In this document: positions 1 through 64,000 of the stretch, one piece after another | Layout of the letters: each line of letters starts with the position of its first letter | Position numbering within the stretch: position 1 is the stretch's first letter | IMG/VR virus record: IMGVR_UViG_3300003937_000144 | Location: 30,020 to 94,019 of that record | Strand: one strand, 5' to 3' | DNA: 64,000 bases | DNA from: a virus | Notes under the pieces: generated by a model | What the model was told of the DNA's origin: nothing | Seen by the model: only the letters and a program-made list of their open reading frames with translations | Database searches by the model: none | Program-made: the position numbers and the translations under genes

Positions 1-1332
1 TACAGCCCATGCAGCTAAACCCCAAGGACCAAAGAATCTAAGAAAACCTCTACCTGCCATTTTCCAACCACCAGACTTAATCATCTTCGCCCACATCTTA
101 CCTCTTAAAGTATTCTTACCAGCGTTTTTAAATATTTTAGTTATTCCTAATTTTGTTAGAGTTGAAACTCTGGTTACTAATGATTTAACTGGAAGTAATG
201 TAGTAATCAATAGAGCATTAATAGCATTATCTAAAGTAAGAATTGATTTACCAGCTGGACCATCTCCTATTTCAATCTCGGACCCATCTCCACCATCATC
301 ATCCATCTTGAAGTCATCCATCTGTTCAGTTGACTGATTAATAAATCCACTAGCAATCATACCAGCAAGTAAAATTGGCCACATCCTTGGATTACGTGCT
401 CCCCTTCCTCTACCAAAGAGTTTCCTACCCATAATCTTTAATCTTAATTTCATAGTTTTAGCAAAACCACGTTTAGTTTTAAACCCAAACCATTTTTTAG
501 TTAGAGCCCAAAGTGTAAGAGCGCCAGCACCAAGACCAACATTTTTAGAATTTTGACTTAACCAACCAAATATACCACCGCTTTCTTCATCAGCATCACT
601 ACCACCTTCACGACCACCGCCAACAGCACCAACACCAAGACCAGCATTCTTAATAGATTCTCTACGTGCTTCTTCTCTATCACGCTGAGTTGTATTCCAT
701 CTTAGATCACTATCAACTTTAGATTGTTTTAAGAAGTCTAATATTTGATGATTGATGTTTTTAATTGTGGATAATGTGTTGGTTGATTTGTCACTATTAA
801 CTTTTATTAAAGGTAAAGACTTTAAATTTTCATCATCATAACCACTGCCACCGGGTTGTTGAGATTTTGGTATACCACCTAAAGCATCTCGCCATGCAGG
901 CTGTGGACGTTTTGAATCGTCCCAATGTCCAGGATTTAATATTTCTATTAGATCCATCATGTATAGGCCAAATGACTTATTAAAATCTATTAGCTGTTCA
1001 TCAAGACTATGAAGAAACTCTCTAGATATTTCAGCTTCTCTCAATATCATCATTTGAGCAAACTCTTTGGCAGGTCTATCTTTTATAGCAGCGTTAAATT
1101 CTGTTCTGGCTTGTCCCGCTAAGAACCTACGTTGGAAGTCTTGTGCATCGCTTACTAGGGCACCTTGAGTCTCATTTGCAACAACGTTAGCCGCTGCTAA
1201 ACTCTCTTGACGTTTTAGGGCTTCAGCATCTCTAAGTAGATCTTTTGCATTTGCACGATTCAGTTGTTGTAATTGACTTACAATATTCTTTAATAATGCA
1301 TTACCCTCTTTATTGTTACTTTTATCAGCCAT
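1..1332 (-). CDS. Large tail/baseplate hub protein, tape-measure (gp29)-like; runs off the left edge
   Basis: Not in ORF track. ATG at 1332 (MADKSNNKEGNALLKNIVSQLQQLNRANAKD...) and the frame appears open to position 1. Helical/coiled-coil N-terminus, then Gly/Ala-rich hydrophobic stretches. Lies directly after gp26/gp51 as in marine T4-likes. Confidence 0.6.
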   Translation of the reverse strand, partial: MADKSNNKEGNALLKNIVSQLQQLNRANAKDLLRDAEALKRQESLAAANVVANETQGALVSDAQDFQRRFLAGQARTEFNAAIKDRPAKEFAQMMILREAEISREFLHSLDEQLIDFNKSFGLYMMDLIEILNPGHWDDSKRPQPAWRDALGGIPKSQQPGGSGYDDENLKSLPLIKVNSDKSTNTLSTIKNINHQILDFLKQSKVDSDLRWNTTQRDREEARRESIKNAGLGVGAVGGGREGGSDADEESGGIFGWLSQNSKNVGLGAGALTLWALTKKWFGFKTKRGFAKTMKLRLKIMGRKLFGRGRGARNPRMWPILLAGMIASGFINQSTEQMDDFKMDDDGGDGSEIEIGDGPAGKSILTLDNAINALLITTLLPVKSLVTRVSTLTKLGITKIFKNAGKNTLRGKMWAKMIKSGGWKMAGRGFLRFFGPWGLAAWAV

Positions 1333-1522
1333 TCATTTTACCTTTTGTCTGTTTAGTTCTTTCGTTTACTTCCTTAACGTGTTGCCTTAAAAGAGAAACA
1401 TAGATTTCCCTTTCCCATGGCATCATACTATCAAGCTCTTCCAAATTAAACCCATGTTGGTTCATCAACGTAAAATTTAATTTATAATAGCCTACTACAC
1501 TACTATGAGAAAGGGCTATTGA
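1325..1522 (-). CDS. gp51: gp51-like baseplate hub assembly/tail chaperone domain, probably reached by -1 frameshift from gp26
   Basis: Hand translation: SIALSHSSVVGYYKLNFTLMNQHGFNLEELDSMMPWEREIYVSLLRQHVKEVNERTKQTKGKMNG*. The E-L-x-x-M-M-P-W-E-R-E-I-Y motif is typical of the short gp51 of marine T4-likes. No ATG precedes the conserved N-terminal part. Confidence 0.8.
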   Translation of the reverse strand, partial: SIALSHSSVVGYYKLNFTLMNQHGFNLEELDSMMPWEREIYVSLLRQHVKEVNERTKQTKGKMNG

Positions 1523-2220
1523 AAAAAATCAGTTAACCCTTTTAACTCTATAGAGTTTTCTTTATTACACTTCTTACAATTATAATTTACATTATAACTT
1601 AAATATGGTGCTTTAGCTAATACATTCACAATCTGTTCAAACTGATCTGTACTCAAGCTTTCAATAAAGTCTTTTATTTCTTCTCTAGGACTATCTCTTA
1701 AATCAAAAGTTTCTTCACCGCTATAGATTGTTTCAATAGAAGCTATCATTAAATTAATGATTGTTTCAGTCTCACTATCACTTTGAAGCTCACCTTTTCT
1801 ATCTTTCATGGTAGTCCATTTTAAATCAAGAGATATATCATCTGTCAATTTAATATGTCTATCAACGGCTTTACCAAGATTAGTTATAGTAACCTCATCT
1901 AAGTTAACCTTTATTTCATTTTCTTCTTCACAATGTACACAGCTTGGGCCTAGTTTAATACCTTCACCTACTGACTTACTTCGTAAAGTCACAAATATAA
2001 ATTCCACATCAAATGTTGTTAATGAATTTATATCAAGCGGTGTTTCTACACACGACTCAATAACATTCATAACAGCATTCTCAATTTGTTTCTCATCTTG
2101 AGATTCCATTGCTATTAACAATATCTTCTCTTCTCTGACCACGTATGGTCTGTATGTAATACTTTCGCCTGTTGAGGGCACAATCATATCATACTTTGGC
2201 GTTACTAGTTTAGGTAACAT
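1516..2220 (-). CDS. gp26: Baseplate hub subunit gp26
   Basis: MLPKLVTPKY...YRPYVVREEKILLIA, LRSKSVGE, two CxxC pairs and a C-terminal GLTDFF, all typical of T4-like gp26. Confidence 0.88.
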   Translation of the reverse strand: MLPKLVTPKYDMIVPSTGESITYRPYVVREEKILLIAMESQDEKQIENAVMNVIESCVETPLDINSLTTFDVEFIFVTLRSKSVGEGIKLGPSCVHCEEENEIKVNLDEVTITNLGKAVDRHIKLTDDISLDLKWTTMKDRKGELQSDSETETIINLMIASIETIYSGEETFDLRDSPREEIKDFIESLSTDQFEQIVNVLAKAPYLSYNVNYNCKKCNKENSIELKGLTDFFQ

Positions 2221-2253
2221 ATCAATCTCACTCCATATTAAAAATTAAATTAT

Positions 2254-3330
2254 TTACTGTCCTGCTGCTTTTCTTCTATTCAAATCAGCTAATGCCGCAC
2301 TATAATCTCCGCGGTTAGTTCGCTTACTACTTTGATAAGCTTCTTGCGCTGCCTTCCCAGATGTTCTAGGACCTGGTCTTTCAGGTCTATATGCTCCACT
2401 AAATGGTGCACCTTGTCCAGATGTTCTTGGTCCTGGTCGAGGCACTTCAACTGCAACCTCTTCATTTCTTGGTCCTGCACCTTTAGTACCAGAATCTCTG
2501 GCTCCTGGACCATTGTATGTTTCTTCACCTGACATTGGTGGAGCTTGACCAGATGTTCTTTCACCTGGTCCAGTCCAATCTTGTTCTTCTTCATTCCTTG
2601 GGCCACTACCCTTAGGTCCAGAATCTCTTCTACCAGGATGAGTCCATTTTTCTTCAACACTTGCTGCCTTAAATCCTTTATCAATGTCAAGAGATCGCCA
2701 GTTATCATATTCCCATGTAATAGTTACTTCCATTAAACTTTCATTGGTATTACCCAATTCAACTTGACTCATTTGTATAGGATATGCATTCTCTAATAGA
2801 TTACCATATCCAACAACACCGTCTTCATTTCCTTGTAAGGCTCTTATTTCTACATCAGCAACATATTCTTTTTTATATAATGTCTTATAATGATTGTGTG
2901 TACTATCTACAATCATGTTCATCCACATATCAAAATACTTTTTAATATAATAATCACCTGTTAATAAGAAGCTCATTGTGACTTCATCAGTAGCCATTGA
3001 GTAAGGCTTCTTTGCAAGGTTATGATCGTGGGAAGCTTCAGTTGTGGATATACGTTTTCCAGGAAGTGATACGGATGTGCATAGCATATATGTATCCTGG
3101 CCATCTTGTATAAAATTAGCCATAGGACTATCGTTTTTTTCGAATCGACCAACCACAGGGTTGTCATTAGATATTGAATTTCTTGCAAAGTGATTATCAA
3201 TTGCAGTATCTGAATTCCGTTTAACTTGAGCAAGGTAAGGATGGCTAATCATTACTGAATATCTATTACCTCGTGCTATACCACCACGGCGATCTAATAA
3301 TGCTTTCATGTCGTCTATTGCAGTCTTCAT
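2254..3330 (-). CDS. gp54: Baseplate tail-tube initiator gp54-like, with a repetitive C-terminal extension
   Basis: GGIARGNRYSV, CTSVSLPGKRI, LENAYPIQMSQVEL and VTITWEYDNW (tube-protein fold); synteny with gp26 and gp2. Confidence 0.75.
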   Translation of the reverse strand: MKTAIDDMKALLDRRGGIARGNRYSVMISHPYLAQVKRNSDTAIDNHFARNSISNDNPVVGRFEKNDSPMANFIQDGQDTYMLCTSVSLPGKRISTTEASHDHNLAKKPYSMATDEVTMSFLLTGDYYIKKYFDMWMNMIVDSTHNHYKTLYKKEYVADVEIRALQGNEDGVVGYGNLLENAYPIQMSQVELGNTNESLMEVTITWEYDNWRSLDIDKGFKAASVEEKWTHPGRRDSGPKGSGPRNEEEQDWTGPGERTSGQAPPMSGEETYNGPGARDSGTKGAGPRNEEVAVEVPRPGPRTSGQGAPFSGAYRPERPGPRTSGKAAQEAYQSSKRTNRGDYSAALADLNRRKAAGQ

Positions 3331-3911
3331 TAATATTGTTTCCTTGAGTCAGCCCATATAGCACCTTCACTAGCTTTCTTGAATGATGCTGTTTGTAAAA
3401 AAATTGCTATGCTCCATTCTGCCGAAGGAACTTTCATTATCTTTGAAGATACTTTCTTAGTCAGATAATGTTTAAAGCACGGTTTAAAGTATTTATAGTT
3501 CTTTGTTGCTTTTAATAAGTTATATGTAATTCTAAACTTAGTCATATCATTAAACTTTTGATTAGTTGCTACATCATTTAAATGGTCTAAGAAGATTGCA
3601 CGAACTTTAGGTGGTAAGTAATGTAAGTTAATACCATAGAAACCATCTTTCGCTGGGCCCACGACAATAGTCAAAGGGAATGTATCATAGTAAGGCAATG
3701 TTGCTTTAAGCTTTGGATCATATGTGTACATAACCATTTCACCAGCCTTGGCACTTTGTCTTGCTATTAATCTCTCATCCTTCAACACACTCTTACCTAA
3801 CGGCCCAAGCTTCTTCACATTCTTAGCAAACCAAACGTTTGCTTCTTTAGATCTTGCTGTTATGCCTTTACGAAAAGCTTCTGATTCTAACTTGTCAAAT
3901 AGACTAGCCAT
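3330..3911 (-). CDS. gp2: DNA end protector protein gp2
   Basis: YDPKLKATLPYYDTFPL, GFYGINLHYLPP and FKPCFKHYL motifs. Confidence 0.93.
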   Translation of the reverse strand: MASLFDKLESEAFRKGITARSKEANVWFAKNVKKLGPLGKSVLKDERLIARQSAKAGEMVMYTYDPKLKATLPYYDTFPLTIVVGPAKDGFYGINLHYLPPKVRAIFLDHLNDVATNQKFNDMTKFRITYNLLKATKNYKYFKPCFKHYLTKKVSSKIMKVPSAEWSIAIFLQTASFKKASEGAIWADSRKQY

Positions 3912-4095
3912 TAAACGTCTCCATTAATTGTGGTCCGAACACTACCATAATATATGCTATGATAGCCATGGCAGCAATACCTCCTAATAGCCATTTTATT
4001 TTAAAATCGTCGACCATCATTTTAAATCCTATTATTTCGTTCCCTAATATACGTAGGGATATTTCTAACTTACCGTCACTATCTTCTTCTGCCAT
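3904..4095 (-). CDS. Small membrane protein between gp4 and gp2
   Basis: 63 aa with one hydrophobic helix (WLLGGIAAMAIIAYIMVVFG); late promoter 5 nt upstream. Confidence 0.65.
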   Translation of the reverse strand: MAEEDSDGKLEISLRILGNEIIGFKMMVDDFKIKWLLGGIAAMAIIAYIMVVFGPQLMETFNG

Positions 4096-4100
4096 ACTTA

Positions 4101-4108
4101 TATTTATA
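4101..4108 (-). promoter_or_regulatory. T4-type late promoter TATAAATA
   Basis: TATTTATA on + strand, 5 nt from ATG 4095. Confidence 0.75.
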
Positions 4109-4601
4109 CTCTTTTCTTAAGAGATTTCCATATTCTTTTGCCAGTCTTTGTTTTACTTGCTTTAAATCTCATAGTCATAGTTTTAATACCCATTGCTTCT
4201 AATTCATTCTCAGTCCATATTTGAAATTCATATCCACGTTCCTCACAAAACTTACGTGCATACTTCCACTTAGAAGTATTCTTCATATAGGTTAATGCCT
4301 CTGTTAACTTTTTTCTTTTAGGTGGCACGGTTTGAGATGATGGTTTGATCTCGACTAAAAGAGTACGGCCTGTATCTGTTCGTATAGTAAGATCCACAAA
4401 GTATCTGTGAGCCTTGTTATCGGTTGCACATACGTAACCTATAACAGTTTCTTCAGAATTCCACCACTTAACCCATGATGCTTTATCTAAATACCTAAAT
4501 GCATTGCGCTCCCATAAAGATCTATAATGTATATTATCTACATTACCTTTATACTTTGCTATATTTGTTGGTCTCCATGATCCAGAATATGTTTTTTTCA
4601 T
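4104..4601 (-). CDS. gp4: Head completion protein gp4 (TnsA-like PD-(D/E)xK nuclease)
   Basis: KYKGNVDNIHYRSLWER, HRYFVD, LVEIKP and KWKYARKFCEERGYEFQIWTE. Start moved to ATG 4601 (MKKTYSG), 5 nt from a late promoter. Confidence 0.92.
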   Translation of the reverse strand: MKKTYSGSWRPTNIAKYKGNVDNIHYRSLWERNAFRYLDKASWVKWWNSEETVIGYVCATDNKAHRYFVDLTIRTDTGRTLLVEIKPSSQTVPPKRKKLTEALTYMKNTSKWKYARKFCEERGYEFQIWTENELEAMGIKTMTMRFKASKTKTGKRIWKSLKKRV

Positions 4602-4606
4602 ACAAC

Positions 4607-4630
4607 TATTTATACAAATCGTTATAAATA
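4607..4630. promoter_or_regulatory. Divergent pair of T4-type late promoters (- strand 4607-4614, + strand 4623-4630)
   Basis: TATTTATA and TATAAATA at the strand switch between gp4 and gp48. Confidence 0.85.
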
Positions 4631-4656
4631 AGTAATATACAAACCAAGGAACTATT

Positions 4657-5916
4657 ATGGCAGACAACATCAAAGGTTATCCAATGAATCTCTCAGGAAG
4701 ACTTTCATCAGACGAAACCCCGGCAGACGCAAACGCAAGAAGAGCACGAGAGATTAAAGAAAATAAATTTTTCACAACTGAAAAACCATTTTCTTTTAAA
4801 TATCCGTCAACGGTAGCAGAGAATTTCAAAGAAGAAATAAATTTTAATACTCATGATTCTAGTGAGTATGCTTTAGTACGATCTTCAATAGATGCAAATG
4901 GAAACCAACTTGGTATTGATGATGATGCTATTGAGCCATATGTTATATTTGAATTTATGAGACTAATGACTGATGATAAGAAAAAAGCTCTGTCTAAATG
5001 GCAAGATAAAAATAATTTTACTAGACGTAATTCTTCAGCATTAAAGAAAGAAATATATGATGCAAAGGATGCAACCGCGCCACAATCGGCCGATGACATA
5101 GAAGCTGGTGCAGAAAAGAATTTTGTAATGCATGCAGAGAATAGAGCATTAATAGAAGCTTCCGGTATAGAAGATAGTATGTTTGATAAAGCTAAAAGAG
5201 TATTTGGTGGTTCAATAGCAATGTACATGCCTACAGATATTCAGATAAATGATGCAATAGGCTATAGTGAAGAGTCAAGACAAATTGCAGCTATGCTAGA
5301 AGATTTTGGTACCTCTGATAAAGTTAATAATGCTACAATGTTTAATCCTACTACAATTGCTGCTGGTGCTGGTGGTGTAAGTTGGTTAGCAGATGCAGCT
5401 AGTAAATCCACAAATACTAGAATTGCTGGAAGTAAAATAACTAAATGGTTATCTAAAGGTAACGTTGGTCTTTCTTCAATTCTTGGTTATGGTGCTGGTG
5501 GTGTAATTAGTGATGAAATGCAAAGACATCACGGTCAGGCTTTAAATCCTAATGAATATATGGCTTATCAAAATACTCCAATGAGAAGCTTCTCGTTTAA
5601 CTTTACATTTTTACCAGACAGTGCAGAAGAATCTACTGAGGCAACTGATATTATTAGACAATTCAGATATGCAGCCCACGCAGAAAAAAGAGATAATCTT
5701 ACAATCAATGTTCCGGATCATGTTGTTGTATCATTTCATGGAGCAAATGATATGATTCAATTGCCAGCTGTTGTTATCGATTCAGTAAATGTTTCATACA
5801 ACCCAAATAATACTTCATTCTTTAAACATAATAATGCACCAGTTGAAATAGGATTAGCTGTAACACTTAAAGAAATAGCACCTATATTTAAGGGTGATGT
5901 AGAGAGGGGATTCTAA
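4657..5916 (+). CDS. gp48: Baseplate tail tube cap gp48
   Basis: IAMYMP, ALNPNEYMAY, RSFSFNFTFLPDSAEE, VNVSYNP and PVEIGLAVTLKEI. Confidence 0.85.
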   Translation: MADNIKGYPMNLSGRLSSDETPADANARRAREIKENKFFTTEKPFSFKYPSTVAENFKEEINFNTHDSSEYALVRSSIDANGNQLGIDDDAIEPYVIFEFMRLMTDDKKKALSKWQDKNNFTRRNSSALKKEIYDAKDATAPQSADDIEAGAEKNFVMHAENRALIEASGIEDSMFDKAKRVFGGSIAMYMPTDIQINDAIGYSEESRQIAAMLEDFGTSDKVNNATMFNPTTIAAGAGGVSWLADAASKSTNTRIAGSKITKWLSKGNVGLSSILGYGAGGVISDEMQRHHGQALNPNEYMAYQNTPMRSFSFNFTFLPDSAEESTEATDIIRQFRYAAHAEKRDNLTINVPDHVVVSFHGANDMIQLPAVVIDSVNVSYNPNNTSFFKHNNAPVEIGLAVTLKEIAPIFKGDVERGF

Positions 5917-5917
5917 T

Positions 5918-6628
5918 ATGTATTTTAAAAATATAAGTAATGCAGTTATAGATGTTGATGGGTCAGGTAATTTTGATGTATTAAAAAATCTAACAGCAAA
6001 AGCATTAGTATCAGATGAGTTAACTAATAATGCTGCACATTATGAAACAGTAACAATTCAAGATGGTGAAAGACCTGATATACTTTCTATGAGATTGTAT
6101 GGAACTGAAGTCTATCATTGGACATTCTTGTTACTTAATCCACAAATAAAAAATATATGGGATGACTGGCCGATGAAGTATGGTCAATTAATAGAGTATT
6201 GTACACAAAAATATCAATACCTTGCAGCTGACACCGATGCTGATCTAAATGATAAATTTAAAGTTGGCGAGACTGTAGTAGGTGGTGTGTCAGGAGCAAC
6301 AGGCTTAGTTAAAGAGATCCATGTAAATATGGGTTATCTTGTTATAGAATTAACTACCGGTACATTTGCTGAAACTGGTGAGACTATAAGTGGTGTTGAT
6401 ACACAAGACAATGTATCATGTATCTTTATTAAGTCACAAGCTTATGCACCTCATCATCATGTTGATGATTCAACTGGAGAGTGGACAACAAGGCGGACTG
6501 CTGGAACTACACCTTATACCTTTCTTGATTTTGAAGAAGCTGTTACCGATCAAAACAGAAATATTAAAGTAGTTAAATCTCAATACGTAAGTCGTATTGC
6601 TAGACAGTTTATAAAAATAATGGGTTAA
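5918..6628 (+). CDS. gp53: Baseplate wedge subunit gp53 (LysM-like)
   Basis: MYFKN...IQDGERPDILSMRLYG...HWTFLLLN...DDWP...RNIKVVK. Confidence 0.9.
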   Translation: MYFKNISNAVIDVDGSGNFDVLKNLTAKALVSDELTNNAAHYETVTIQDGERPDILSMRLYGTEVYHWTFLLLNPQIKNIWDDWPMKYGQLIEYCTQKYQYLAADTDADLNDKFKVGETVVGGVSGATGLVKEIHVNMGYLVIELTTGTFAETGETISGVDTQDNVSCIFIKSQAYAPHHHVDDSTGEWTTRRTAGTTPYTFLDFEEAVTDQNRNIKVVKSQYVSRIARQFIKIMG

Positions 6629-6629
6629 T

Positions 6630-7775
6630 ATGGAATTAGAATCTCTTGTAGTTACTGGTGGTGCCACTGATATATCAGGTTTAGTCCAAGATGTAACGCT
6701 GTTTGAAAGCATAGAAGGTTATATACAAGGAAGTATCCATATTCTTGATGGTACTAACTTCTTTGATAGGGTTATTGGTTCAACTGACGAATTAGTACCT
6801 ATCACAATTAGTTATATTTATATGGGTATAGAAGTTGAGTATGTATTCCAGGCTGATGGTATCAGCAATATGAAGATAAACAAAGGTAGTAAAGATTACA
6901 ATATACATTTAATAACGCTTATCGAACAAAACTTAAAATTAGTTCCAATTAATGCAGCGTTTTCAGGAACAAGTCATGAAATTGCTGCAAACATATTTCA
7001 CGATGCAAATCTAGATGTTGGACCTCTCTTATATGTAGATAGCGCAGCAGTTACTACGGGTAAATATATTGTACCAAATATTCCTGCTGGAGATGCTATA
7101 AGAAATGTAGTAGATGGTGCAATGGATATTGATAGTACTGGTTTTTATATCTACCAAAGACTCAATGATAATGGAAAAACAAGAATGGGTTCTTTGAAAC
7201 AAATGGCTAATAATAAATTTATGAAAAGCCGAAAGGATGAATTTGTAATTTCTGGTAAATTAACAGGTAATGATGATGAAGATGCTGGAGATAATATAGA
7301 CAATATAGGAACATCAAATAAGTTTAATGTTCTAGAATATAAAAGAAACTTTACTGATAAAATCGCTGCTGGAGATTTCGGAAATAAAATTCATTCAGTT
7401 AGTCTTGACGAAACTGATGTTATAAAAAATGAAGCAACTGAAGATGTTAGTATTGTGCGAACTGTATATAAATCATCTAATAATTTATATAATACTGAGA
7501 AGAATATATTTGCTACGGTTAATGATCCTCAAAGCAGTATGGCAGTAAATCAGATTGCACGTGTACACCATACAAGATTAAGTGTTGAGGATATAGTGCC
7601 AATACCTAATATTGGATGTGGCATGACTATAGAAGTTGAATTGGGTAAACAAGAAAATAGTGAATCAATATCAGATGGACCTTATATAATTTCTGATATT
7701 AATCATGTCTTGACATATAACGGTAAGGCATATGATTATAAACAACGTATGACATTAATAAGAGAGTATGCATAA
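6630..7775 (+). CDS. Baseplate hub protein (gp27/VgrG-hub-like)
   Basis: DISGLVQDVTLFESI, C-terminal GMTIEV...SDGPYIISDINHV; lies between gp53 and gp5. Confidence 0.6.
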   Translation: MELESLVVTGGATDISGLVQDVTLFESIEGYIQGSIHILDGTNFFDRVIGSTDELVPITISYIYMGIEVEYVFQADGISNMKINKGSKDYNIHLITLIEQNLKLVPINAAFSGTSHEIAANIFHDANLDVGPLLYVDSAAVTTGKYIVPNIPAGDAIRNVVDGAMDIDSTGFYIYQRLNDNGKTRMGSLKQMANNKFMKSRKDEFVISGKLTGNDDEDAGDNIDNIGTSNKFNVLEYKRNFTDKIAAGDFGNKIHSVSLDETDVIKNEATEDVSIVRTVYKSSNNLYNTEKNIFATVNDPQSSMAVNQIARVHHTRLSVEDIVPIPNIGCGMTIEVELGKQENSESISDGPYIISDINHVLTYNGKAYDYKQRMTLIREYA

Positions 7776-8613
7776 TGTATTTTGGAATAGTAAAAGATAT
7801 AGAAGATCCTTTAAAGCTTGGAAGAGCTAAAGTAAAAGTATTTCACGTTCACGATAATATATCTACAAACGATCTTGGCTGGTCAAATATTGCAATGCCA
7901 GCAAATGTACCTGCTAAAAGTGGTATAGGTTCTTCAGTAAATTTATTAATTGGTACATTAGTGTTTGGCTTCTTTGAAGATAATATGTTACAAGAGTTTG
8001 TGGTTGTAGGAACTTTACCTACAAAGACTGCTGGGCTACATGATAACAATGTTAGAGTAAGAGCTGAAGCAGATCCAAATGCACGTGATCCTAAAGGTAC
8101 ATATGAACCAGCTAGCGGATACGCGCCTGTCTATCCATTTAATAATGTTATGGAAACAGAGAGTGGACATGTTAAAGAGTATGATGACACTCCTGGTGCA
8201 GAACGTATTGTGGAAAGACATAAGAGTGGTACTCAATATGAGATCCAACCCAATGGTTCAAAGAATGAAAGAATTGTAAGAGATAATTATACATTGGTAT
8301 GTGGCAATGATACACTTGAAGTTAAAGGTAATGTTAGAATTTATGTGCGTGGTGATGCGAATATTTTAGTAGCAAAAGATCTAACTACACAAGTTGGTGG
8401 CGATATGGTTGCAGATGTAAAGAATATACTAATGATGTTGGGTCAACATATTCAGGAATAATATCATTAGATGGCGATGTAGCAATTACTAAGAATTTGT
8501 CGATTGAAGGTATAACAACTACTAGTAACGCTACTGATAAACTTATATTAGATGGACATGTCCATAATGAGAACAATGTTAACCAAGATAGAACGGGTGG
8601 TCCGATTAATTAG
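7775..8613 (+). CDS. gp5: Baseplate central spike gp5 (OB fold + beta-helix, no lysozyme domain); frameshifted near 8419
   Basis: DPLKLGRAKVKVF, YPFNNVMETESGHVKEYDDTPGAERIVERHKSGT. The ORF stops at 8461, but the -1 frame 8419-8613 continues ...SLDGDVAITKNLSIEGITTTS...LDGHVHNENNVNQDRTGGPIN*. Confidence 0.85.
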
Positions 8614-8621
8614 TATAAATA
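8614..8621 (+). promoter_or_regulatory. T4-type late promoter
   Basis: TATAAATA 6 nt before the gp25 ATG. Confidence 0.8.
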
Positions 8622-8627
8622 AGATAT

Positions 8628-9026
8628 ATGGCAGAGATAGCACGACAAGAAACGTATAAAGATTTAGATTTTACTTTTAAGCAAAATCCTAATACCAATG
8701 ACATTGGAATAAAGAAGAACAATGCAGCGGTAATACAAAGCTGTCTTAATATACTTCGCACTAATCACGGTGAGCGACCATTTGATTATCTTTTTGGTGC
8801 AAACCTAAGAGCATATCTCTTTGAGAACATGACAAATGTAACAGCATCGAACATGGGAACAAGTGTTAATATAGCTTTAAAGAATTACGAGCCAAGAATA
8901 GAGGTACTTAATACTAATATTAACGCAAAGCCCGATGAGAATATGGTATATATTACAGTAACCGGTAGAGTTAAATCAACTAACGAGATATTAGACATCG
9001 CTACCACAATAGAGAGAATACGATAA
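8628..9026 (+). CDS. gp25: Baseplate wedge subunit gp25
   Basis: YKDLDFTF, NILRTNHGERPF and LKNYEPRI. Confidence 0.93.
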   Translation: MAEIARQETYKDLDFTFKQNPNTNDIGIKKNNAAVIQSCLNILRTNHGERPFDYLFGANLRAYLFENMTNVTASNMGTSVNIALKNYEPRIEVLNTNINAKPDENMVYITVTGRVKSTNEILDIATTIERIR

Positions 9027-10915
9027 TGGCAATAGAACGCAGAATTTCAGCAAGTGAATTAGACTTTGACCAAATAAAATTAAATCTAGTTAATTATATG
9101 AAGGCAACAGATACAACCTTCAATGATTATAACTACGATGGCTCAGCGATGAGTACCATCATTGATGTATTAAGTTATATAACACACATTAACTCTATGA
9201 ATGCGAACTTCGCTTTGAATGAAACATTTCTTGATACAGCTCAGCTACGAACTTCAGTTGTATCTCATGCCAAACTATTAGGATATACTCCAAGATCTAT
9301 TGCCCCTTCGGTTGCTTATGTCGATGTTAAAATGAATTACGATACTACAGCAACTCCTTTATGGAATCATGATTCTGCTAATGCTCCATTGCCTTTGTCA
9401 ATGCCAAGAGGTACTACATTCCAAACAATAATTAATGGTGTCACATATCCAATGTTTAATTCAGTTACAGAAAATATTGTATTTGATTCAACAGATGGTT
9501 GGAATTTCTCTAATGTTGCAATTGAACAAGGGGTATTAACTAGTATAACATACACATTCCAAAATAATAATTTCGAATCGTATATACTTCCTATGGTAAA
9601 TGTTAACACAAGCTCGATTAAGGTAACAGTTACCGATTCAAATTCAACATCAGCAGCTAAAGTTTATTCTCTTAATAGTAATGTAGTTGACTTAGATGGT
9701 TCAAGTGAAGTGTTCTTCTTAGAAGAAGGAAGAGACGGGCATTATGAAGTTAAATTTGGTGATAACATTGTTGGTAAGAGACCAGGCAATGGTAACAGTG
9801 TTGAGATAGAATATTCACATATACCTACTGGTGTTAATGTGAATGGTGCTACAGTGTTTAGTATGACAGGAACACTTAACGGCAATACCGATGAGACGAT
9901 GACACTTGTGACTAAAGCTACTGGTGGTGCAGCAAGAGAAACTAAAGAGGCAATTAAATTTAATGCTCCTCTTGCTCACGTATCTCAAAACAGAGCTGTT
10001 ACACCAGATGACTATAAAGCTATTATTAAAAACGAATTTGCTGACGTTGAAGCAGTATCAGTATGGGGTGGTGAAGATCATGATGTACCTGATTATGGTA
10101 AAGTATATATTAGTATCAAGCCTTTATCGGCTGATGTATTAACCACAGTACAAAAGGAAACAATCATTGGAAATATTCTTAAACCTAAAAATGTTGTAAG
10201 TATCACTCCTGTCCTTCTTGACCCTGAGTATACGTATATTAATTTAGAGGTTTTCTTTAAATTTAATCCGAACCTTGCTTCAGTAACTGCAGAAGGTTTG
10301 GCAACATCAGTAAGGAGTTCACTTATCTCACATAATACCGACGTACTAAAAAGTTTTGGTGGAGTATTTAGAGCAAGTAATGTTATGAAGAAAATAGACG
10401 ATACTAATATTGCTATCCTATCTAACATCACTCGTATTAGAATGACAAAGAAGATCATACCAGTGCTTGGTACAGCAACATCATACTCACTTAAGTTTAA
10501 TCAAAAGTTAGATAGTTTAGATGGTACTACATCAACTCTTGGTTCTTATGTGTCATCAAATTTATTTACATATAGTGGTCAGCAATGTATGTTAAAAGAC
10601 TTCTATGATACTTCAAGCGGTACAAGAATTATTCAAATCGTTGATGCTAATGGAATAATATATAATACAAATGCTGGTTCGGTAAATGAAACTACTGGAA
10701 CTGTTACATTAAATGGCTTTAATCCAACTGCACTTCCTACTGGACAAACTACAATCGATGTTAAAGTTAATCCAGCATCGAATGATATTAAACCTATGAG
10801 AAATGAATTACTAACTATTGATACATCAGGCGCAACTATAACAGGAACAATTGATACTATGGCTACTGGTGGTACGACTGCTGGAATCGATTACGAAACA
10901 GAGGCTAGCTGCTAA
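9026..10915 (+). CDS. gp6: Baseplate wedge subunit gp6
   Basis: ELDFDQIKLNL, ETFLDTAQLRTSVVSHAKLLGYTPRS, SQNRAVTPDDY and WGGEDHDVPDYGKVYISIKP. Confidence 0.95.
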   Translation: MAIERRISASELDFDQIKLNLVNYMKATDTTFNDYNYDGSAMSTIIDVLSYITHINSMNANFALNETFLDTAQLRTSVVSHAKLLGYTPRSIAPSVAYVDVKMNYDTTATPLWNHDSANAPLPLSMPRGTTFQTIINGVTYPMFNSVTENIVFDSTDGWNFSNVAIEQGVLTSITYTFQNNNFESYILPMVNVNTSSIKVTVTDSNSTSAAKVYSLNSNVVDLDGSSEVFFLEEGRDGHYEVKFGDNIVGKRPGNGNSVEIEYSHIPTGVNVNGATVFSMTGTLNGNTDETMTLVTKATGGAARETKEAIKFNAPLAHVSQNRAVTPDDYKAIIKNEFADVEAVSVWGGEDHDVPDYGKVYISIKPLSADVLTTVQKETIIGNILKPKNVVSITPVLLDPEYTYINLEVFFKFNPNLASVTAEGLATSVRSSLISHNTDVLKSFGGVFRASNVMKKIDDTNIAILSNITRIRMTKKIIPVLGTATSYSLKFNQKLDSLDGTTSTLGSYVSSNLFTYSGQQCMLKDFYDTSSGTRIIQIVDANGIIYNTNAGSVNETTGTVTLNGFNPTALPTGQTTIDVKVNPASNDIKPMRNELLTIDTSGATITGTIDTMATGGTTAGIDYETEASC

Positions 10916-12216
10916 TGGCCCATATCGGTAAATATAATATATCATCTTATGTTAATGACTTAATACCGGAACATGTAGCTACTTCATATCCTGATCTTAT
11001 TGAGTTCATTAAGGTATATGCATTATATTTAGAACGTCAAAACAAATCTGGATTCTATCTTAACGCATTAGATATCCAAAGAGATATTGATGAAGTAGAA
11101 GAGACATTACTTACAGAGCTTCAGAATGAAATTGGTATTGCTATACCTAGAGACTTTGCTACAGATCCAAGGATGTTCTATAAGCATTTGATTGAGTTCT
11201 ATAGAAGTAGAGGTACACCTGAATCAATCACATCATTTTTTAGAACTATATATGATGATGAAGTTGAGACATACTTTCCGTATATAGATTTACTTGTTCC
11301 ATCAGATGGAGACTGGACGGATCAAGCTGCGGATATTAAAATTAATCAATCTAAGTATACCCCTTGGAATACATTTACAATATCCGGTACACCTACAGTC
11401 GTAAGTGGAAATAATGATGCAGGTAACTCTGCATTTTTTGATGACGATATTGTATTTGTAAATGATGTATATAAAACTCCAGGTACAGATTATGCTGAAG
11501 GAGTATATTCAGAATCAAGTACAACTAAATATAAATTAACATTTACAAGTGCATTAGCAAACAGCGATGTGGTTAAGACATATCCTAAAGGTTTGTTTAC
11601 TACAGCAAATGGTTTCTTATCAGATAGAAAATATATACAGGACTCTTATTATTATCAAAAGTTTTCATATGTTCTTAAGACTGGTAAAAATATTTCTGAT
11701 TGGAAGAATGCATTTACAAGACTAATTCACCCTGCAGGATTTATATTCTTCGGGGAAGTATCAATATTTATTCAGCTATTAACTTCAACTAATGATGAAG
11801 TACAGCCTGGCTGGTTAGCAGCTGCTGGTCTGATAAATATAAACATAGCACAACTTCAAATTGGTCCAGTTTCATTCCATGAAGTTGGAAGCTATTTAGA
11901 GAAAACTTGGACATACTTTGCAAGAGGTAGTTCAGAGTTCAGCATTATTGGAATGCAGAATCATTGGGATAACATGAAGTTTAGATATTTAGGTCCAAAT
12001 TCAAACTTTGCTCATTATACACTTCAAGATGCTATAAATAACAATATAAGGATACAACATAACCAAGAGGTTATGAAATTAACGTGTGATACCGTTGCCG
12101 TACAAGCTGGTGAACCATATACAAGTACATATACTAGACCATATATAGTAAATGGAGTAAACCAAAATAGTGATATAACTTATTACGTGCAAGATTGTAC
12201 ATCAACATATTCATAA
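10915..12216 (+). CDS. gp7: Baseplate wedge initiator gp7-like
   Basis: FYRSRGTPESITSFFR, IQDSYYYQKFSYVLK and LIHPAGFIFFGE. Confidence 0.75.
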   Translation: MAHIGKYNISSYVNDLIPEHVATSYPDLIEFIKVYALYLERQNKSGFYLNALDIQRDIDEVEETLLTELQNEIGIAIPRDFATDPRMFYKHLIEFYRSRGTPESITSFFRTIYDDEVETYFPYIDLLVPSDGDWTDQAADIKINQSKYTPWNTFTISGTPTVVSGNNDAGNSAFFDDDIVFVNDVYKTPGTDYAEGVYSESSTTKYKLTFTSALANSDVVKTYPKGLFTTANGFLSDRKYIQDSYYYQKFSYVLKTGKNISDWKNAFTRLIHPAGFIFFGEVSIFIQLLTSTNDEVQPGWLAAAGLININIAQLQIGPVSFHEVGSYLEKTWTYFARGSSEFSIIGMQNHWDNMKFRYLGPNSNFAHYTLQDAINNNIRIQHNQEVMKLTCDTVAVQAGEPYTSTYTRPYIVNGVNQNSDITYYVQDCTSTYS

Positions 12217-12237
12217 ACATATAACAGAGGAAATAAA

Positions 12238-13740
12238 ATGTCAGCAATTATTACAAGTAAATTTAGATTAGATACAACGAATAAGTTCGTAGATAGTCTT
12301 GCAGCTAACCAATTCTATATGGCACTGGGAAGGCCGAATGCTTGGGCAGACGACACCTCTCCAACGGTTCCATACGAAAATGATTATGCAAACAACACTT
12401 TATGGGAAAACATGTTTGCCATGAAGAAACTAGACGCAACAGATATTGTTCATTGCGCAACAAGAAACTTATGGGTATCTGGTACAACATACATCGAGTA
12501 TGACGATCAAGATACAAATATTGAAAGCAAAAAGTATTTTGTTATTACAGATAATAACAATGTATATATGTGCTTAAAAGCAGGAGCAGGAACAAGCTCA
12601 ACTAACCCGGATATAATAGGTGTACAAACTTCTGGAGTTTTAAATCACTCAGGATCAGATGGTTACATATGGAAATATATGTTCACTGTCCCAACAGCGG
12701 ATGTAACAAAATTCTTAACATCTACTTTTATACCAGTTAGACTTATTGAATCAGCTCCGGTAGCTGGATCAGATACTGCATTGACAAATCAATGGAGTGT
12801 TCAACAAGCGGCTATCGATGGTGCAATATATAATATGAAGATAACAGCGGGCGGTACAGGTTATACAAGTACTCCTACATTAACTATTACAGGTGACGGC
12901 ACAGGTGCTACTGCTACGGCAACTCTTACATCAGGTGTTATTACAGACATCACGATGACGGCTGCTGGTACAGGATATACTCACGCGACTGTTGCAGTAA
13001 GCGTAAGTGGTGGTTCTGGTGGTGCGGTAAGACCAGTCATTGGTCCTCCAGGTGGATACGGCGCTAGCCCTACTAATGATTTACGTGCACACTATGTAAC
13101 AATTAATAAAGCATTTACTGGTGATGAATCAGCTTCTATTCCTGATGCAAACGACTTTAGACAAATAGCTATTTTGAAAAACCCAACTACATTAGCCGCT
13201 AGCTCAACTGCTATCGGTGGTGCTGGCTCAATGGTTGTTGGTCAATTTTATAAAATCTTAACATTAGGTAATAGCTCAGCTGCAAACTGGGCAACTGCTG
13301 GAGCACCAGCTGATTATGTTGTTGGAACTGTATTTAAAGCAATAGCTACTACAAGTACTGGTACAGGTACCGTTGGTGCTATAGCAAGTGCTACAGCATA
13401 TAATACGTGTTCAAGCTTAACGGTTGCTACGGGTAATACATTCCCGTCAGACCAAGTTGTTGAAGGTACTATAACAGGTGCTAAGGCTTTTGTTGTTGAA
13501 TATAATGCCACCTCTGGTGTATTACATTATATACAAAACGAAGCTACAGGCTTTGTAGCATTCACTGCTTCAGATTATATTCGTGAAGAAGGCACATCAA
13601 TTGCAGGACAAGACTGCACAGCAGTAACAGCACCTTTAATTAACCATCATTCAGGTGATGTTATGTTTATCGAGAATAAAACAGCAACTAGCAGGGCAAC
13701 AGATCAAGTAGAAACAGTACGATTAGTAGTCGCATTTTAA
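12238..13740 (+). CDS. gp8: Baseplate wedge subunit gp8
   Basis: MSAIITSKFRL, NNVYMCL, DGYIWKYMF, NDFRQIAILKNP and SGDVMFIENK...QVETVRLVVAF. Confidence 0.9.
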   Translation: MSAIITSKFRLDTTNKFVDSLAANQFYMALGRPNAWADDTSPTVPYENDYANNTLWENMFAMKKLDATDIVHCATRNLWVSGTTYIEYDDQDTNIESKKYFVITDNNNVYMCLKAGAGTSSTNPDIIGVQTSGVLNHSGSDGYIWKYMFTVPTADVTKFLTSTFIPVRLIESAPVAGSDTALTNQWSVQQAAIDGAIYNMKITAGGTGYTSTPTLTITGDGTGATATATLTSGVITDITMTAAGTGYTHATVAVSVSGGSGGAVRPVIGPPGGYGASPTNDLRAHYVTINKAFTGDESASIPDANDFRQIAILKNPTTLAASSTAIGGAGSMVVGQFYKILTLGNSSAANWATAGAPADYVVGTVFKAIATTSTGTGTVGAIASATAYNTCSSLTVATGNTFPSDQVVEGTITGAKAFVVEYNATSGVLHYIQNEATGFVAFTASDYIREEGTSIAGQDCTAVTAPLINHHSGDVMFIENKTATSRATDQVETVRLVVAF

Positions 13741-13753
13741 ATAGGACAGACAC

Positions 13754-16700
13754 ATGGCAATTTCATTTAACGTAGAACCATATTGGGACGATTTTGAAAC
13801 CGCAGGAGCGGATGGATTATCCCCAAAAGAAAAATACCAAAGAGTATTATTCAGACCCGGTAAGGCTGTACAAGCAAGAGAGTTAACTCAGTTACAAACA
13901 TCATTACAACATCAACTATCTTCTACGGGAGATCATATATTTAAAGAAGGTTCGGTTGTTGTTCCTGGTGCACTTCACTTGCATAATAAACTTGACTATG
14001 TAAGACTATCAGCATGTAACACCGGTTTAGTTGCCGATATAGTTGGTACTGAATATACCGATGGTACAAACGTTGCTAAAGTTATCCATGCAGCTCTAGC
14101 TTCGGGTGATGACTCTATAACAATATGGGTACAATATATATCTGGTGCAGTATTTGCATCAGGCGCTTCATTAACAGCAACAGGAAGTAAGACAGCGACT
14201 GTTGCAAGTTCTAATGATGCTAATGCAAATACGCCTACAGGCTTTGGCTCTATTGTGTCACTAGAAGATGGCATATATTATATTAAGAAACATATGGTTG
14301 TAGCTAAGGCTAAGACAATTATATTATCTAAGTATACAAGCAATGTGTCATTTGATATCGGCTTACTTGTCACTGAAGCTCTTGTTAGTTCAGGTACTGA
14401 TGCATCGTTAAACGATAATGCTACAGGAACTCCTAACGCATCAGCTCCAGGTGCACATCGTTATTCTATTACAGCAGTATTATCTACTCAAGCAGTTAAT
14501 GCGACAACAGGTAACTTTGTTCTTATAGCTCGATTAGAAGAAGGCATTGTTATTAAGAATGCTCGCACCGCAGATTATAATCACCTTGAAGATGAACTAG
14601 CTCGTAGAACATTTGACGAATCTGGTAACTACTATGTAAATCCATTTAAAGCTCTTGTTAAAACACATCAAGCAGCAAGTCCTGATGCTACCAAATTAAC
14701 TCTTGCTGTTGAGCCTTCTAAAGCTTATGTAAGAGGTTATGAAATCCAAACATTATCAACTACTAATGTAACCGTTGACAGAGCAAGAACATCAGAAGTT
14801 GTTTCAGATAAGCTTACAGAGGTAACACACAATAACTATATTGAAGTCACAGCAATGACCGGCGTTCCTGATATTACTACATTCGGCAAAATCTCTATTG
14901 AGAATTCAGGTGGAAATGAAATTGGTACTTGCCGAGCTCGTTCGATTGAACGTGTTTCAGGTGATGGTGCAACGGCTGGATCAAGATATAGAATACATAT
15001 ATTTGAAGTTGTTCTTGATTTAGCAACGTATCCTACTGGTATGGCAGTTGCAACTCAACTAGATGACAAAGAAGGTACAGCGGCAGGTACAGCTTTTGCT
15101 GCGACTATTGCAACTTACAACTTTGGTCCAGACTCATTAATATATGAATTACCATATAAAAGAATTAAGACACTTAACGGTGAAGTAGATCCAAACTTAT
15201 CTGCTGTATATGACTTTAGTTATAATACTAATCGCATCGTTGGTTCGGCTACAGTATCAGGTTCTGGTACCGCAACATTTACTGCGGCAGCTACTGGTGA
15301 ACAATTTGGATCTAAGTCAGCTAATACAAACTGGATTCTAATAAATGATACTAATGATGGTGATGGCGGTGAAGAAGTTTTAGTTGGTGATATTACAATT
15401 GATAATAATGCAACTCCACCGAATGTTGTTATAGATGGCTTACCAACCACTGGAGATTTAGGCGGTGGCGGCAGTGATGGTGCTGTAGGTGATACAGTAA
15501 GATTAATTGCACCTATGGTTAGAACTCTAACACATAAGACTAAAACATTATCTGCAAATACATCCGTAGCTTTTGGTGCTGGTGTGACTGGAGGATATGA
15601 TGGTGCAGCGGCTGGATATGAAAAAGGTCAAGCACTTGGTCATGCTGACGTACACCAATTAGTAACTGTTGTTGAGACTTCAGGTTCTACTGATGTTACT
15701 GAACATTTCGAATTAGATACAGGACAAAGAGATGATTACTATGATGTAGGTCATGTTAAATTAAAGAGCACATCAAACTATACTGCGGCTGTAGCACTTA
15801 CTGTTACATACAAATACTTCTCACATTCAACAGGAGACTTCTTCACAGTTGATTCATACACTGGTCAAATCGATTATGCAGACATTCCTAAGCTTGGTGA
15901 TTTAGAATTAAGAGCTTGTGTTGACTTTAGACCACGCGTAGCAGATGCTGGTGGTAACTTTACAGGAACAGGTAATTCAATATCAAATGCTCCAGTTAAA
16001 GGTACACAATTCTCAACTGATATTCAATTCTATCTACCAAGAATAGATAAAGTTTATTTAAATTCTGCTGGTACATTTGGTGTTGCGCCTGGCGTTCCAT
16101 CACGTTACCCAGAAAAACCAAATATTCCATCCGATGCAATGCATTTATATACATTAACTATTCCTGCATATACATTAAATCCAGGTGAAGTAGAAGTTGA
16201 ATACATAGATCAGCGTAGATTTACTATGCGCGATATTGGTCGTATTGAAAAACGAATTAATCAAGTAGAATATTATAGTGTGCTTTCATTCTTAGAAGCT
16301 GAAGCACAGAATACACAAATTTTAGATGCATCTAATAATGCAAGATGGAAATCAGGTTATTTAGTAGACGCATTTTCAAATACTAGAATGTCGAGATCTA
16401 ATTCCTCAGAGTATAAAGCCTCTGTTGATTTAAAGAGTCGTACATTAAGACCTCCATTCTCTCAAGGTAATGCTTCATTAGATTATCATGCGTCATCTAC
16501 TACAGTTAGAACTGGCGATTTAGTTACATTGCCATATACCTCAGCTGCTATGATAACACAAGGGCAGTACTCTGGTCTAATTAATGTTAACCCTTACGAT
16601 GTATTTAATTGGACTGGTGGAATGACACTAACTCCTACTACTGATGAATGGCGCGATGTTGATAGAAGGCCTGAAGTAGTAATTAATAACGATGGTGAAT

Positions 16701-18862
16701 TTGATGCGATGGTAGCAAACCTTCAGCCTCAGGTAGGTACTGTATGGGGCGAATGGTCAACTAACTGGACTGGTCAAGAATGGCGTGGAGTCGGTGGTAG
16801 AACTAGTGGACTCTTTCAGACTGGTACATCTACACGAACAGGTATTCAACAAACTATTGAGGTTGTAACATCAAGATTTAGTATTGGTGATCGTATTGTT
16901 GAAGTTAACTTTGTTCCATTTATGAGAACAAGACTTGTAGAATTTTCCGCAACACGCATGAAACCTGCAACTCAAGTCTATGCATTTTTTGATGGTACAT
17001 CTGTAGCAGACTATGTATCTACTACATCAACAAGCTATACACCTTTAGTTGGTGTTAATACTGTTACTGCTCACCCCGCTGGGGCCACGACATTAACAAC
17101 CGATGCGAATGGCGCAATAAGTGGTACATTCTTAATACCTAATAACTCTGCCTTAAATTTCCCAGCTGGTGAAAAAGAATTTAAACTAACTCAAAGATCT
17201 GATAATGACGATTCAATAACAACAACATCCGCTACAGCAATGTATACAGCTGCGGGATTAATTGAAACTAGAGAGAATGTTATTATTTCAACAAGAACTC
17301 CATTCATTCAGAAAACTTCGGCTGGTACTCAAACACAAAGTGCTAGTAGAGATACAGGACAAAGAACGACGCCAAGGGTTAATTGGGGTGATCCACTTGC
17401 TCAATCTATCTTACTTGACCAAGCTGCATTTGTTACTTCAGTAGATCTTAACTTTACTACTAAAGATGATAACATACCAGTTCAAATACAGATTAGAGAA
17501 ATGGTTAATGGATTCCCAACACAGGTTATTATTCCATTCTCTGATGTAACACTTAATCCAAGTGCTGTTAGTACATCTGCTGCAACAACATTTACATTCC
17601 CATCCCCTGTTTATTTACAAGATGGTGTTGAATATGCAATAACAGTTATATCTAACTCAAATAAATACCATGTGCGTTATGCTCAGATTGGTGATGAAGA
17701 TCAAAATGGTAATAGAATAAGCCAACAGCCATACGCTGGTGTATTATTTAAATCACAGAATGCTTCAACATGGACTCCTGATCAGAATAAAGATTTAATG
17801 TTCACATTGAATAGAGCAGTATTTGATATTTCAACTTCACGTAATTGTGTACTTAGAAATGCTGCATTGCCTTCAAGAGCTTTAGAAGCAAATCCATTAA
17901 CAACTGTAGCATCGGCTGCCGGTGCGGCTAATACATTTAAAGTAACTCATAGAGATCACGGCTTTAAAGTTGGTGACACAGTTACTTTAGCTGGATTTGC
18001 AGATACAAATGGTTATGATGCAGACGAATTAAATATAACACACACTATTGTGGCAGTAACTATGGATAGTTATACTATTACAACAGCGGCTGGTTCTCCT
18101 GGTGGTCATGTTCTTGCGATTACTGCTGGTAATGGTGGTGGTACTGCATGTACTGCAACTCAACATCTAGCTTGGAATACAATACATCCAGTTGTACAAG
18201 GGATTGTATTACCTGATACTACAGCAACATGGACAGTTAAAGATGCATTAATGTCAAGTGGAACTATTACTGCTACTGGAGCGGCTATAGTACTTAACGA
18301 AGACTATACTCCTTTATATCCTAAAGTAATTAAATCTGGGGCCACGCAAACATTACAGTTTGATGGTACATTCGCTTCAACGAATGCTTACCTATCACCT
18401 GTTATTGATATGGAACGTTGTTCAGTAATTACTATTGGTAATAGAATTGATAATAATGCTGGTGTATTTAATGCAGGGTTAACTGCATTAACTGCTACTG
18501 CTGAGACAACGGCGGCATTAGGATCTAACTTAGCAAAGTATGTAACTAAAACAATTGAATTACAAGATACATCAGATGCAATTAAAATATATTTAGATAT
18601 TAATAGACCAAACGGATCATTTGTTGACGTGTACTATAAGACTGGTAACACGGCTGGAACATTTGATGCTGAGTCATGGGTTGAAGCTACACCTAATGCA
18701 ACAGTTAAATTCTCGGATGGATCTACATACGATGAAACAGTATATGATATTGCCCCTGCAGCTTCATTTACTATATTTGCAATTAAGATTGTAATGAGAT
18801 CTACTGGTACAAGTTATATTCCAATGTGTCAAGATCTTAGGGCTATAGCAATGAGAGTGTAA
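13754..18862 (+). CDS. Large virion structural protein, VrlC/DUF4815-like
   Basis: FNVEPYWDDF...RVLFRPGKAVQARELTQLQ, APGAHRY, LARRTFDESGNY, DPLAQS and LFKSQNASTWT. Confidence 0.85.
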   Translation: MAISFNVEPYWDDFETAGADGLSPKEKYQRVLFRPGKAVQARELTQLQTSLQHQLSSTGDHIFKEGSVVVPGALHLHNKLDYVRLSACNTGLVADIVGTEYTDGTNVAKVIHAALASGDDSITIWVQYISGAVFASGASLTATGSKTATVASSNDANANTPTGFGSIVSLEDGIYYIKKHMVVAKAKTIILSKYTSNVSFDIGLLVTEALVSSGTDASLNDNATGTPNASAPGAHRYSITAVLSTQAVNATTGNFVLIARLEEGIVIKNARTADYNHLEDELARRTFDESGNYYVNPFKALVKTHQAASPDATKLTLAVEPSKAYVRGYEIQTLSTTNVTVDRARTSEVVSDKLTEVTHNNYIEVTAMTGVPDITTFGKISIENSGGNEIGTCRARSIERVSGDGATAGSRYRIHIFEVVLDLATYPTGMAVATQLDDKEGTAAGTAFAATIATYNFGPDSLIYELPYKRIKTLNGEVDPNLSAVYDFSYNTNRIVGSATVSGSGTATFTAAATGEQFGSKSANTNWILINDTNDGDGGEEVLVGDITIDNNATPPNVVIDGLPTTGDLGGGGSDGAVGDTVRLIAPMVRTLTHKTKTLSANTSVAFGAGVTGGYDGAAAGYEKGQALGHADVHQLVTVVETSGSTDVTEHFELDTGQRDDYYDVGHVKLKSTSNYTAAVALTVTYKYFSHSTGDFFTVDSYTGQIDYADIPKLGDLELRACVDFRPRVADAGGNFTGTGNSISNAPVKGTQFSTDIQFYLPRIDKVYLNSAGTFGVAPGVPSRYPEKPNIPSDAMHLYTLTIPAYTLNPGEVEVEYIDQRRFTMRDIGRIEKRINQVEYYSVLSFLEAEAQNTQILDASNNARWKSGYLVDAFSNTRMSRSNSSEYKASVDLKSRTLRPPFSQGNASLDYHASSTTVRTGDLVTLPYTSAAMITQGQYSGLINVNPYDVFNWTGGMTLTPTTDEWRDVDRRPEVVINNDGEFDAMVANLQPQVGTVWGEWSTNWTGQEWRGVGGRTSGLFQTGTSTRTGIQQTIEVVTSRFSIGDRIVEVNFVPFMRTRLVEFSATRMKPATQVYAFFDGTSVADYVSTTSTSYTPLVGVNTVTAHPAGATTLTTDANGAISGTFLIPNNSALNFPAGEKEFKLTQRSDNDDSITTTSATAMYTAAGLIETRENVIISTRTPFIQKTSAGTQTQSASRDTGQRTTPRVNWGDPLAQSILLDQAAFVTSVDLNFTTKDDNIPVQIQIREMVNGFPTQVIIPFSDVTLNPSAVSTSAATTFTFPSPVYLQDGVEYAITVISNSNKYHVRYAQIGDEDQNGNRISQQPYAGVLFKSQNASTWTPDQNKDLMFTLNRAVFDISTSRNCVLRNAALPSRALEANPLTTVASAAGAANTFKVTHRDHGFKVGDTVTLAGFADTNGYDADELNITHTIVAVTMDSYTITTAAGSPGGHVLAITAGNGGGTACTATQHLAWNTIHPVVQGIVLPDTTATWTVKDALMSSGTITATGAAIVLNEDYTPLYPKVIKSGATQTLQFDGTFASTNAYLSPVIDMERCSVITIGNRIDNNAGVFNAGLTALTATAETTAALGSNLAKYVTKTIELQDTSDAIKIYLDINRPNGSFVDVYYKTGNTAGTFDAESWVEATPNATVKFSDGSTYDETVYDIAPAASFTIFAIKIVMRSTGTSYIPMCQDLRAIAMRV

Positions 18863-19056
18863 TGCATATACCAGTTCAAGGACATCCGGGAATGGTAAGA
18901 GATACAAACTCAGGTGCAGTTATAAATATGGGCAGCGAAGGTGATAGACATTCTGCTAATAGAGCAAGGATGGCACGAGAAGCTGAGAGATTAAATAAAG
19001 TAGAACAAGATGTATCGGAAATTAAAGATATGTTAAAACAATTAATAGAGAGATAA
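18862..19056 (+). CDS. Conserved small protein following the VrlC-like gene
   Basis: VQGHPGMVRDTNSGAVIN followed by a coiled-coil C-terminus. Confidence 0.75.
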   Translation: MHIPVQGHPGMVRDTNSGAVINMGSEGDRHSANRARMAREAERLNKVEQDVSEIKDMLKQLIER

Positions 19057-19057
19057 T

Positions 19058-20263
19058 ATGGCAACAGTAAACGTAACAACAGCAAATACATTTGAAGAAT
19101 GGAGAGTCAAGACCAATGAGTTGGGAACAGCTGTTGGTAACTTAACTAATCTGACTGAGCCATTAGCAGGTGCAACAGATATAGTTTCTGCATTAGCAGA
19201 CCATGAGACACGAACAGAAGCGCTTGATCTTATTGTTGGTACTGCTGCATTATGGGACACAACTAATTATGGTACTTTGCGTAAAGCTGCAAATAAGAAC
19301 CATGCAGATATTACGACACTAGCTGCAACAGCCGGTATTGATTTAGCTAACAATAGTTTATCTGGATATAATGGTTCAGAGACAACTCTAGTAGCTATTC
19401 TTAATGCTCAATATGCAGTTGACAATACTCAAACAACTAATATAACATCTAACGATACTGATATTGCTGCTATAAATACGAAGCTAGGTACAATCTCGGC
19501 AGCTGCGATGGGAACAACTGCGGCAACGGTTGGTCCTGCTATTTTAGAATTACACGGTGAATTAACCACCGCTACTTCAAATATTGCTGCCGTCGGTGCT
19601 GCTTATGTAGCTGTTGCTGGTGATACAATGACTGGCACACTTGTTACTGCAAGCTCTGGATTAAGTGGTTCAACAGCGGGTGTAAGTGCTGCAACGCTAT
19701 TAACATTTGGTACTGGTTCTAGTACAGCAATGCAAATTAACTCAAGCCAACGTATTGGTATTGGTACAAGTGCTCACGCATCGCATAAGGTAGATGTATC
19801 TGGTAGCTTGAATGCTACAACATTATCATATGGCGGAACAGATTTAAAATCAGTATTCCATGAACAAGGTGAGTCATTCCAAGATGCGGTAGGTGCAATG
19901 CTTGGTGGTACAGAAACTGGTGGAATATCAGTAACATATGATGATGCTAATAACCATATAGACTTCGCAATTGCAGATGATGGACATAATCACGTAGTTG
20001 GTAACATTGATAACTTCGCTGAAGAAGTTCAAGATGTTGTTGGCGCTATGGTTGGCTCTAATACTGAGTCAGGCATATCGGTTGTGTATCAAGATGGTGA
20101 TGGAACTATTGACTTTGATGTTAACGATCCAACCATTACTTTGACAGGTGCGGTTACAGGTTCTGGTACAATAACAAACTTAGGTTCAGTGAGCATAACA
20201 ACAACAGGTGCGCCATCGCTTAAACTAGATATTTATGATGTTGCTGGCAACCAGTTGTTCTAA
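19058..20263 (+). CDS. Fibre/fibritin-like structural protein
   Basis: NTFEEWRVKTN N-terminal motif, Ala/Thr-rich coiled coil, two QDxVGAMxxxxExGISVxYxD repeats. Confidence 0.65.
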   Translation: MATVNVTTANTFEEWRVKTNELGTAVGNLTNLTEPLAGATDIVSALADHETRTEALDLIVGTAALWDTTNYGTLRKAANKNHADITTLAATAGIDLANNSLSGYNGSETTLVAILNAQYAVDNTQTTNITSNDTDIAAINTKLGTISAAAMGTTAATVGPAILELHGELTTATSNIAAVGAAYVAVAGDTMTGTLVTASSGLSGSTAGVSAATLLTFGTGSSTAMQINSSQRIGIGTSAHASHKVDVSGSLNATTLSYGGTDLKSVFHEQGESFQDAVGAMLGGTETGGISVTYDDANNHIDFAIADDGHNHVVGNIDNFAEEVQDVVGAMVGSNTESGISVVYQDGDGTIDFDVNDPTITLTGAVTGSGTITNLGSVSITTTGAPSLKLDIYDVAGNQLF

Positions 20264-20274
20264 ATTGACAATAA

Positions 20275-20282
20275 TATAAATA
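20275..20282 (+). promoter_or_regulatory. T4-type late promoter
   Basis: Intergenic TATAAATA before ORF 20296. Confidence 0.7.
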
Positions 20283-20295
20283 AAGGTATAGGGAA

Positions 20296-20634
20296 ATGGC
20301 AGTATTAAGCAATTTAAGTATAGACCAAGGTGCAGACTATAGTGCTGACATCGTGGTAGAAGATGGTAATGGTAACGTTGCAGATTTAACTGGATATACT
20401 GTAGCGGGTCAAATGCGAAAAAGCTATGCCTCAAGTACCGCAACAAATTTTGGAGCTACTATAGCTAATGCCGGACAGGGATTAATTACAATAACTCTAT
20501 CGAATTCGGTTACAAATGGATTGAAGGCCGGAAGATACTTATATGATGTGGAGATAACCAAGACTTCTACAAGTGAGAAGACTAGGGTTGTCGAAGGACA
20601 AGTTACGATTAACCCAGGAGTTACACAAACATAA
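20296..20634 (+). CDS. Small virion protein (BppU N-terminal-like adaptor)
   Basis: NLSIDQGADY...DLTGYTVAGQMRKSY...GRYLYDVEI...RVVEGQVTINPGVT. Confidence 0.75.
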   Translation: MAVLSNLSIDQGADYSADIVVEDGNGNVADLTGYTVAGQMRKSYASSTATNFGATIANAGQGLITITLSNSVTNGLKAGRYLYDVEITKTSTSEKTRVVEGQVTINPGVTQT

Positions 20635-20885
20635 TGGCATTACAAGGAAAGATTACAGCAAATAGGGGATACCAATCCGCTGGAATCACAAAGAAAGTTA
20701 TAATGGCAAGAAATGTAAGTGTCTCGGGGGTAACGTCGCAGCTCGCAGCGTTAACTGATGTTGATGTTTCTGCTAGAGCTGATGGTTCAATTATACAATG
20801 GGATGGTTCTGCCGGAACATTTAAAGTTAAGCCGACTATGGAAGATACGAATAGTAATACAAAAATTAATGGAGGGTCATTTTAG
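20634..20885 (+). CDS. Small virion/fibre-associated protein
   Basis: LAALTDVDVSARADGSIIQWD and a C-terminal INGGSF. Confidence 0.65.
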   Translation: MALQGKITANRGYQSAGITKKVIMARNVSVSGVTSQLAALTDVDVSARADGSIIQWDGSAGTFKVKPTMEDTNSNTKINGGSF

Positions 20886-20921
20886 TGGCGCTACAACTTA
20901 ACAAATTAGAGGAGAAATAGG

Positions 20922-22793
20922 ATGGCAGGAACAGTCATTGTAACTAAATATAGTTTAGCCACAGGCTCGCCGGCAACAGATGCATTAGCGGTTGGTGAAC
21001 AGGCTTACTCATTTAGTTCAGATAAATTATTCATTGGCGAAACATCGGGTTCGGATGTAGTAGCACGAGTAATTGGTGGTCAAGTCTACACAGACATGTT
21101 GGACCACACTGCGGGTACGCTAACAGCGTCATCAGCAATTATAACAGACGCATCGAGTAAAATTAGTGCATTAAATGTTGACAACTTAACATTAGATGGT
21201 AATGCAATCACATCAACAAATACAAATGGTGATATTACAATCACACCACATGGATCTGGTAAGGTTATCCTTGATGGTTTATCTCATCCAACGGCTGACG
21301 GTTCGAATGGTCATGTCTTAACAACTGACGGTTCGGGTAACTTAAGCTTTACTGCACCAGCTTCATCAAGCTTATCGCTTGCTGCTGATTCAGGTTCAAA
21401 TGATACCTTTAATACTGGTGAGACATTAACCTTTACAGGTGGTGATGGTATTGATACAACAGTATCAGATAATACAATAACAATTGCCGCAGAAGTTGCA
21501 ACCTCAGCTAATAAGGGTGTTGTAACATTAAACACTGCTGACTTTGATGTAACATCAGGTGATGTAACGGTTAAAGCTTTAGGTATATCGAATGCACAAC
21601 TTGCTGGTTCAATTGCTAATGGTAAATTAGCAAACTCAACTGTTGCATACGGTGGTGTTACATTATCATTAGGTACTGCAGATACAACTCCTGCATTTGA
21701 CCTAACTGATGCAACTAACTATCCAACATCTTCATTAACTGGCAGCATTACTAATGCTCAGTTAGCAGGTTCAATTGCTAACGGTAAACTAGCAAATGAT
21801 GGTATAACAATTGGTTCTACTGACACATCTCTTGGTGATACAATTACAGCATTAGCTGGAATGACAGCAATCGCTGTTGACAATGTATCAATAGATGGTA
21901 ATGCAATTTCAACAACTGATTCAAACGGTAACCTATCACTTGCACCACATGGTACAGGAACAGTTACGGTTCCTTCAAGTTATGAAGGTCGTGCTGGATT
22001 TGGTTCTGATTCACTTACAAATAAAGCATATGTTGACTCTGTTGCAAACGGTTTAGATGTTAAAAAATCTTGTCGTGTTGCTACAACAGCCAACCTTGCT
22101 GCAACATATAACAATGGTGCAGGTACACTAACTGCAACTTCAAACGCTGCAATTTCTATCGATGGTGTAACTCTTGTTGCAGATGATAGAATTCTTGTTA
22201 AAGACCAAACAGCTGGTTTACAAAATGGTTTCTATAAAGTAACAACTGTTGGTGATGGTTCTACTGCATTTGTTATAACAAGAACACCAGACGCTGATGC
22301 AGCCTCTGAATTAACCGCAGGTGCATTTACATTTGCTGAAGAAGGTACTGATAACGGAGACAATGGTTATGTAATGAGCACAAACGGTGCCATCACACTT
22401 GGTACAACTGCAATTACATTTGACCAATTCTCAGGTGCTGGTCAAATTAGTGCTGGAAATGGTTTAACTAAGTCTGGTAATACAATCAATGTTGTTGGTA
22501 CAGCAAACAGATTAAGTGTTGCTGCTGATGCAATTGATATTGATTCAAACTATGTTGGTCAAGCTACAATAACAACATTAGGTAGTATTGCTACAGGTAC
22601 TTGGGCAGCAACAGATGTTGCAATAGCTCATGGTGGTACAGGTGTAAGTTCACATACTGGTGACGGATATTGGGTATCAAACGCTGGCGGTACAGCATTA
22701 AGCTACATAACTGGTACACAATACCAGCATTTAGGATTTAGTTCAACTGGAGTTCCACAAGCAAGTGGAACAATTGATGGTGGAACATTTTAA
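20922..22793 (+). CDS. Tail fibre protein
   Basis: Gly/Thr/Ser-rich; LDGNxISxTxxNGxxxxxPHG repeats, NKAYVD, GLDVKKSCRVATT...DRILVKDQ and a C-terminal IDGGTF. Confidence 0.8.
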   Translation: MAGTVIVTKYSLATGSPATDALAVGEQAYSFSSDKLFIGETSGSDVVARVIGGQVYTDMLDHTAGTLTASSAIITDASSKISALNVDNLTLDGNAITSTNTNGDITITPHGSGKVILDGLSHPTADGSNGHVLTTDGSGNLSFTAPASSSLSLAADSGSNDTFNTGETLTFTGGDGIDTTVSDNTITIAAEVATSANKGVVTLNTADFDVTSGDVTVKALGISNAQLAGSIANGKLANSTVAYGGVTLSLGTADTTPAFDLTDATNYPTSSLTGSITNAQLAGSIANGKLANDGITIGSTDTSLGDTITALAGMTAIAVDNVSIDGNAISTTDSNGNLSLAPHGTGTVTVPSSYEGRAGFGSDSLTNKAYVDSVANGLDVKKSCRVATTANLAATYNNGAGTLTATSNAAISIDGVTLVADDRILVKDQTAGLQNGFYKVTTVGDGSTAFVITRTPDADAASELTAGAFTFAEEGTDNGDNGYVMSTNGAITLGTTAITFDQFSGAGQISAGNGLTKSGNTINVVGTANRLSVAADAIDIDSNYVGQATITTLGSIATGTWAATDVAIAHGGTGVSSHTGDGYWVSNAGGTALSYITGTQYQHLGFSSTGVPQASGTIDGGTF

Positions 22794-22828
22794 TTAACGT
22801 ATATATATAAGAAAGAGAGGAAAATAAT

Positions 22829-23806
22829 ATGCCAAAACCTTTAAAGTGGAATGGAAGTGCAGGACTTAAGGAAATGTCCGCAGCTGAAATTGATGACAAC
22901 GTCGATCTAATATTAGACCATTTTTCTGGAATGACATCTAATAATACTGGCCACCTTGCAATGAATGCAGAGTCGGGCTGGACAGACATTGGTACATTCG
23001 CAGATACTAGACGTGACCAAGCACAGGGAACTCACCCGGCTAATACAACCATTCATACAGACAACTATGTCTTTAGACAAAACTTAACTGACGTTACTCC
23101 TAGCCCAACAGCTAGGCCGTTCGCAGTTAAATATGATGGTGGTTCTTTTGATGGTATGATTGAAATGACAGATGCTGAATGCAGAGCTGACATTGTTGAT
23201 AGAATCAATATTAAAATTGCTGCAGGTGGTGTAGGTTCATATGTATTACAACCAGCAGCTCCTGGTACAGGAACATGGACTAACGTTGGTACAGTTAATA
23301 ACAAATTAGCTGTGGATTCAGTTGCTAATAGCACAATACTTTGGAAGAGAACAACTGGTTCGAATACAACTGCAACAAGACCTCTAAAATGGAATTCAAA
23401 TCAAGTGAAAGAGATGTCTGATGCTGAGATTAATGACTTAGTAGAAATGTATCAAGAATCTATTGTTGATACAGGTATTGGTAAGTACACATTAGCTGCA
23501 GCCGCTCCTGGTACAGGAACATGGCAAACAGTAGGTTCGGCCTTTGTTGATACAAGAAAACAAAGAACAGACCAAAACTATTCAGGTGATTATACTGGTG
23601 CTTATACCGGTAACTATACTGGAGCTTATACAGGTTATTACTCAACATACTACTCAGGACGTCAAGTAGGTCCATATACTGGATATTACTCAGGCACATA
23701 TACTGGATATTATTCAGGAACTTATACTGGTTCATATACTGGTGCAACAATTATGGCCGCAACAGACTCAGTAACTACAATGAAACTTTGGTTAAGGACA
23801 GCATAA
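22829..23806 (+). CDS. Virion/fibre-associated protein with a C-terminal (Y-T/S-G-x)n tract
   Basis: Three PLK(W/Y)...EM(S/T)xAE modules, two AAPGTGTW, and a Tyr-Gly repeat tract near the C-terminus. Confidence 0.7.
   Translation: MPKPLKWNGSAGLKEMSAAEIDDNVDLILDHFSGMTSNNTGHLAMNAESGWTDIGTFADTRRDQAQGTHPANTTIHTDNYVFRQNLTDVTPSPTARPFAVKYDGGSFDGMIEMTDAECRADIVDRINIKIAAGGVGSYVLQPAAPGTGTWTNVGTVNNKLAVDSVANSTILWKRTTGSNTTATRPLKWNSNQVKEMSDAEINDLVEMYQESIVDTGIGKYTLAAAAPGTGTWQTVGSAFVDTRKQRTDQNYSGDYTGAYTGNYTGAYTGYYSTYYSGRQVGPYTGYYSGTYTGYYSGTYTGSYTGATIMAATDSVTTMKLWLRTA
23579..23746 (+). repeat. 12-nt period coding repeat (Y-T/S-G-x), about 12 units around a central RQVGP
   Basis: YSGDYTGAYTGNYTGAYTGYYSTYYSGRQVGPYTGYYSGTYTGYYSGTYTGSYTGA. 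Confidence 0.9.
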
Positions 23807-23807
23807 T

Positions 23808-24242
23808 ATGGCAAAGCATAAAATAGTTTCATGTTATACCAAATCAGGTGCAGCATTTAATACAATAACAGAAGCAATAGAAACACATATGGCGGCTTCA
23901 TCTGCTACTGAAACAACAATTGCTGAGTATGAATCATGGGTTGATGGACAAACTAACTTTACTGAAACAAAATCATTAACATCTAATGGTTCAGCTGTTG
24001 CCTCTGGTACTGCAGGTAATGGTTATGCATTAACTAGAACTTGGACACAAGCTAAGTTAGCAGCATTGGCAGCAACATGGACTTCTCTTGCTGAAGCTAA
24101 AGGTGAACCAACAACTATTGGTACTGGATGGACAGTAACCCATACTGATACTGATCCTGCTAGTGGTAATCCATCACCTGTATGGGGTGGAGATGGAACA
24201 GGTGGTCCAGAAGGTTCAACATTTGGAGTAGAAGGCATTTAA
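23808..24242 (+). CDS. Hypothetical protein with a Gly/Pro-rich C-terminus
   Basis: 144-aa ORF directly after the YTG protein, with structural-gene-like composition. Confidence 0.7.
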   Translation: MAKHKIVSCYTKSGAAFNTITEAIETHMAASSATETTIAEYESWVDGQTNFTETKSLTSNGSAVASGTAGNGYALTRTWTQAKLAALAATWTSLAEAKGEPTTIGTGWTVTHTDTDPASGNPSPVWGGDGTGGPEGSTFGVEGI

Positions 24243-24250
24243 TAAGCGAG

Positions 24251-24258
24251 TATAAATA
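24251..24258 (+). promoter_or_regulatory. T4-type late promoter
   Basis: Intergenic TATAAATA before the first enzyme block. Confidence 0.75.
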
Positions 24259-24286
24259 ATTATATTATAACTGAAAGGAATATATC

Positions 24287-24736
24287 ATGGCAACTGAGAA
24301 TAAAAAAATCAATGATCCGTACTACGCGGATGCATCTTCCAATCTAATCGTATGCGACTTCTTATATGAAGATGGCACATCTACAACTGTGTCAATTGGA
24401 AATACTCCTAAGGGAGAAAAAGATAATCCGGATTGGAAACAAGTATTTAAAGAGTTTACTCACGAAGAAATTAAAGCAAATACTAAATTAAAAGAAGATT
24501 CATATCATGCTAACCAAGCTGGAAGACTGGCCAAAGAAAAAGCTGATCAAGATAAAGCAAAGAATGAAGCATTATTTGCAGCAAAGGTTGATGCCTTTGA
24601 AATCGCAGAGGTTAAAGCTTCTAAGAATAGAGTGGCAAAATCTAAAATTCGTAAAGCAAGTAATCTAGTAGAGATCTTTGCTTATAGTGCATCTATTATC
24701 TTAGAAGAAAATGCCAAACCAAAAGAAGAAGCTTAA
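24287..24736 (+). CDS. Hypothetical protein (possible fibre assembly chaperone)
   Basis: SD AAGGA upstream; charged helical C-terminus LFAAKVDAFEIAEVKASKNR. Confidence 0.6.
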   Translation: MATENKKINDPYYADASSNLIVCDFLYEDGTSTTVSIGNTPKGEKDNPDWKQVFKEFTHEEIKANTKLKEDSYHANQAGRLAKEKADQDKAKNEALFAAKVDAFEIAEVKASKNRVAKSKIRKASNLVEIFAYSASIILEENAKPKEEA

Positions 24737-25424
24737 TGGGTTCATAATTGTAGCAAGTCAGTTTTACGAGTATTATGAGGCGGCTCATATGCTTATAGAT
24801 TCACTGCTAGATTATATGCCAGAGGCAAACATTGCCCTATTCGCTCATGACCAATGGACCAAGAATGATTCACGCTGTGACGATCTTTATATGGTTGATG
24901 ATTGTCCTAATCATGTTCGAGCCAAACTCTATTGCCTATCTAAAACCCCATTTGATAAAACTGTATACTTAGATGCTGATACTTATGTGCAGCATGAAGA
25001 TGTATCTAAGATGTTTGACTTCGATTCCGATTTAGTATTCACTAATATAAGACCATACGCAGGTAAGATAGCTAAGTTTGTTGGAGGTGAAATGGTATTA
25101 CATGGTGGCGTATTCGGTTATAAGTCAACGCCTAGAGTATTTCAATTCATGGATGATTGGTGGAATTATTATAATAAGCAAAGAACTAATGAATGGTGGC
25201 CAGAAGGGGTTCAACCAAAATCACAATTAATTAGTTGGGATCAGCTAACTTTATGGTGGTTAACTGAAAATACGTATTCTGATTTAGATATAAGTATATA
25301 CGAAGATGATGCAAGATGGAATTTTGTTTATGTATATAAAGAAGATGAATGCAAAGGACCAATAGTAATATGGCATTATACATTACCATTAAAAAAACCG
25401 GCAGATGCGCGAAGTCTTAATTAA
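24711..25424 (+). CDS. GT-A fold glycosyltransferase (GT8/nucleotide-diphospho-sugar transferase-like)
   Basis: RAKLYCLSKTPFDKTVYLDADT (DxD), GGVFGY, WDQLTLW and RWNF...IWHYT. Confidence 0.8.
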   Translation: MPNQKKKLNGFIIVASQFYEYYEAAHMLIDSLLDYMPEANIALFAHDQWTKNDSRCDDLYMVDDCPNHVRAKLYCLSKTPFDKTVYLDADTYVQHEDVSKMFDFDSDLVFTNIRPYAGKIAKFVGGEMVLHGGVFGYKSTPRVFQFMDDWWNYYNKQRTNEWWPEGVQPKSQLISWDQLTLWWLTENTYSDLDISIYEDDARWNFVYVYKEDECKGPIVIWHYTLPLKKPADARSLN

Positions 25425-26025
25425 AAATAAAGAGATATTAAAAAGACTTGATGGCTTTATTGAAAGTATCAAGGGCCTTGACATGTCTATTTTAGATATT
25501 AAAGAGCAAGGAGACAAGGGTAAAATATATGCCACCTCCAAAGAATATCTACAACTCGTATTAAATAAAGCTGAGAATAAACAATTTAGAGGGCCACCTG
25601 AAATGATGTGGGGTGTAGACTTATGTAACAATCATAAGTACGGTGGCGAATGGTTAATACTTGCAGAGGATGTAGGATTTAATTTTGCAAGAGAATTAGG
25701 TGCACAACAGAATGCATTGTTCATGTATTATCCTAAGGATGGTTATATAGGTTGGCATGATAATAGAGATGCTCCAGGATATACTATATTATTTAATTGG
25801 AGTGAGGGTGGAGATGCATTCTATAGATATCGTGATTGGAAAACTGGTAAGGTGCATACTATACATGACAGACCTGGTTGGACCTGTAAGACTGGTTGGT
25901 ATGGACCAGGTAAAGAGTCAACATTCCATTGCGCTATGACTAATGAACCAAGATGGAGTATAGCATTCTATGCACGTAATGAGACGATGAGAGATCTAAT
26001 CATTGATGAAATAGAAAATGACTAA
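25405..26025 (+). CDS. 2OG-Fe(II) oxygenase-like (DSBH) protein
   Basis: YYPKDGYIGWHDN...FHCAMTNEPRWSIAF: two His plus distal Arg pattern. Confidence 0.65.
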   Translation: MREVLIKNKEILKRLDGFIESIKGLDMSILDIKEQGDKGKIYATSKEYLQLVLNKAENKQFRGPPEMMWGVDLCNNHKYGGEWLILAEDVGFNFARELGAQQNALFMYYPKDGYIGWHDNRDAPGYTILFNWSEGGDAFYRYRDWKTGKVHTIHDRPGWTCKTGWYGPGKESTFHCAMTNEPRWSIAFYARNETMRDLIIDEIEND

Positions 26026-27388
26026 AACAAAACTCATAAAATTTATAAAAGACAACAAACATAAATTTGTATTCTTTAATTATAGAGGTGGAATGGGTGG
26101 TGAAACCATTTGTAATCATCTAACACTAACAAATGATTACTTCTATAATGAAACTTTTAAGCAAGATATCATAGATAATAAGTCACACATATTCAGTGCC
26201 GAGCTAGATGATGGAGGTTCTAAGCCTGTAACAGATGCTTATGATACCGCAAATAGATCTAGGTTTAGAGATTGGATGTTCGGAGATTGGTTTATGCTAC
26301 ATTCATTATACGATAATTATAATTCTAATAATAATAACCTATGGGATGGTGAAAATATATTTCCACAGTATGATGATGTACATGGTGATAATGAATTTTA
26401 TGATAAACTATATGAGATATCAGATTCAATAGAACATAGAAATTCAAATCTAGGTGATATCAATTGTATTTTTGGTTGGGACAATAGAATTAATGATGGT
26501 AAATGGGACCATGAATGGAAAGATGTAGATCATGAATGCGATGAGGTATTAGAAAGATTTGCTGCACAAGATAAACCTTACTTGATTCGAACACATGGTA
26601 TAACCCCTTTTATGAAATTTTTAGGTGGTGCAAAGTTTATTGATATTGTTTGTAATGAATGGGAAAGGTATTGTACAAGTTTATCCGAAGCAAAAGTATT
26701 TGTTAATCCTATTAAAGGCAAAGAAGAAATAGCCGCTATGGTTAAACAGGTAATACATTGTTGGTCAATTGGACTCGAAGCAATTGGTGTAGATAATAAG
26801 AATCAACCAGTGGGTGGAGTGTCACCTATTATAACACATAGCGAGATGGAAGCAGAACTTAAAGAAAAATTTGTTTTAGATTATATAGGTGATGCGGAAG
26901 AGATATGTCTTAAGACAATAGGTGTTATAATAGATCCTGAAAAATATGAATTAAATTTAAATACTTTTAAAGATGCAACTGAATTAAATAAATTTGTTCA
27001 TGCGTTACAAATGTTTAGATCATATCCAAAGATGCTACCTTTTTTTATGAGAGATGAACTTACAAAATGGGATATGGGTGGACCATGGGGAACAAAGATT
27101 GAAGAGCCAAATCATAAAGGTGCATGGTGGCAAACAATATATAAGCATGAGCGATGGTGGTATGACATAATTAACCCACAATTATATAATATGCAAGATA
27201 TGTTTGATGGTGATTGGGTAGAAGAACAATTCGGAATGGATCCAAAACCTATAAGAGAAATGATGGCTAAATGGCATGAAGGCAATTGTAAGTTCTTAGA
27301 CGATATGCATATTACTAATTATCTTCCTAAGGCACCTTCAAAAGAAGCACAAGATATATACCATACACATCGAATAACGCCGTCATGA
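26018..27388 (+). CDS. Hypothetical protein with N-terminal Gly-rich loop (sulfotransferase/P-loop-like)
   Basis: FVFFNYRGGMGGETICNHL, similar to the N-termini of ORFs 44539 and 45198. Confidence 0.45.
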   Translation: MTKTKLIKFIKDNKHKFVFFNYRGGMGGETICNHLTLTNDYFYNETFKQDIIDNKSHIFSAELDDGGSKPVTDAYDTANRSRFRDWMFGDWFMLHSLYDNYNSNNNNLWDGENIFPQYDDVHGDNEFYDKLYEISDSIEHRNSNLGDINCIFGWDNRINDGKWDHEWKDVDHECDEVLERFAAQDKPYLIRTHGITPFMKFLGGAKFIDIVCNEWERYCTSLSEAKVFVNPIKGKEEIAAMVKQVIHCWSIGLEAIGVDNKNQPVGGVSPIITHSEMEAELKEKFVLDYIGDAEEICLKTIGVIIDPEKYELNLNTFKDATELNKFVHALQMFRSYPKMLPFFMRDELTKWDMGGPWGTKIEEPNHKGAWWQTIYKHERWWYDIINPQLYNMQDMFDGDWVEEQFGMDPKPIREMMAKWHEGNCKFLDDMHITNYLPKAPSKEAQDIYHTHRITPS

Positions 27389-28044
27389 ATATAGTAACAG
27401 TTAAATGGGGTGACAAATATTCTGTTGATGATGTCAATAAATTGTATTATAGTTGCGTAGCTACTACTCATGAGAATGATATTCATTTTTATTGTTATAC
27501 AGATGATTCTATTGGGTTAAATCCTCATATAAATTGGTTACCTCTTATTGATATGGATCTAGATGGGGTATGGAATAAGTTATCATTGTTTAAGCCGGGT
27601 ATGTTACCAGAAGGTAAGTGGTTATATTTAGACTTAGATGTAATTATACAAGGTAGATTAGATGAGATCTATATGCAAAATCAGTTTACAATGGTTAAAT
27701 GCTATTGGAAACCTATAGAAGTTCTTCGCCCTGATTGGGTATTTGAAGGCAGAACTATAAGAGATCATGATATAAACTCTTCTGTTATGTTGTTTCATAA
27801 TGATGAGAACCATCATATATGGGAACACTTTTGGGAATCACCTGATGATTATATGATGGCTTATCCAGGAATAGATGGGTTTATATATTGTGAAGGCTTT
27901 GCCCCTAACAATTATTGGAAACAAGGTAGGATATATTCAAAGTACTATGGAATTAAAGAAGAGTCATGGTATAATCCACCTGATGAGCCTTATTATTTAG
28001 AAACAGCTGCAATCTGTTTACTTAACGGACCCCTTAAGATATAA
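27385..28044 (+). CDS. GT-A fold glycosyltransferase
   Basis: VTVKWGDKYS, WNKLSLF, LYLDLDVII (DxD) and INSSVM. Confidence 0.8.
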   Translation: MNIVTVKWGDKYSVDDVNKLYYSCVATTHENDIHFYCYTDDSIGLNPHINWLPLIDMDLDGVWNKLSLFKPGMLPEGKWLYLDLDVIIQGRLDEIYMQNQFTMVKCYWKPIEVLRPDWVFEGRTIRDHDINSSVMLFHNDENHHIWEHFWESPDDYMMAYPGIDGFIYCEGFAPNNYWKQGRIYSKYYGIKEESWYNPPDEPYYLETAAICLLNGPLKI

Positions 28045-28083
28045 ATAAAGCTATAAGGATTGAATATTCAATTATTATAAATA
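28040..28083 (+). promoter_or_regulatory. Tandem T4-type late promoters (28040-28047, 28076-28083)
   Basis: Two TATAAATA copies before the second fibre block. Confidence 0.7.
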
Positions 28084-28131
28084 AAGACAACGGTGGTTAT
28101 ATAATCATCACAATAAAATTAGAGCATAGAT

Positions 28132-28410
28132 ATGGCTGGTACTGTAGTAAAAATCAAGCAGTCCTCTGTTGCAGGTAAAGTACCTTCAGCGAGTGACTTA
28201 CAACAAGGCGAATTAGCACTTAACACGGCTGATGTCAAGCTATACTCAAAGAACGGATCAGGAGAAGTCATTACGTTAGCGGCGGGGGCTAGTACGTTTA
28301 CTCAAACATTTGATATGGGTAACCATGCTGGAGATGTAATATTAGACGGCGGTGATTATAATGATTCAATTTATGTAACACAGGGTTCATATGACGGCGG
28401 GGGAGCATAA
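28132..28410 (+). CDS. Small fibre-attachment/adaptor protein
   Basis: IKQSSVAGKVPSASDLQQGELALNTADVKLY (common fibre N-terminal motif); ends in DGG motifs. Confidence 0.7.
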   Translation: MAGTVVKIKQSSVAGKVPSASDLQQGELALNTADVKLYSKNGSGEVITLAAGASTFTQTFDMGNHAGDVILDGGDYNDSIYVTQGSYDGGGA

Positions 28411-28413
28411 GAT

Positions 28414-30945
28414 ATGGCAACAATATTTAAGATAAGAAGAGATACGGCGGCCAATTGGGCGTCTGGCAATCCTACCCTAGCAGCGGGAGAAATGGGTCTT
28501 GACCAAACAAATAACTTCATCAAAATGGGTGATGGCTCAACTGCTTGGAATTCGTTAGCCCAATTCACACAAAACATTGAGAACGTAGAGGATTTAGTAG
28601 GTGCAATGGTCACCTCAAATACTGAAACATTTATTACAGTAACCTACGATGACTCAGATGGAACACTAGATTTCGTTGTTCCAGTATTAGATGAAGACAA
28701 CTTATCAACAGATTCCGCAACACATTTAGCTACACAACAAAGTATTAAAGCATACGTGGATGGACAAACCCACTTAAGCTTACTTGACGAAGACAATATG
28801 GCATCTAACAGTGCTACGCAAGCCGCTTCTCAACAATCAATCAAAGCTTATGTGGATGCACAAGTAGATACAGAAGATACCCTTGCTGAATTAGATGATG
28901 TTACTCTTACAACTCCAGCAGATGGTTCCCTATTACTTTATGATACTGGCAACTCAGTTTGGATTGACAATATCATGTCAGGTGATGCTACTCTATCAGA
29001 CACTGGTGCTATAACACTTGCAACAGTTAATTCAAATACTGGTGCAATTGGTTCATCAACAGCTATTCCAATTATTACAACTAACGCCAAGGGTTTAGTT
29101 ACAGCAGTAAGCACGGCAAGTATTACAACATCATTAACGGTTGGAGCTGATTCAGGTTCTAATGATGCAGTAGCTCTAGCCACTGATACATTAGATTTCT
29201 CAGGTGGTACAGGTATTGATACAACAGTTTCTGATAATGATATCTCAATTGCTATCGACGCTACTGTTGCTACATTAGCTGGTTCACAAACATTAACAAA
29301 TAAAACATTAACTAGTCCAGTTCTAAATACGGGTGTTAGTGGTACTGCGGTTAAAGATGAAGATAATATGGCGAGTAATTCTGCCACTCATCTTGCTACT
29401 CAACAATCTATTAAAGCATATGTTGATAGCGTAGCGGATGCTCAAGATAATACAGATGAAATAACAGAAGGTTCAACTAACTTATATTTCACTAACGCAA
29501 GAGCTAGAGCTGCGGTATCTGTTACAGATGCGGGTGGCGATGGTTCATTAGCATATAACTCTTCAACAGGTGTTATCACATATACAGGCCCAAGTGCTGC
29601 AGAAGCCAGAGCACATATTAGTGTTACTGATGCTGGTGGTGATGGTTCAGCTGCATACAATAGTTCAACTGGTGTTATAACTTATACTGGTCCAAGTGCC
29701 GCAGAGGTTAGAGCTCATATAAGTGCTGGTACTGGCGTTGCAATTTCAAATGGTGCAATATCTATTGGACAAGCAGTAGCCACAAGTTCTGATGTTCAAT
29801 TTGCTGACCTAGTATTAAGTGGTGATTTAACTATTAATGGTACTACTACAACAGTTGCCTCAACTAACACTACACATACAGATGCATTAATTGAATATGC
29901 TACTGGTACCACAGGTACACCGGCTAATGATGCTGGTATTGTTATTGAACGTGGTGATCAGAATAATGCATTCATCGGTTATGATGAGAGTGCAGACGAA
30001 TTTACTATGGGTACAGGTTCATTTACAGGTGCTTCAACCGGTAACTTAACAATTACAACTGGTACCCTTAATGTTGGTCAAGTAAAAGCCACATCGATGG
30101 CTTTGACAGGAGCTGTTACAACTAATTCCACATTTGATGGACGAGATGTAGCAACCGATGGTGCTAAGCTAGATAATATTGAAGCTTCAGCAACAGCTGA
30201 CCAAACAGGTGCACAAATTAAAGTATTATATGAAGCAGAATCTTCAGCATTTACAGATGCACAATTTACTAAGCTAGCTAATATTGAAACTGCAGCTGAT
30301 GTAACCGATGCAACAAATGTTAATGCTGCTGGTGCTCTTATGTTATCAGATACTTCAACCTCTGGTTTGGGTATTGTTGTTGATGAAGATAACTTAGTAT
30401 CAGATAGTGCTACTAAAGTACCTACTCAACAAAGTGTTAAAGCATATGTCGATGCTGGATTAGCAGCACAAAATCACCTAAATGAAATGTTAGGTAATAT
30501 GGATGACATAGATAATGGTACAACATTTGTTAAAACAGCAAACAACTTTACAGATGCTTTAAAGACTTCATTAGATACAATGGAAGACAATGCAGATGTC
30601 ACAGATGCTACTAATGTAGCGGCTGCTGGCGCTGTAATGGAATCAGGTGATACAGCTTCGGCTAAGATACCTGCTGGAACAACGGCACAGAGAGACGGTT
30701 CACCGAGTGCAGGTTATTTCAGATGGAATACAACATCCGGTGGTGCTGAGATATTTGACGGCACTTCTTGGGGATTAGTAGGTGGTGGTAACACTACCGG
30801 AAAGGCGGTATGGGAACATAGTTATACAGTTGCAGAAGATTATGAAGTAACTTCTGGTAACAACGCATTAACAGCGGGACCAATTACCATTAATACTGGC
30901 TATTCAGTCACTGTTCCTTCGGGATCATCGTGGGTGATAGTTTAA
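28414..30945 (+). CDS. Long tail fibre protein with Mtd_N/hyaluronidase-type N-terminal anchor
   Basis: KIRRDTAANWASGNPTLAAGEMGL; four DEDNxxxxSAxxxxxQQSxKAYVD repeats; PAGTTAQR..YFRWNT; C-terminal AGPITINTGYSVTVPSGSSWVIV. Confidence 0.82.
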   Translation: MATIFKIRRDTAANWASGNPTLAAGEMGLDQTNNFIKMGDGSTAWNSLAQFTQNIENVEDLVGAMVTSNTETFITVTYDDSDGTLDFVVPVLDEDNLSTDSATHLATQQSIKAYVDGQTHLSLLDEDNMASNSATQAASQQSIKAYVDAQVDTEDTLAELDDVTLTTPADGSLLLYDTGNSVWIDNIMSGDATLSDTGAITLATVNSNTGAIGSSTAIPIITTNAKGLVTAVSTASITTSLTVGADSGSNDAVALATDTLDFSGGTGIDTTVSDNDISIAIDATVATLAGSQTLTNKTLTSPVLNTGVSGTAVKDEDNMASNSATHLATQQSIKAYVDSVADAQDNTDEITEGSTNLYFTNARARAAVSVTDAGGDGSLAYNSSTGVITYTGPSAAEARAHISVTDAGGDGSAAYNSSTGVITYTGPSAAEVRAHISAGTGVAISNGAISIGQAVATSSDVQFADLVLSGDLTINGTTTTVASTNTTHTDALIEYATGTTGTPANDAGIVIERGDQNNAFIGYDESADEFTMGTGSFTGASTGNLTITTGTLNVGQVKATSMALTGAVTTNSTFDGRDVATDGAKLDNIEASATADQTGAQIKVLYEAESSAFTDAQFTKLANIETAADVTDATNVNAAGALMLSDTSTSGLGIVVDEDNLVSDSATKVPTQQSVKAYVDAGLAAQNHLNEMLGNMDDIDNGTTFVKTANNFTDALKTSLDTMEDNADVTDATNVAAAGAVMESGDTASAKIPAGTTAQRDGSPSAGYFRWNTTSGGAEIFDGTSWGLVGGGNTTGKAVWEHSYTVAEDYEVTSGNNALTAGPITINTGYSVTVPSGSSWVIV
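29515..29725 (+). repeat. 102-nt (34-aa) tandem duplication in the fibre gene
   Basis: SVTDAGGDGSxAYNSSTGVITYTGPSAAExRAHI twice; gttac-gatg at 29521 and 29623. Confidence 0.9.
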
Positions 30946-30963
30946 TTTTTTAGGAGACGATAA

Positions 30964-33243
30964 ATGTCGAAATTAAAACTAAAGGGTGACTCAGGCGGAA
31001 CTGGTGTATTTACATTAACTTCTCCTAACTCAAACACCGATAGAACAATTACTTTACCAGATGATACTGGTAATATTTTAACTTCAGCACAAACTACGGT
31101 AGCTGCATCATCGTGGGTTATTGATGAAGATAACATGGCAAGTGATTTAGCAACAAAAGTACCTACACAGCAATCCGTCAAAGCTTATGTAGATGCTCAA
31201 ATTAGCGCTGAAAACACACTAGCTGAAGACAACGATGTTAACCTTACCTCACCAGGTGATGGTGCATTATTAATATATGATACAGGTACATCAACATGGC
31301 GCGATGGTGCTATGTCTGGTGATGCAACGATTAGTGATACAGGTGCTTTAACAATTGCTAATGATGCTATCGATAGTCAACACTATGCTGCTGATTCAAT
31401 CGATGCAGAACATTATGCTGCAGGTTCAGTTGATGGAACTGCTATAGCAAACGATGCTGTTGATAGTCAACATATAGCTGCGGATAGTATTGATGCAGAA
31501 CATTATGCTGCTGGTTCAGTAGATGGCACAGCAATAGGTAATGACCAAGTTGATAGCCAACACTACGTAGCAGGTTCAATTGATAACGAACACTTAGCAG
31601 CGAACTCGGTTGATTCCGACAACTATGTTGATGCTTCAATTGATCTAGCCCATATGAGTGTAAACTCAATTGATTCAGATCAATATGTGGACGGTTCAAT
31701 TGATACAATACATATTGCAGCAAGTAATATAACAAACGCTTTGATGGCAGATGATGCTATTGATTCAGCAGAGATTGCTGATGGTGCGGTTGATCTAGTT
31801 CATATGAGTCCAAACTCAGTGGATAGTGACCAATACGTTGACGGATCTATTGATACAGTTCATATTGGAGCAGATCAAATCACTGCAGCTTTGATTGCAG
31901 ATGATGTAATTAATAGTGAGCACATTGTTGCAGACTCTATTGATGCGGAACATCTAGCACCAAACTCAGTTAACACTGATGCTATTATTGATGCTGCTGT
32001 AAGAACAGCTCATATACAAGCTGATAATATTACATCGGCACTTATTGCTGATGACCAAATTGATTCAGAACATATTGTAGATGCTTCAGTCGATCTAGCC
32101 CATATGGCGGCTAACTCTGTAGATAGTGACCAATACGTTGATGGTTCAGTGGATAATGTTCACTTAGCTAACTCTGCTATTACAGTTTCAGATGGTTCAA
32201 ACACAACAGCTATATCACTCGGAGGCACTGCTACTTTCGCCGGTACGGCCAACGAGGTTACAGTTGCTGAAAGTTCAGGAACGATCACTGTAGGTTTACC
32301 AGATAATGTAACAATTGCTGGTAACTTAACTGTATCAGGTACAAACACTTCAGTTAGTTCAACAACTATCGAAGTTGCTGATCCATTACTACACTTAGCA
32401 ACAACCAATAATGCTGCGGACGCAGTTGATATTGGTATGTATGGTTTGTATGATACATCAGGTTCATTAGACCTTTATGGTGGTATCTTTAGGGATGCTT
32501 CTGATTCAGGTAAGTGGAATATATTTAAAGACTTACAAGCTGCTCCAACTACAACGGTTAATAAATCGGGTACTGGATATGCAGTTGGTACATTAGTATC
32601 AAACCTTGAAGGTGATGTTACTGGTGATGTAACAGGTGACTTAACTGGTACAGCTTCATTAGCAACAAGCATTACGCTTACAGCTAATGACTCAACTGAT
32701 GAGACCGTTTATCCGGTATTTGTTGATGGTGCTACAGGTACACAGGGTCTTGAAACTGATACTGGATTATCATATAATCCTTCATCAGGTAACTTAGTTA
32801 TCGGTGGTACGGTTGATGGTCGTGATCTACAAACTGATGGTACTAAATTAGATACTATTGAAACTAGTGCGACAGCAGACCAAACAAATGCAGAGATAAG
32901 AACAGCTGTTGAAGCTGCGTCTGATTCAAATGTGTTTACCGATGCTGACCATAGTAAACTGAATGCTATTGAAGCTTCAGCTACTGCGGACCAGTCAAAT
33001 GCTGAGATTAGAGCGGCAGTAGAAGCGGCAAGTGATTCAAATGTATTCACAGATGCCGACCATACTAAATTAAATGCAATTGAAGCTTCTGCAACGGCTG
33101 ATCAAACAGCTGCAGAGATTTTAACTGCTATTAAAACAGTTGATGGTGCAGGTTCTGGTTTAGATTCTGACTTGCTAGATGGTCAATCCGGTGCTCATTA
33201 CCGTGTTGATATCTACAACGCAGCAGGTTCACTACTTAACTAA
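30964..33243 (+). CDS. Tail fibre protein with an acidic decapeptide repeat array
   Basis: TLTSPNSNTDRTITLPDDTG, 27 decapeptide repeats, GDVTGDVTGDLTG and DGAGSGLDSDLLDG. Confidence 0.82.
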   Translation: MSKLKLKGDSGGTGVFTLTSPNSNTDRTITLPDDTGNILTSAQTTVAASSWVIDEDNMASDLATKVPTQQSVKAYVDAQISAENTLAEDNDVNLTSPGDGALLIYDTGTSTWRDGAMSGDATISDTGALTIANDAIDSQHYAADSIDAEHYAAGSVDGTAIANDAVDSQHIAADSIDAEHYAAGSVDGTAIGNDQVDSQHYVAGSIDNEHLAANSVDSDNYVDASIDLAHMSVNSIDSDQYVDGSIDTIHIAASNITNALMADDAIDSAEIADGAVDLVHMSPNSVDSDQYVDGSIDTVHIGADQITAALIADDVINSEHIVADSIDAEHLAPNSVNTDAIIDAAVRTAHIQADNITSALIADDQIDSEHIVDASVDLAHMAANSVDSDQYVDGSVDNVHLANSAITVSDGSNTTAISLGGTATFAGTANEVTVAESSGTITVGLPDNVTIAGNLTVSGTNTSVSSTTIEVADPLLHLATTNNAADAVDIGMYGLYDTSGSLDLYGGIFRDASDSGKWNIFKDLQAAPTTTVNKSGTGYAVGTLVSNLEGDVTGDVTGDLTGTASLATSITLTANDSTDETVYPVFVDGATGTQGLETDTGLSYNPSSGNLVIGGTVDGRDLQTDGTKLDTIETSATADQTNAEIRTAVEAASDSNVFTDADHSKLNAIEASATADQSNAEIRAAVEAASDSNVFTDADHTKLNAIEASATADQTAAEILTAIKTVDGAGSGLDSDLLDGQSGAHYRVDIYNAAGSLLN
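31357..32166 (+). repeat. 27 x 30-nt (10-aa) degenerate repeat, consensus xxxS(I/V)DxxH(Y/I/M/L)
   Basis: ANDAIDSQHY AADSIDAEHY AAGSVDGTAI ... VDGSVDNVHL, counted from the translation. Confidence 0.9.
32855..33125 (+). repeat. 111-nt (37-aa) tandem repeat, about 2.4 copies
   Basis: IExSATADQxNAEIRxAVEAASDSNVFTDADHxKLNA; tgattcaaatgt at 32922 and 33033. Confidence 0.9.
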
Positions 33244-33256
33244 TAAGTAAAATTCT

Positions 33257-33280
33257 AAGGGCTCTTCGGAGCCCTTTTTT
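33257..33280 (+). terminator. Intrinsic terminator with a UUCG tetraloop
   Basis: AAGGGCTC-TTCG-GAGCCCTT-TTTT immediately after the fibre gene. Confidence 0.92.
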
Positions 33281-33284
33281 ATTA

Positions 33285-33292
33285 TATAAATA
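33285..33292 (+). promoter_or_regulatory. T4-type late promoter opening the radical SAM island
   Basis: TATAAATA right after the terminator and 5 nt before ATG 33298. Confidence 0.85.
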
Positions 33293-33297
33293 TTGTT

Positions 33298-34731
33298 ATG
33301 AAAACAAGTGATACTTTTTGTGCCCTTCCATGGGTACACCTCTCAACAAGACCGAATGGACATATGCGGGTATGTTGTACAGCAAATGCTTCCGGCGTTC
33401 AGAACCCAGACTCTCAAGATAAGATAGAATCAGACATTGGCATTTTAAAGAATGATGATGGTATGCCTTCTAATCTTGCCAACACATCATTAGCTGATGC
33501 TTGGAATAATAACTATATGAGAGGAACACGTAAAGCAATGATGCGTGGTGAAAAGCCTGCAAGTTGTATTAAATGTTATAAAGAAGAAGATGCAGGACAT
33601 AGATCCAAGAGGATGTGGGAGACCGATAAATGGATTAAGAAACTTGGTATAGAGTCAGTATTAGAAGGATATGATCCAGAGACTGGTACAGTGCCACCAC
33701 AAATCCGATACGTGGATCTTCGCCTTGGGTCTAAGTGTCAGTTAGCTTGTGTTATGTGTTCACCTAATGATTCATCGGGTTGGATAGTAGAACATAAAAA
33801 GATACATCCTAAATTAAAGAACGATAATCTAGAAAAAACAATGCGTTGGGAGAAGGAGACAGGTAAATTAGCCTTTGTAGGTGGTAGTTATGCGTGGCAT
33901 AAAAAGAATCCAATGTTCTTTGATGAACTCTATGAACAGATACCTAAGCTAAAACAATTATATTGGGCAGGTGGTGAACCACTTGTTATGAAAGAACATT
34001 ACTTTTTATTGCAACAAATCATTGATGATGGTTATGCAAGTGAGATTGAAGTGAGATATAACTCAAACGGAATGGAGTGGGAGCCTGAGCTCTTTGACTT
34101 ATGGAAGCATTTTAAGGAAGTTATATTTCATTTCTCTATTGATGACATGGAAGATAGGTTACATTATATAAGATATCCTGCAACATTCGACCATCTCACT
34201 ATGAAAATGAGGGAGTTAGATAATTATCCTCATGGAAACCTTAGGCTAACTACTGCTTATACTATACAGCTACTTAATATATGGTCTATACCAGATTTTG
34301 TTAGGTGGAAATTAACAAACAAATGGAAACTATTAAATCAATGGCCGCAAGGTGGAGGTATGATTGATAATCATTTGGCATATTGGCCGCCCCAATTAAA
34401 TTGTAAAGCATTGCCATTAGACTTTAAAAAGAAAGTAACTGAAAAGTATGAGGCTTTCTATCCATGGTTAGAAGAGAACTGGGAATTATCTGGCGCACCT
34501 AGCAAAGAATTATTCATGGAAAACAATTATACAATAAACCGTCTTAAAGGGATTGCATCATTTATGAATGCAGAAGATTGGTCAGTACGATTGCCTGAAA
34601 CTGCTGAATGGTGTTATAGAGTTGCAGAAGAAAGAAGTCTAGACTTTGATAAGATCTTTCCAGAGTTATCTTGGTTACAAGATTATCATACGCCCCACGA
34701 AGATTTTCCGTTAGTAATTAATACTTCTTAA
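33298..34731 (+). CDS. Radical SAM enzyme with N-terminal twitch/SPASM-like Cys domain (#1)
   Basis: CALPW...RVCC...CIKC; CQLACVMC (CxxxCxxC); WAGGEP; YNSNG. Confidence 0.92.
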   Translation: MKTSDTFCALPWVHLSTRPNGHMRVCCTANASGVQNPDSQDKIESDIGILKNDDGMPSNLANTSLADAWNNNYMRGTRKAMMRGEKPASCIKCYKEEDAGHRSKRMWETDKWIKKLGIESVLEGYDPETGTVPPQIRYVDLRLGSKCQLACVMCSPNDSSGWIVEHKKIHPKLKNDNLEKTMRWEKETGKLAFVGGSYAWHKKNPMFFDELYEQIPKLKQLYWAGGEPLVMKEHYFLLQQIIDDGYASEIEVRYNSNGMEWEPELFDLWKHFKEVIFHFSIDDMEDRLHYIRYPATFDHLTMKMRELDNYPHGNLRLTTAYTIQLLNIWSIPDFVRWKLTNKWKLLNQWPQGGGMIDNHLAYWPPQLNCKALPLDFKKKVTEKYEAFYPWLEENWELSGAPSKELFMENNYTINRLKGIASFMNAEDWSVRLPETAEWCYRVAEERSLDFDKIFPELSWLQDYHTPHEDFPLVINTS

Positions 34732-35398
34732 AAGCCCAGAATTTCTCTTTACACCACCAACATTTCTTACATGGCTTTGTAAACTTCTTTGTCTTATCAG
34801 CTTGGCCTTCACAAGATCTTGTTAAAGGAAATAAACCTTTCATTAAACCTTCGCTTTCAAAGCATCTAGCTATAAATTGTTTATCATGATTAGCAAATGG
34901 CTTTGAGTTATGTTTTCTATGTGTACCATCTCTGTATTTTGGTCTTTCATCGGTATACATATTATGCTCTTGCATAACAGGTCTTGCTGGGTTCTTTGTA
35001 ACAAATCCAATATTTTCTTTTAGCTTATACTTAGTTTTATTGTTATCATATACCTTTTGCCATTCTTCATCAAGAATTCTTAAACCAACTTTAGGTGGAG
35101 TAGGTACAACAATATGTTGAAACTTCTGGGTCTTAGTTAACTTCAATTCTTTTTCAACCCAAGCCATAATCTTTTTAGCGTGTGTAACATTCCAATCTTT
35201 AGCCGCTTGCTTCTGATAACCTGGATTATCGTTTTGGTCTCTCTTCCAAGTAGCAATAACAATCTTATTCTTAAGTTTATTCTCTTTAATATGTTTGGCT
35301 ATAACATATAAACCTAAAGCTGAATCAAGTCCACCGCTCACCCATAATAGTATGTTGCCAGTCTTTGGTAAATCTATTTGAACGTTCTTATAAATCAT
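34718..35398 (-). CDS. QueC-like PP-loop ATPase with C-terminal Zn site
   Basis: LLWVSGGLDSAL (PP-loop); LTRSCEG...PCKKCWWCKEK. Confidence 0.78.
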   Translation of the reverse strand: MIYKNVQIDLPKTGNILLWVSGGLDSALGLYVIAKHIKENKLKNKIVIATWKRDQNDNPGYQKQAAKDWNVTHAKKIMAWVEKELKLTKTQKFQHIVVPTPPKVGLRILDEEWQKVYDNNKTKYKLKENIGFVTKNPARPVMQEHNMYTDERPKYRDGTHRKHNSKPFANHDKQFIARCFESEGLMKGLFPLTRSCEGQADKTKKFTKPCKKCWWCKEKFWAFKKY

Positions 35399-35437
35399 AT
35401 AAATAATAATAAATTGATTAACATAACTTTATTTATA
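35398..35437. promoter_or_regulatory. Face-to-face late promoters (+ strand 35398-35405, - strand 35430-35437)
   Basis: TATAAATA and TATTTATA in the 38-nt gap between two divergent genes. Confidence 0.75.
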
Positions 35438-36780
35438 TGAAAAAAAATACCTTCTGTCCACTTCCTTGGAATTCTATTAACCTAAGAAATAACGGCGATA
35501 TGCGGATCTGCTGTAATACAAACTCGTATTCACCGCAACGTGGTATAATGAAGACTGAAGATGGTGAGACTTATAACGCTGGTAAGCATGACTTTAATGA
35601 AGCACGTAATGCACAGATATTAAAAGATGTTCGTGCAGATATGCTTAAGGGTGAATGGAATCCTGAGTGTGAACGTTGTAGACAAGAAGAGATAAACGGT
35701 ATACCGTCTCGTCGTCAATATGAGAATAATGATTGGGAAATAAAATTAGATACAGCTATTCCAATGACTCAGGAAGATGGAACTCTTGATGTAGATAAAC
35801 AACTAATAGAATTTATTGATATACGTTATGGTAATTTCTGTAATCTTAAATGCAGAATGTGTGGGCCAACTGATTCTCATATGTGGTACCCAGACTTTAT
35901 TAAACTTACAGACGGTAAGGTAACATCATATAAAGATACGCATACTCGTATACAACTTGAACAAACATCGACTGGCAAATGGACTACTGACCAATATGAT
36001 TGGTTTAAAGATGCTCCTATTTACTGGGACAACTTTGAAAAGTATGCGCATGATGCAAAGAAACTTTATATTGTTGGTGGTGAACCTTTAATTATTGCTG
36101 AACATGAGAAGAGTTTACAGTTATTAGTTGATGGTGGTAAAGCACATAACATAGAGATAGAGTATAATTCTAATCTAACAAATGTAACAAACAAATACAT
36201 AGAGCTATGGTCACAGTTTAAACAGATTCGTGTCGGTGCATCTGTTGATGGATTTGGTAAAGTATTTAATTATCAGCGTACGCCAGCTAAATGGGAATCT
36301 GTATATGAGCATATGAAAAAGCTAAATGATAATCGTGAAGTAAATCTAAAATGTTGGTTTACATTTACTGTTACACCTTATAATGTATATCATATGCCTG
36401 AGTTTATGAAATGGAAATTAGAAGAGAGTGAGTTAGATAGATATAATCCTATCGATGGTATGAGACCAACCATAACTCAACACATGTGTCACTCCCCTAA
36501 GTACTATAATATTAAAGTATTACCGCAACATCTTAAAGATGACATTGAAGATCATTATGAATTATACAAATCATGGGTTGACGGTAGTAATTATTCAGAT
36601 AAAGTTAAAGCACATTTCCATGAGGTATGTGATAGCACAATAAGATTTATGCAGTCCGAGTCTTATGAAAAAGATCACCTACAAGGATTCATAGATATAA
36701 CAAATAAATTAGATAAGATACGAGGTCAAGATGTAAGGGAAATTGTTCCTGAATATATCGAAATGTTCGATGCGCACTAA
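35437..36780 (+). CDS. Radical SAM enzyme, N-terminal twitch type (#2)
   Basis: CPLPW...RICC...CERC; CNLKCRMC; VGGEP. Confidence 0.92.
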   Translation: MKKNTFCPLPWNSINLRNNGDMRICCNTNSYSPQRGIMKTEDGETYNAGKHDFNEARNAQILKDVRADMLKGEWNPECERCRQEEINGIPSRRQYENNDWEIKLDTAIPMTQEDGTLDVDKQLIEFIDIRYGNFCNLKCRMCGPTDSHMWYPDFIKLTDGKVTSYKDTHTRIQLEQTSTGKWTTDQYDWFKDAPIYWDNFEKYAHDAKKLYIVGGEPLIIAEHEKSLQLLVDGGKAHNIEIEYNSNLTNVTNKYIELWSQFKQIRVGASVDGFGKVFNYQRTPAKWESVYEHMKKLNDNREVNLKCWFTFTVTPYNVYHMPEFMKWKLEESELDRYNPIDGMRPTITQHMCHSPKYYNIKVLPQHLKDDIEDHYELYKSWVDGSNYSDKVKAHFHEVCDSTIRFMQSESYEKDHLQGFIDITNKLDKIRGQDVREIVPEYIEMFDAH

Positions 36781-37957
36781 ACCATATTGTAAGGCTCCAT
36801 GGGTTGGATTATCTTATGTAGGAACTGAAGGTTGCAAGCCATGTTGTGAATGGAAAGGTGGCCAGTTCTTTGGCACTCATAAAGAATATATTGAATCAGA
36901 TTACTTAAAAGAATTTAAGGAAATGATGTACAATGATGATATGAATGAGGCATGTATAGAATGTATTCATAATGAAAAGATTCAAAAACTAGGCGGGTCG
37001 AGAAGACAGCGGTTCATGAAATATGATATTGATGGTGGATTAGTAAGGTTAGATTTTAGGGCTGGAAATAAATGTAATATGAAATGTAGAATGTGTGGTT
37101 CACATTCATCATCTCTTTGGGAAGACGAAGATAATAAGTGGGGATCAAATGTATATTTAGATCCACCTCATGTTATTCCAAGATTAGATACATCAGATGT
37201 ATATAATATCGATTTCACATCTTTGCAGAAAGTTATGATTCTAGGCGGTGAGCCTTCAGTTGATTTAGAAGTAAGAAAGTTTATAGATCATATTAAACAT
37301 CTAGATTGTTTTGTTGGTATAACTACTAATTGTTCCAACGCATCTGAGAAATGGTTTCGTTCATTAGAAACTATTAAAAAATTAGAGCTTGATTTGTCAA
37401 TAGATGGCTGTGGTCCTGTAGCAGAATATCAAAGGCATGGTGTTACTTGGGATAAGATCAAAACTAATCTATGGAAATATAAAGCATTATTTAATGGAGA
37501 TAAAGGTGCTGTTCAAATAGATGATATTATGTATCACAATTCACTTACGAGGTGGAAAGATGCAAATGGCACATGGGGTGATGCTCATATAAACTTTGCA
37601 GTAACTGCAATTAACTTTCCTATATTAGATACATGGTGGGATGAGTTAATGGATTTTGAAATACAAACATTTTTTAGTGTAGTTCATTTGCCATTGTCAC
37701 ATAGCATAAATGCAATACCAAAAGAATATTTAGATTATCAAATAGCTTGGTTAAAGAAATGGATTGATGACGGTAAAGCAAATAATATTAACCGTAAACA
37801 AGCTGCTGAGATGGCTATAAGTGTAATGGAAAATTCAAAGTATGATCTGTTTTGTCATGAACAATTTGTAAAGATAACAAAAGAATTGGATAAGCGAAGG
37901 GATGAAAATATATATGATTTAGATGAAAGGTTTGAGGATATAATGAATGAAAGATAA
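36770..37957 (+). CDS. Radical SAM enzyme, N-terminal twitch type (#3)
   Basis: CKAPW...PCC...CIEC; CNMKCRMC; LGGEP. Start taken at ATG 36770. Confidence 0.9.
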   Translation: MRTKPYCKAPWVGLSYVGTEGCKPCCEWKGGQFFGTHKEYIESDYLKEFKEMMYNDDMNEACIECIHNEKIQKLGGSRRQRFMKYDIDGGLVRLDFRAGNKCNMKCRMCGSHSSSLWEDEDNKWGSNVYLDPPHVIPRLDTSDVYNIDFTSLQKVMILGGEPSVDLEVRKFIDHIKHLDCFVGITTNCSNASEKWFRSLETIKKLELDLSIDGCGPVAEYQRHGVTWDKIKTNLWKYKALFNGDKGAVQIDDIMYHNSLTRWKDANGTWGDAHINFAVTAINFPILDTWWDELMDFEIQTFFSVVHLPLSHSINAIPKEYLDYQIAWLKKWIDDGKANNINRKQAAEMAISVMENSKYDLFCHEQFVKITKELDKRRDENIYDLDERFEDIMNER

Positions 37958-39149
37958 TGGTGTAATATGCATGTTGCCTTGGGTTCATACCACCGTGAGT
38001 ATGAAAAATACTTTGAGGCCTTGCTGTAGATTTAGAGTGGGTAGAGAAGATGAAGGTATAACCGCTGACTCTGAATCAGATATTAAAGATAAATTTAGAT
38101 GGTTACGTACAGAAATGTTAGCAGGCAGACCTGTAGAGAAGTGTTCATTGTGTTATCAACAAGGTGACAAGTCTATGAAGTGGACAGCTAATAAAGAATT
38201 TGATTTAGAAAATGCAGAGCTTACAGAAGATTTTGATAAGCTAAGGTCAGTAGAATTATCCCTAGATAACCTATGCAATCTTCAATGCAAGATGTGTGAT
38301 TCATTATTCTCAAGTAAGTTATATGATAGGGACAAGTATCTAATAGAGGTACATAATCTTAAAGGTAGAAACCCAACAAAGATACCTAAACAAAGAATTG
38401 AATTCCTCAAGGGCCTTGATATAGATTGGCATGCATTAGAACATATTAAAATTCTTGGTGGTGAACCATTCTTCTCACCTAATTTCCCTAAGCTAATTGA
38501 TTTTCTATTAGAACATTCTGAAGTAAAGAATGTCACATTAGAGATTGTAAGCAACTGTACAAATAGATTAGATCAAGATATGATTGATAAGTTAAATCAA
38601 TTTGGGTTTATAATACTTACATGTTCTCTTGATGGCTGTAATGAATTTAATACATATCAAAGATGGGGTTCACCTGGATGGGAGGAGACATTAGATACCT
38701 ATAAGTGGTATCATACAGTGTTAAACAATATGGTTAAAAAACATATACATTCCACATATACTATTCTTAATTTGTCTGGTCTTGCAAATGATATGAAATA
38801 CTGGGAAAATAATCACCCTGACTGGTCAGTGTCATTTAACTTTGTTACTACAGGTGAATACTCTCCATACATTGTTCCGACATGGTATAGAGATTGGATA
38901 TTAGAACAATGGGGAGATAAAGACAACGAGAGAATAACTTTAGCTCGTAAGATGTTACGAGAAAATCAGATTAAATATAAACCATGGAAGACATGGGGAT
39001 TAGCTATGTTAAAGCTTCATGCCATTGACGGCTATTATGATTCTGAATTAGGTGACTATTGTCCTGATCTAGAAATGTTATTATTAAAACACGATAAGAC
39101 ATATCAACATAATCAATACTATGAAACAATAGAGGACTTTGATGTTTGA
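37947..39149 (+). CDS. Radical SAM enzyme, N-terminal twitch type (#4)
   Basis: CMLPW...PCC...CSLC; CNLQCKMC; LGGEP. Confidence 0.9.
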   Translation: MKDNGVICMLPWVHTTVSMKNTLRPCCRFRVGREDEGITADSESDIKDKFRWLRTEMLAGRPVEKCSLCYQQGDKSMKWTANKEFDLENAELTEDFDKLRSVELSLDNLCNLQCKMCDSLFSSKLYDRDKYLIEVHNLKGRNPTKIPKQRIEFLKGLDIDWHALEHIKILGGEPFFSPNFPKLIDFLLEHSEVKNVTLEIVSNCTNRLDQDMIDKLNQFGFIILTCSLDGCNEFNTYQRWGSPGWEETLDTYKWYHTVLNNMVKKHIHSTYTILNLSGLANDMKYWENNHPDWSVSFNFVTTGEYSPYIVPTWYRDWILEQWGDKDNERITLARKMLRENQIKYKPWKTWGLAMLKLHAIDGYYDSELGDYCPDLEMLLLKHDKTYQHNQYYETIEDFDV

Positions 39150-40248
39150 ATTAGAAACATGCTTAGCTCCACAAGCATCCGTTACAGTAAGTCAAAAAGG
39201 TTATATAGCTCCATGTTGCCAGTTTAATCTTTGGCCGGAAGATGAATGGTTTAGTATATATGATTTAGATTCATTACATGAAGCACATGGTACAGATCGG
39301 TGGAACAAATATGATTCAGAGCTATCTAAATATGATGGCAGTAATAAATGTCGTACATGTATTCGTGAAGAAGAATCAGGGGCACATTCTTTAAGACAGA
39401 CTTGGAATGAAAAGATAAAAAAAGAAGATAAGCATATAGAACATTTAGAAATCTCATTAGACTTTACATGTAATATGATGTGTAGATCTTGTGGACCAAG
39501 TCAAAGTTCTAAATGGAATGGCAGTTCAATACTAGAAGAATTGCAAATGTTAAATATGCCAGATAATGAAGGTGCATATACTGCAATTAAAAACCCTAGA
39601 AATTATCAAGATAATATCAAACGTGTTCTTAGTAATACAGATCTATCGCACTTAAAAGAAGTAACATTAGTAGGTGGTGAACCATTATATTCTAAAAGCT
39701 TACCTTGGTTTCTTAGTTTATTGCATGAAGATGTTCGGCTTATAGTTGTTACTAACGGAAGTTTATTACCATCCGATGAGATGTTTTCTAAATTTAAATA
39801 TGTTAAATTCCAAGTATCTATTGATGCTATTGGAGATTTAGGAACTGCAATGAGAATGAAAGTTCCATTTGAAACCATTGATAAAAACATTAGACAGATG
39901 ATAAAGAAATATCATATTGGTGTCCACACAACCATTTCTGTACAGAATATAAATAGACTATACGAGCTTGATAAATATTGTGTAAATTTAGGACAGGAGA
40001 AGGTACAACATAGCGTTGCATTGCTGCACGATCCTTCATATATGAGAATAGATATCATACCTCTTGAAATTAGAATGAAGTGGTTAACTGATAATAAGGA
40101 AATAAATCCGTATTTAAATATGCCATATAGAGAATCAATAAGTGATGTGCAACACTTTTTAGAAAATATGGAAATAATGGATGATGAATCATCAATTAAA
40201 TTTAAAGATGCTAACCCAGAAATAATGGATATACTAAATGAAATGTAG
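39139..40248 (+). CDS. Radical SAM enzyme, N-terminal twitch type (#5)
   Basis: CLAP...PCC...CRTC; CNMMCRSC; VGGEP; VTNGS. Confidence 0.9.
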   Translation: MMFELETCLAPQASVTVSQKGYIAPCCQFNLWPEDEWFSIYDLDSLHEAHGTDRWNKYDSELSKYDGSNKCRTCIREEESGAHSLRQTWNEKIKKEDKHIEHLEISLDFTCNMMCRSCGPSQSSKWNGSSILEELQMLNMPDNEGAYTAIKNPRNYQDNIKRVLSNTDLSHLKEVTLVGGEPLYSKSLPWFLSLLHEDVRLIVVTNGSLLPSDEMFSKFKYVKFQVSIDAIGDLGTAMRMKVPFETIDKNIRQMIKKYHIGVHTTISVQNINRLYELDKYCVNLGQEKVQHSVALLHDPSYMRIDIIPLEIRMKWLTDNKEINPYLNMPYRESISDVQHFLENMEIMDDESSIKFKDANPEIMDILNEM

Positions 40249-41431
40249 AATGGCATGGTCGCACTTAGACTTTAAGAAGGGAGGATATGCTCCCTGTTAT
40301 AGGTTTAAAAATTATGCTGGATATTGGGATCACTCTAGTGATGATAAGCTTCCATCTCAAGTAATAAATAATTCAGATTTTATATCTGTTAGAAGACAAC
40401 TACGTAATAACCAATGGCCCAAAGGTTGTATCGATTGTAAACGTCAAGAGTCAGAAGGTATGTCCTCATATAGAACTCGTTCATTGGAAGAAGAGGATGA
40501 TGTTAATCGTACCAATAAAGTATTTACTCCTGTAGATTATGATAGTGACACTGCTGTAATAAAAGATTTACAATTAAAAATGTCGCGAGCATGTAATTAT
40601 AATTGCAGACATTGTGACTCAGCATCTAACTCTTCATTTGAAAAACTAGGTCATCAATTTCCTGAGATAGAGAATGAATTAAAAACTAAATATGAATTTA
40701 ATCACATATCAATGGCAGGTAATAATAAAATTGTTATACCAACCGATGAAGTTATGGATGATCTATTTGAAAATATTATGCCTACTGTTGAACAACTTGA
40801 ATTTTCTGGCGGTGAACCATTTTATCAACATGAAATGTATAAGACATTACAGAGATTGATTGATGGTGATTTTGCTAAGAATATAACATTAGTGTTTAAT
40901 ACTAATATGAGTATATTAGAGCATAAGAAATATAAGATAGCAGATTATCTGCCTCACTTTAAAACAGTTAATATCACATGTTCTATGGATGGTACAGGTA
41001 AACTGTTTGATTACTTTAGAGTTGGTGGAGACTATAATAATGTTATAAATAATATTAAAGAGATTGCACCATTAGTAGATACATTTTTATTCGTATGTAC
41101 AACAAGTGCATATCATGCCTTCTATATGAATGAAATATATAATGATCTAACTGAATTGCAAAACTCTATTAAAACAAAATCATCTATAAGATCAACGTTT
41201 GTACATTGGCCTAAAGCGTTAGATATTATTAATTTAGAAGAAGATGTTAAAAGTAAAATTATGGAAACATTAGAAGTGAATGAGTTTACTAAAGAGTTTG
41301 CTATACGAATGACTCAATCTAAAGGCGAAATTGAGCCTTGCTTTAAAGGATTAGTAAAGACTCAAGATCTATTATATGATAAATCATGCCAAGAAATGGC
41401 TCCTAAAATTTGGGATTATATATGCAGTTAA
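40238..41431 (+). CDS. Radical SAM enzyme, N-terminal twitch type (#6)
   Basis: CRMAW...PCY...CIDC; CNYNCRHC; SGGEP. Confidence 0.9.
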   Translation: MKCRMAWSHLDFKKGGYAPCYRFKNYAGYWDHSSDDKLPSQVINNSDFISVRRQLRNNQWPKGCIDCKRQESEGMSSYRTRSLEEEDDVNRTNKVFTPVDYDSDTAVIKDLQLKMSRACNYNCRHCDSASNSSFEKLGHQFPEIENELKTKYEFNHISMAGNNKIVIPTDEVMDDLFENIMPTVEQLEFSGGEPFYQHEMYKTLQRLIDGDFAKNITLVFNTNMSILEHKKYKIADYLPHFKTVNITCSMDGTGKLFDYFRVGGDYNNVINNIKEIAPLVDTFLFVCTTSAYHAFYMNEIYNDLTELQNSIKTKSSIRSTFVHWPKALDIINLEEDVKSKIMETLEVNEFTKEFAIRMTQSKGEIEPCFKGLVKTQDLLYDKSCQEMAPKIWDYICS

Positions 41432-42600
41432 CTATTGAAGTAACATCTAATTGTCAAGCTCAATGCCCTGGTTGTATTCGTAAGAATGTTATAAACCCAA
41501 CTACTGGAGAAATAGGTTATACTAAAGGTGTTCCTAAGAATGTTAACATGACCCTTGAAGCACACAATAGATTAATAGATGAGGCAGGAGAAGATTTAAA
41601 TTGGGTAAGTTATGACGGTGGATTCGGTGATTCACCATTGCATCCAGACTTTTTAGATATGATAAGACATGTTGTGTCTAAACCACAAATGCAAATCGTT
41701 GCTATATCAACCAATGGAAGTTATCAAACCGAAGAATTTTGGTTTGAGTTAGGACAGATACTTAATGAAAATCAACCACATGACCCAGAATATTTCGGTG
41801 ACTTACCACGAATGGAGAGAGGCCATTTAGTATTTTGGGATTTAGATGGTGTTGATAATGAAACACAAAATAAATATAGGGTTAAAACAAATTTTGATAG
41901 GATCATCCGTAATGCTAAAGCTTATATAGCTGGTGGTGGTTATGCTGTATGGAAGATGATTCCATTTGACTTCAATGAAGAATTAGAAGAGCGTGGAATG
42001 GAGTTAGCTAAAGAGCATGGCTTTGCTGAGTTTAGAAGAACACGTGTACATAGAGTAGAACAACAAGCAACGTTAATGGCATTAGCTGAAAAGCAAGGAC
42101 AAGACTTAGGAGATCTTAACGATGGTGAAATAGACAGGGCTGATCCAGCTGACATTAAAGAAAATATAGAAAAAGCTCAAACATTAATACAAGAGATTCC
42201 AATAGATCCTTATAAATCTCCACGAGAAAATATGGCGGTAGCTAAAGAGAAAGCTGGCATTACATGTAAGTGGGCAAACGATACTCCTGGTGGTAATTAC
42301 CAAGTAAGCCATGATGGTTCTGTATGGAGATGTTGTTGGCATAACTCAGCCTATCAATTTAGAACGAGATTAAATAGTGGTGATAGAGATGGGTGGGAAA
42401 GGTTTATACAATTCTATGCGGATGACTGGAATAACATATATACTAATAGCTTCCAAGAAATTATAACTCATCCGTTTTTTACAGAAGATTTGTATGAAAG
42501 TTTTGATAATGATTATGATGATCCTATTAATCCGAAGTTAAAGGTATGCACTAACAGGTGCTCTAATTTAAATTTACAAGAAAGTGAGAGGTTTTGCTAA
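41422..42600 (+). CDS. Radical SAM enzyme with C-terminal SPASM/twitch domain (#7)
   Basis: CQAQCPGC; GGFGDSP; STNGS; C...DGSVWRCC...CTNRC. Confidence 0.88.
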   Translation: MQLTIEVTSNCQAQCPGCIRKNVINPTTGEIGYTKGVPKNVNMTLEAHNRLIDEAGEDLNWVSYDGGFGDSPLHPDFLDMIRHVVSKPQMQIVAISTNGSYQTEEFWFELGQILNENQPHDPEYFGDLPRMERGHLVFWDLDGVDNETQNKYRVKTNFDRIIRNAKAYIAGGGYAVWKMIPFDFNEELEERGMELAKEHGFAEFRRTRVHRVEQQATLMALAEKQGQDLGDLNDGEIDRADPADIKENIEKAQTLIQEIPIDPYKSPRENMAVAKEKAGITCKWANDTPGGNYQVSHDGSVWRCCWHNSAYQFRTRLNSGDRDGWERFIQFYADDWNNIYTNSFQEIITHPFFTEDLYESFDNDYDDPINPKLKVCTNRCSNLNLQESERFC

Positions 42601-42602
42601 TG

Positions 42603-43499
42603 ATAAAAGATAAAAGTATAATATATAATAAAGATGAAATAGTTGAAGAATGGAATATAGAATTAAATTTAGACTATGACCATTTATTAGTTGGCATGTC
42701 AGGAGGAATGGATTCATCTATTCTATATTGGATGATGGCCTATCATATGGATAAGAATAATTTAAGTGGAACACTACATGCATATTCATGTATCCATGAA
42801 GAGAGACCATGGCAAGCACATCACGCTAAGAAAGTAATTAAATATGTGAAAGAACAATTTCCTAATATTAAATATGGAGTACATACAATTGCGACTACGC
42901 CTGGAACATCTTATATTGATAATGGTACTGCACTACAATGGAAGACAAGCTATGAGTTAGCGCAAAGCGATGGTGGAACTGTAGCTACGTATAATGGTGT
43001 GACACTTAACCCACCAGACGAATTAGGTAAATATATATGGCGACACTCATGGGGTAGACGTGCTGTCGGAAGAGATGTATCTACACTTGACAAATGGGAA
43101 AAGGTTGATGGTGAACAGATAGAACATAACAACGAAGATTTTTTTGTGAAGGCTGGTTTACATTGGGAAGAAGATGGTTCGCTTGTACATTGGGGAACAA
43201 ATGATGAAGAGCAGGAACAAGCAGCGAGAGATCATAACGAATATCATATTCAGCATTATCCATTTTGTACTCAAGATAAACGTGTAGTACTTGCATTCTA
43301 TAAGAAGTATGGACAATTAATATCTTTAGGAGAATTAACTAATTCATGTGAGGGTCATATTAGTATGAGAGGTGATCCTAAATATTCCAAGCCTTGTCAT
43401 TGGTGTTGGTGGTGTATAGAAAAAGAATGGGCTACAAGCGAAATCTTTCACTATGATCCAATAAAGAGTATGGAAGACTGGCCAGCATTTCATAACTAA
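42603..43499 (+). CDS. QueC-like PP-loop ATPase with C-terminal Zn site
   Basis: LVGMSGGMDSS; LTNSCEG...PCHWCWWCIEK; paralogue of 34718-35398. Start approximate (42594-42603). Confidence 0.78.
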   Translation: MKDKSIIYNKDEIVEEWNIELNLDYDHLLVGMSGGMDSSILYWMMAYHMDKNNLSGTLHAYSCIHEERPWQAHHAKKVIKYVKEQFPNIKYGVHTIATTPGTSYIDNGTALQWKTSYELAQSDGGTVATYNGVTLNPPDELGKYIWRHSWGRRAVGRDVSTLDKWEKVDGEQIEHNNEDFFVKAGLHWEEDGSLVHWGTNDEEQEQAARDHNEYHIQHYPFCTQDKRVVLAFYKKYGQLISLGELTNSCEGHISMRGDPKYSKPCHWCWWCIEKEWATSEIFHYDPIKSMEDWPAFHN

Positions 43500-44548
43500 T
43501 GTATAGCTACTCTGACATAAGACAGGTTCATCTTGAGCCGACGCAGAAGTGTCAGGCTAGATGTCCTATGTGTGATAGGAATGAAAACGGTGGTAAAGAT
43601 AATAAGTATCTAACTAATGCCGACCTATCCTTAATGGATATAAAAATGATTATGCCTAAAGAATTTGTAAGGCAACTTGATAATCTCTATATGTGTGGTA
43701 ATCATGGTGACCCTATGATGGCACCCGAAGCATTAGAAATATGTAAATGGTTAAAGGAAGTAAACCCAAAGATTAGACTTGCAATGAATACAAATGGTGG
43801 TGCAAGAAGACCAACATGGTGGGCAGAGCTAGCACAAGTTATTGACCATGTAACATTCTCTGTTGATGGTCTTGATGATACTAATCATCTATATAGACAA
43901 GGAGTAACTTGGGAAAGAGTTGAAGCTAATATGCATGCGTTCTGTAGAGCTGGTGGTAATGCTAAATGGGAATTTTTAGTATTCAAACATAATGAACATC
44001 AACTGGAAGAGGCCGAATTATGGTCAAAGACACTAGGGGTAAAAACGTTTAGCGTAAAGAAATCAGGTAGATATATTTCTAGCGCTACTTTAAAAAAGAA
44101 AGATTCACATCAAGCAAAGGATAGACATGAACAACACACACAACTCTTGGAGCCACCTACTATGGCGCGCTTTAAGAACGCCGCAAGTAAAGACTTTGAT
44201 AATATCACTGCTAAATTTGGCAACATGGATTCTTATTTGGATGTGGCTGACATAGAACCGAAATGTATAAAGAAGAAAGAAATATATATTTCAGCTGAGG
44301 GATATGTATTCCCTTGTTGTTGGACCGCTGGTCAAATGTATAAATGGTGGCAAAAACCAGGTGAGGCACAGATATGGGAACACATAGATCAGTACGATAT
44401 TAATGGAATCACTACACCTATAGAAGAAATTATAAATACTTTTTTTAATTCAATAGAGGAAGCATGGGAAGTTGGGCCGGACCGATTAAAGGTTTGTGCT
44501 CTCAAATGTAATAAAGCATTTGACCCATTCGCAGCACAATGGCAGTAA
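43499..44548 (+). CDS. Radical SAM enzyme with C-terminal SPASM/twitch domain (#8)
   Basis: CQARCPMC; CGNHGDP; NTNGG; C...EGYVFPCC...CALKC. Confidence 0.92.
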   Translation: MYSYSDIRQVHLEPTQKCQARCPMCDRNENGGKDNKYLTNADLSLMDIKMIMPKEFVRQLDNLYMCGNHGDPMMAPEALEICKWLKEVNPKIRLAMNTNGGARRPTWWAELAQVIDHVTFSVDGLDDTNHLYRQGVTWERVEANMHAFCRAGGNAKWEFLVFKHNEHQLEEAELWSKTLGVKTFSVKKSGRYISSATLKKKDSHQAKDRHEQHTQLLEPPTMARFKNAASKDFDNITAKFGNMDSYLDVADIEPKCIKKKEIYISAEGYVFPCCWTAGQMYKWWQKPGEAQIWEHIDQYDINGITTPIEEIINTFFNSIEEAWEVGPDRLKVCALKCNKAFDPFAAQWQ

Positions 44549-45207
44549 TAGCATGGACGCCTGGAATGGGTGGTGATATGATTCGCACATGTCTTATGTG
44601 TTTGACAACTCCTGGTAAATGGGAATATAAACCTGCTCGTCCTGAATTTTATGAAGAGAATAAACTGGCTTTACACTTTCAAGGATTTTGGGATGTATTA
44701 TATCTTGATAATAAGTTTGTAAGCTTTATTGATTGGAGAGGACAAGCGCAAACAAAATTAGGTGAAGGAACTATACATGGTGCACATTATATTGAATCAA
44801 ACCAAGATACAATAGATAATGTTATGGATTCTGGTAAAGGTCATGTAACCTTTATAACTGTTAATGATATACGTTATTTAAAGTTAGCACAAAAGAATTG
44901 GTTAATGAAGTCTAGTGTTACAGATGGAGATAAGAATAGTATAGCTTGGTGGGACAATGAATATGAAAAAGCATTTATTAGGCGGCAGCAAATATATGAA
45001 CCTAATAAGAGTTTATTTGATTTGGGTGATAGAAAGCATTGTTTCTGGATGGATACAATTTATAAATGGGAATCATTTAAACAAGAGCTAGATAATTATA
45101 TAGGCTTTTATGATATACCATTTGAAGAAAGACAATATAAGAATTGGGATATAGTACAAAAATTTTGGCAGGAATGGATGGATGCGCAAAGGTTACCATG
45201 GCAATAG
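44539..45207 (+). CDS. Hypothetical protein (Gly-rich loop, sulfotransferase-like), paralogue A
   Basis: IAWTPGMGGDMIRTCL; shares FID.xGQ, YLxLAQxNW, GDRKH and FWQEWxD with the next ORF. Confidence 0.55.
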   Translation: MAVIAWTPGMGGDMIRTCLMCLTTPGKWEYKPARPEFYEENKLALHFQGFWDVLYLDNKFVSFIDWRGQAQTKLGEGTIHGAHYIESNQDTIDNVMDSGKGHVTFITVNDIRYLKLAQKNWLMKSSVTDGDKNSIAWWDNEYEKAFIRRQQIYEPNKSLFDLGDRKHCFWMDTIYKWESFKQELDNYIGFYDIPFEERQYKNWDIVQKFWQEWMDAQRLPWQ

Positions 45208-46004
45208 GAAATAAAATAGTTTTATCTTGGCCTCCTGGTACAGGCGGGGATTTTGTACGGTCTTGTCTATATGTAATTATGCATCATGGTAATTGGGAAT
45301 ACAGGCAATGGGAAGAACATGAAGAACCTATTGACGGCTGGACTGAGATTAGTGCTGATCCATATCCTAAGGCTCTAGTATGGAATAATAATCTTATATC
45401 TTTTATTGATTACAAAGGACAAGTACAGTCACCTGTTATGTGGAAACATTTTAGATGGAATGAATTTCTTGAGGGCAAGAAAAATGAATTAGGTATTACT
45501 GCTTTAAAAGCAGATTTATATAGACTTGTATTTTGTATTCATAAGCGTCATCATACAGAAACTAATGTTGACCAATTAATGGAAATTCAGAATGAAGCAT
45601 ATAGACTTGATGATTTAAACCCAGTCGTTACATATATTTGTGCCAAGGATACTAAGTATCTTAGGTTAGCACAAGAAAATTGGAATTTAAAAACTCATGA
45701 ATATAATCATTATATTGCTAATCAAGAAATAAATTGGTGGGATACAGCGCTAGCTGAGACTATTGATTGGAGAGATAGAAACCCAGAGAAAATTAATCAT
45801 ACTTTATTTGAGTTTGGTGATAGAAAACATATGATGTTTATGGATAGCTTTTTTGAATGGGAAACATTCAGACAAGAATTAGAATGGTTTAGGGGGTTTT
45901 ATCATAACGCAGGTTGTATGCCAGTGCAAAATGATGCCCATTGGTATGTAGTTAAACAATTTTGGCAGGAATGGATAGATGGACAAAAACTTAAAGTGGA
46001 GTGA
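45198..46004 (+). CDS. Hypothetical protein, paralogue B
   Basis: LSWPPGTGGDFVRSCL; tandem paralogue of 44539. Start taken at ATG 45198. Confidence 0.55.
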   Translation: MAIGNKIVLSWPPGTGGDFVRSCLYVIMHHGNWEYRQWEEHEEPIDGWTEISADPYPKALVWNNNLISFIDYKGQVQSPVMWKHFRWNEFLEGKKNELGITALKADLYRLVFCIHKRHHTETNVDQLMEIQNEAYRLDDLNPVVTYICAKDTKYLRLAQENWNLKTHEYNHYIANQEINWWDTALAETIDWRDRNPEKINHTLFEFGDRKHMMFMDSFFEWETFRQELEWFRGFYHNAGCMPVQNDAHWYVVKQFWQEWIDGQKLKVE

Positions 46005-47109
46005 GTATGACTTCGGTCAAATACCTTTCGACGATATAGAGCATTTTGGCACACGTTCTATGCTGGATAGGGACACGTTTACAGTATCTTGGTTACTAGG
46101 AAGATTCTGTAATTACCGTTGTTCTTATTGTTGGCCTTATGCTAGGTCAGATAAGAAAGACCATAGACCACTTAAAGCAACTATAGGAACTATTAATGAA
46201 ATCAAAAGACAAGCAAGAGAAAGAGGATTTAATTCGTTTCACTTCTCACTTTCGGGAGGCGAACCGACATTTCATCCGCAGTACCTCGATATTGTACAGC
46301 ATCTTAATAATGATGTTCCTAATTGTAATTTTCATTCCCTTCACATGACCTCAAATGTTTCTCGACCAATACAATGGTTTGAGAAATATTATCAAGCCTC
46401 AAAGGATATGCATAGAGTATCTATTACAGCTTCTTACCATAGGGAACATGTCAATACTCCAAAGAAGGTTATTGAGTTTGCAGACAAATTAGAATTTTGT
46501 CAAGAACATAATATACAGATTACTATTAATATAGTTATGGTACCTGAATTCTTTGAACAATTTTATGAGGAGGCATTATACTTTCATGATCGTGGTATTA
46601 ATGTAACGCTTAAACCTCAGAGTGATCCGACAGCTTCATTCGTTGTAGATGGATATACAGATGAACAGTTAAAGACTCTACATAATGGAATGCCTCAAAG
46701 GGGATATACTCAGGAAAAATCTACAGTAGAAAGACCTCATTATAAATGGAGAGATGCTGCGGTAGATAATAAGTATGGCAAAGTACCTGCCCACTTTGAA
46801 ATAGAATTCACTGACAAGTACGGGAAGAAATGGTATATGGATCAAGCAGAAAGATTCAATGCCTTTAACTTTAATAACTTTAATGGATGGGAATGCTCAT
46901 CAGGTTATAGAAGTATTATTATACGTGAACCAGATGGTACAATCAAAAGAAGTTATTCTTGTCATGATGAACCATTAGGTCAAATAGAAACTGGGTTTAA
47001 GTTATATGATGGACCCAAGATATGTACAACAAGCGCATGTGTATCTTCAGCTGATAGCAAGATACCTAAACGCAAACCAGGAAATATGATACCATTATGG
47101 ACAGTGTAG
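45979..47109 (+). CDS. Radical SAM enzyme with C-terminal Cys cluster (#9)
   Basis: CNYRCSYC; SGGEPT; WECSSG...SYSC...ICTTSACVSSAD. Confidence 0.92.
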   Translation: MDKNLKWSEYDFGQIPFDDIEHFGTRSMLDRDTFTVSWLLGRFCNYRCSYCWPYARSDKKDHRPLKATIGTINEIKRQARERGFNSFHFSLSGGEPTFHPQYLDIVQHLNNDVPNCNFHSLHMTSNVSRPIQWFEKYYQASKDMHRVSITASYHREHVNTPKKVIEFADKLEFCQEHNIQITINIVMVPEFFEQFYEEALYFHDRGINVTLKPQSDPTASFVVDGYTDEQLKTLHNGMPQRGYTQEKSTVERPHYKWRDAAVDNKYGKVPAHFEIEFTDKYGKKWYMDQAERFNAFNFNNFNGWECSSGYRSIIIREPDGTIKRSYSCHDEPLGQIETGFKLYDGPKICTTSACVSSADSKIPKRKPGNMIPLWTV

Positions 47110-47450
47110 ACCTTTTTGGTCAAAAAGGTCGATACCGTCAGGACGGTGTAGAAGGGCCTTTTGGGCCAATAGAAAAATACCCACCTATTATAAAGACAAC
47201 ACCTAATGTGCCGGTCGACCAGCCAGGTGTGGAAGGCCTTATAAATACTTTTGAGATGAGAGAACTTCAGCTTGAAGCTGCGTTAGTTATAAGCTCACAT
47301 AATGCAAACAATATTTGGATAAAACAATTTAAGGCAGATCATAACTCGGAGGAATTTTATAAGAATGTCATCAGATGGTATATTAATGAATACGGAGGAC
47401 TTCCTAGCGAAGTCGAACCCGGAAATAAAATACAACTTCTTTACGTTTAA
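47097..47450 (+). CDS. Hypothetical protein (true start may be ATG 47256, after an internal TATAAATA at 47240)
   Basis: ORF fills the gap between radical SAM #9 and the glycosyltransferase. Confidence 0.5.
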   Translation: MDSVDLFGQKGRYRQDGVEGPFGPIEKYPPIIKTTPNVPVDQPGVEGLINTFEMRELQLEAALVISSHNANNIWIKQFKADHNSEEFYKNVIRWYINEYGGLPSEVEPGNKIQLLYV

Positions 47451-48174
47451 GTGGGGAGATAAATATGGACCAGAATATGTTAATAGATTATACGCGAGTC
47501 TGGTAGAACATTGTGATGTTCCTTTTGCTTTCACTTGTGTTACTGACAATAGTGCTGGGATACGTCCTGAAGTACTTCTTTTAGATTACAATCAAATAGG
47601 TCCAGACTCTTGGAGATCTTACGGTCAAGATAAGATTTTTACTCGTGAGAAACTTTGTCTTATGGATCTAGATATTCCCGGCACAAAAGGTTGGATTGAT
47701 TTAGATGTATTGATTAGAAAAGAAGTCACATCTATGGTGACTAGAGACTTTAAGAAGCCTACCTTTATTCTTAATCATTGGAATATGAAAAAAGAAAATT
47801 CATTCAAATGGTTTGGTAAAGGATCTGACTGTCATGTGAATAGTAGCTTTGTAATGTGGAAAGATGATGTTGCGCAATGGTTGTTTGATTATACTGACAA
47901 GCATTTAGAGAAGCTAATGTTCACTTATAAATCCTTAGATAAATACTTATATTACCAACATTGGCGTACAGATAGATTAACATTTTGGGAAGAGGGATTA
48001 GTAGATAACTTTAATTTTAGTGATCCGCCTCATATAAAAAGGAAAGGAGTGAGAGTAACTTTATTTAATACCTCACATATTATTATACAAGGCATGGATA
48101 TAGAAGCATACGAGTTACATGAAACAGAAGGTATGTGGCCGTGGGAATATTGGATGAAATATGACAAAAGTTGA
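47386..48174 (+). CDS. GT-A fold glycosyltransferase (paralogue of 27385)
   Basis: FKWGDKYGPEYVNRL, WIDLDVLI and VNSSFVMW. Start uncertain. Confidence 0.8.
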   Translation: MNTEDFLAKSNPEIKYNFFTFKWGDKYGPEYVNRLYASLVEHCDVPFAFTCVTDNSAGIRPEVLLLDYNQIGPDSWRSYGQDKIFTREKLCLMDLDIPGTKGWIDLDVLIRKEVTSMVTRDFKKPTFILNHWNMKKENSFKWFGKGSDCHVNSSFVMWKDDVAQWLFDYTDKHLEKLMFTYKSLDKYLYYQHWRTDRLTFWEEGLVDNFNFSDPPHIKRKGVRVTLFNTSHIIIQGMDIEAYELHETEGMWPWEYWMKYDKS

Positions 48175-48604
48175 TGCGTGGATATACACACAAGTAACAA
48201 CATTTAGCGATGCTGAAACAATTGCTATTGTTGGACCGGCTGGTAAGAGAAATTTATATGACGAATTTAAACAGATAAAATCTTTTAAAGAAGTTAATAT
48301 GTATGACTATGATCCTGCACGTGGAAAAGATGAGAATATAATTAACAAAGATGTTGTATTTGATATAGAACTAAAAGAAGATCTTATTATAAATTATGCG
48401 TGTGAGAAAATGTGGCCCTTAGGTAAGATATATAAGGATAGAGAGTTTATATTAGTGGGTGATAATGAAAGGCATAACGGTGATTGTAATCCTATAACGA
48501 GTAATAGAATGTTAATAGAACAGAATGGGATAGAAGAAATTTGGTCATTCAATGAATTTACAAGATGGAAAGGTAAATATTTTGTGGTGTTTGGATGCAA
48601 TTAG
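48161..48604 (+). CDS. Hypothetical, degenerate Rossmann/methyltransferase-like protein
   Basis: IAIVGPAG, YDYDP, LIINYACEKM and HNGDCNPI resemble the next ORF (INTSCEHM, HINCV). Confidence 0.5.
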   Translation: MTKVDAWIYTQVTTFSDAETIAIVGPAGKRNLYDEFKQIKSFKEVNMYDYDPARGKDENIINKDVVFDIELKEDLIINYACEKMWPLGKIYKDREFILVGDNERHNGDCNPITSNRMLIEQNGIEEIWSFNEFTRWKGKYFVVFGCN

Positions 48605-49362
48605 TAGATACATCAACGCGTCAACGATCAAGTGAGGCAGATCATTTAGGTGCTGATTTAAAAAATAATAAAACTCAAGATCTAGACATATATTATAATA
48701 TGCTTAAATGGTTTCACAGGAATTATCCTGAAAGGCTAGATAGGTTTATTGAGAGTTGTTCGCCTAACCAGATAGAAGGTAAGACCTGGTTAGTAGAAGA
48801 GCTAGACAATGTACAGATACCACGTGATGAAGAAGGTAAATTTAAGATTGAAATCGTTGGTGGTTGGTTTGGTTTTCCTATGATAGATTTATTATACGAA
48901 AAGTATGGTGATGAAATAAGAGCAATAGATTTTTTTGATGTGGATCCATTTGCTGCTAAAGTGTTTGGTGTATATCTAAGTATGTGGGATGTAGATATGC
49001 AAGATGTTAAAATATTTACTAATGCTCAAGGAGATTATTTTAATTATAAAGAAAAGCGAAGAGCACATTTAATAATAAATACATCATGTGAACATATGCC
49101 TGATATGATTGATATGAAACAATACTACTTTGATCCTGATAGAACATTGTTAGTATTACAAAGTAATGACAAAGATGATGAGCCTGATCATATTAATTGT
49201 GTTGAGAGTGAAACACAATTAGCTGAAAAGAATGGCATAGCTTTATTAAATGGCGGATGGCGAACAATGAAAAGTAAAGTACTTAAACGAGAAATACAGG
49301 GTGGAGATAAAAAGAAAATCTCTTGGTGGAATAGATATATGGCAATGGGAAAATGGACTTAG
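48595..49362 (+). CDS. Class I SAM-dependent methyltransferase-like protein
   Basis: IEIVGGWFG, FFDVDP, LIINTSCEHM and LQSND...HINCV. Confidence 0.65.
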   Translation: MQLVDTSTRQRSSEADHLGADLKNNKTQDLDIYYNMLKWFHRNYPERLDRFIESCSPNQIEGKTWLVEELDNVQIPRDEEGKFKIEIVGGWFGFPMIDLLYEKYGDEIRAIDFFDVDPFAAKVFGVYLSMWDVDMQDVKIFTNAQGDYFNYKEKRRAHLIINTSCEHMPDMIDMKQYYFDPDRTLLVLQSNDKDDEPDHINCVESETQLAEKNGIALLNGGWRTMKSKVLKREIQGGDKKKISWWNRYMAMGKWT

Positions 49363-49997
49363 AATTATTTTTGTGGGCAACCTTTTTAGGATTCTTATGG
49401 TGTCAGGTAGTTACACACTATGCTGTCTCTGTAGGACTACATAGGTACTTTGCTCATAACCAATTTAAAACAAGCTTATTTCATGAGGTTGGCTTCATAA
49501 TAGGAATTATGATTGCATGTGTTCGTACACCTATTGGTTGGGTGGCAAGTCACAGAATGCACCATGCAGATACAGAGGGACCATTAGATCCTCACGATGC
49601 TAAACAAATAGGTTATTGGAAAGTGGCAACTACCACTTGGGATTTGAAACATGTGCCTATTAAATTTGCAAAGGATCTATATGATAACCCAAGACTTGTA
49701 TGGGCTCATGAGAATTGGGATACATTCTTATGGTATTACTGGGCTGCATGTATGTTAATCTCACCTTATTTCTGGTGGGCTGCAGCATTTATGCCTTATG
49801 TATTTGCTAAGGTTGGATTTGGTATGTTAAATATATTTGGACATTGGAATGGACCAACTGATGGTGTTTGGATGAATTGGATTTTGGGTGGTGATGGATA
49901 TCACAAAGTACATCATGAACATCCATATAGATTAAAACTTGGTAAGTATGATTTAGGTGGTTATTTAGCGGAGAGATTTTGGAAAAAGAAACTTTAA
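49353..49997 (+). CDS. Membrane fatty-acid desaturase (delta-9/DesC-like)
   Basis: Three His boxes (HRYFAH, HRMHH, HKVHH), DPH motif and hydrophobic helices. Confidence 0.88.
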   Translation: MDLELFLWATFLGFLWCQVVTHYAVSVGLHRYFAHNQFKTSLFHEVGFIIGIMIACVRTPIGWVASHRMHHADTEGPLDPHDAKQIGYWKVATTTWDLKHVPIKFAKDLYDNPRLVWAHENWDTFLWYYWAACMLISPYFWWAAAFMPYVFAKVGFGMLNIFGHWNGPTDGVWMNWILGGDGYHKVHHEHPYRLKLGKYDLGGYLAERFWKKKL

Positions 49998-50803
49998 AAA
50001 AATCCCAATGGGTAGATGTACCTATGTCAGAAGATGTTTGGCATCTCCTGAAAGAACAACGTGTATCTGAAACTTATTACAACCGTGGGTCAGGTAAAGC
50101 CACACAAGAATTAGAATGGCTTGAGGCAACACATAGAAACTGGGTTCATGAGATTACTGACTTAAGTGACTTCCCATACTGTTATGTTACTAATGGTACA
50201 ACAGATGCAATCCATCATTGGTTACAAACAGAAGATCGTCAATGGCAATACATTAAAGGCGACTATGAATACCCTAATATAATCGATGCTGGTACAGAGA
50301 TAGAACATTCATATTTTATTGACCCGCATAAAGTATTATACCTATCTAATCCATTTGCTGGTGATGGTATGTTTAGAGATGTAGAAGTTGATTGCCCTGT
50401 TATATTAGACTGTACATATGTGTCTAGTACTGCTATACAAAGAATACACATACCAAAAAATACTGAACAAGTTATGTTTAGTTTCTCAAAAGGATTTGGT
50501 ATGATAGGAAACAGATGTGGTTTAGTCTATACAAAGAAACCTCATAAGACATTGCACTTATTAAAAGAATTTGAGAATTGGAATTATGCCAATGTTAAAA
50601 CTATGCATCTTGTTATGAGTAACTTTACTGTTGATGAGATGTTCCATGAAAATAGAGAAAGGCAATTAGAGCTATGTCAAGAATATAGCTTAGTACCAGC
50701 TGATGTTTTTTTCCTTGCCCAGAGTGGTGATAAATATTATAAAAGGAGAAGACGAATGCACGACAGTCCAACAGCAAGGCTTTGCTTAACACCTCTATGG
50801 TAG
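49979..50803 (+). CDS. Fold-type I PLP-dependent enzyme (aminotransferase-like)
   Basis: TNGTTDAI, YLSNP, ILDCTY and FSFSKGFGMIGNRCG (PLP lysine). Confidence 0.78.
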   Translation: MEKETLKKSQWVDVPMSEDVWHLLKEQRVSETYYNRGSGKATQELEWLEATHRNWVHEITDLSDFPYCYVTNGTTDAIHHWLQTEDRQWQYIKGDYEYPNIIDAGTEIEHSYFIDPHKVLYLSNPFAGDGMFRDVEVDCPVILDCTYVSSTAIQRIHIPKNTEQVMFSFSKGFGMIGNRCGLVYTKKPHKTLHLLKEFENWNYANVKTMHLVMSNFTVDEMFHENRERQLELCQEYSLVPADVFFLAQSGDKYYKRRRRMHDSPTARLCLTPLW

Positions 50804-51729
50804 TACCAACTTATTTAGGATTATCTCTATCTGAATTAAATCCAGATAATATAGCTGAGTTAATTGGTAAAGCAGGTGTAGTTGTTATACGTGATAGTGG
50901 AGCAACGCCCGAAGAATATGCTGAATGGTCATTAGGTTTAGGTTATCATTTAAGCCCAGAGATATGGTGTACAGATAAAGAACATTCTAATTTGTTTTGG
51001 ACTGTAACTAATGAGATGATGGATGATAGGAACCAAGGATTATTTGGTGACTATGAATTAGATTGGCATACAAACATGACACCAGTCGCTGATGCAGAAG
51101 AAGTGATAGGCTTATATGCTAAGACGATTACTTATGAAACTGAGACTTGGTTTGCTAATTCAATACCATACTTTAATCAATTACCTGAATCAGAACAAGA
51201 AAGATTGAGAGCCTTAACCGTTGTACTTGACCCTAAAAGAACATTAGGGGTTTATCAGGCAGCTTGGCAACCTGCATTTAAAAAGATATATGGTCAAGAA
51301 GTTCTTGATGAGATTAATAAGAATAGAAATACTCGTGAAGTATTCAATAGTATTAATATGGAACCTGAGAATAAAGAAAAGTTTGGGGCGAGTAGAGGTA
51401 TAATGAATAATCATAGGCTTGTAGTTAATCACCCAATAAAAGGTGTTGAGGGTTTATTCTTTAGTCCATATGAAGTGCATGGATTTTTAAAAGATGGTAA
51501 ACCTTATTATGGAGCAGAGTCATTATATTGGAAGTTATGGAATGATTATGTATGTAATGATAGATACATATATAAACATACGTGGCAAGAAGGTGATATA
51601 TGTTTGTTTGATAATATAATAGGAATACACAGAAGACCAGATATACTTAAAGATAAACCAAGAAAATTATTACGTACAGCTAAATGGTATAAGTCACATA
51701 TGAGGAGACACCATGATTATGTTGTATAA
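50797..51729 (+). CDS. TauD/TfdA-family dioxygenase (HxN variant)
   Basis: ELDWHTN, ETWFAN, HTWQEGDICLFDNIIGIHRR and RKLLR. Confidence 0.85.
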   Translation: MVVPTYLGLSLSELNPDNIAELIGKAGVVVIRDSGATPEEYAEWSLGLGYHLSPEIWCTDKEHSNLFWTVTNEMMDDRNQGLFGDYELDWHTNMTPVADAEEVIGLYAKTITYETETWFANSIPYFNQLPESEQERLRALTVVLDPKRTLGVYQAAWQPAFKKIYGQEVLDEINKNRNTREVFNSINMEPENKEKFGASRGIMNNHRLVVNHPIKGVEGLFFSPYEVHGFLKDGKPYYGAESLYWKLWNDYVCNDRYIYKHTWQEGDICLFDNIIGIHRRPDILKDKPRKLLRTAKWYKSHMRRHHDYVV

Positions 51730-51732
51730 ATA
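51725..51732 (+). promoter_or_regulatory. T4-type late promoter
   Basis: TATAAATA 5 nt before ATG 51738. Confidence 0.8.
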
Positions 51733-51737
51733 TAACT

Positions 51738-52373
51738 ATGGAAGCAAGAACAAAATATAAATTACCGACACATGGTGAATTAAAGCATATCGATATAGAT
51801 CTTGATAAGCTTCAAGCAGCAACAGATAAATTAGCTGCCGAATATGTCGATGTCAAGACCGCTAATAAAATGTTATGTGATAATCATATGGCATTGAGTA
51901 AATCTGTATACGATAACTTTATGCAAATAAACTTAACTGAATTTGGTGGTGATAAAGAATTAAAATATACAGATAGTATAAAAGAGCGTCTTCGTAGAGG
52001 TGAAGAAAAATTATATAATAAGCCTAACGACAAATATATAGGAAGTTACTTTGAAGAAATAACTAGCCAATTTAAATGTGATAAGATGAGAGTTCGTATC
52101 ACTAAACTTGATCCTGGTACTGATGTACCTATGCATATTGACTATGACCCTACCTATGCAACTAGAGTTGTCATACCAGTATACACAAACCCTAAAGTTA
52201 AAAATAGATTTAAGGTTAGAGGTGAAGAAGTTGAAACACATTTAGAAGCAGGCAAAGCATATTTCTTTAATACCGGTTTTGCTCATGGAGTATTTAATGA
52301 GAGTGATGAACCACGTATAGCCTTTATGTTTAGCTTAGATGGACAAGATGATATAACTGATATAAAATTATAA
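51738..52373 (+). CDS. Asp/Asn beta-hydroxylase-like 2OG-Fe(II) oxygenase
   Basis: RVRITKLDPG..PMHIDYD...RVVIPVYTN...FNTGFAHGVFNESDEPRI. Confidence 0.8.
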   Translation: MEARTKYKLPTHGELKHIDIDLDKLQAATDKLAAEYVDVKTANKMLCDNHMALSKSVYDNFMQINLTEFGGDKELKYTDSIKERLRRGEEKLYNKPNDKYIGSYFEEITSQFKCDKMRVRITKLDPGTDVPMHIDYDPTYATRVVIPVYTNPKVKNRFKVRGEEVETHLEAGKAYFFNTGFAHGVFNESDEPRIAFMFSLDGQDDITDIKL

Positions 52374-52374
52374 T

Positions 52375-53022
52375 ATGAATTTAGATATTGAGCACTACGT
52401 CTATAAGGCGAAATGGATTGACGACTCTATTTGTGATGAAGCCATTAAAGTACTTAATGAGGAAAACACCTGGCTACCATTCCCTAAAGATGTAATCAAT
52501 GCATATCCCGATGCTCCAAGAGCACAAGACGGTATTAAAGGATCTACACTCAGTATTGATTGGGCACAATTCTTAGGTGATCCTAGTATACCTGAACAAG
52601 ATAGAAATTATGGTTTAGCCCATTTAAAAAATCAAGATGTATTAAATAAAGTTAGATCTTGTATGAAGGCAGGATTAGATAATTATATTCACGAATATAT
52701 GAAGGACATAGAGTGGTATGATTACTATACAGACTTTACTGATCCTAAATTTATGAAGTATACTGAAAGTAATGACATGATGGAACATTGCGATCATGTA
52801 AGATATATATTTGATGGTAAAAAGAAAGGCATTCCTACAGTTTCTATTGTAGGTAATTTAGGTGATGACTTTGAAGGTGGTGCAATAAGATTTTGGGATA
52901 AGACAGATTACTATATGAAAAAAGGTGAGCTAATGTTTTTTCCTAGTAATTTTTTGTATCCTCATAGGGTTAGAACAACAACTAAAGGTTTAAGATATTC
53001 TCTTGTGAGTTGGGTATGGTAA
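52375..53022 (+). CDS. Prolyl-4-hydroxylase-like 2OG-Fe(II) oxygenase
   Basis: HCD, DDFEGG and FPSNFLYPHRV...GLRYSLVSW. Confidence 0.88.
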   Translation: MNLDIEHYVYKAKWIDDSICDEAIKVLNEENTWLPFPKDVINAYPDAPRAQDGIKGSTLSIDWAQFLGDPSIPEQDRNYGLAHLKNQDVLNKVRSCMKAGLDNYIHEYMKDIEWYDYYTDFTDPKFMKYTESNDMMEHCDHVRYIFDGKKKGIPTVSIVGNLGDDFEGGAIRFWDKTDYYMKKGELMFFPSNFLYPHRVRTTTKGLRYSLVSWVW

Positions 53023-53834
53023 ATATATTAGATTATACTGACAAGCAGTTTAAAGAATTAGCAAAGAAAATTATTCAAGATGGTTCAGTAGTACTCCATG
53101 ACCAAAACCTAACACGAGAACAACACGTTGAAGCATGTGCACGTTTTGGTGAACTCGAGAAACAAAGTTATTGGATGAATCCTAAAGACACCCCTGAAAT
53201 TAGTATTGTATCTGGTCAAGTTGACAAAGAGGGTAATGCTATTGGTATGTTCAGAGATCAGGAATTAGAGTGGCATGTTAATGGTGCAGGTAGACATAAG
53301 TTAACAGAATATTGTGTATCATTATATTGTGTAGAGGAATGTGTAGATACTGTATTATCAATATGTAATTGGACTGATATGTTTGCTGATCTATCCGAAG
53401 AACAAAAAGATTATTATAGAAGCATTGATGTTCATTTAGATGGAGCAGGTGTAAGCTTATGGCCCAATAGTAATTATAGAGGTAGAGAGGGTGAGTTTAA
53501 TGTAAGCAATGAATATTATAAAGAAGTTATTCAAGATGATGATAGACGACCACTTGTTGGTAAGCACCCAATAGATGGTAGAGAATATCTATATTTTCTA
53601 ATTCAATATTTAAAAGAAGCATATATAGGTGATAAGCAATTAGACATCGATGAATTTTATGCTGACCTATGGCCGAAAGTATTTAGGTCGAAGTATATGT
53701 TTCATCATGTATTCAGGAGAGGTGACCTACTCTTTATGGACCAATTACACACAATACATAGGAGATCGCCGATACACTTTATGGACAGAATGTTATGGAG
53801 GACAGCGTTTGACTACTCAAATATTAAATTTTAG
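53016..53834 (+). CDS. TauD/TfdA-family dioxygenase (HxN variant), tandem copy 1
   Basis: ELEWHVNG, PLVGKHPIDGREYLYF and GDLLFMDQLHTIHRRSP...RMLWR. Confidence 0.85.
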   Translation: MVNILDYTDKQFKELAKKIIQDGSVVLHDQNLTREQHVEACARFGELEKQSYWMNPKDTPEISIVSGQVDKEGNAIGMFRDQELEWHVNGAGRHKLTEYCVSLYCVEECVDTVLSICNWTDMFADLSEEQKDYYRSIDVHLDGAGVSLWPNSNYRGREGEFNVSNEYYKEVIQDDDRRPLVGKHPIDGREYLYFLIQYLKEAYIGDKQLDIDEFYADLWPKVFRSKYMFHHVFRRGDLLFMDQLHTIHRRSPIHFMDRMLWRTAFDYSNIKF

Positions 53835-54639
53835 TGATGAACAATTAAAAGACTTAGCTGAAGAACTTATTGCAAAGGGCCATGTTATACTTTACGATCA
53901 GGTTATGACCATGGACCAATATGTTGAAGTGTGTAATCGCATAGGTAATTGTGAGTATTATAATTACTTTATGAATCCACCTGAAAGGCCAGAGATTAGT
54001 TTTGTGTCAGGTGAGAGAGATGAGAACGGTAAAGTCTTAGGTGTCTTTGGTGATAGCGAATTACAGTGGCATGCAAATGGTGTAGCTCGTCATAAGTTTG
54101 ACCAAATAATTGTATCATTATATTGTGTAGAGGAATGTATAGACACAGTGCTTTCTATATGTAATCAATGTGATGCGTTTGCTGAATTATCTGAAAGAGA
54201 TAAGGAAAGATTTAGAAAGATTGATATACAGCTTGATGATAAAAAAGATGCTATATATAAAATGTCTGACCATGATTTACCTGATCATCCAGCAAGAGAA
54301 CGTGAAATTAAAACTGGCGCTGAATTTTATAAAGAAGATGTAGATAGACGGCCTTTAGTAGGTAAGCATCCGATAGATGGTAGAGAATATTTATATTTTA
54401 TGGTACCATATATAGTTGGTGCATTTGAGAATGGAGAACGAATTAATCATGAAGCTTTATATGAAGAACTATGGGAAAAGTTATTTAATTCAAGAAATAT
54501 GAAACATCATGTATTTAGGAAAGGCGATTTATTGCTTATGGACCAGTTACATACAACTCATAGGAGATCGCCCGTTAAAAGAAAAATAAGAAAATTATGG
54601 AGGTGTGCATTTGACTATTCAAATATCGACTTTACCTAG
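53809..54639 (+). CDS. TauD/TfdA-family dioxygenase (HxN variant), tandem copy 2
   Basis: ELQWHANG and DQLHTTHRRSP. TTG start at 53809 after GGAGG, aligning with the copy-1 N-terminus. Confidence 0.85.
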   Translation: MTTQILNFSDEQLKDLAEELIAKGHVILYDQVMTMDQYVEVCNRIGNCEYYNYFMNPPERPEISFVSGERDENGKVLGVFGDSELQWHANGVARHKFDQIIVSLYCVEECIDTVLSICNQCDAFAELSERDKERFRKIDIQLDDKKDAIYKMSDHDLPDHPAREREIKTGAEFYKEDVDRRPLVGKHPIDGREYLYFMVPYIVGAFENGERINHEALYEELWEKLFNSRNMKHHVFRKGDLLLMDQLHTTHRRSPVKRKIRKLWRCAFDYSNIDFT

Positions 54640-55402
54640 AGATAGACTTAAGTGGGAACTAACTAAAACCCAAATAGCAGGTCATAGTATATGGTATGAC
54701 CAAGGATTAGATGCTAATGGTTTAACAGAATTCATGAATTCAATTGGTGAATGTGAATGCCCTGACCTATTCATGAACCCTAAGAATACACCTGAGATCT
54801 TTATAGTCACTGGTAAGAAGGATAAGCATGGTAAGAAGCTTGGCATGTTTGGTGATACTGAACTTGGTTGGCACTCTAATGGTAACTCAAGACACAACGT
54901 TGATAAAATATTAATTGCTTTATATTGCGTTGAAGAAGATGATAATACTTGTTTGTCTATATGTAATACAACTCGACCATTCCAGGCTTTAACAGATGAA
55001 CAACAAGAATACTATAGAGATATTACAATTAAACTCAAATTTAAAAATAATACTATATATAATTTAGAAGAAGGTGATCCAGAATTAGAATTCATGGAAG
55101 CTAGCAAAGGATCTATACGTAAATTAATAGGTAGGCATCCACATACTGGCCAAGAGTATTTCTATTTTCCATATCATTTTATAGAGAGAGTTTGGTATAA
55201 GAAAAAGAAAATTGACGGTAATAAACTTATACAAGAGTTGAAGCAGGTTATATTTAAATCACAATACCAAACACATCACATATTTAAAAAGGGCGATCTA
55301 TTATTAATGGATCAATTTACTTCGTTACATAGGAGGACTCCAGTGTATGACAATAATAGATTACTATGGAGAGTTGCCTGTGACTATAGGAAGATAATGT
55401 GA
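54611..55402 (+). CDS. TauD/TfdA-family dioxygenase (HxN variant), tandem copy 3
   Basis: ELGWHSNG and DQFTSLHRRTP. TTG start at 54611 after GGAGG. Confidence 0.85.
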   Translation: MTIQISTLPRDRLKWELTKTQIAGHSIWYDQGLDANGLTEFMNSIGECECPDLFMNPKNTPEIFIVTGKKDKHGKKLGMFGDTELGWHSNGNSRHNVDKILIALYCVEEDDNTCLSICNTTRPFQALTDEQQEYYRDITIKLKFKNNTIYNLEEGDPELEFMEASKGSIRKLIGRHPHTGQEYFYFPYHFIERVWYKKKKIDGNKLIQELKQVIFKSQYQTHHIFKKGDLLLMDQFTSLHRRTPVYDNNRLLWRVACDYRKIM

Positions 55403-56064
55403 AAAAAATAGTTGCTGTAGCATTTAGTTATGCAGAAAATTCTATGAACATGAGAGGCTTAACCCTCATGGATGAATTGTTATTTTTTGATGGCCAATAT
55501 GATATGAATGATTTTAATATGCCTCTTTGTAATTCAAATAAATCAGATGGAAATGTTCCAGAAGGTGTGAATAAATTCATAAAGGTTATGAGAGATGCTG
55601 ACATATTAGTGTTTGCTATACCTGAAGCTACAGGACATTATGCGGCTGCGTTCAAGAATGCAATGGATTGGTTAATATGTGAGTCTAAGTTTAATAGTGA
55701 TATTGCAGTTGATGGTGCATTTTATAATAAACCAGTATGGGTTGTAACATTCACTCCTGTGATTCCCGCGGTAACTCCGGGTGAAAGTTATGAGATAGGT
55801 GCTGGAGGCCGACACTTTGAAATGACAAGACACCTATTAAATGAGAAGATGGGTGGAGCTGTGCATCAAGAGATGTTTGTGTTTAATGATGGATGGCAAC
55901 ATTGCAGACCAGGAAATGTTGATTGGGTAAGAGATGCTTGTAATGAAATACTAAGAGCAATAGATTTTGATCCTGGTGAAAGGGCACCATCATATTCTAT
56001 GAAGGATAGACCAGTAAAGTGGCTTAAACGATACGAAGAGTGGGATGCTTCATGGAAGGAATAG
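55399..56064 (+). CDS. NAD(P)H-dependent FMN reductase (flavodoxin fold)
   Basis: ADILVFAIPEATGHYAAAFKNAMDW and NKPV resemble the PEYN..LKNAIDW signature. Confidence 0.8.
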   Translation: MKKIVAVAFSYAENSMNMRGLTLMDELLFFDGQYDMNDFNMPLCNSNKSDGNVPEGVNKFIKVMRDADILVFAIPEATGHYAAAFKNAMDWLICESKFNSDIAVDGAFYNKPVWVVTFTPVIPAVTPGESYEIGAGGRHFEMTRHLLNEKMGGAVHQEMFVFNDGWQHCRPGNVDWVRDACNEILRAIDFDPGERAPSYSMKDRPVKWLKRYEEWDASWKE

Positions 56065-56630
56065 CCGAATACATTAATGTCGATTATAATAAAGAGTATC
56101 TAATACGAAAGCATAACGATGCGCGCGGTGCACATGGTAAAGAGTATATCGAATGTGGAACCGAATCTCACATCCTTAGAGATAACCCAGACTATTACAG
56201 ACAATGGGATCATATACTTACAATCATGTGTGGTGTTCATATAGGTATGTGCGAACATGGTACAGGTTTTAATTTAAATGGAACTCTAAAAGCCGGGGTA
56301 CCGCCCCATATAGATTTTGATGATAGAGAAGGTAATGGATTTAATTTATTATTACCTATGTTTGGTATAGCTAAGATTAATATATACGAAACCATACCTA
56401 GTCAATTAGAATTTAGACATGGCATGACCCATTGGAATATGTTACAAGATAAATATCCACCAAGAAAGATAGGTGAAATAGTTGTAGATAAGCCTGTCTT
56501 ATTAGATACAATGTACTTACATGATGTACAAGTAATCGATGCGCCTCGTGCAATATTTTGTGTTGCTTGGAGAGGTATAAATAAGACATATAATGAATTT
56601 AAAGACCATGCCGAAAAAACACTTACCTGA
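56052..56630 (+). CDS. Putative 2OG-Fe(II)/cupin oxygenase
   Basis: VPPHIDFD...NLLLP...PVLLDTMYLHDV...PRAI. Confidence 0.55.
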   Translation: MEGIAEYINVDYNKEYLIRKHNDARGAHGKEYIECGTESHILRDNPDYYRQWDHILTIMCGVHIGMCEHGTGFNLNGTLKAGVPPHIDFDDREGNGFNLLLPMFGIAKINIYETIPSQLEFRHGMTHWNMLQDKYPPRKIGEIVVDKPVLLDTMYLHDVQVIDAPRAIFCVAWRGINKTYNEFKDHAEKTLT

Positions 56631-58032
56631 TCCAGAAAAGTATGAGCTAGGCGAGCCATATACCCATCTAGGAATACCATTCCCAAGGTTACCTGCTACC
56701 TTTGAAAAGAATTCAGTTCCATTAAAAGAAGATTACAAAATGAGATCTATGGATTACTTAGATACTCCTGAAGCTTATTCGTTATTTGAAAAGCAAGCTG
56801 ACCTTATAATTGAAAATGGTTGGAAGGGTATTATTGATGTTGGTTGTAGACATGGTCCAGTAGTTGATATATTAATGGATAAAGGATATACTGATTTCAA
56901 CTATATGGGATTTGATACATCTGCTCAACCTATTGAATATGCTCAAGAGACATGGCAAGAGTTTGATAATATAGAATATCGTGTTATGTCTTGGAATGAA
57001 TTTGCGCCAGCTGGTGCAAGCAAAGGTCATAAGCAGCTTGGTCAAAACAATAAGAAAGAAACTGATGAGGAATGGTGGTCTAGAGCCGGTGTTAAATTCA
57101 AAGTAGACTTCCATGTTGATGTTATGATATGGTCAGGCGTTTTATTATATGAACCAACATATCATTTATGGTTCTTTCATAATATGCATAATGCGTATGG
57201 TGCACAAAATGCAATTATACAAGAACCTTTAAAAGACCAAAGGCCAGAATGCTGGAGAGAAGATTTAGAATTAAATACTATTGAGCATAGACTTCATATG
57301 TATAAAACTAAATATTATGAATATGAATCTTGGGAATTTGATTTAGATATATTTAGTGGTAGAAGAATAATATCACGTGTTAAATTATGGCAGGATGGTG
57401 ATTCTAAATGGGAAGATTGGGTAGATACTCATGGTCAGCTAGCCGCTAATCCACACACTGAGATACTTCCATCAGGCTATAAAGTAATACCATATATATT
57501 TCGAGGTAAATTAAATTTTGAATTAAGCCAAAGGGATCAGACTTTATGTCAAGTAGCTTTAGAGAAAATGTTTAAAGAGAGACATAGTCATAGGTTAGCA
57601 GATAATTATAGCAGAGATAAATTGCATTTAGGCAAAATGTATATGTACAACTTTGTATTTGATGGTGATGAACCAGTCTTCTGCTCGGGTGTACAAAATG
57701 TTACTGATAAAGTTGTTAGAGTATTCTCTAGATACTTTGCTTTTGAAAAGTATAAGACAGATGGCACCACACTATTAGAGAAGAATGACAACTTTGAAGA
57801 ATTACAATATGCTATGCATTGGATCCGTGATAGAATTATATTTTGGAGTAGAGATAAATCTCCTAAGTTCTTTGAAAGGTTAAAAGTTAAAAATGAATTG
57901 TTTTCAGAGTGGACTGTACATCCTACAAAGATTAATATAATCTATCCTAATAATGAACAATATATATTTTATACACCAAAGGTTCCAGCTGAATGGTGGA
58001 AAAATGGTAACTATGATGGATTTTTTAAATGA
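56608..58032 (+). CDS. Class I SAM methyltransferase fused to an uncharacterised (possibly GNAT-like) domain
   Basis: IIDVGCRHG, YMGFDTS and WSGVLLY; second domain PVFCSG...VRVFSRYF...IFWSR. Confidence 0.7.
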   Translation: MPKKHLPDPEKYELGEPYTHLGIPFPRLPATFEKNSVPLKEDYKMRSMDYLDTPEAYSLFEKQADLIIENGWKGIIDVGCRHGPVVDILMDKGYTDFNYMGFDTSAQPIEYAQETWQEFDNIEYRVMSWNEFAPAGASKGHKQLGQNNKKETDEEWWSRAGVKFKVDFHVDVMIWSGVLLYEPTYHLWFFHNMHNAYGAQNAIIQEPLKDQRPECWREDLELNTIEHRLHMYKTKYYEYESWEFDLDIFSGRRIISRVKLWQDGDSKWEDWVDTHGQLAANPHTEILPSGYKVIPYIFRGKLNFELSQRDQTLCQVALEKMFKERHSHRLADNYSRDKLHLGKMYMYNFVFDGDEPVFCSGVQNVTDKVVRVFSRYFAFEKYKTDGTTLLEKNDNFEELQYAMHWIRDRIIFWSRDKSPKFFERLKVKNELFSEWTVHPTKINIIYPNNEQYIFYTPKVPAEWWKNGNYDGFFK

Positions 58033-59090
58033 AGTTCTATGTTAACGGCACCCGTCGAGGGTTAGGCAAATATATCTATGATAGATTGAATGTAGTCGAG
58101 ACTCTTGAAGAATGTGATGTATTCATTAATTGTAAGCATGATGGATTCCTTCAGGTGGACTTATTATATAAAGCTTGTGAATTAGGCAAGAGAGTTATCA
58201 ACATAGGTTCATATGCATCTGACTGGATATTCCATCCACAACAAAAGAAATATACTTATGCTATTGAGAAGAAAGCATTAAGAGATGCTAACTCACAACT
58301 GTTTGATAATGGTTATAATACTACATGTTTAAACTTAGGTTATTTGGATAGTGAGAGTGTAGAACATATCACATCAAATAAGATGACACATAGATCTGTT
58401 GTAAATAATATTGAATGGATACTCACACATCCTCATCGTGTAAAAGAAATAACTATAACACCTAATGAATCAAAGAAAGAAAATAAGTACAATGACCAGG
58501 TCGTTAAAGAAATAGGAACTCTAGCATATGATGAACGTATAACAATATCAGATAACCTACGTGACTATTCAACCATGTATGCTAACTGTTATAAACAATT
58601 ACACCAGTTCGGTCAATATGATTTAGAAAAGGTTAGAGCTGAAGTAGCTGTGTTATTAGAGGCACATGAATTACATGATAATCAAATTATGTTACAATCA
58701 TTGGATGGTAAAGACTTCTATACTGGTATCACTCAAGTAAGTAAGATCCCTGAGGGTATAGTTGAGAATGATTTTGATAAGCTCAACGTTCATGAGGATT
58801 CAGAGATAGCTAGATTCATAAATGATTTAGGTATAACAAGGGCAAGATTACTTGTCTTACCTGAGAAAACTTGTTATACATTCCATTTTGATCCGACTTC
58901 ACGAATACATTTAGTGGTAAAAACAAATGAATGGGCCTTTATGGCTGATGAAAAGTGGAGATTATTCCATATGCCTGATGATGGTTATCCATGGTATGTT
59001 GACACTACATATCCACACACCGCAATTAACTCAGCACTTGAAGACCGCATACATATAATGGGTCGTGCACCGCAAAAACCTTATAAATAG
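58029..59090 (+). CDS. Fusion of a compact SDR-like Rossmann domain and an Asp/Asn beta-hydroxylase-like domain
   Basis: VNGTRRGLG, DVFINC, VINIGS, YAIEK (YxxxK); then RARLLVL..YTFHFD..RIHL...DTTYPHTAIN...RIH. Confidence 0.75.
   Translation: MKFYVNGTRRGLGKYIYDRLNVVETLEECDVFINCKHDGFLQVDLLYKACELGKRVINIGSYASDWIFHPQQKKYTYAIEKKALRDANSQLFDNGYNTTCLNLGYLDSESVEHITSNKMTHRSVVNNIEWILTHPHRVKEITITPNESKKENKYNDQVVKEIGTLAYDERITISDNLRDYSTMYANCYKQLHQFGQYDLEKVRAEVAVLLEAHELHDNQIMLQSLDGKDFYTGITQVSKIPEGIVENDFDKLNVHEDSEIARFINDLGITRARLLVLPEKTCYTFHFDPTSRIHLVVKTNEWAFMADEKWRLFHMPDDGYPWYVDTTYPHTAINSALEDRIHIMGRAPQKPYK
59082..59089 (+). promoter_or_regulatory. T4-type late promoter
   Basis: TATAAATA 5 nt before ATG 59095. 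Confidence 0.8.
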
Positions 59091-59094
59091 AAAT

Positions 59095-59541
59095 ATGATT
59101 GAGAAAATACTAGCGGGGACTCTCGCACTTTCGGTAGGTGGATGTAGCATGTTAGGCGGTTTCAACGCACTAGATCCCAAAAACCTTATTAAGACAGCAG
59201 CAACAACTGGTGTCACATACGTAATAGCAGGCCCCTTAGCAGCCGCGGGCAATGCTGCAACATCTATAGCAGTTGATTCAGTTCTACCTGATGACAAACC
59301 TGCAATAGGTGATATTGAGGCTGGAAACGAAGAACAATTGAGGGCATATATGTTTCAAAACCTAACACAAACAGTACTATACGCGGTAATCGGATTCTTA
59401 ATATTTACTAATGTTGTTGGACCATGGGCTGCACAGCGTAGAGCAAAGAGAAAAGCTGAGCAAGTAGCAGAAGACCAACGTCGTAAAGATAAATATGACG
59501 CAATGAAAGCTGAATTAACTGCGCGTCGAAATAAAGAATAG
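59095..59541 (+). CDS. Lipoprotein with a C-terminal transmembrane helix (u-spanin-like topology)
   Basis: MIEKILAGTLALSVGG-C signal/lipobox; TM TVLYAVIGFLIFTNVVGPW; basic tail. Confidence 0.6.
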   Translation: MIEKILAGTLALSVGGCSMLGGFNALDPKNLIKTAATTGVTYVIAGPLAAAGNAATSIAVDSVLPDDKPAIGDIEAGNEEQLRAYMFQNLTQTVLYAVIGFLIFTNVVGPWAAQRRAKRKAEQVAEDQRRKDKYDAMKAELTARRNKE

Positions 59542-59549
59542 TATAAATA
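59542..59549 (+). promoter_or_regulatory. T4-type late promoter
   Basis: TATAAATA directly after the stop at 59541. Confidence 0.75.
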
Positions 59550-59554
59550 TACTT

Positions 59555-59641
59555 GTAAGTAAGCGAGAATATCGAAATAGTCAGTAACACGGAGAGACAC
59601 TCCAGATCGATCGGTTATGATTGCAATCTTACGTTTTTTTT
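59555..59641 (+). ncRNA. Candidate structured leader or small RNA
   Basis: Nested complementarity: GTAAG/CTTAC, AGTCAGTAAC/GTTATGATT, GGAG/CTCC, then 8 T. Confidence 0.3.
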
Positions 59642-59658
59642 AACTTAAGGAGAAGTAT

Positions 59659-60357
59659 ATGTTTAGACAAATGATTAAGAAGTCTATCCAAAAATCTCAG
59701 CATTGCAATCGCAACTGGGATTTAACACAAGAGATGCCTCAGGCAGATATCGATCTTATGATTGAAGCTGCTACACAGTGTCCTACTAAGCAAAACCTTA
59801 ACCACTATAAAACCCACGTAATAACAGACCGTGCTATAATCGAACAGATTGAAGCTGCGACTGCTATTCCTGATTTTGGTTCTGAAGACAATGACTTCAG
59901 AGGCTATGATGGCGTTCAGGGTTATGATGGAGGTTTTGGTCCAACTAACTCACAACTATCTGCTCATGCAGTCTTCGCGTTTGTTGAAGATGAGCCATGG
60001 CAAATGGGTGAGGAAGTTCGTGAGCCTTCAGAGTCTACTAAGACTATGCATGGCAAAACAGGTGACGGCAAATTGGCTGAGTCTTATAAAGAAGACAGAG
60101 ACCAAGCTGTTGGTATTGCTGCAGGATATTTAAACCTAGTATCAACTATGATGGGTTATTCTACTGGTTGTTGCAAGTGTTTTCATATGGACAAAGTTAA
60201 CAAAGCATTGGGAGTACCGGAAGGTAAGAACACTGTATTGTTAATGGGTATTGGTATTGCTGATCCTAGTCGTCAAAGACAGGAACATCATTCTGATGCA
60301 AGCTTTAGCTTCGGTTCTCATAAGAATATGAGAAAGTTCGAAACTCACTACGCTTAA
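59659..60357 (+). CDS. Nitroreductase-family flavoprotein
   Basis: SQHCNRNWD, ATQCPTKQN, VGIAAGYLNLVSTMMGYSTGCC and LLMGIG; strong SD TAAGGAG. Confidence 0.8.
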   Translation: MFRQMIKKSIQKSQHCNRNWDLTQEMPQADIDLMIEAATQCPTKQNLNHYKTHVITDRAIIEQIEAATAIPDFGSEDNDFRGYDGVQGYDGGFGPTNSQLSAHAVFAFVEDEPWQMGEEVREPSESTKTMHGKTGDGKLAESYKEDRDQAVGIAAGYLNLVSTMMGYSTGCCKCFHMDKVNKALGVPEGKNTVLLMGIGIADPSRQRQEHHSDASFSFGSHKNMRKFETHYA

Positions 60358-60367
60358 ACAGTAACAC

Positions 60368-60395
60368 AAAGCCAGCTTCGGCTGGCTTTTTTTTT
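60368..60395 (+). terminator. Intrinsic terminator with a UUCG tetraloop
   Basis: AAAGCCAGC-TTCG-GCTGGCTTT followed by a T run. Confidence 0.92.
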
Positions 60396-60398
60396 CTC

Positions 60399-60406
60399 TA
60401 TAAATA
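60399..60406 (+). promoter_or_regulatory. T4-type late promoter
   Basis: TATAAATA after the terminator, 5 nt before ATG 60412. Confidence 0.8.
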
Positions 60407-60411
60407 ATAAT

Positions 60412-60564
60412 ATGAATCATATCACTAGTCGTAATATAGATAAGAAAGTACAATTAAAAAAGTTAAAAGAAAAACTACATGTTGCTGGACATGATAGAAG
60501 CAACAAAAAAGTTAACATGGTAAAAGCCTTAAAAAATTTAATGAAGAGGGAAAAAAGAAAATGA
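60412..60564 (+). CDS. Small highly basic protein (50 aa), not in ORF track
   Basis: MNHITSRNIDKKVQLKKLKEKLHVAGHDRSNKKVNMVKALKNLMKREKRK*; ATGA overlap with the next gene. Confidence 0.65.
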   Translation: MNHITSRNIDKKVQLKKLKEKLHVAGHDRSNKKVNMVKALKNLMKREKRK

Positions 60565-61238
60565 TACAAGCATATGACGAAACTTGGCAGTTCTATATTA
60601 GACAACTGACTCTAACTTCGAGACGTCCGTTTGTTCAACCTTATCCTATCATTCGTAGTTTATATGATTTTTTAAAAAGCACTGGTGATACCCCTGTATT
60701 AGATATTGGATGTGGAGAAAATAATCTAAAGCATTTCTTTCCTAATATAGATGGCATGGACATGACATGCGAAGCTGATATAAAATCTTATGTTGATAGC
60801 CAATCCTTTAAAGACGTACCTAAATATAAGTATGGCGTTGCAGTAAATGTTATGAACTGGCCAGATGGAAATACTATCGACAGTAAAATTAAATTAGCAT
60901 TATCAAAATGTGATAAAGTGTGGTTCAGCATGAATGACTTGCCTACTTTAATAATGCCAATAGAAGAATATAAAACAAAAGAAGCGTGGGAAAAATATGG
61001 TAAGGTAGAATCTTTTTGGCATGGTCAAGATCCAGAAACTAAAAAAGATATTCGTGACTATTTAGAAAATGATCTCTTGTATTCACAAATGATGAAAATG
61101 CCACATAGAGATGGAGTCCAAGCAACGAGAGGCTTAACGCAACTCCAACAGGATGTTGCAGAGATCTATACTAATGCCGTAGACCATGATGCATATTATG
61201 GTGTAGTTCGTGTATTAATAAGTGCAGAAAAAGATTAA
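60561..61238 (+). CDS. Class I SAM-dependent methyltransferase-like protein
   Basis: PVLDIGCGEN...IDGMD. Confidence 0.65.
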   Translation: MIQAYDETWQFYIRQLTLTSRRPFVQPYPIIRSLYDFLKSTGDTPVLDIGCGENNLKHFFPNIDGMDMTCEADIKSYVDSQSFKDVPKYKYGVAVNVMNWPDGNTIDSKIKLALSKCDKVWFSMNDLPTLIMPIEEYKTKEAWEKYGKVESFWHGQDPETKKDIRDYLENDLLYSQMMKMPHRDGVQATRGLTQLQQDVAEIYTNAVDHDAYYGVVRVLISAEKD

Positions 61239-61377
61239 AGGCATTCCACCCCATAGTAAATTTCCGTGTAGTTGTGGACGTTCACCTACTGGTAGATGTT
61301 GTGGCTGGCATAAGCTAACAGAAGAAGAATATATGATTAAGTTTAAAGAATTTAAAGAGCTCGATAAATTTCAATAA
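61222..61377 (+). CDS. Small CDGSH-like iron-sulfur/zinc-binding protein (51 aa), not in ORF track
   Basis: GTG start: MQKKIKGIPPHSKFPCSCGRSPTGRCCGWHKLTEEEYMIKFKEFKELDKFQ*. Confidence 0.65.
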   Translation: MQKKIKGIPPHSKFPCSCGRSPTGRCCGWHKLTEEEYMIKFKEFKELDKFQ

Positions 61378-63190
61378 TATCTTCCTTACCCTTCACTTTA
61401 ATATCACCAATCTTTCTAGAGTTATGGAACATATCAGGCGGAAGCTGGTCTCTTGTCATTGAGGAATATATAGTTGGATATTCTGAATAATCTCCCCTAC
61501 CTGCTGTTGCTTCTAGTCTTGCTGCTAGATTAACTGCATCACCTATCACACTAAAGTCAAATCGAGTTGAGCTACCCATATTACCGATAATTGCTGGACC
61601 AGAATTCACACCTGTACCAACATTGATATCAGGTAAGCCTCTATCCTTATATCGTTGTTTTAGTTCTAATGTCTTTGCTTCTATTTCAACAGCAGACTTA
61701 ACAGCCATCTCAGCATGATTAGGCATATCAAGTGGTGCACCGAACACTGCCATAATACAGTCACCCATAAACTTATCGACCATACCACCATTAGCCAATA
61801 TAATATTAGTCATCTCATCTAAGAATTCATTGACAAGAACTACTAACCCTTCAGGGTCATCATTGTTCTTATAGAATTCTGATATAGGTGTGAACCCTAT
61901 AATGTCCATAAACAAATAAGACATATCCTTTCTAGCACCACCTAACTTAAGTAGATCAGGATTCTTTTGTAGTTCTTTGACTTGCCTTGGATCTAAGTAG
62001 TGTTCGAACTGTTTCTTGATCTGTTGCTTCTGCCTAAACTCTAATATGAACCTATTAAATGTGGCATGGAATCCTACGATAAAGAATGTCAACAAGGCCC
62101 ACGTGATATCTACAAGAACTAATTGTGTACTAAACATATATTGGAAGTAATACAAGGCCCCTGCAAATGTACCTATAAGTGATAGACCAATAAACCAGTA
62201 TGGCAAAAATCTTGTTATAAGAATGATAGCAATACCCAATACAAGACCCGCAAGCAGTTCTATTAAAGGGTCATACCGCTTTATTGTTTCACCATCTAGG
62301 ATTGTTTGGAGAGTCTGTGCAGATATAACATAGTCATATTGTTCACCTACTGGTGTTGCAACAACTCCACTTAATCCCTCTGCTGTCATAGCTATAATCA
62401 CTGTTGTACCCGCAAGCGGCGTGAAGTCTTCAGACGCAGCACTCATAGTTTTAAATTCTTTATTCCATCTTACCCAAACTCTAGCTCTTGTATCTGTATT
62501 AATTGTAGCATAAGCAGGAACTCGCATAGCACTAATGCCAGCTTCGTCAGCTTTTACTTGATACGATGGGTCACCAACCGCAACTCGTATTGTTTCTATT
62601 GCCATGTTAGGATATACTTCCTCGCCTATCTTCATAAGCAATGGCACTCGTCTTACAACACCATCAATTTCAGGAGCGGTATTAATAACACCAACACCTC
62701 CTGCACATTCTGCAAGTTTAGGTAATGGACCAACCATACCATTCCACTCAAATAGATATGGTAATGGATCACCTATCTTTGCCACACCTCTCGGTACTGG
62801 ATTAGATGTTCTCTTTTGTGCTGTACCAACCTGAGCAATGACTACGCCATAACCTAATGTTTCACAAAATACTTCATCACCACCAAACCTATCCTCTTCA
62901 CTAAATAATATAGGCATAACAATAATACCTGTTTGGGCATTTCTTAATTGTAGTATGAGGTTAGCAAGTATATCACGGTCCCACGGCCATTGACCATGTT
63001 CTTCGATTGCTGCTTCATCGATGGTAACTATTGTTACTGCTTCAGAAGGAGTCTTTACTTCATTCTGTAGTACATAGTCAAATGATTTGAGTCTAAGTAT
63101 TTCTTTGACCCACGGATCTTGAAGACCGATATAGGTTAATGCTATAAGGGTAACAAATGCAATGGTCCAATGTGAGAAGATTTTCTTCAT
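61352..63190 (-). CDS. CHASE2-domain class III adenylate cyclase (membrane sensor-cyclase)
   Basis: IVTIDE...GQWPWDR, DGVVRRVP, 3 TM helices, LFMDIIGFT, DKFMGDCIMAVFGAP and FDFSVIGDAVNLAARLE. Confidence 0.93.
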   Translation of the reverse strand: MKKIFSHWTIAFVTLIALTYIGLQDPWVKEILRLKSFDYVLQNEVKTPSEAVTIVTIDEAAIEEHGQWPWDRDILANLILQLRNAQTGIIVMPILFSEEDRFGGDEVFCETLGYGVVIAQVGTAQKRTSNPVPRGVAKIGDPLPYLFEWNGMVGPLPKLAECAGGVGVINTAPEIDGVVRRVPLLMKIGEEVYPNMAIETIRVAVGDPSYQVKADEAGISAMRVPAYATINTDTRARVWVRWNKEFKTMSAASEDFTPLAGTTVIIAMTAEGLSGVVATPVGEQYDYVISAQTLQTILDGETIKRYDPLIELLAGLVLGIAIILITRFLPYWFIGLSLIGTFAGALYYFQYMFSTQLVLVDITWALLTFFIVGFHATFNRFILEFRQKQQIKKQFEHYLDPRQVKELQKNPDLLKLGGARKDMSYLFMDIIGFTPISEFYKNNDDPEGLVVLVNEFLDEMTNIILANGGMVDKFMGDCIMAVFGAPLDMPNHAEMAVKSAVEIEAKTLELKQRYKDRGLPDINVGTGVNSGPAIIGNMGSSTRFDFSVIGDAVNLAARLEATAGRGDYSEYPTIYSSMTRDQLPPDMFHNSRKIGDIKVKGKEDIIEIYRAL

Positions 63191-63195
63191 AAAGC

Positions 63196-63203
63196 TATTT
63201 ATA
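63196..63203 (-). promoter_or_regulatory. T4-type late promoter
   Basis: TATTTATA on + strand, 5 nt from the cyclase ATG at 63190. Confidence 0.8.
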
Positions 63204-63999
63204 TTAATTCTGTGTTACTGTTGCTGAACAAGTAGTGTTAGTACAAATTTGTGATAAGTAATAATTTTGGTCTGAACTACTATCTTGTGTCAAGGTTATT
63301 GTGGTGGGATTACCACTTAAAATTAAAGTACCATTATGGTCACCTGAACCGTCTTGGGTTATATCTAATGTGTGACTATCTGTTAAAGTAATATCCATAA
63401 ACATATCGCCTGTTCCTTTTTGGTCTACAGTAACATTATTACTACCATCAACATCTAAAAATAATATCTTATCTCCTGTTTCTGTTTGGTCAAGGTCCAT
63501 AACAAGCAAAATGTTCACCTGTATTTGACAAATGAGTTTGATTTAAATTGAGAGTGTTCGAGGCCCCTGTAATATCGATTAATGCACTTTGATTTAAGTT
63601 CTGTGTAATATCAATATCATTTGAATTACCATCAACATCTATTCCTACAATATTATTATTACCAGTTTGTGTTATAGCTAATTCATTATTATCACCTGTG
63701 ATTTCGCCGGCAGATGTTAAATCTGAACCTGCAACCAAATTGTCTTCACCATCTTGTGTTATAGCTATTTCAACACCGCTACCGCTTTGAGTTATATAGA
63801 TATAATTATTATTTTGGGTGGTGGCTTGTGTGGATGTAACTAATGTTTGTTGAGTAGAAGTTATTCCTGATGTTGGTGTCGATCTAGTATTAAGTGTACT
63901 AGTTATTACATCAGCTATTAAAGCATTCATTAATTCTTTATTGTCATTTGTATAATAAGATGATTGAGAAGCATAGTTTATATCTGTAATTATAATTAC
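63204..63999 (-). CDS. Curlin-like beta-repeat protein; starts beyond the window and is frame-broken near 63500
   Basis: Repeated ITQxGxxN / VDGxxN units in both ORF pieces (63490-63930 and 63204-63518); upstream frame is open to the window edge. Confidence 0.65.
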
Positions 64000-64000
64000 T

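What the first reader, a model, noticed from the sequence alone, without database searches (positions are those of the whole stretch)
33285..61377. Late-promoter-driven, ~28-kb phage tailoring-enzyme cluster beside the tail fibres: candidate virion/surface modification pathway
Seen: directly after the fibre-operon terminator, a TATAAATA opens about 30 tightly packed, mostly overlapping genes. They encode 9 radical SAM enzymes, 2 QueC-like ATPases, 4 TauD-like and at least 4 other 2OG-Fe(II) oxygenase domains, 3-4 methyltransferases, a glycosyltransferase, a PLP enzyme, a desaturase and an SDR domain. Apparent support functions are present too: FMN reductase, nitroreductase-family flavoprotein and a CDGSH-like protein. 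Late-promoter motifs recur at 33285, 35398/35430, 51725, 59082, 59542 and 60399. Established: SPASM/twitch radical SAMs, Asp/Asn and prolyl hydroxylases often act on peptides or proteins; T4 nucleotide-metabolism genes are expressed before late genes. As I recall, enzyme-rich hypervariable islands are reported next to structural genes in marine myophages, with unknown chemistry. Inference: a self-contained biosynthetic cluster that decorates virion proteins or their glycans during assembly, or makes a small molecule late in infection, rather than scattered auxiliary metabolic genes.
Basis: partly seen in the sequence, partly recalled or inferred. Interest (0 to 1): 0.9.

Follow-up and report, generated by a model that had tools for sequence, protein, structure and literature searches.

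The report
Late phage radical-SAM and oxygenase tailoring island
An uncultured ocean phage related to the big SAR11 and OM43 phages carries, right behind its tail-fibre genes, a conserved 27-kb block of about 32 enzyme genes, including nine radical SAM enzymes, that most likely builds or edits an unusual sugar-containing structure late in infection; nobody has tested what it makes.

Summary
Between two strong terminators (33257-33276 and 60368-60389) lie 31 co-directional ORFs and one inverted ORF. 26 of 32 junctions overlap, and TATAAATA sits just before several start codons.

Confirmed by HMM, fold or motif: 9 radical SAM enzymes (6 in NCBIfam N_Twi_rSAM), 2 PP-loop ATPases, 4 TauD-like proteins (all HxN instead of HxD), 3-4 further cupin/2OG proteins, a GT-A glycosyltransferase, a PLP-type protein, FMN reductase and nitroreductase. 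The SDR, CDGSH and most methyltransferase calls rest on motifs only.

The whole island is syntenic and under purifying selection in three related IMG/VR contigs. The radical SAM cassette also travels alone in other phage contigs. Its four 'constant' genes lie contiguously in a Bdellovibrionales chromosome, beside the same accessory families. That supports one pathway rather than scattered genes.

The product and target remain unknown. Recurrent, but not universal, links to glycosyltransferases favour glycan or glycoconjugate tailoring (about 0.4). No precursor peptide or deazaguanine pathway was found.

Pelagimyophage papers mention such radical SAM cassettes only in passing. This scan has already found similar arrays on other phage DNA, so this is a variant of a known but uncharacterised kind.

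The parts
33257..33292 (+). Intrinsic terminator of the fibre genes (33257-33276), followed by the late-promoter motif TATAAATA (33285-33292) 5 nt before the first ATG.
33298..34731 (+). Radical SAM A, N-terminal-twitch type (N_Twi_rSAM, 380 bits). 'Constant' slot: 94-95% aa identity in G002/G003 and 49% in the Bdellovibrionales locus L036.
34718..35398 (-). Inverted PP-loop ATPase with SGGLDS and a C-terminal CKKCWWC. It is QueC-like by motif only. TATAAATA lies on the minus strand at 35430.
35437..36780 (+). Radical SAM B, N_Twi_rSAM (364 bits). 'Constant' slot, with 927 metagenomic homologues at E<=1e-5. TATAAATA at 35398.
36743..41431 (+). Four further N_Twi_rSAM paralogues (36743, 37947, 39139, 40238). 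These are 'swappable' slots: 23-60% aa identity in G002, 25-89% in G003.
41410..42600 (+). Radical SAM with an N-terminal CX3CX2C and a C-terminal Cys module (C...CC...CxxxC). Variable slot.
42594..43499 (+). Second PP-loop ATPase (SGGMDS, CHWCWWC). Weak matches to TilS-N and PP-loop models.
43499..44548 (+). Radical SAM with a C-terminal twitch-like module. 'Constant' slot: 86-89% in relatives, 43% in L036.
44539..46004 (+). Two paralogous proteins of unknown family with an N-terminal W-x-PG-x-GGD motif. Lineage-specific, with few homologues.
45979..47109 (+). Radical SAM and the most conserved gene of the island: 90-93% in relatives, 64% in the Bdellovibrionales locus. Its nearest Atlas clusters are almost all viral.
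47226..47450 (+). Small conserved protein of about 65-75 aa, with TATAAATA at 47240. There are 29 cluster representatives. In some of them it is fused to a longer protein with a GT-B-like motif; that reading is my own and motif-based.
47365..48174 (+). GT-A fold glycosyltransferase, GT8/GT24-like, with an invariant DxD (D112, D114).
48161..49362 (+). Two class-I-methyltransferase-like proteins (48161, 48595) sharing an NxxCE(H/K)M motif. No HMM or PDB match; the Atlas gives only a methyltransferase lead. The 48595 family recurs beside the radical SAM core in L005, L010, L013 and L036.
49353..49997 (+). Small membrane di-iron desaturase/hydroxylase-like protein (FA_desaturase, 28.9 bits, just under the cut-off).
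49979..50803 (+). Short fold-type-I PLP-enzyme-like protein. The Lys of F-S-x-S-K and the Asp of L-D-C-x-Y are invariant in 7 homologues, including a bacterial one.
50782..51729 (+). TauD-like protein 1, with WHTN in place of HxD; the distal His and Arg are kept.
51725..53022 (+). TATAAATA at 51725, then an Asp/Asn-beta-hydroxylase-type cupin (51738) and a 2OG-Fe(II)_Oxy_3 oxygenase (52375). Both have HxD.
53010..55402 (+). TauD-like proteins 2-4 (WHVN, WHAN, WHSN).
55399..56630 (+). NADPH-dependent FMN reductase (55399), and a 196-aa protein with an HxD motif and no family match (56040).
56576..59090 (+). TATAAATA at 56576. Then a 479-aa protein with sub-threshold SAM-methyltransferase matches (56593), and a 353-aa protein whose C-terminus is an Asp/Asn-hydroxylase-type cupin (58029). 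The N-terminal 'SDR' call is not supported.
59082..59541 (+). TATAAATA, then after 5 nt the ATG at 59095. The product is a lipoprotein-signal protein with a C-terminal membrane helix, probably not biosynthetic. It is 85-88% conserved in G002.
59659..60389 (+). Nitroreductase-family flavoprotein (59659-60357), with a 36.5% homologue inside the Bdellovibrionales radical SAM cluster. It is followed by the strong terminator at 60368-60389 that ends the block.
60399..61238 (+). Separate small late unit: TATAAATA at 60399, a 50-aa basic ORF (60412) and a 225-aa protein with a VLDIGCG motif (60561) but no family match.

Best explanation
Window 33285-60389 is one late-transcribed, terminator-bracketed enzyme block. 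It sits in the host-recognition island of an uncultured T4-like marine myovirus of the pelagimyophage/Melnitz type.

It has two layers. The first is a portable radical SAM/PP-loop cassette (33.3-47.1 kb). Four of its radical SAM genes are 'constant' and five are 'swappable'. The second is an accessory set: a GT-A glycosyltransferase, methyltransferase-like proteins, a PLP-type protein, a membrane di-iron enzyme, four TauD-like proteins with HxN, three or four cupin/2OG hydroxylases, and two flavoproteins.

My best reading is as follows. Late in infection these enzymes act on one substrate class, an unusual sugar or glycoconjugate. A host nucleotide-sugar is transferred by the glycosyltransferase. 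The sugar or its carrier is then edited by radical (H-abstraction) chemistry, by ATP-dependent amidation/ligation from the PP-loop enzymes, and by hydroxylation, methylation and amino-group chemistry. The FMN reductase and nitroreductase-type flavoprotein supply electrons. The product would be displayed on the virion (fibres or baseplate) or on the infected cell's envelope.

Shown: gene content, intact catalytic motifs, purifying selection, synteny, promoter and terminator motifs, and recurrent co-occurrence of the families.

Inferred: that they form one pathway, that the substrate is a sugar, and where the product ends up.
For: Coherence.
- The full island is syntenic in G001 (99%), G002 and G003 at 38-95% aa identity (two swappable slots 23-25%), with dN/dS mostly 0.06-0.3.
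- The radical SAM cassette alone is collinear in 15 IMG/VR contigs.
- The four constant radical SAM genes (33298, 35437, 43499, 45979) are contiguous in a Bdellovibrionales chromosome at 42-64% identity. Homologues of 48595, 49979, 58029, 59659 and a QueC-like PP-loop lie in the same bacterial clusters.

Sugar link.
- ORF 47365 is a confident GT-A model (pLDDT 89). Foldseek matches UGGT, LgtC, LARGE1 and glycogenin at E 1e-8 to 1e-5, and the DxD is invariant.
- The triad 47365/48161/48595 also flanks the cassette in L013, and 47365 flanks it in L020.
- A weak second GT8-like ORF lies at 24711.
- In the bacterium, N_Twi_rSAM pairs sit in apparent operons with two GT2 genes (L038) and next to a PMT_2/ArnT-type GT-C (L039).
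- Pelagimyophage islands are reported to be rich in GT8 genes (PMC7029224).

Timing.
- TATAAATA is enriched and placed 5-30 nt before starts. Strong terminators bracket the block. Sigma-70-like sites are not enriched.

This scan's earlier agents reached the same sugar reading on other phage DNA. That is a lead, not independent support.
Against: - The glycosyltransferase link is not universal. Four other contigs with the cassette (G004, G005, G010, G011) show neither GT2 nor a 47365-like gene in the DNA available.
- No sugar-activating or sugar-nucleotide enzyme (NTP_transferase, epimerase/dehydratase) is in the 94-kb record.
- The fold of a radical SAM member matches peptide maturases (CteB, SuiB, anSME) and sugar enzymes (DesII, BlsE) equally weakly, with TM about 0.3.
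- Asp/Asn-hydroxylase and P4H-type oxygenases often act on proteins. TauD-type enzymes usually act on small molecules.
- Late timing rests on motifs only. Near-identical contigs in oligo-dT RNA libraries cover fibre genes and cassette alike but do not prove transcription.
Confidence: 0.4

Rival explanations
1. The island is a protein or peptide modification system of the RiPP-like or virion-protein-maturase type. The SPASM/twitch-type radical SAM enzymes and the Asp/Asn- and prolyl-type hydroxylases would directly modify side chains of fibre or other virion proteins, for example the Asp/His-rich decapeptide repeats of the adjacent fibre. The glycosyltransferase would add a sugar to the protein.
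For: - Sub-threshold NCBIfam matches of the radical SAM enzymes include many peptide maturases.
- The Foldseek top hits CteB, SuiB, anSME and SkfB are peptide or protein maturases.
- Asp_Arg_Hydrox and 2OG-FeII_Oxy_3 families are present.
- The island directly follows two fibre genes, one with a long Asp/His-rich repeat.
- The best structural matches of 47365 include protein-glycosylating enzymes (UGGT, glycogenin, GlyE).
- Iyer et al. 2010 predicted that beta-hydroxylase clusters modify tail-collar and collagen-like proteins (PMC2938197).
Against: - No RRE/PqqD-type domain was found in any Pfam scan.
- An all-against-all search of ORFs of 25-130 aa across 19 loci returned only shadow frames and no conserved small precursor.
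- The same cassette lies in a bacterial chromosome beside GT2/GT-C genes rather than fibre genes.
- Fibre genes and cassette are not linked in the more distant contigs.
Confidence: 0.2
2. The same chemistry is aimed at the host rather than the virion. The island remodels the infected cell's envelope (lipopolysaccharide, capsule or membrane lipids) to block superinfection or to prepare lysis, as proposed for glycosyltransferases in pelagimyophage islands.
For: - PMC7029224 argues that island glycosyltransferases change the host O-chain.
- A membrane di-iron desaturase/hydroxylase-like protein is present. By my own knowledge, the Asp_Arg_Hydrox family also includes the lipid A hydroxylase LpxO and the ornithine-lipid hydroxylase OlsC.
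- A late lipoprotein gene closes the block.
- The bacterial homologues lie in the chromosome next to an ArnT/PMT_2-type enzyme.
Against: Exclusion functions are usually needed early, whereas only late-type promoter motifs are seen. No flippase, polymerase or lipid-carrier gene was found in the island.
Confidence: 0.18
3. The island makes a diffusible small molecule (an amino-acid-derived or nucleoside-like natural product, or a cofactor) that is released at lysis.
For: - By my own knowledge, TauD/clavaminate-type oxygenases and HisC-like PLP enzymes typically act on free small molecules.
- PP-loop, radical SAM and flavoprotein combinations occur in nucleoside and cofactor pathways.
- Iyer et al. 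proposed secondary-metabolite synthesis for cyanophage dioxygenase arrays.
- No acceptor protein has been identified.
Against: There is no scaffold-forming enzyme (NRPS, PKS, ATP-grasp, cyclase) and no exporter in the phage island. The island is placed among structural genes.
Confidence: 0.12
4. The island hypermodifies DNA or nucleotides, for example by 7-deazaguanine-type or thymidine-type chemistry, using the QueC-like ATPases, radical SAM enzymes and the PLP enzyme.
For: The ATPases have the PP-loop and a C-terminal Cys cluster as in QueC. There are weak radical SAM matches to QueE, MoaA and viperin.
Against: - No TGT/DpdA, QueD or GTP cyclohydrolase I is in the 94-kb record, which covers about half the genome.
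- The QueC model is not reached.
- The promoters are late-type.
- About 25 family copies are spread over a bacterial chromosome, which fits poorly with DNA modification.
Confidence: 0.05
5. The genes have no common pathway. The block is a dump of independently useful auxiliary genes and paralogue expansions in a hypervariable region.
For: - The region is known to be hypervariable.
- Gene gain and loss occurs between relatives: TauD copy number differs, 52375 is absent in G002, and a 44539 paralogue is inserted in G003.
- The tail end (lipoprotein, basic ORF) is clearly heterogeneous.
Against: The same families co-occur in different orders in unrelated phage contigs and in a bacterium. The junctions overlap and a single terminator pair brackets the block.
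Confidence: 0.05

Closest known systems
Host recognition cluster (HRC) of pelagimyophages (Zaragoza-Solas et al. 2020, PMC7029224)
   Same: A T4-like marine myovirus with a large island in the structural region after the VrlC-type gene. [quoted passage not shown]
   Different: The paper only mentions the radical SAM cassettes. It does not describe their family, the constant/swappable structure, the PP-loop partners, the TauD(HxN) block or the bacterial counterpart. This phage is only 36-40% identical in gp6 to HTVC008M and Melnitz. The downstream gp14 border is not on the contig.
NCBIfam NF033640, N_Twi_rSAM (twitch domain-containing radical SAM protein; function unknown)
   Same: Six of the nine radical SAM proteins exceed the curated cut-off. 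They carry the N-terminal C...CC...CxxC module before CX3CX2C.
   Different: The family has no characterised member and no solved relative by sequence. Three radical SAM genes of the cassette (41410, 43499, 45979) are outside the family, and 41410 and 43499 carry the Cys module at the C-terminus.
Tandem dioxygenase arrays of cyanomyophages (Syn9, ten tandem 2OG/JmjC genes; Iyer et al. 2010, PMC2938197)
   Same: Several unrelated 2OG/cupin oxygenases lie in a row in a T4-like marine phage, with beta-hydroxylase-type members. They were predicted to make or modify peptides, fibre-like proteins or metabolites.
   Different: Here the oxygenases are coupled to a nine-gene radical SAM cassette. The four TauD-type members have Asn in place of the iron-binding Asp/Glu. 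No halogenase or JmjC member was detected.
Sugar-tailoring radical SAM enzymes of natural-product pathways (BtrN, DesII, BlsE)
   Same: By my own knowledge these are radical SAM enzymes, some with a twitch-type auxiliary cluster, that oxidise, deaminate or decarboxylate sugars. DesII and BlsE are among the structural matches.
   Different: The matches are weak (TM about 0.3, core only) and no better than those to peptide maturases. There is no sequence-level relationship and the domain order is permuted.
QueC (7-cyano-7-deazaguanine synthase)
   Same: PP-loop SGGxDS and a C-terminal CxxCxxC cluster.
   Different: The proteins score below the Pfam QueC cut-off (15.8 against 22 bits). No QueD, QueE, FolE or TGT partners are found in the record.

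Membership tests
Radical SAM superfamily (PF04055) | CX3CX2C motif for the SAM-binding [4Fe-4S] cluster | tested here: met
   All nine proteins have one intact CX3CX2C.
Radical SAM superfamily (PF04055) | Score over the Pfam gathering cut-off (29.5 bits) | tested here: met
   Seven of nine are over the cut-off. ORFs 36743 (28.4 bits) and 41410 (26.7 bits) fall just under, but 36743 passes NF033640.
NCBIfam NF033640 N_Twi_rSAM | Full-length score over the curated cut-off (170 bits) | tested here: met
   ORFs 33298, 35437, 36743, 37947, 39139 and 40238 score 380, 364, 172, 188, 180 and 227 bits. ORFs 43499 (61 bits) and 45979 (37 bits) do not pass, and 41410 has no match.
NCBIfam NF033640 N_Twi_rSAM | Auxiliary Cys-rich twitch-like module N-terminal to the radical SAM core | tested here: met
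   The pattern C(7/8)...C-C(25-27)...CxxC(66-93) precedes CX3CX2C in five of the six members. ORF 40238 has a reduced set (C3, C20, C64, C67). Pfam SPASM matches residues 8-94 of 33298 below the cut-off.
TauD/TfdA dioxygenases (PF02668) | Score over the gathering cut-off (27 bits) | tested here: met
   The four proteins score 89, 73, 69 and 67 bits.
TauD/TfdA dioxygenases (PF02668) | 2-His-1-carboxylate iron site (HxD/E ... H) | tested here: not met
   All four copies and five orthologues in G002/G003 have W-H-x-N. The Asn aligns with the Asp of WHTD in RdpA (6d1o). The distal His-Arg-Arg is kept.
QueC (PF06508) | Family score over the cut-off, and deazaguanine pathway partners present | tested here: not met
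   ORF 34718 scores 15.8 bits against a cut-off of 22; 42594 matches only PP-loop and TilS-N models weakly. No TGT, PTPS/QueD or GTP cyclohydrolase I is in the 94-kb record.
PP-loop ATP pyrophosphatase superfamily | SGGxDS motif near the N-terminus | tested here: met
   SGGLDS at residue 21 of 34718 and SGGMDS at residue 36 of 42594.
GT-A glycosyltransferases (GT8/GT24-like) | GT-A fold with a DxD metal/nucleotide-sugar motif | tested here: met
   The AF2 model has pLDDT 88.9 and pTM 0.89. Foldseek gives probability 1.0 to UGGT, LgtC, LARGE1 and glycogenin (TM 0.5-0.63). D112 and D114 are invariant in 28 homologues. The Pfam GT8 model does not match this ORF.
Fold-type I PLP enzymes (HisC/aminotransferase-like) | Schiff-base Lys in an S-x-S-K motif, and the Asp that binds the pyridine nitrogen | tested here: inconclusive
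   K171, D144 and R179 are invariant in 7 homologues. There is no Pfam, PHROG or PDB match and no structure model was made.
RiPP biosynthetic cluster | Precursor peptide gene and an RRE/leader-binding domain | tested here: not met
   No RRE/PqqD domain appears in the Pfam scans. The small-ORF all-against-all search over 19 loci gave only shadow ORFs. Very short or hypervariable precursors could escape this search.
Pelagimyophage host recognition cluster | Hypervariable island in the structural module between the VrlC gene and gp14, holding the fibres | tested here: inconclusive
   A VrlC-type 1702-aa gene (phrog_358) and baseplate wedge genes lie upstream, and the fibres lie directly before the island. 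The contig ends at 64000 before any gp14, so the downstream border is unseen.
T4-type late transcription unit | TATAAATA at -10 of mapped late transcription starts | not testable with these tools
   The motif is present and enriched. No transcription-start or time-course data exist; the RNA-library contigs carry no strand or start information.

The most novel reading that the evidence does not exclude
Marine T4-like phages use a late-expressed, modular radical SAM pathway to put a heavily edited sugar decoration on their own tail fibres or baseplate. The four constant radical SAM enzymes would make a common core. The swappable paralogues and the unusual 2-His-1-Asn TauD-like oxygenases would diversify it, so that the virion surface chemistry itself varies and helps determine host range, alongside the fibre protein sequence. 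The same enzyme kit in Bdellovibrionales predators would then decorate their own surface structures.
Probability: 0.22. Interest if true: 0.85.

Novelty: new variant of a known kind. Interest (0 to 1): 0.6.

Why it matters
About 15% of this phage's estimated ~190-kb genome (CheckV puts the 94-kb record at half) goes to one enzyme block whose core families (N-terminal-twitch radical SAM enzymes, their PP-loop partners, Asn-variant TauD proteins) have no characterised member. Yet homologues are abundant in ocean metagenomes: 927 proteins at E<=1e-5 for a single member.

If the product is a virion or envelope decoration, it would add a chemical layer to host recognition and phage-phage competition in the most abundant marine bacteria. 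It would also give enzymologists a defined, co-evolving set of radical SAM, 2OG and PLP enzymes with a testable substrate class.

If the block is only a mosaic of unrelated genes, it is an ordinary hypervariable island.

Tried and rejected
The 150-kb and 337-kb contigs that carry close homologues could therefore not be inspected.
2. Megablast of the island against 50,697 phage records found nothing. tblastn of radical SAM A found only 4 weak hits, so cultured phages lack the cassette.
3. A profile of the N_Twi family against PDB sequences gave no match. The AF2 model (pLDDT 72) searched with Foldseek gave only weak, core-only matches to peptide maturases and sugar enzymes alike. This does not discriminate between them.
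4. The precursor-peptide hunt by small-ORF clustering returned only alternative-frame shadows.
5. PHROGs matched none of ten unknown island proteins, apart from one weak hit to a family of unknown function for 49979. Pfam at E<=1 gave nothing for the CDGSH-like ORF, the SDR part, 48161, 48595, 60561 or 56040. PDB sequence searches for 49979, 56593, 42594 and a 48595 profile were empty.
6. Pfam scans of bacterial neighbours were mostly blank. Only the GT2, PMT_2, MFS, GDSL and B12-radical-SAM hits were informative.
7. RNA libraries: four oligo-dT marine runs of one study hold >=99% identical short contigs over both the fibre genes and the cassette. They are contigs only and may be DNA carry-over, so they give no evidence on timing or level.
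8. The deazaguanine and sugar-nucleotide partner searches in the 94-kb record were negative, but the record is only about half a genome.
9. Co-variation of island content with fibre alleles cannot be tested. Only four contigs share the fibre genes.

Full report
**What the DNA is.** The window is bases 30020-94019 of a 94-kb linear IMG/VR virus record that CheckV rates as about half a genome. Upstream of the finding lie T4-type baseplate genes and a 1702-aa VrlC-type gene. These include tube cap, gp6-like and gp7-like wedge proteins. The gp6 homologue is 40% identical to Methylophilales phage Melnitz and 36% to Pelagibacter phage HTVC008M. Cyanomyophages come next at about 32%. Downstream, on the other strand, are a CHASE2 adenylate cyclase and a curlin-repeat protein. 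This layout fits the published description of pelagimyophages. Those phages have a large 'host recognition cluster' after VrlC that holds fibres and many enzymes. [quoted passage not shown]

**Check of the observation.** A terminator at 33257-33276 is followed by TATAAATA at 33285 and an ATG at 33298.
- From there to 61238 I count 33 ORFs. 26 of 32 junctions overlap and only three gaps exceed 20 nt.
- A second strong terminator at 60368-60389 follows the nitroreductase gene. Nothing comparable lies inside the block.
- The transcription block is therefore 33285-60389. A small separate late unit follows at 60399-61238.
- TATAAATA occurs 27 times against 12.8 expected. The composite TAAATA-N5-ATG occurs 10 times against 3.2 expected, six of them at gene starts in or beside the island.
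- Sigma-70-like sites are not enriched.

| Call | Status |
|---|---|
| 9 radical SAM enzymes | intact CX3CX2C in all; six pass NF033640 N_Twi_rSAM |
| 2 PP-loop ATPases | SGGxDS and CxxCWWC present; below QueC cut-off |
| 4 TauD proteins | over cut-off |
| Cupin/2OG proteins | two by HMM, 58029 C-terminus just under the Asp_Arg_Hydrox cut-off, one more (56040) by motif |
| FMN reductase, nitroreductase | over cut-off |
| Desaturase-like protein | just under cut-off |
| SDR, CDGSH-like ORF, three of four methyltransferases | no HMM, PHROG or PDB support |

**Two calls I could strengthen.**
- ORF 47365 had no family match. With 28 homologues it gave a confident model (pLDDT 89) with a GT-A fold. 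Its closest structures are UGGT, LgtC, LARGE1 and glycogenin, and it has an invariant DxD.
- ORF 49979 keeps the Schiff-base Lys, the Asp and an Arg of fold-type I PLP enzymes in all seven homologues, including a bacterial one.

**Is it one unit?**
- The radical SAM protein 35437 has 927 metagenomic homologues at E<=1e-5. The IMG/VR scan with it returned 19 loci.
- In 15 of those loci the 33.3-47.1 kb cassette is collinear.
- The whole 28 kb is syntenic in three contigs: G001 at 99%, and G002 and G003 at 38-95% aa identity (23-25% for the most divergent swappable slot). There are small gains and losses.
- dN/dS is mostly 0.06-0.3.
- The identities are mosaic. Radical SAM genes 33298, 35437, 43499 and 45979 stay at 86-95%. 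The genes between them drop to 23-60% in G002. I call these 'constant' and 'swappable' slots.
- More distant contigs (G004, G005) carry only the cassette, plus 48595-like, PLP-like and cupin genes. They have no TauD block.

**The bacterial counterpart.** Genome scans found few bacterial relatives, mostly in Bdellovibrionota.
- One Bdellovibrionales MAG has about 25 N_Twi_rSAM copies over cut-off, spread across about nine loci on two large contigs.
- In one locus the four 'constant' genes are contiguous at 42-64% identity.
- The same clusters hold homologues of the nitroreductase (36.5%), the PLP-like protein, the 48595-like protein and the cupin, plus a QueC-like PP-loop and a B12-radical SAM.
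- This recurrence of the same families in different orders and in different replicons is the main argument for a shared pathway.

**What it does.** No tool result identifies the substrate.

*Evidence for a sugar or glycoconjugate:*
- the GT-A enzyme inside the island;
- the triad 47365/48161/48595 flanking the cassette in L013, and 47365 in L020;
- a weak GT8-like ORF at 24711;
- two GT2 genes in an apparent operon with an N_Twi_rSAM pair in the bacterium, and a PMT_2/ArnT-type enzyme beside another pair;
- fusions of the small 47097-type domain to proteins with a GT-B-like motif, which is my own motif-based reading.

*Evidence against a sugar substrate:*
- four cassette-bearing contigs show no GT2 or 47365-like gene in the available DNA;
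- no sugar-activating enzyme is present in the record.

*Peptide and DNA alternatives:*
- A peptide substrate is not excluded, but no precursor or RRE was found.
- A DNA modification role is unlikely, because no TGT, QueD or FolE is present and the promoters are late-type.
- The structure model of one N_Twi member matches peptide maturases and sugar enzymes equally weakly.

I therefore put glycan or glycoconjugate tailoring at about 0.4. The destination (virion or host envelope) stays open.

**Comparison with what is known.**
- The island is a member of the pelagimyophage-type host recognition cluster as far as that can be tested. The downstream border is off the contig.
- Its oxygenase part resembles the tandem dioxygenase arrays of cyanophage Syn9 (PMC2938197).
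- The radical SAM family is catalogued but uncharacterised. No paper in the library names NF033640.
- Earlier notes of this scan describe similar N-twitch radical SAM arrays behind fibre genes in several other phage genomes, with the same tentative sugar reading. The kind is therefore not new to the scan.
- Specific to this example are the size (nine radical SAM genes and at least eight oxygenase-type genes in one block) and the constant/swappable structure. So are the Bdellovibrionales counterpart of the constant four and the uniform HxN substitution in all TauD copies and their orthologues.

**Limits.**
- All comparison contigs are fragments.
- Timing is inferred from motifs.
- The RNA-library contigs cannot show transcription.

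Noticed in passing
window 50782-55402: All four TauD-like proteins have W-H-x-N where the family has HxD, and so do five orthologues in two related contigs. The Asn aligns with the Asp of WHTD in RdpA. The distal His-Arg-Arg is retained. This is either a conserved 2-His-1-Asn iron site or a loss of iron binding, and it would be worth biochemical testing.
   Followed up: partly
window 59082-59541: TATAAATA is followed after 5 nt by an ATG at 59095. The 148-aa product has a lipoprotein signal (LSVGGC) and a C-terminal membrane helix with a basic tail, a layout like a unimolecular spanin or an exclusion lipoprotein. It is 85-88% conserved in G002. The GTG start at 59065 is probably wrong.
   Followed up: partly
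window 33287, 51727, 59084, 60401, 35422(-), 63188(-): The late-promoter motif sits exactly 5 nt before the ATG at six gene starts (TAAATA-N5-ATG; 10 matches in the window against 3.2 expected). This leaves no room for a Shine-Dalgarno leader. It suggests leaderless or near-leaderless late messages, or a dual role for the motif.
   Followed up: partly
window 61352-63930 (minus strand): A CHASE2-adenylate/guanylate cyclase (612 aa, TATAAATA at 63196) lies downstream of a curlin-repeat protein. The curli-type gene matches the curli operon reported for pelagimyophages; I did not see the cyclase mentioned there.
   Followed up: partly
window 61222-61377: The 51-aa 'CDGSH-like' ORF has no Pfam match at E<=1. 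Its Cys/His spacing is one residue short of the CDGSH motif. It overlaps the ends of two converging genes. I would not count it as a gene without more evidence.
   Followed up: partly
G006 (Bdellovibrionales MAG): L034-L039: This 3.8-Mb predator-type MAG carries about 25 N_Twi_rSAM copies over cut-off in about nine chromosomal loci. Some lie beside GT2, PMT_2, GDSL-lipase, B12-radical SAM and QueC-like genes. This is a large, unexplained paralogue expansion in a bacterium.
   Followed up: partly
L020 (contig NYWG01000227.1, binned as Verrucomicrobiales): This 18-kb contig holds a phage-type radical SAM cassette (60% identity to 33298 and 35437, with the same order) plus the 47365-like glycosyltransferase. 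It is probably a phage contig mis-binned into the MAG.
   Followed up: no
window 47226-47450; P0247, P0252, P0256: The small conserved domain (core motif FKADHDSxxFYKNVIxWY) is usually a free-standing protein of 70-90 aa. In some metagenomic proteins it is fused to the N-terminus of proteins of 190-350 aa. The C-terminus of those proteins carries a motif resembling the GT9/GT-B nucleotide-sugar site.
   Followed up: partly
window 31357-32166 (fibre gene 30964-33243): The fibre directly before the island has a long array of roughly 10-residue repeats rich in Asp, Ser and His (for example DSIDAEHYAAGSVDGTAIAN). It is a conceivable substrate for the hydroxylases, but this is untested.
   Followed up: no
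G004 (127 kb) and G005 (100 kb) IMG/VR contigs: These contigs carry the radical SAM cassette (10-11 family matches each) but share no structural genes with the window at BLASTP E<=1e-4. CheckV rates them at 26-35% complete, which implies much larger phages. The cassette therefore crosses phage lineages.
   Followed up: partly

What the first reader, a model, noticed from the sequence alone, without database searches (positions are those of the whole stretch)
50797..55402. All four TauD-like dioxygenases replace the iron-binding carboxylate with Asn (HxN)
Seen: WHTN, WHVN, WHAN and WHSN at the position of the canonical HxD, with the distal His and Arg retained (D(N/Q)xxxxHRR...R). Established: TauD/TfdA enzymes use a 2-His-1-carboxylate triad, and loss of the carboxylate (to Ala/Gly) marks Fe/2OG halogenases. 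Inference: conservation across four diverged paralogues points to a distinct subfamily with altered metal coordination and possibly non-hydroxylating chemistry (halogenation, desaturation, cyclisation).
Basis: partly seen in the sequence, partly recalled or inferred. Interest (0 to 1): 0.75.

Follow-up and report, generated by a model that had tools for sequence, protein, structure and literature searches.

The report
Phage TauD oxygenases with His-x-Asn site
Four neighbouring genes of a marine SAR11-type phage encode iron/2-oxoglutarate oxygenase look-alikes in which the usual iron-binding aspartate is an asparagine, and this is the conserved hallmark of a large, almost wholly uncultured, mostly viral branch of the TauD family whose chemistry nobody has tested.

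Summary
Observation confirmed. Four TauD-family (PF02668) paralogues carry W-H-x-N exactly where TauD/RdpA/ScoE carry W-H-x-D. The distal His and both Arg (equivalents of TauD R266 and R270) are kept.

It is not chance.
- All 239 full-length database homologues of paralogues A and B (49-99% identity) have Asn.
- All 22 paralogues on related viral contigs have Asn, encoded by both AAT and AAC.
- Among the nearest 121 full-length 50%-identity cluster representatives: N 79, D 30, A 8, H 2, G 1, C 1.
- Rooted on cellular sequences, a 111-member clade has Asn as its parsimony root state, with at least 13-14 well-supported N/D switches.
- 71 of 71 cellular (Pseudomonadota) TauD homologues closest to the clade profile have Asp.

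No acidic column tracks the Asn state. No curated family, solved structure or paper in the searched library describes HxN in an Fe/2OG enzyme.

The window is a pelagimyophage. The genes lie in its hypervariable "host recognition cluster", among radical SAM and other oxygenase genes. Pelagibacter phage Mosig is the only cultured carrier found.

A distinct subfamily is shown. Altered coordination is plausible, with the 2-His-1-Gln site of methylphosphonate synthase as precedent. Non-hydroxylating chemistry is untested.

The parts
50782..51729 (+). TauD paralogue A (315 aa from TTG 50782; the gene call on record probably starts at ATG 50797). WHTN with H96/N98, distal H283, R285, R294, R298.
   Evidence: PF02668 89 bits; motif coordinates; Atlas holds it from residue 6; 120/120 homologues have WHxN
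51073..51075 (+). Asn98 codon (AAC) of A, at the position of the iron-binding Asp
   Evidence: no variant in two DNA runs; unchanged in an RNA-library contig
51738..52373 (+). Asp_Arg_Hydrox-type cupin oxygenase between A and B; keeps HxD (MHIDYD)
   Evidence: PF05118 38 bits; sequence
52375..53022 (+). 2OG-FeII_Oxy_3 (prolyl-hydroxylase-like) oxygenase; keeps HxD (EHCDH)
   Evidence: PF13640 40 bits; sequence
53010..53834 (+). TauD paralogue B (274 aa). WHVN with H89/N91, distal H250, R252, R260, R264.
   Evidence: PF02668 73 bits; AF2 pLDDT 90; Foldseek hits to the TauD fold; 119/119 homologues have WHxN
53280..53282 (+). Asn91 codon (AAT) of B
   Evidence: the orthologue in L005 uses AAC
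53809..54639 (+). TauD paralogue C (276 aa from TTG 53809 behind GGAGGA; the mechanical ORF begins at 53650 and overlaps B). WHAN with H88/N90, distal H251, R253, R261, R265.
   Evidence: PF02668 69 bits; start reasoned; coordinates
54076..54078 (+). Asn90 codon (AAT) of C
   Evidence: covered unchanged by an RNA-library contig
54605..55402 (+). TauD paralogue D (265 aa). WHSN with H90/N92, distal H242, R244, R252, R256. 65% identical to the Mosig phage protein.
   Evidence: PF02668 66 bits
54878..54880 (+). Asn92 codon (AAT) of D
   Evidence: orthologues in L005-L007 use AAC
55399..56064 (+). NADPH-dependent FMN reductase-like gene directly downstream; also next to the TauD gene region in phage Mosig
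   Evidence: PF03358 56 bits; Mosig annotation

Best explanation
The four genes are members of a large, mostly viral, marine clade of the TauD/TfdA family. In this clade the carboxylate of the 2-His-1-carboxylate triad is replaced by Asn as a selected, ancestral trait.

Shown: the fold, both His, the 2-oxoglutarate-binding Arg and the substrate-anion Arg are all kept. Asn is held by purifying selection.

Inferred: they are working Fe(II)/2-oxoglutarate oxygenases. In them the Asn side-chain carbonyl oxygen, or a water it holds, takes the place of the Asp oxygen. That would give a neutral 2-His-1-amide site with one more positive charge at the iron.

Inferred: the Asn/Asp choice tunes reactivity or reaction outcome, as Gln versus Glu does in methylphosphonate synthase versus HEPD. 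It does not abolish activity.

Inferred from context: the enzymes act on anionic small molecules or glycan precursors made or altered by the phage's host-recognition-cluster enzymes (radical SAM, aminotransferase, methyltransferases, other oxygenases).
For: Family and register.

Selection for Asn: 239/239 homologues at 49-99% identity. 22/22 paralogues in viral loci, with both AAT and AAC codons. No variant at the four codons in two marine DNA runs, although nearby sites vary.

Catalytic apparatus kept: W, H, N, H, R, R, R are invariant in 46 diverse HxN sequences. Both His are present in every representative that covers them.

The position stays in the metal's first shell. Only N, D, H and C (ligand-capable) or A and G (vacancy) occur. 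S, T, K, I and Y never occur, although each is one base away from AAY.

Isosteric exchange: at least 13-14 N/D switches are forced by well-supported branches, 25 changes in all, in both the FastTree and the IQ-TREE trees. The root state of the 111-member clade is N when rooted on cellular sequences.

No compensating acid.

Precedent for an amide ligand: 2-His-1-Gln in methylphosphonate synthase (PMC11978286). Asn ligands in lipoxygenases are from my own knowledge.

Context: a syntenic island in Pelagibacter phage Mosig and the pelagimyophage host recognition cluster (PMC7029224).
Against: No biochemical, metal-content or coordinate-level evidence was obtained. The structure tool returns no coordinates, so the Asn-to-metal distance and possible distant carboxylates could not be checked.

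In other 2OG oxygenases, loss of the carboxylate usually kills activity (prolyl 4-hydroxylase: PMC2767507, title and abstract).

HxA and HxG members in the same clade show that a protein ligand at this place is not always needed, so Asn might not bind the metal either.

Substrate and pathway are unknown. The RNA-library contigs do not prove transcription.
Confidence: 0.55

Rival explanations
1. A 2-His site with an open position. Asn does not ligate the iron. It lines a pocket for an exogenous anion (chloride or bromide, as in Fe/2OG halogenases), for a ligand from the substrate, or for water (as in AspH). That would give halogenation or other non-hydroxylating chemistry.
For: HxA (8), HxG (1) and HxC (1) members sit inside the same clade. 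All members have an extra Arg two residues after the distal His, on the His-facing side of the strand, and so a more positive pocket that would favour an anion. The habitat is halide-rich seawater. AspH works with two His only (abstracts).
Against: Known halogenases use small Ala or Gly to make room. Asn is as large as Asp. The commonest exchange partner of Asn in the tree is Asp, not Ala or Gly. The Arg at H+2 is equally present in the Asp-type members. No halide or carrier-protein partner is evident nearby.
Confidence: 0.2
2. Non-catalytic or non-redox proteins. The loss of the carboxylate marks pseudoenzymes or 2-oxoglutarate/metabolite binders that no longer activate oxygen.
For: Carboxylate loss inactivates several model 2OG oxygenases (PMC2767507). 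No function is known for any member. No curated family covers them.
Against: Both His, the 2OG Arg and the substrate Arg are invariant over very deep divergence (mean column identity 23% in A2). The position itself admits only ligand-capable or vacancy residues. Repeated returns to Asp are hard to explain if the metal site were dispensable. Phage genomes rarely keep two to four copies of dead genes.
Confidence: 0.12
3. Latent carboxylate. Asn, followed by Gly in B, C and D, deamidates after translation to Asp or isoAsp, so the mature enzyme has an ordinary triad.
For: Asn-Gly is the most deamidation-prone dipeptide (own knowledge). 119/119 B-type homologues have N-G.
Against: A-type homologues have N-M/V/I/L (120/120). 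Gly follows Asp just as often in Asp-type members, and the Gly does not track the Asn state (2.0 against 2.3 pairs). Selection for Asn over a one-base change to Asp would be pointless if Asp were the working form.
Confidence: 0.03

Closest known systems
TauD/TfdA family Fe(II)/2-oxoglutarate dioxygenases (TauD, RdpA/SdpA/AAD-1, AtsK, ScoE/SfaA, CarC)
   Same: Pfam PF02668 over the cut-off. The same double-stranded beta-helix fold (TM about 0.7). Proximal His, distal His, 2OG-binding Arg and substrate-anion Arg align.
   Different: Asn in place of the Asp/Glu ligand. Arg instead of Ala/Gly two residues after the distal His. 'DQ' instead of 'DN' before it. Only 15-20% identity to any solved structure. 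All NCBIfam equivalog scores are far below their cut-offs.
Fe/2OG halogenases (SyrB2, WelO5, BesD: HxA/HxG)
   Same: The carboxylate of the triad is missing, while both His and 2OG binding are kept.
   Different: The replacement is a ligand-capable Asn of the size of Asp, not a small residue that opens a halide site. Different subfamilies. HxA and HxG relatives exist in this clade but are a minority (9 of 121).
Methylphosphonate synthase (MPnS), 2-His-1-Gln triad
   Same: A neutral carboxamide stands where relatives (HEPD) have a carboxylate. The enzyme is active, and the swap changes the reaction outcome. It is also a marine, SAR11-associated enzyme (PMC11978286; the rest is my own knowledge of Born et al. 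2017).
   Different: MPnS is 2OG-independent, from a different cupin family, and uses Gln rather than Asn. No sequence relation was seen here (it is absent from the PDB hits).
Aspartate/asparagine beta-hydroxylase AspH (two-His iron site)
   Same: An active 2OG oxygenase without a carboxylate ligand (abstracts).
   Different: AspH has no side-chain ligand at that place, belongs to another family (PF05118) and acts on proteins. The window's own PF05118 genes keep HxD.

Membership tests
TauD/TfdA family (PF02668) | Sequence match to the family model above the curated cut-off | tested here: met
   66-89 bits against a 27-bit cut-off for all four
TauD/TfdA family (PF02668) | TauD-type double-stranded beta-helix fold | tested here: met
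   AF2 model of B has pLDDT 90 and pTM 0.89. Foldseek E about 1e-16 to 1e-13 and TM about 0.7 to SfaA, ScoE, TauD and RdpA.
TauD/TfdA family (PF02668) | [quoted passage not shown] | tested here: not met
   Both His are present. The carboxylate position is Asn in all four. No Asn-specific acidic column elsewhere.
TauD/TfdA family (PF02668) | Arg that binds the 2OG C5 carboxylate, 10-11 residues after the distal His, and a second Arg four residues later (TauD R266 and R270) | tested here: met
   Invariant R260 and R264 (B numbering) in 46 sequences. Aligned to the RdpA Arg pair.
TauD/TfdA family (PF02668) | Fe(II)- and 2OG-dependent substrate oxidation | not testable with these tools
   Needs protein expression and assay
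Fe/2OG halogenases | Ala or Gly at the carboxylate position, leaving a halide site | tested here: not met
   Asn in A-D and in 239/239 close homologues. Ala or Gly occurs only in other members of the clade.
Fe/2OG halogenases | Halide bound to iron and a halogenated product | not testable with these tools
   Needs a structure or assay with chloride or bromide
2-His-1-amide non-heme iron oxygenases (MPnS type) | Carboxamide side chain at the third triad position | tested here: met
   Asn stands at the aligned Asp position. Whether it binds the metal is not shown.
2-His-1-amide non-heme iron oxygenases (MPnS type) | Homology to MPnS/HEPD | tested here: not met
   No MPnS or HEPD chain among the 37 PDB sequence hits of the clade profile. 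Resemblance in mechanism only.

The most novel reading that the evidence does not exclude
A natural, catalytically competent 2-His-1-Asn iron site in Fe(II)/2-oxoglutarate oxygenases. It would be ancestral to a large marine-phage clade and repeatedly toggled with Asp (and occasionally Ala, Gly or His) to change reactivity or product. It would be a third natural solution for the facial triad in this superfamily, beside the carboxylate and the halogenase vacancy. Pelagimyophages would use it to modify host-surface or virion-associated molecules.
Probability: 0.4. Interest if true: 0.8.

Novelty: new variant of a known kind. Interest (0 to 1): 0.66.

Why it matters
The 2-His-1-carboxylate triad is the textbook signature of Fe/2OG oxygenases. 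The discovery that halogenases lack the carboxylate opened a field. A widespread, selected Asn variant would give bioinorganic chemists a natural series (Asn, Asp, Ala, Gly and His sisters at under 50% divergence). With it they could ask how the charge of the third ligand tunes oxygen activation and product choice.

It would also warn annotators that 'taurine dioxygenase' labels on hundreds of marine viral proteins are unsafe.

Biologically, the genes sit in two to four copies in the host recognition cluster of phages that infect SAR11, the most abundant marine bacteria. Near-identical DNA occurs in at least 11 independent marine metagenome studies. Whatever they make is likely to matter for infection in the ocean.

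Tried and rejected
- A genome-contig scan with P0276 found no cellular relative. This is a weak negative from a pattern-based scan.
- The 46-sequence alignment was too diverse for the search for related loci.
'of' needs a G handle.
- Literature searches for HxN, 2-His-1-Asn, an Asn ligand and TauD D101 variants gave nothing relevant. The 2013 review of atypical iron sites does not mention Asn. This library lacks most subscription journals, so absence is not proof.
- A compensating carboxylate was rejected at sequence level. That includes the residue two before the proximal His, which is acidic in 52% of Asn-type and 60% of Asp-type sequences.
- Second-shell covariation (V67, V102 and F81 of B, trimmed numbering) trends with Asn but is not significant (median p 0.06-0.2).
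- The Asn-Gly deamidation idea does not fit the A-type.
- Transcription: contigs from oligo-dT RNA libraries cover parts of all four genes, but DNA carry-over cannot be excluded.
- Joints between paralogues in DNA contigs (for example 53041 to 54095) were not interpreted.
- The structure tools return no coordinates, so the metal-site geometry of the model could not be measured.
Full report
WHAT IS THERE. The window is part of a 94-kb IMG/VR virus record. The record comes from a T4-like myovirus, with baseplate wedge, tail tube and fibre genes. Its only relative among 50,697 deposited phage genomes for these genes is Pelagibacter phage Mosig EXVC030M.

From about 33 to 60 kb, a tightly packed + strand island holds:
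- about nine radical SAM genes, a PP-loop gene and a desaturase-like gene;
- an Asp_Arg_Hydrox cupin and a 2OG-FeII_Oxy_3 oxygenase;
- an FMN reductase, a methyltransferase-like gene and a nitroreductase.

This matches the hypervariable 'host recognition cluster' described for pelagimyophages, which carries radical SAM cassettes (PMC7029224). Mosig has a syntenic set.

Inside the island lie four PF02668 (TauD) genes: A 50782/50797-51729, B 53010-53834, C 53809-54639 and D 54605-55402. C's mechanical ORF starts at 53650 inside B. A TTG at 53809 behind GGAGGA gives a protein collinear with B and D. A is 24-28% identical to the others, B and C are 53% identical, and B and D 38%.

All four read W-H-x-N (WHTN, WHVN, WHAN, WHSN), and later D-x5-H-R-R...R-x3-R.

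The register was checked in three ways.
- Pairwise phmmer alignments place the motif on 'nWHtDst' of RdpA.
- A profile of 46 diverse HxN sequences aligns over its full length with RdpA/AAD-1, ScoE/SfaA and TauD (E about 1e-25 to 1e-22). 'dWHsNg' lies over 'dWHtDs', the distal His over theirs, and the two Arg over theirs.
- An AlphaFold2 model of B (pLDDT 90, pTM 0.89) has the TauD fold. Foldseek gives TM about 0.7 and 15-20% identity to SfaA, ScoE, TauD, RdpA and PlaO1.

In the same island, the two oxygenases of other families keep an ordinary HxD. The Asn is therefore not a quirk of this genome.

IT IS SELECTED, NOT CHANCE. All 119 full-length database homologues of B (51-99% identity) and all 120 of A (49-96%) have WHxN.

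Eight related viral contigs carry arrays of two to four paralogues. All 22 have WHxN, and orthologues use both AAT and AAC for the Asn. This is synonymous change with the residue kept, although GAY (Asp) is one base away.

Near-identical DNA occurs in at least 11 marine metagenome studies. In two of them no variant touches the four Asn codons, although neighbouring sites vary. Contigs from RNA libraries read the codons unchanged. This is weak evidence, being contigs only.

HOW FAR IT REACHES. A profile search of 1.84 billion cluster representatives gave 1969 hits at E<1e-3 and 413 at E<1e-10.

Of the best 150 hits, 121 are full length. Their residue at the carboxylate position is N 79, D 30, A 8, H 2, G 1, C 1. 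Both His and the Arg pair are present in every one.

FastTree and IQ-TREE agree on 25 state changes. At least 13-14 N/D switches are forced by branches with 95% support or more. Examples are the sister pairs P0140(N)/P0169(D) and P0122(N)/P0126(D), and A+P0124 (N) next to three Asp sequences.

BACKGROUND. I searched 401 evenly drawn Pseudomonadota genomes with the HxN-clade profile. 94 genomes had matches (best 147 bits; E. coli TauD scores 80). All 71 best cellular matches that I fetched have HxD. One of these, L092, comes from the unpublished genome G384. Without it the count is 70 of 70.

In a joint tree the cellular sequences fall on one side of a 99%-supported branch, together with a few Asp-type metagenomic ones. 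The remaining 111 representatives (N 78, D 21, other 12) form the other side. Rooted on the cellular side, their Fitch root state is Asn.

The ESM Atlas clusters nearest to A and B are 68-98% viral. No NCBIfam model reaches its cut-off, and PHROGs gives only weak hits.

So HxN marks a real, large, mainly viral marine clade. It is not a feature of ordinary TauD hydroxylases. The backbone of the tree is weakly supported. The top-150 sample was drawn with an HxN profile, so the exact proportions are soft.

IS THERE A SUBSTITUTE CARBOXYLATE? Comparing Asn-type and Asp-type members column by column, the only near-universal acids are the two of the 'GD...D(Q/N)' stretch. These are equally conserved in both types and in canonical TauD.

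No column is acidic specifically in the Asn type. With 14 phylogenetically independent N/D pairs, the best candidate goes the same way in 4.0 pairs and the other way in 1.7 (p about 0.6). The residue two before the proximal His is E, D, Q and G in B, A, C and D respectively.

Coordinates would be needed to exclude it fully.

HOW IT MOST LIKELY WORKS. Shown: the family, the fold, the intact 2OG site and strong selection on Asn. The rest of this section is inferred.

Three observations point to Asn acting in the first coordination shell.
- Asn is isosteric with Asp and exchanges with it repeatedly.
- The position admits only ligand-capable residues (N, D, H, C) or vacancy residues (A, G). It never shows S, T, K, I or Y, although each is one mutational step from Asn.
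- Both His stay invariant.

The simplest reading is that the Asn carbonyl oxygen, or a water it positions, replaces the Asp oxygen. That would give a neutral third ligand and a more positively charged, more electrophilic iron centre.

A carboxamide in a facial triad has a precedent in the 2-His-1-Gln site of methylphosphonate synthase (PMC11978286). From my own knowledge, Gln versus Glu there decides the product. Also from my own knowledge, Asn ligates iron in lipoxygenases.

Strict conservation within subfamilies, together with switching between them, suggests that the Asn/Asp choice is tied to substrate or reaction type and is not neutral.

All clade members, of both Asn and Asp type, also have Arg two residues after the distal His. 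Canonical enzymes have Ala or Gly there. They also keep the TauD R270 equivalent. This argues for an anionic substrate.

The substrate is unknown. The genomic company suggests small-molecule or glycan tailoring linked to host recognition: radical SAM enzymes, an aminotransferase-like gene, methyltransferases and an FMN reductase. In Mosig the island also holds a carbamoyltransferase and an N-acetyltransferase.

RIVALS.
- An open 2-His site that takes a halide or a substrate ligand remains possible. HxA and HxG relatives exist, the pocket is positive and the habitat is seawater. It is less likely, given the size of Asn and its exchange with Asp.
- A pseudoenzyme reading conflicts with the deep conservation of every other catalytic residue and with the repeated returns to Asp.
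- Deamidation of Asn-Gly to Asp fails for the A-type (N-M/V/I/L), and the Gly does not track the Asn state.

COMPARISON AND NOVELTY. By sequence and fold these are members of PF02668, but they fail one defining feature, the carboxylate. They are not halogenase-like at that position.

I found no paper in the searchable library that describes HxN in an Fe/2OG enzyme. The pelagimyophage genomics paper does not discuss these genes. That library omits most subscription journals, so prior description cannot be excluded.

I class the finding as a new variant of a known kind. The clade and its signature are well supported. The coordination chemistry is a testable hypothesis.

LIMITS. Cellular sampling was restricted to one phylum. 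The taxonomy of most clade members is unknown.

Noticed in passing
P0144, P0175, P0198, P0192, P0259, P0244, P0261, P0263 (HxA); P0227 (HxG); P0168, P0204 (HxH); P0262 (HxC): Within the same metagenomic clade, some members have Ala or Gly (halogenase-like or AspH-like), His (a possible 3-His site) or Cys at the carboxylate position. One well-supported group of six is all HxA/HxC.
   Followed up: partly
window 53739-53801 (B), and the same motif in A, C and D: Clade signature beside HxN: the distal His is followed by [RK]-R, with Arg at H+2 where TauD and RdpA have Ala or Gly. 'DQ' replaces the family's 'DN' six residues before the His. Among the 31 best-scoring cellular Pseudomonadota matches whose motifs were listed, only two had H-R-R.
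   Followed up: partly
window 25405-26025: A 206-aa ORF between fibre genes reads GWHDNRD...FHCAM. It has no Pfam or PHROG match, so its fold and register are unverified.
   Followed up: partly
window 53650-53834: The mechanical ORF of paralogue C overlaps B by 185 bases. A TTG at 53809, preceded by GGAGGA at 53797-53802, is the likely real start, giving a 26-base overlap with B.
   Followed up: yes
window 33298-47109: Nine ORFs match Radical_SAM (one also SPASM, at its N-terminus). A PP-loop ORF lies at 42594-43499. This agrees with the radical SAM cassettes reported in pelagimyophage host recognition clusters.
   Followed up: partly
window 53041-54095 and 53212-54845: Marine DNA contigs from two studies join across these points, skipping 1053 and 1632 bases. 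Related viral loci carry two, three or four paralogues. The paralogue number therefore seems to vary between phage populations.
   Followed up: no
L001 (Pelagibacter phage Mosig, MT647606.1 56484-57293): The gene annotated 'putative taurine catabolism dioxygenase' of this cultured phage reads WHSN. It is 65% identical to paralogue D and is a ready experimental entry point.
   Followed up: yes
window 50782-55402: At least 94% of the sampled words of this stretch occur in contigs of 14 DNA runs from at least 11 marine metagenome studies, so this phage lineage is widespread.
   Followed up: partly
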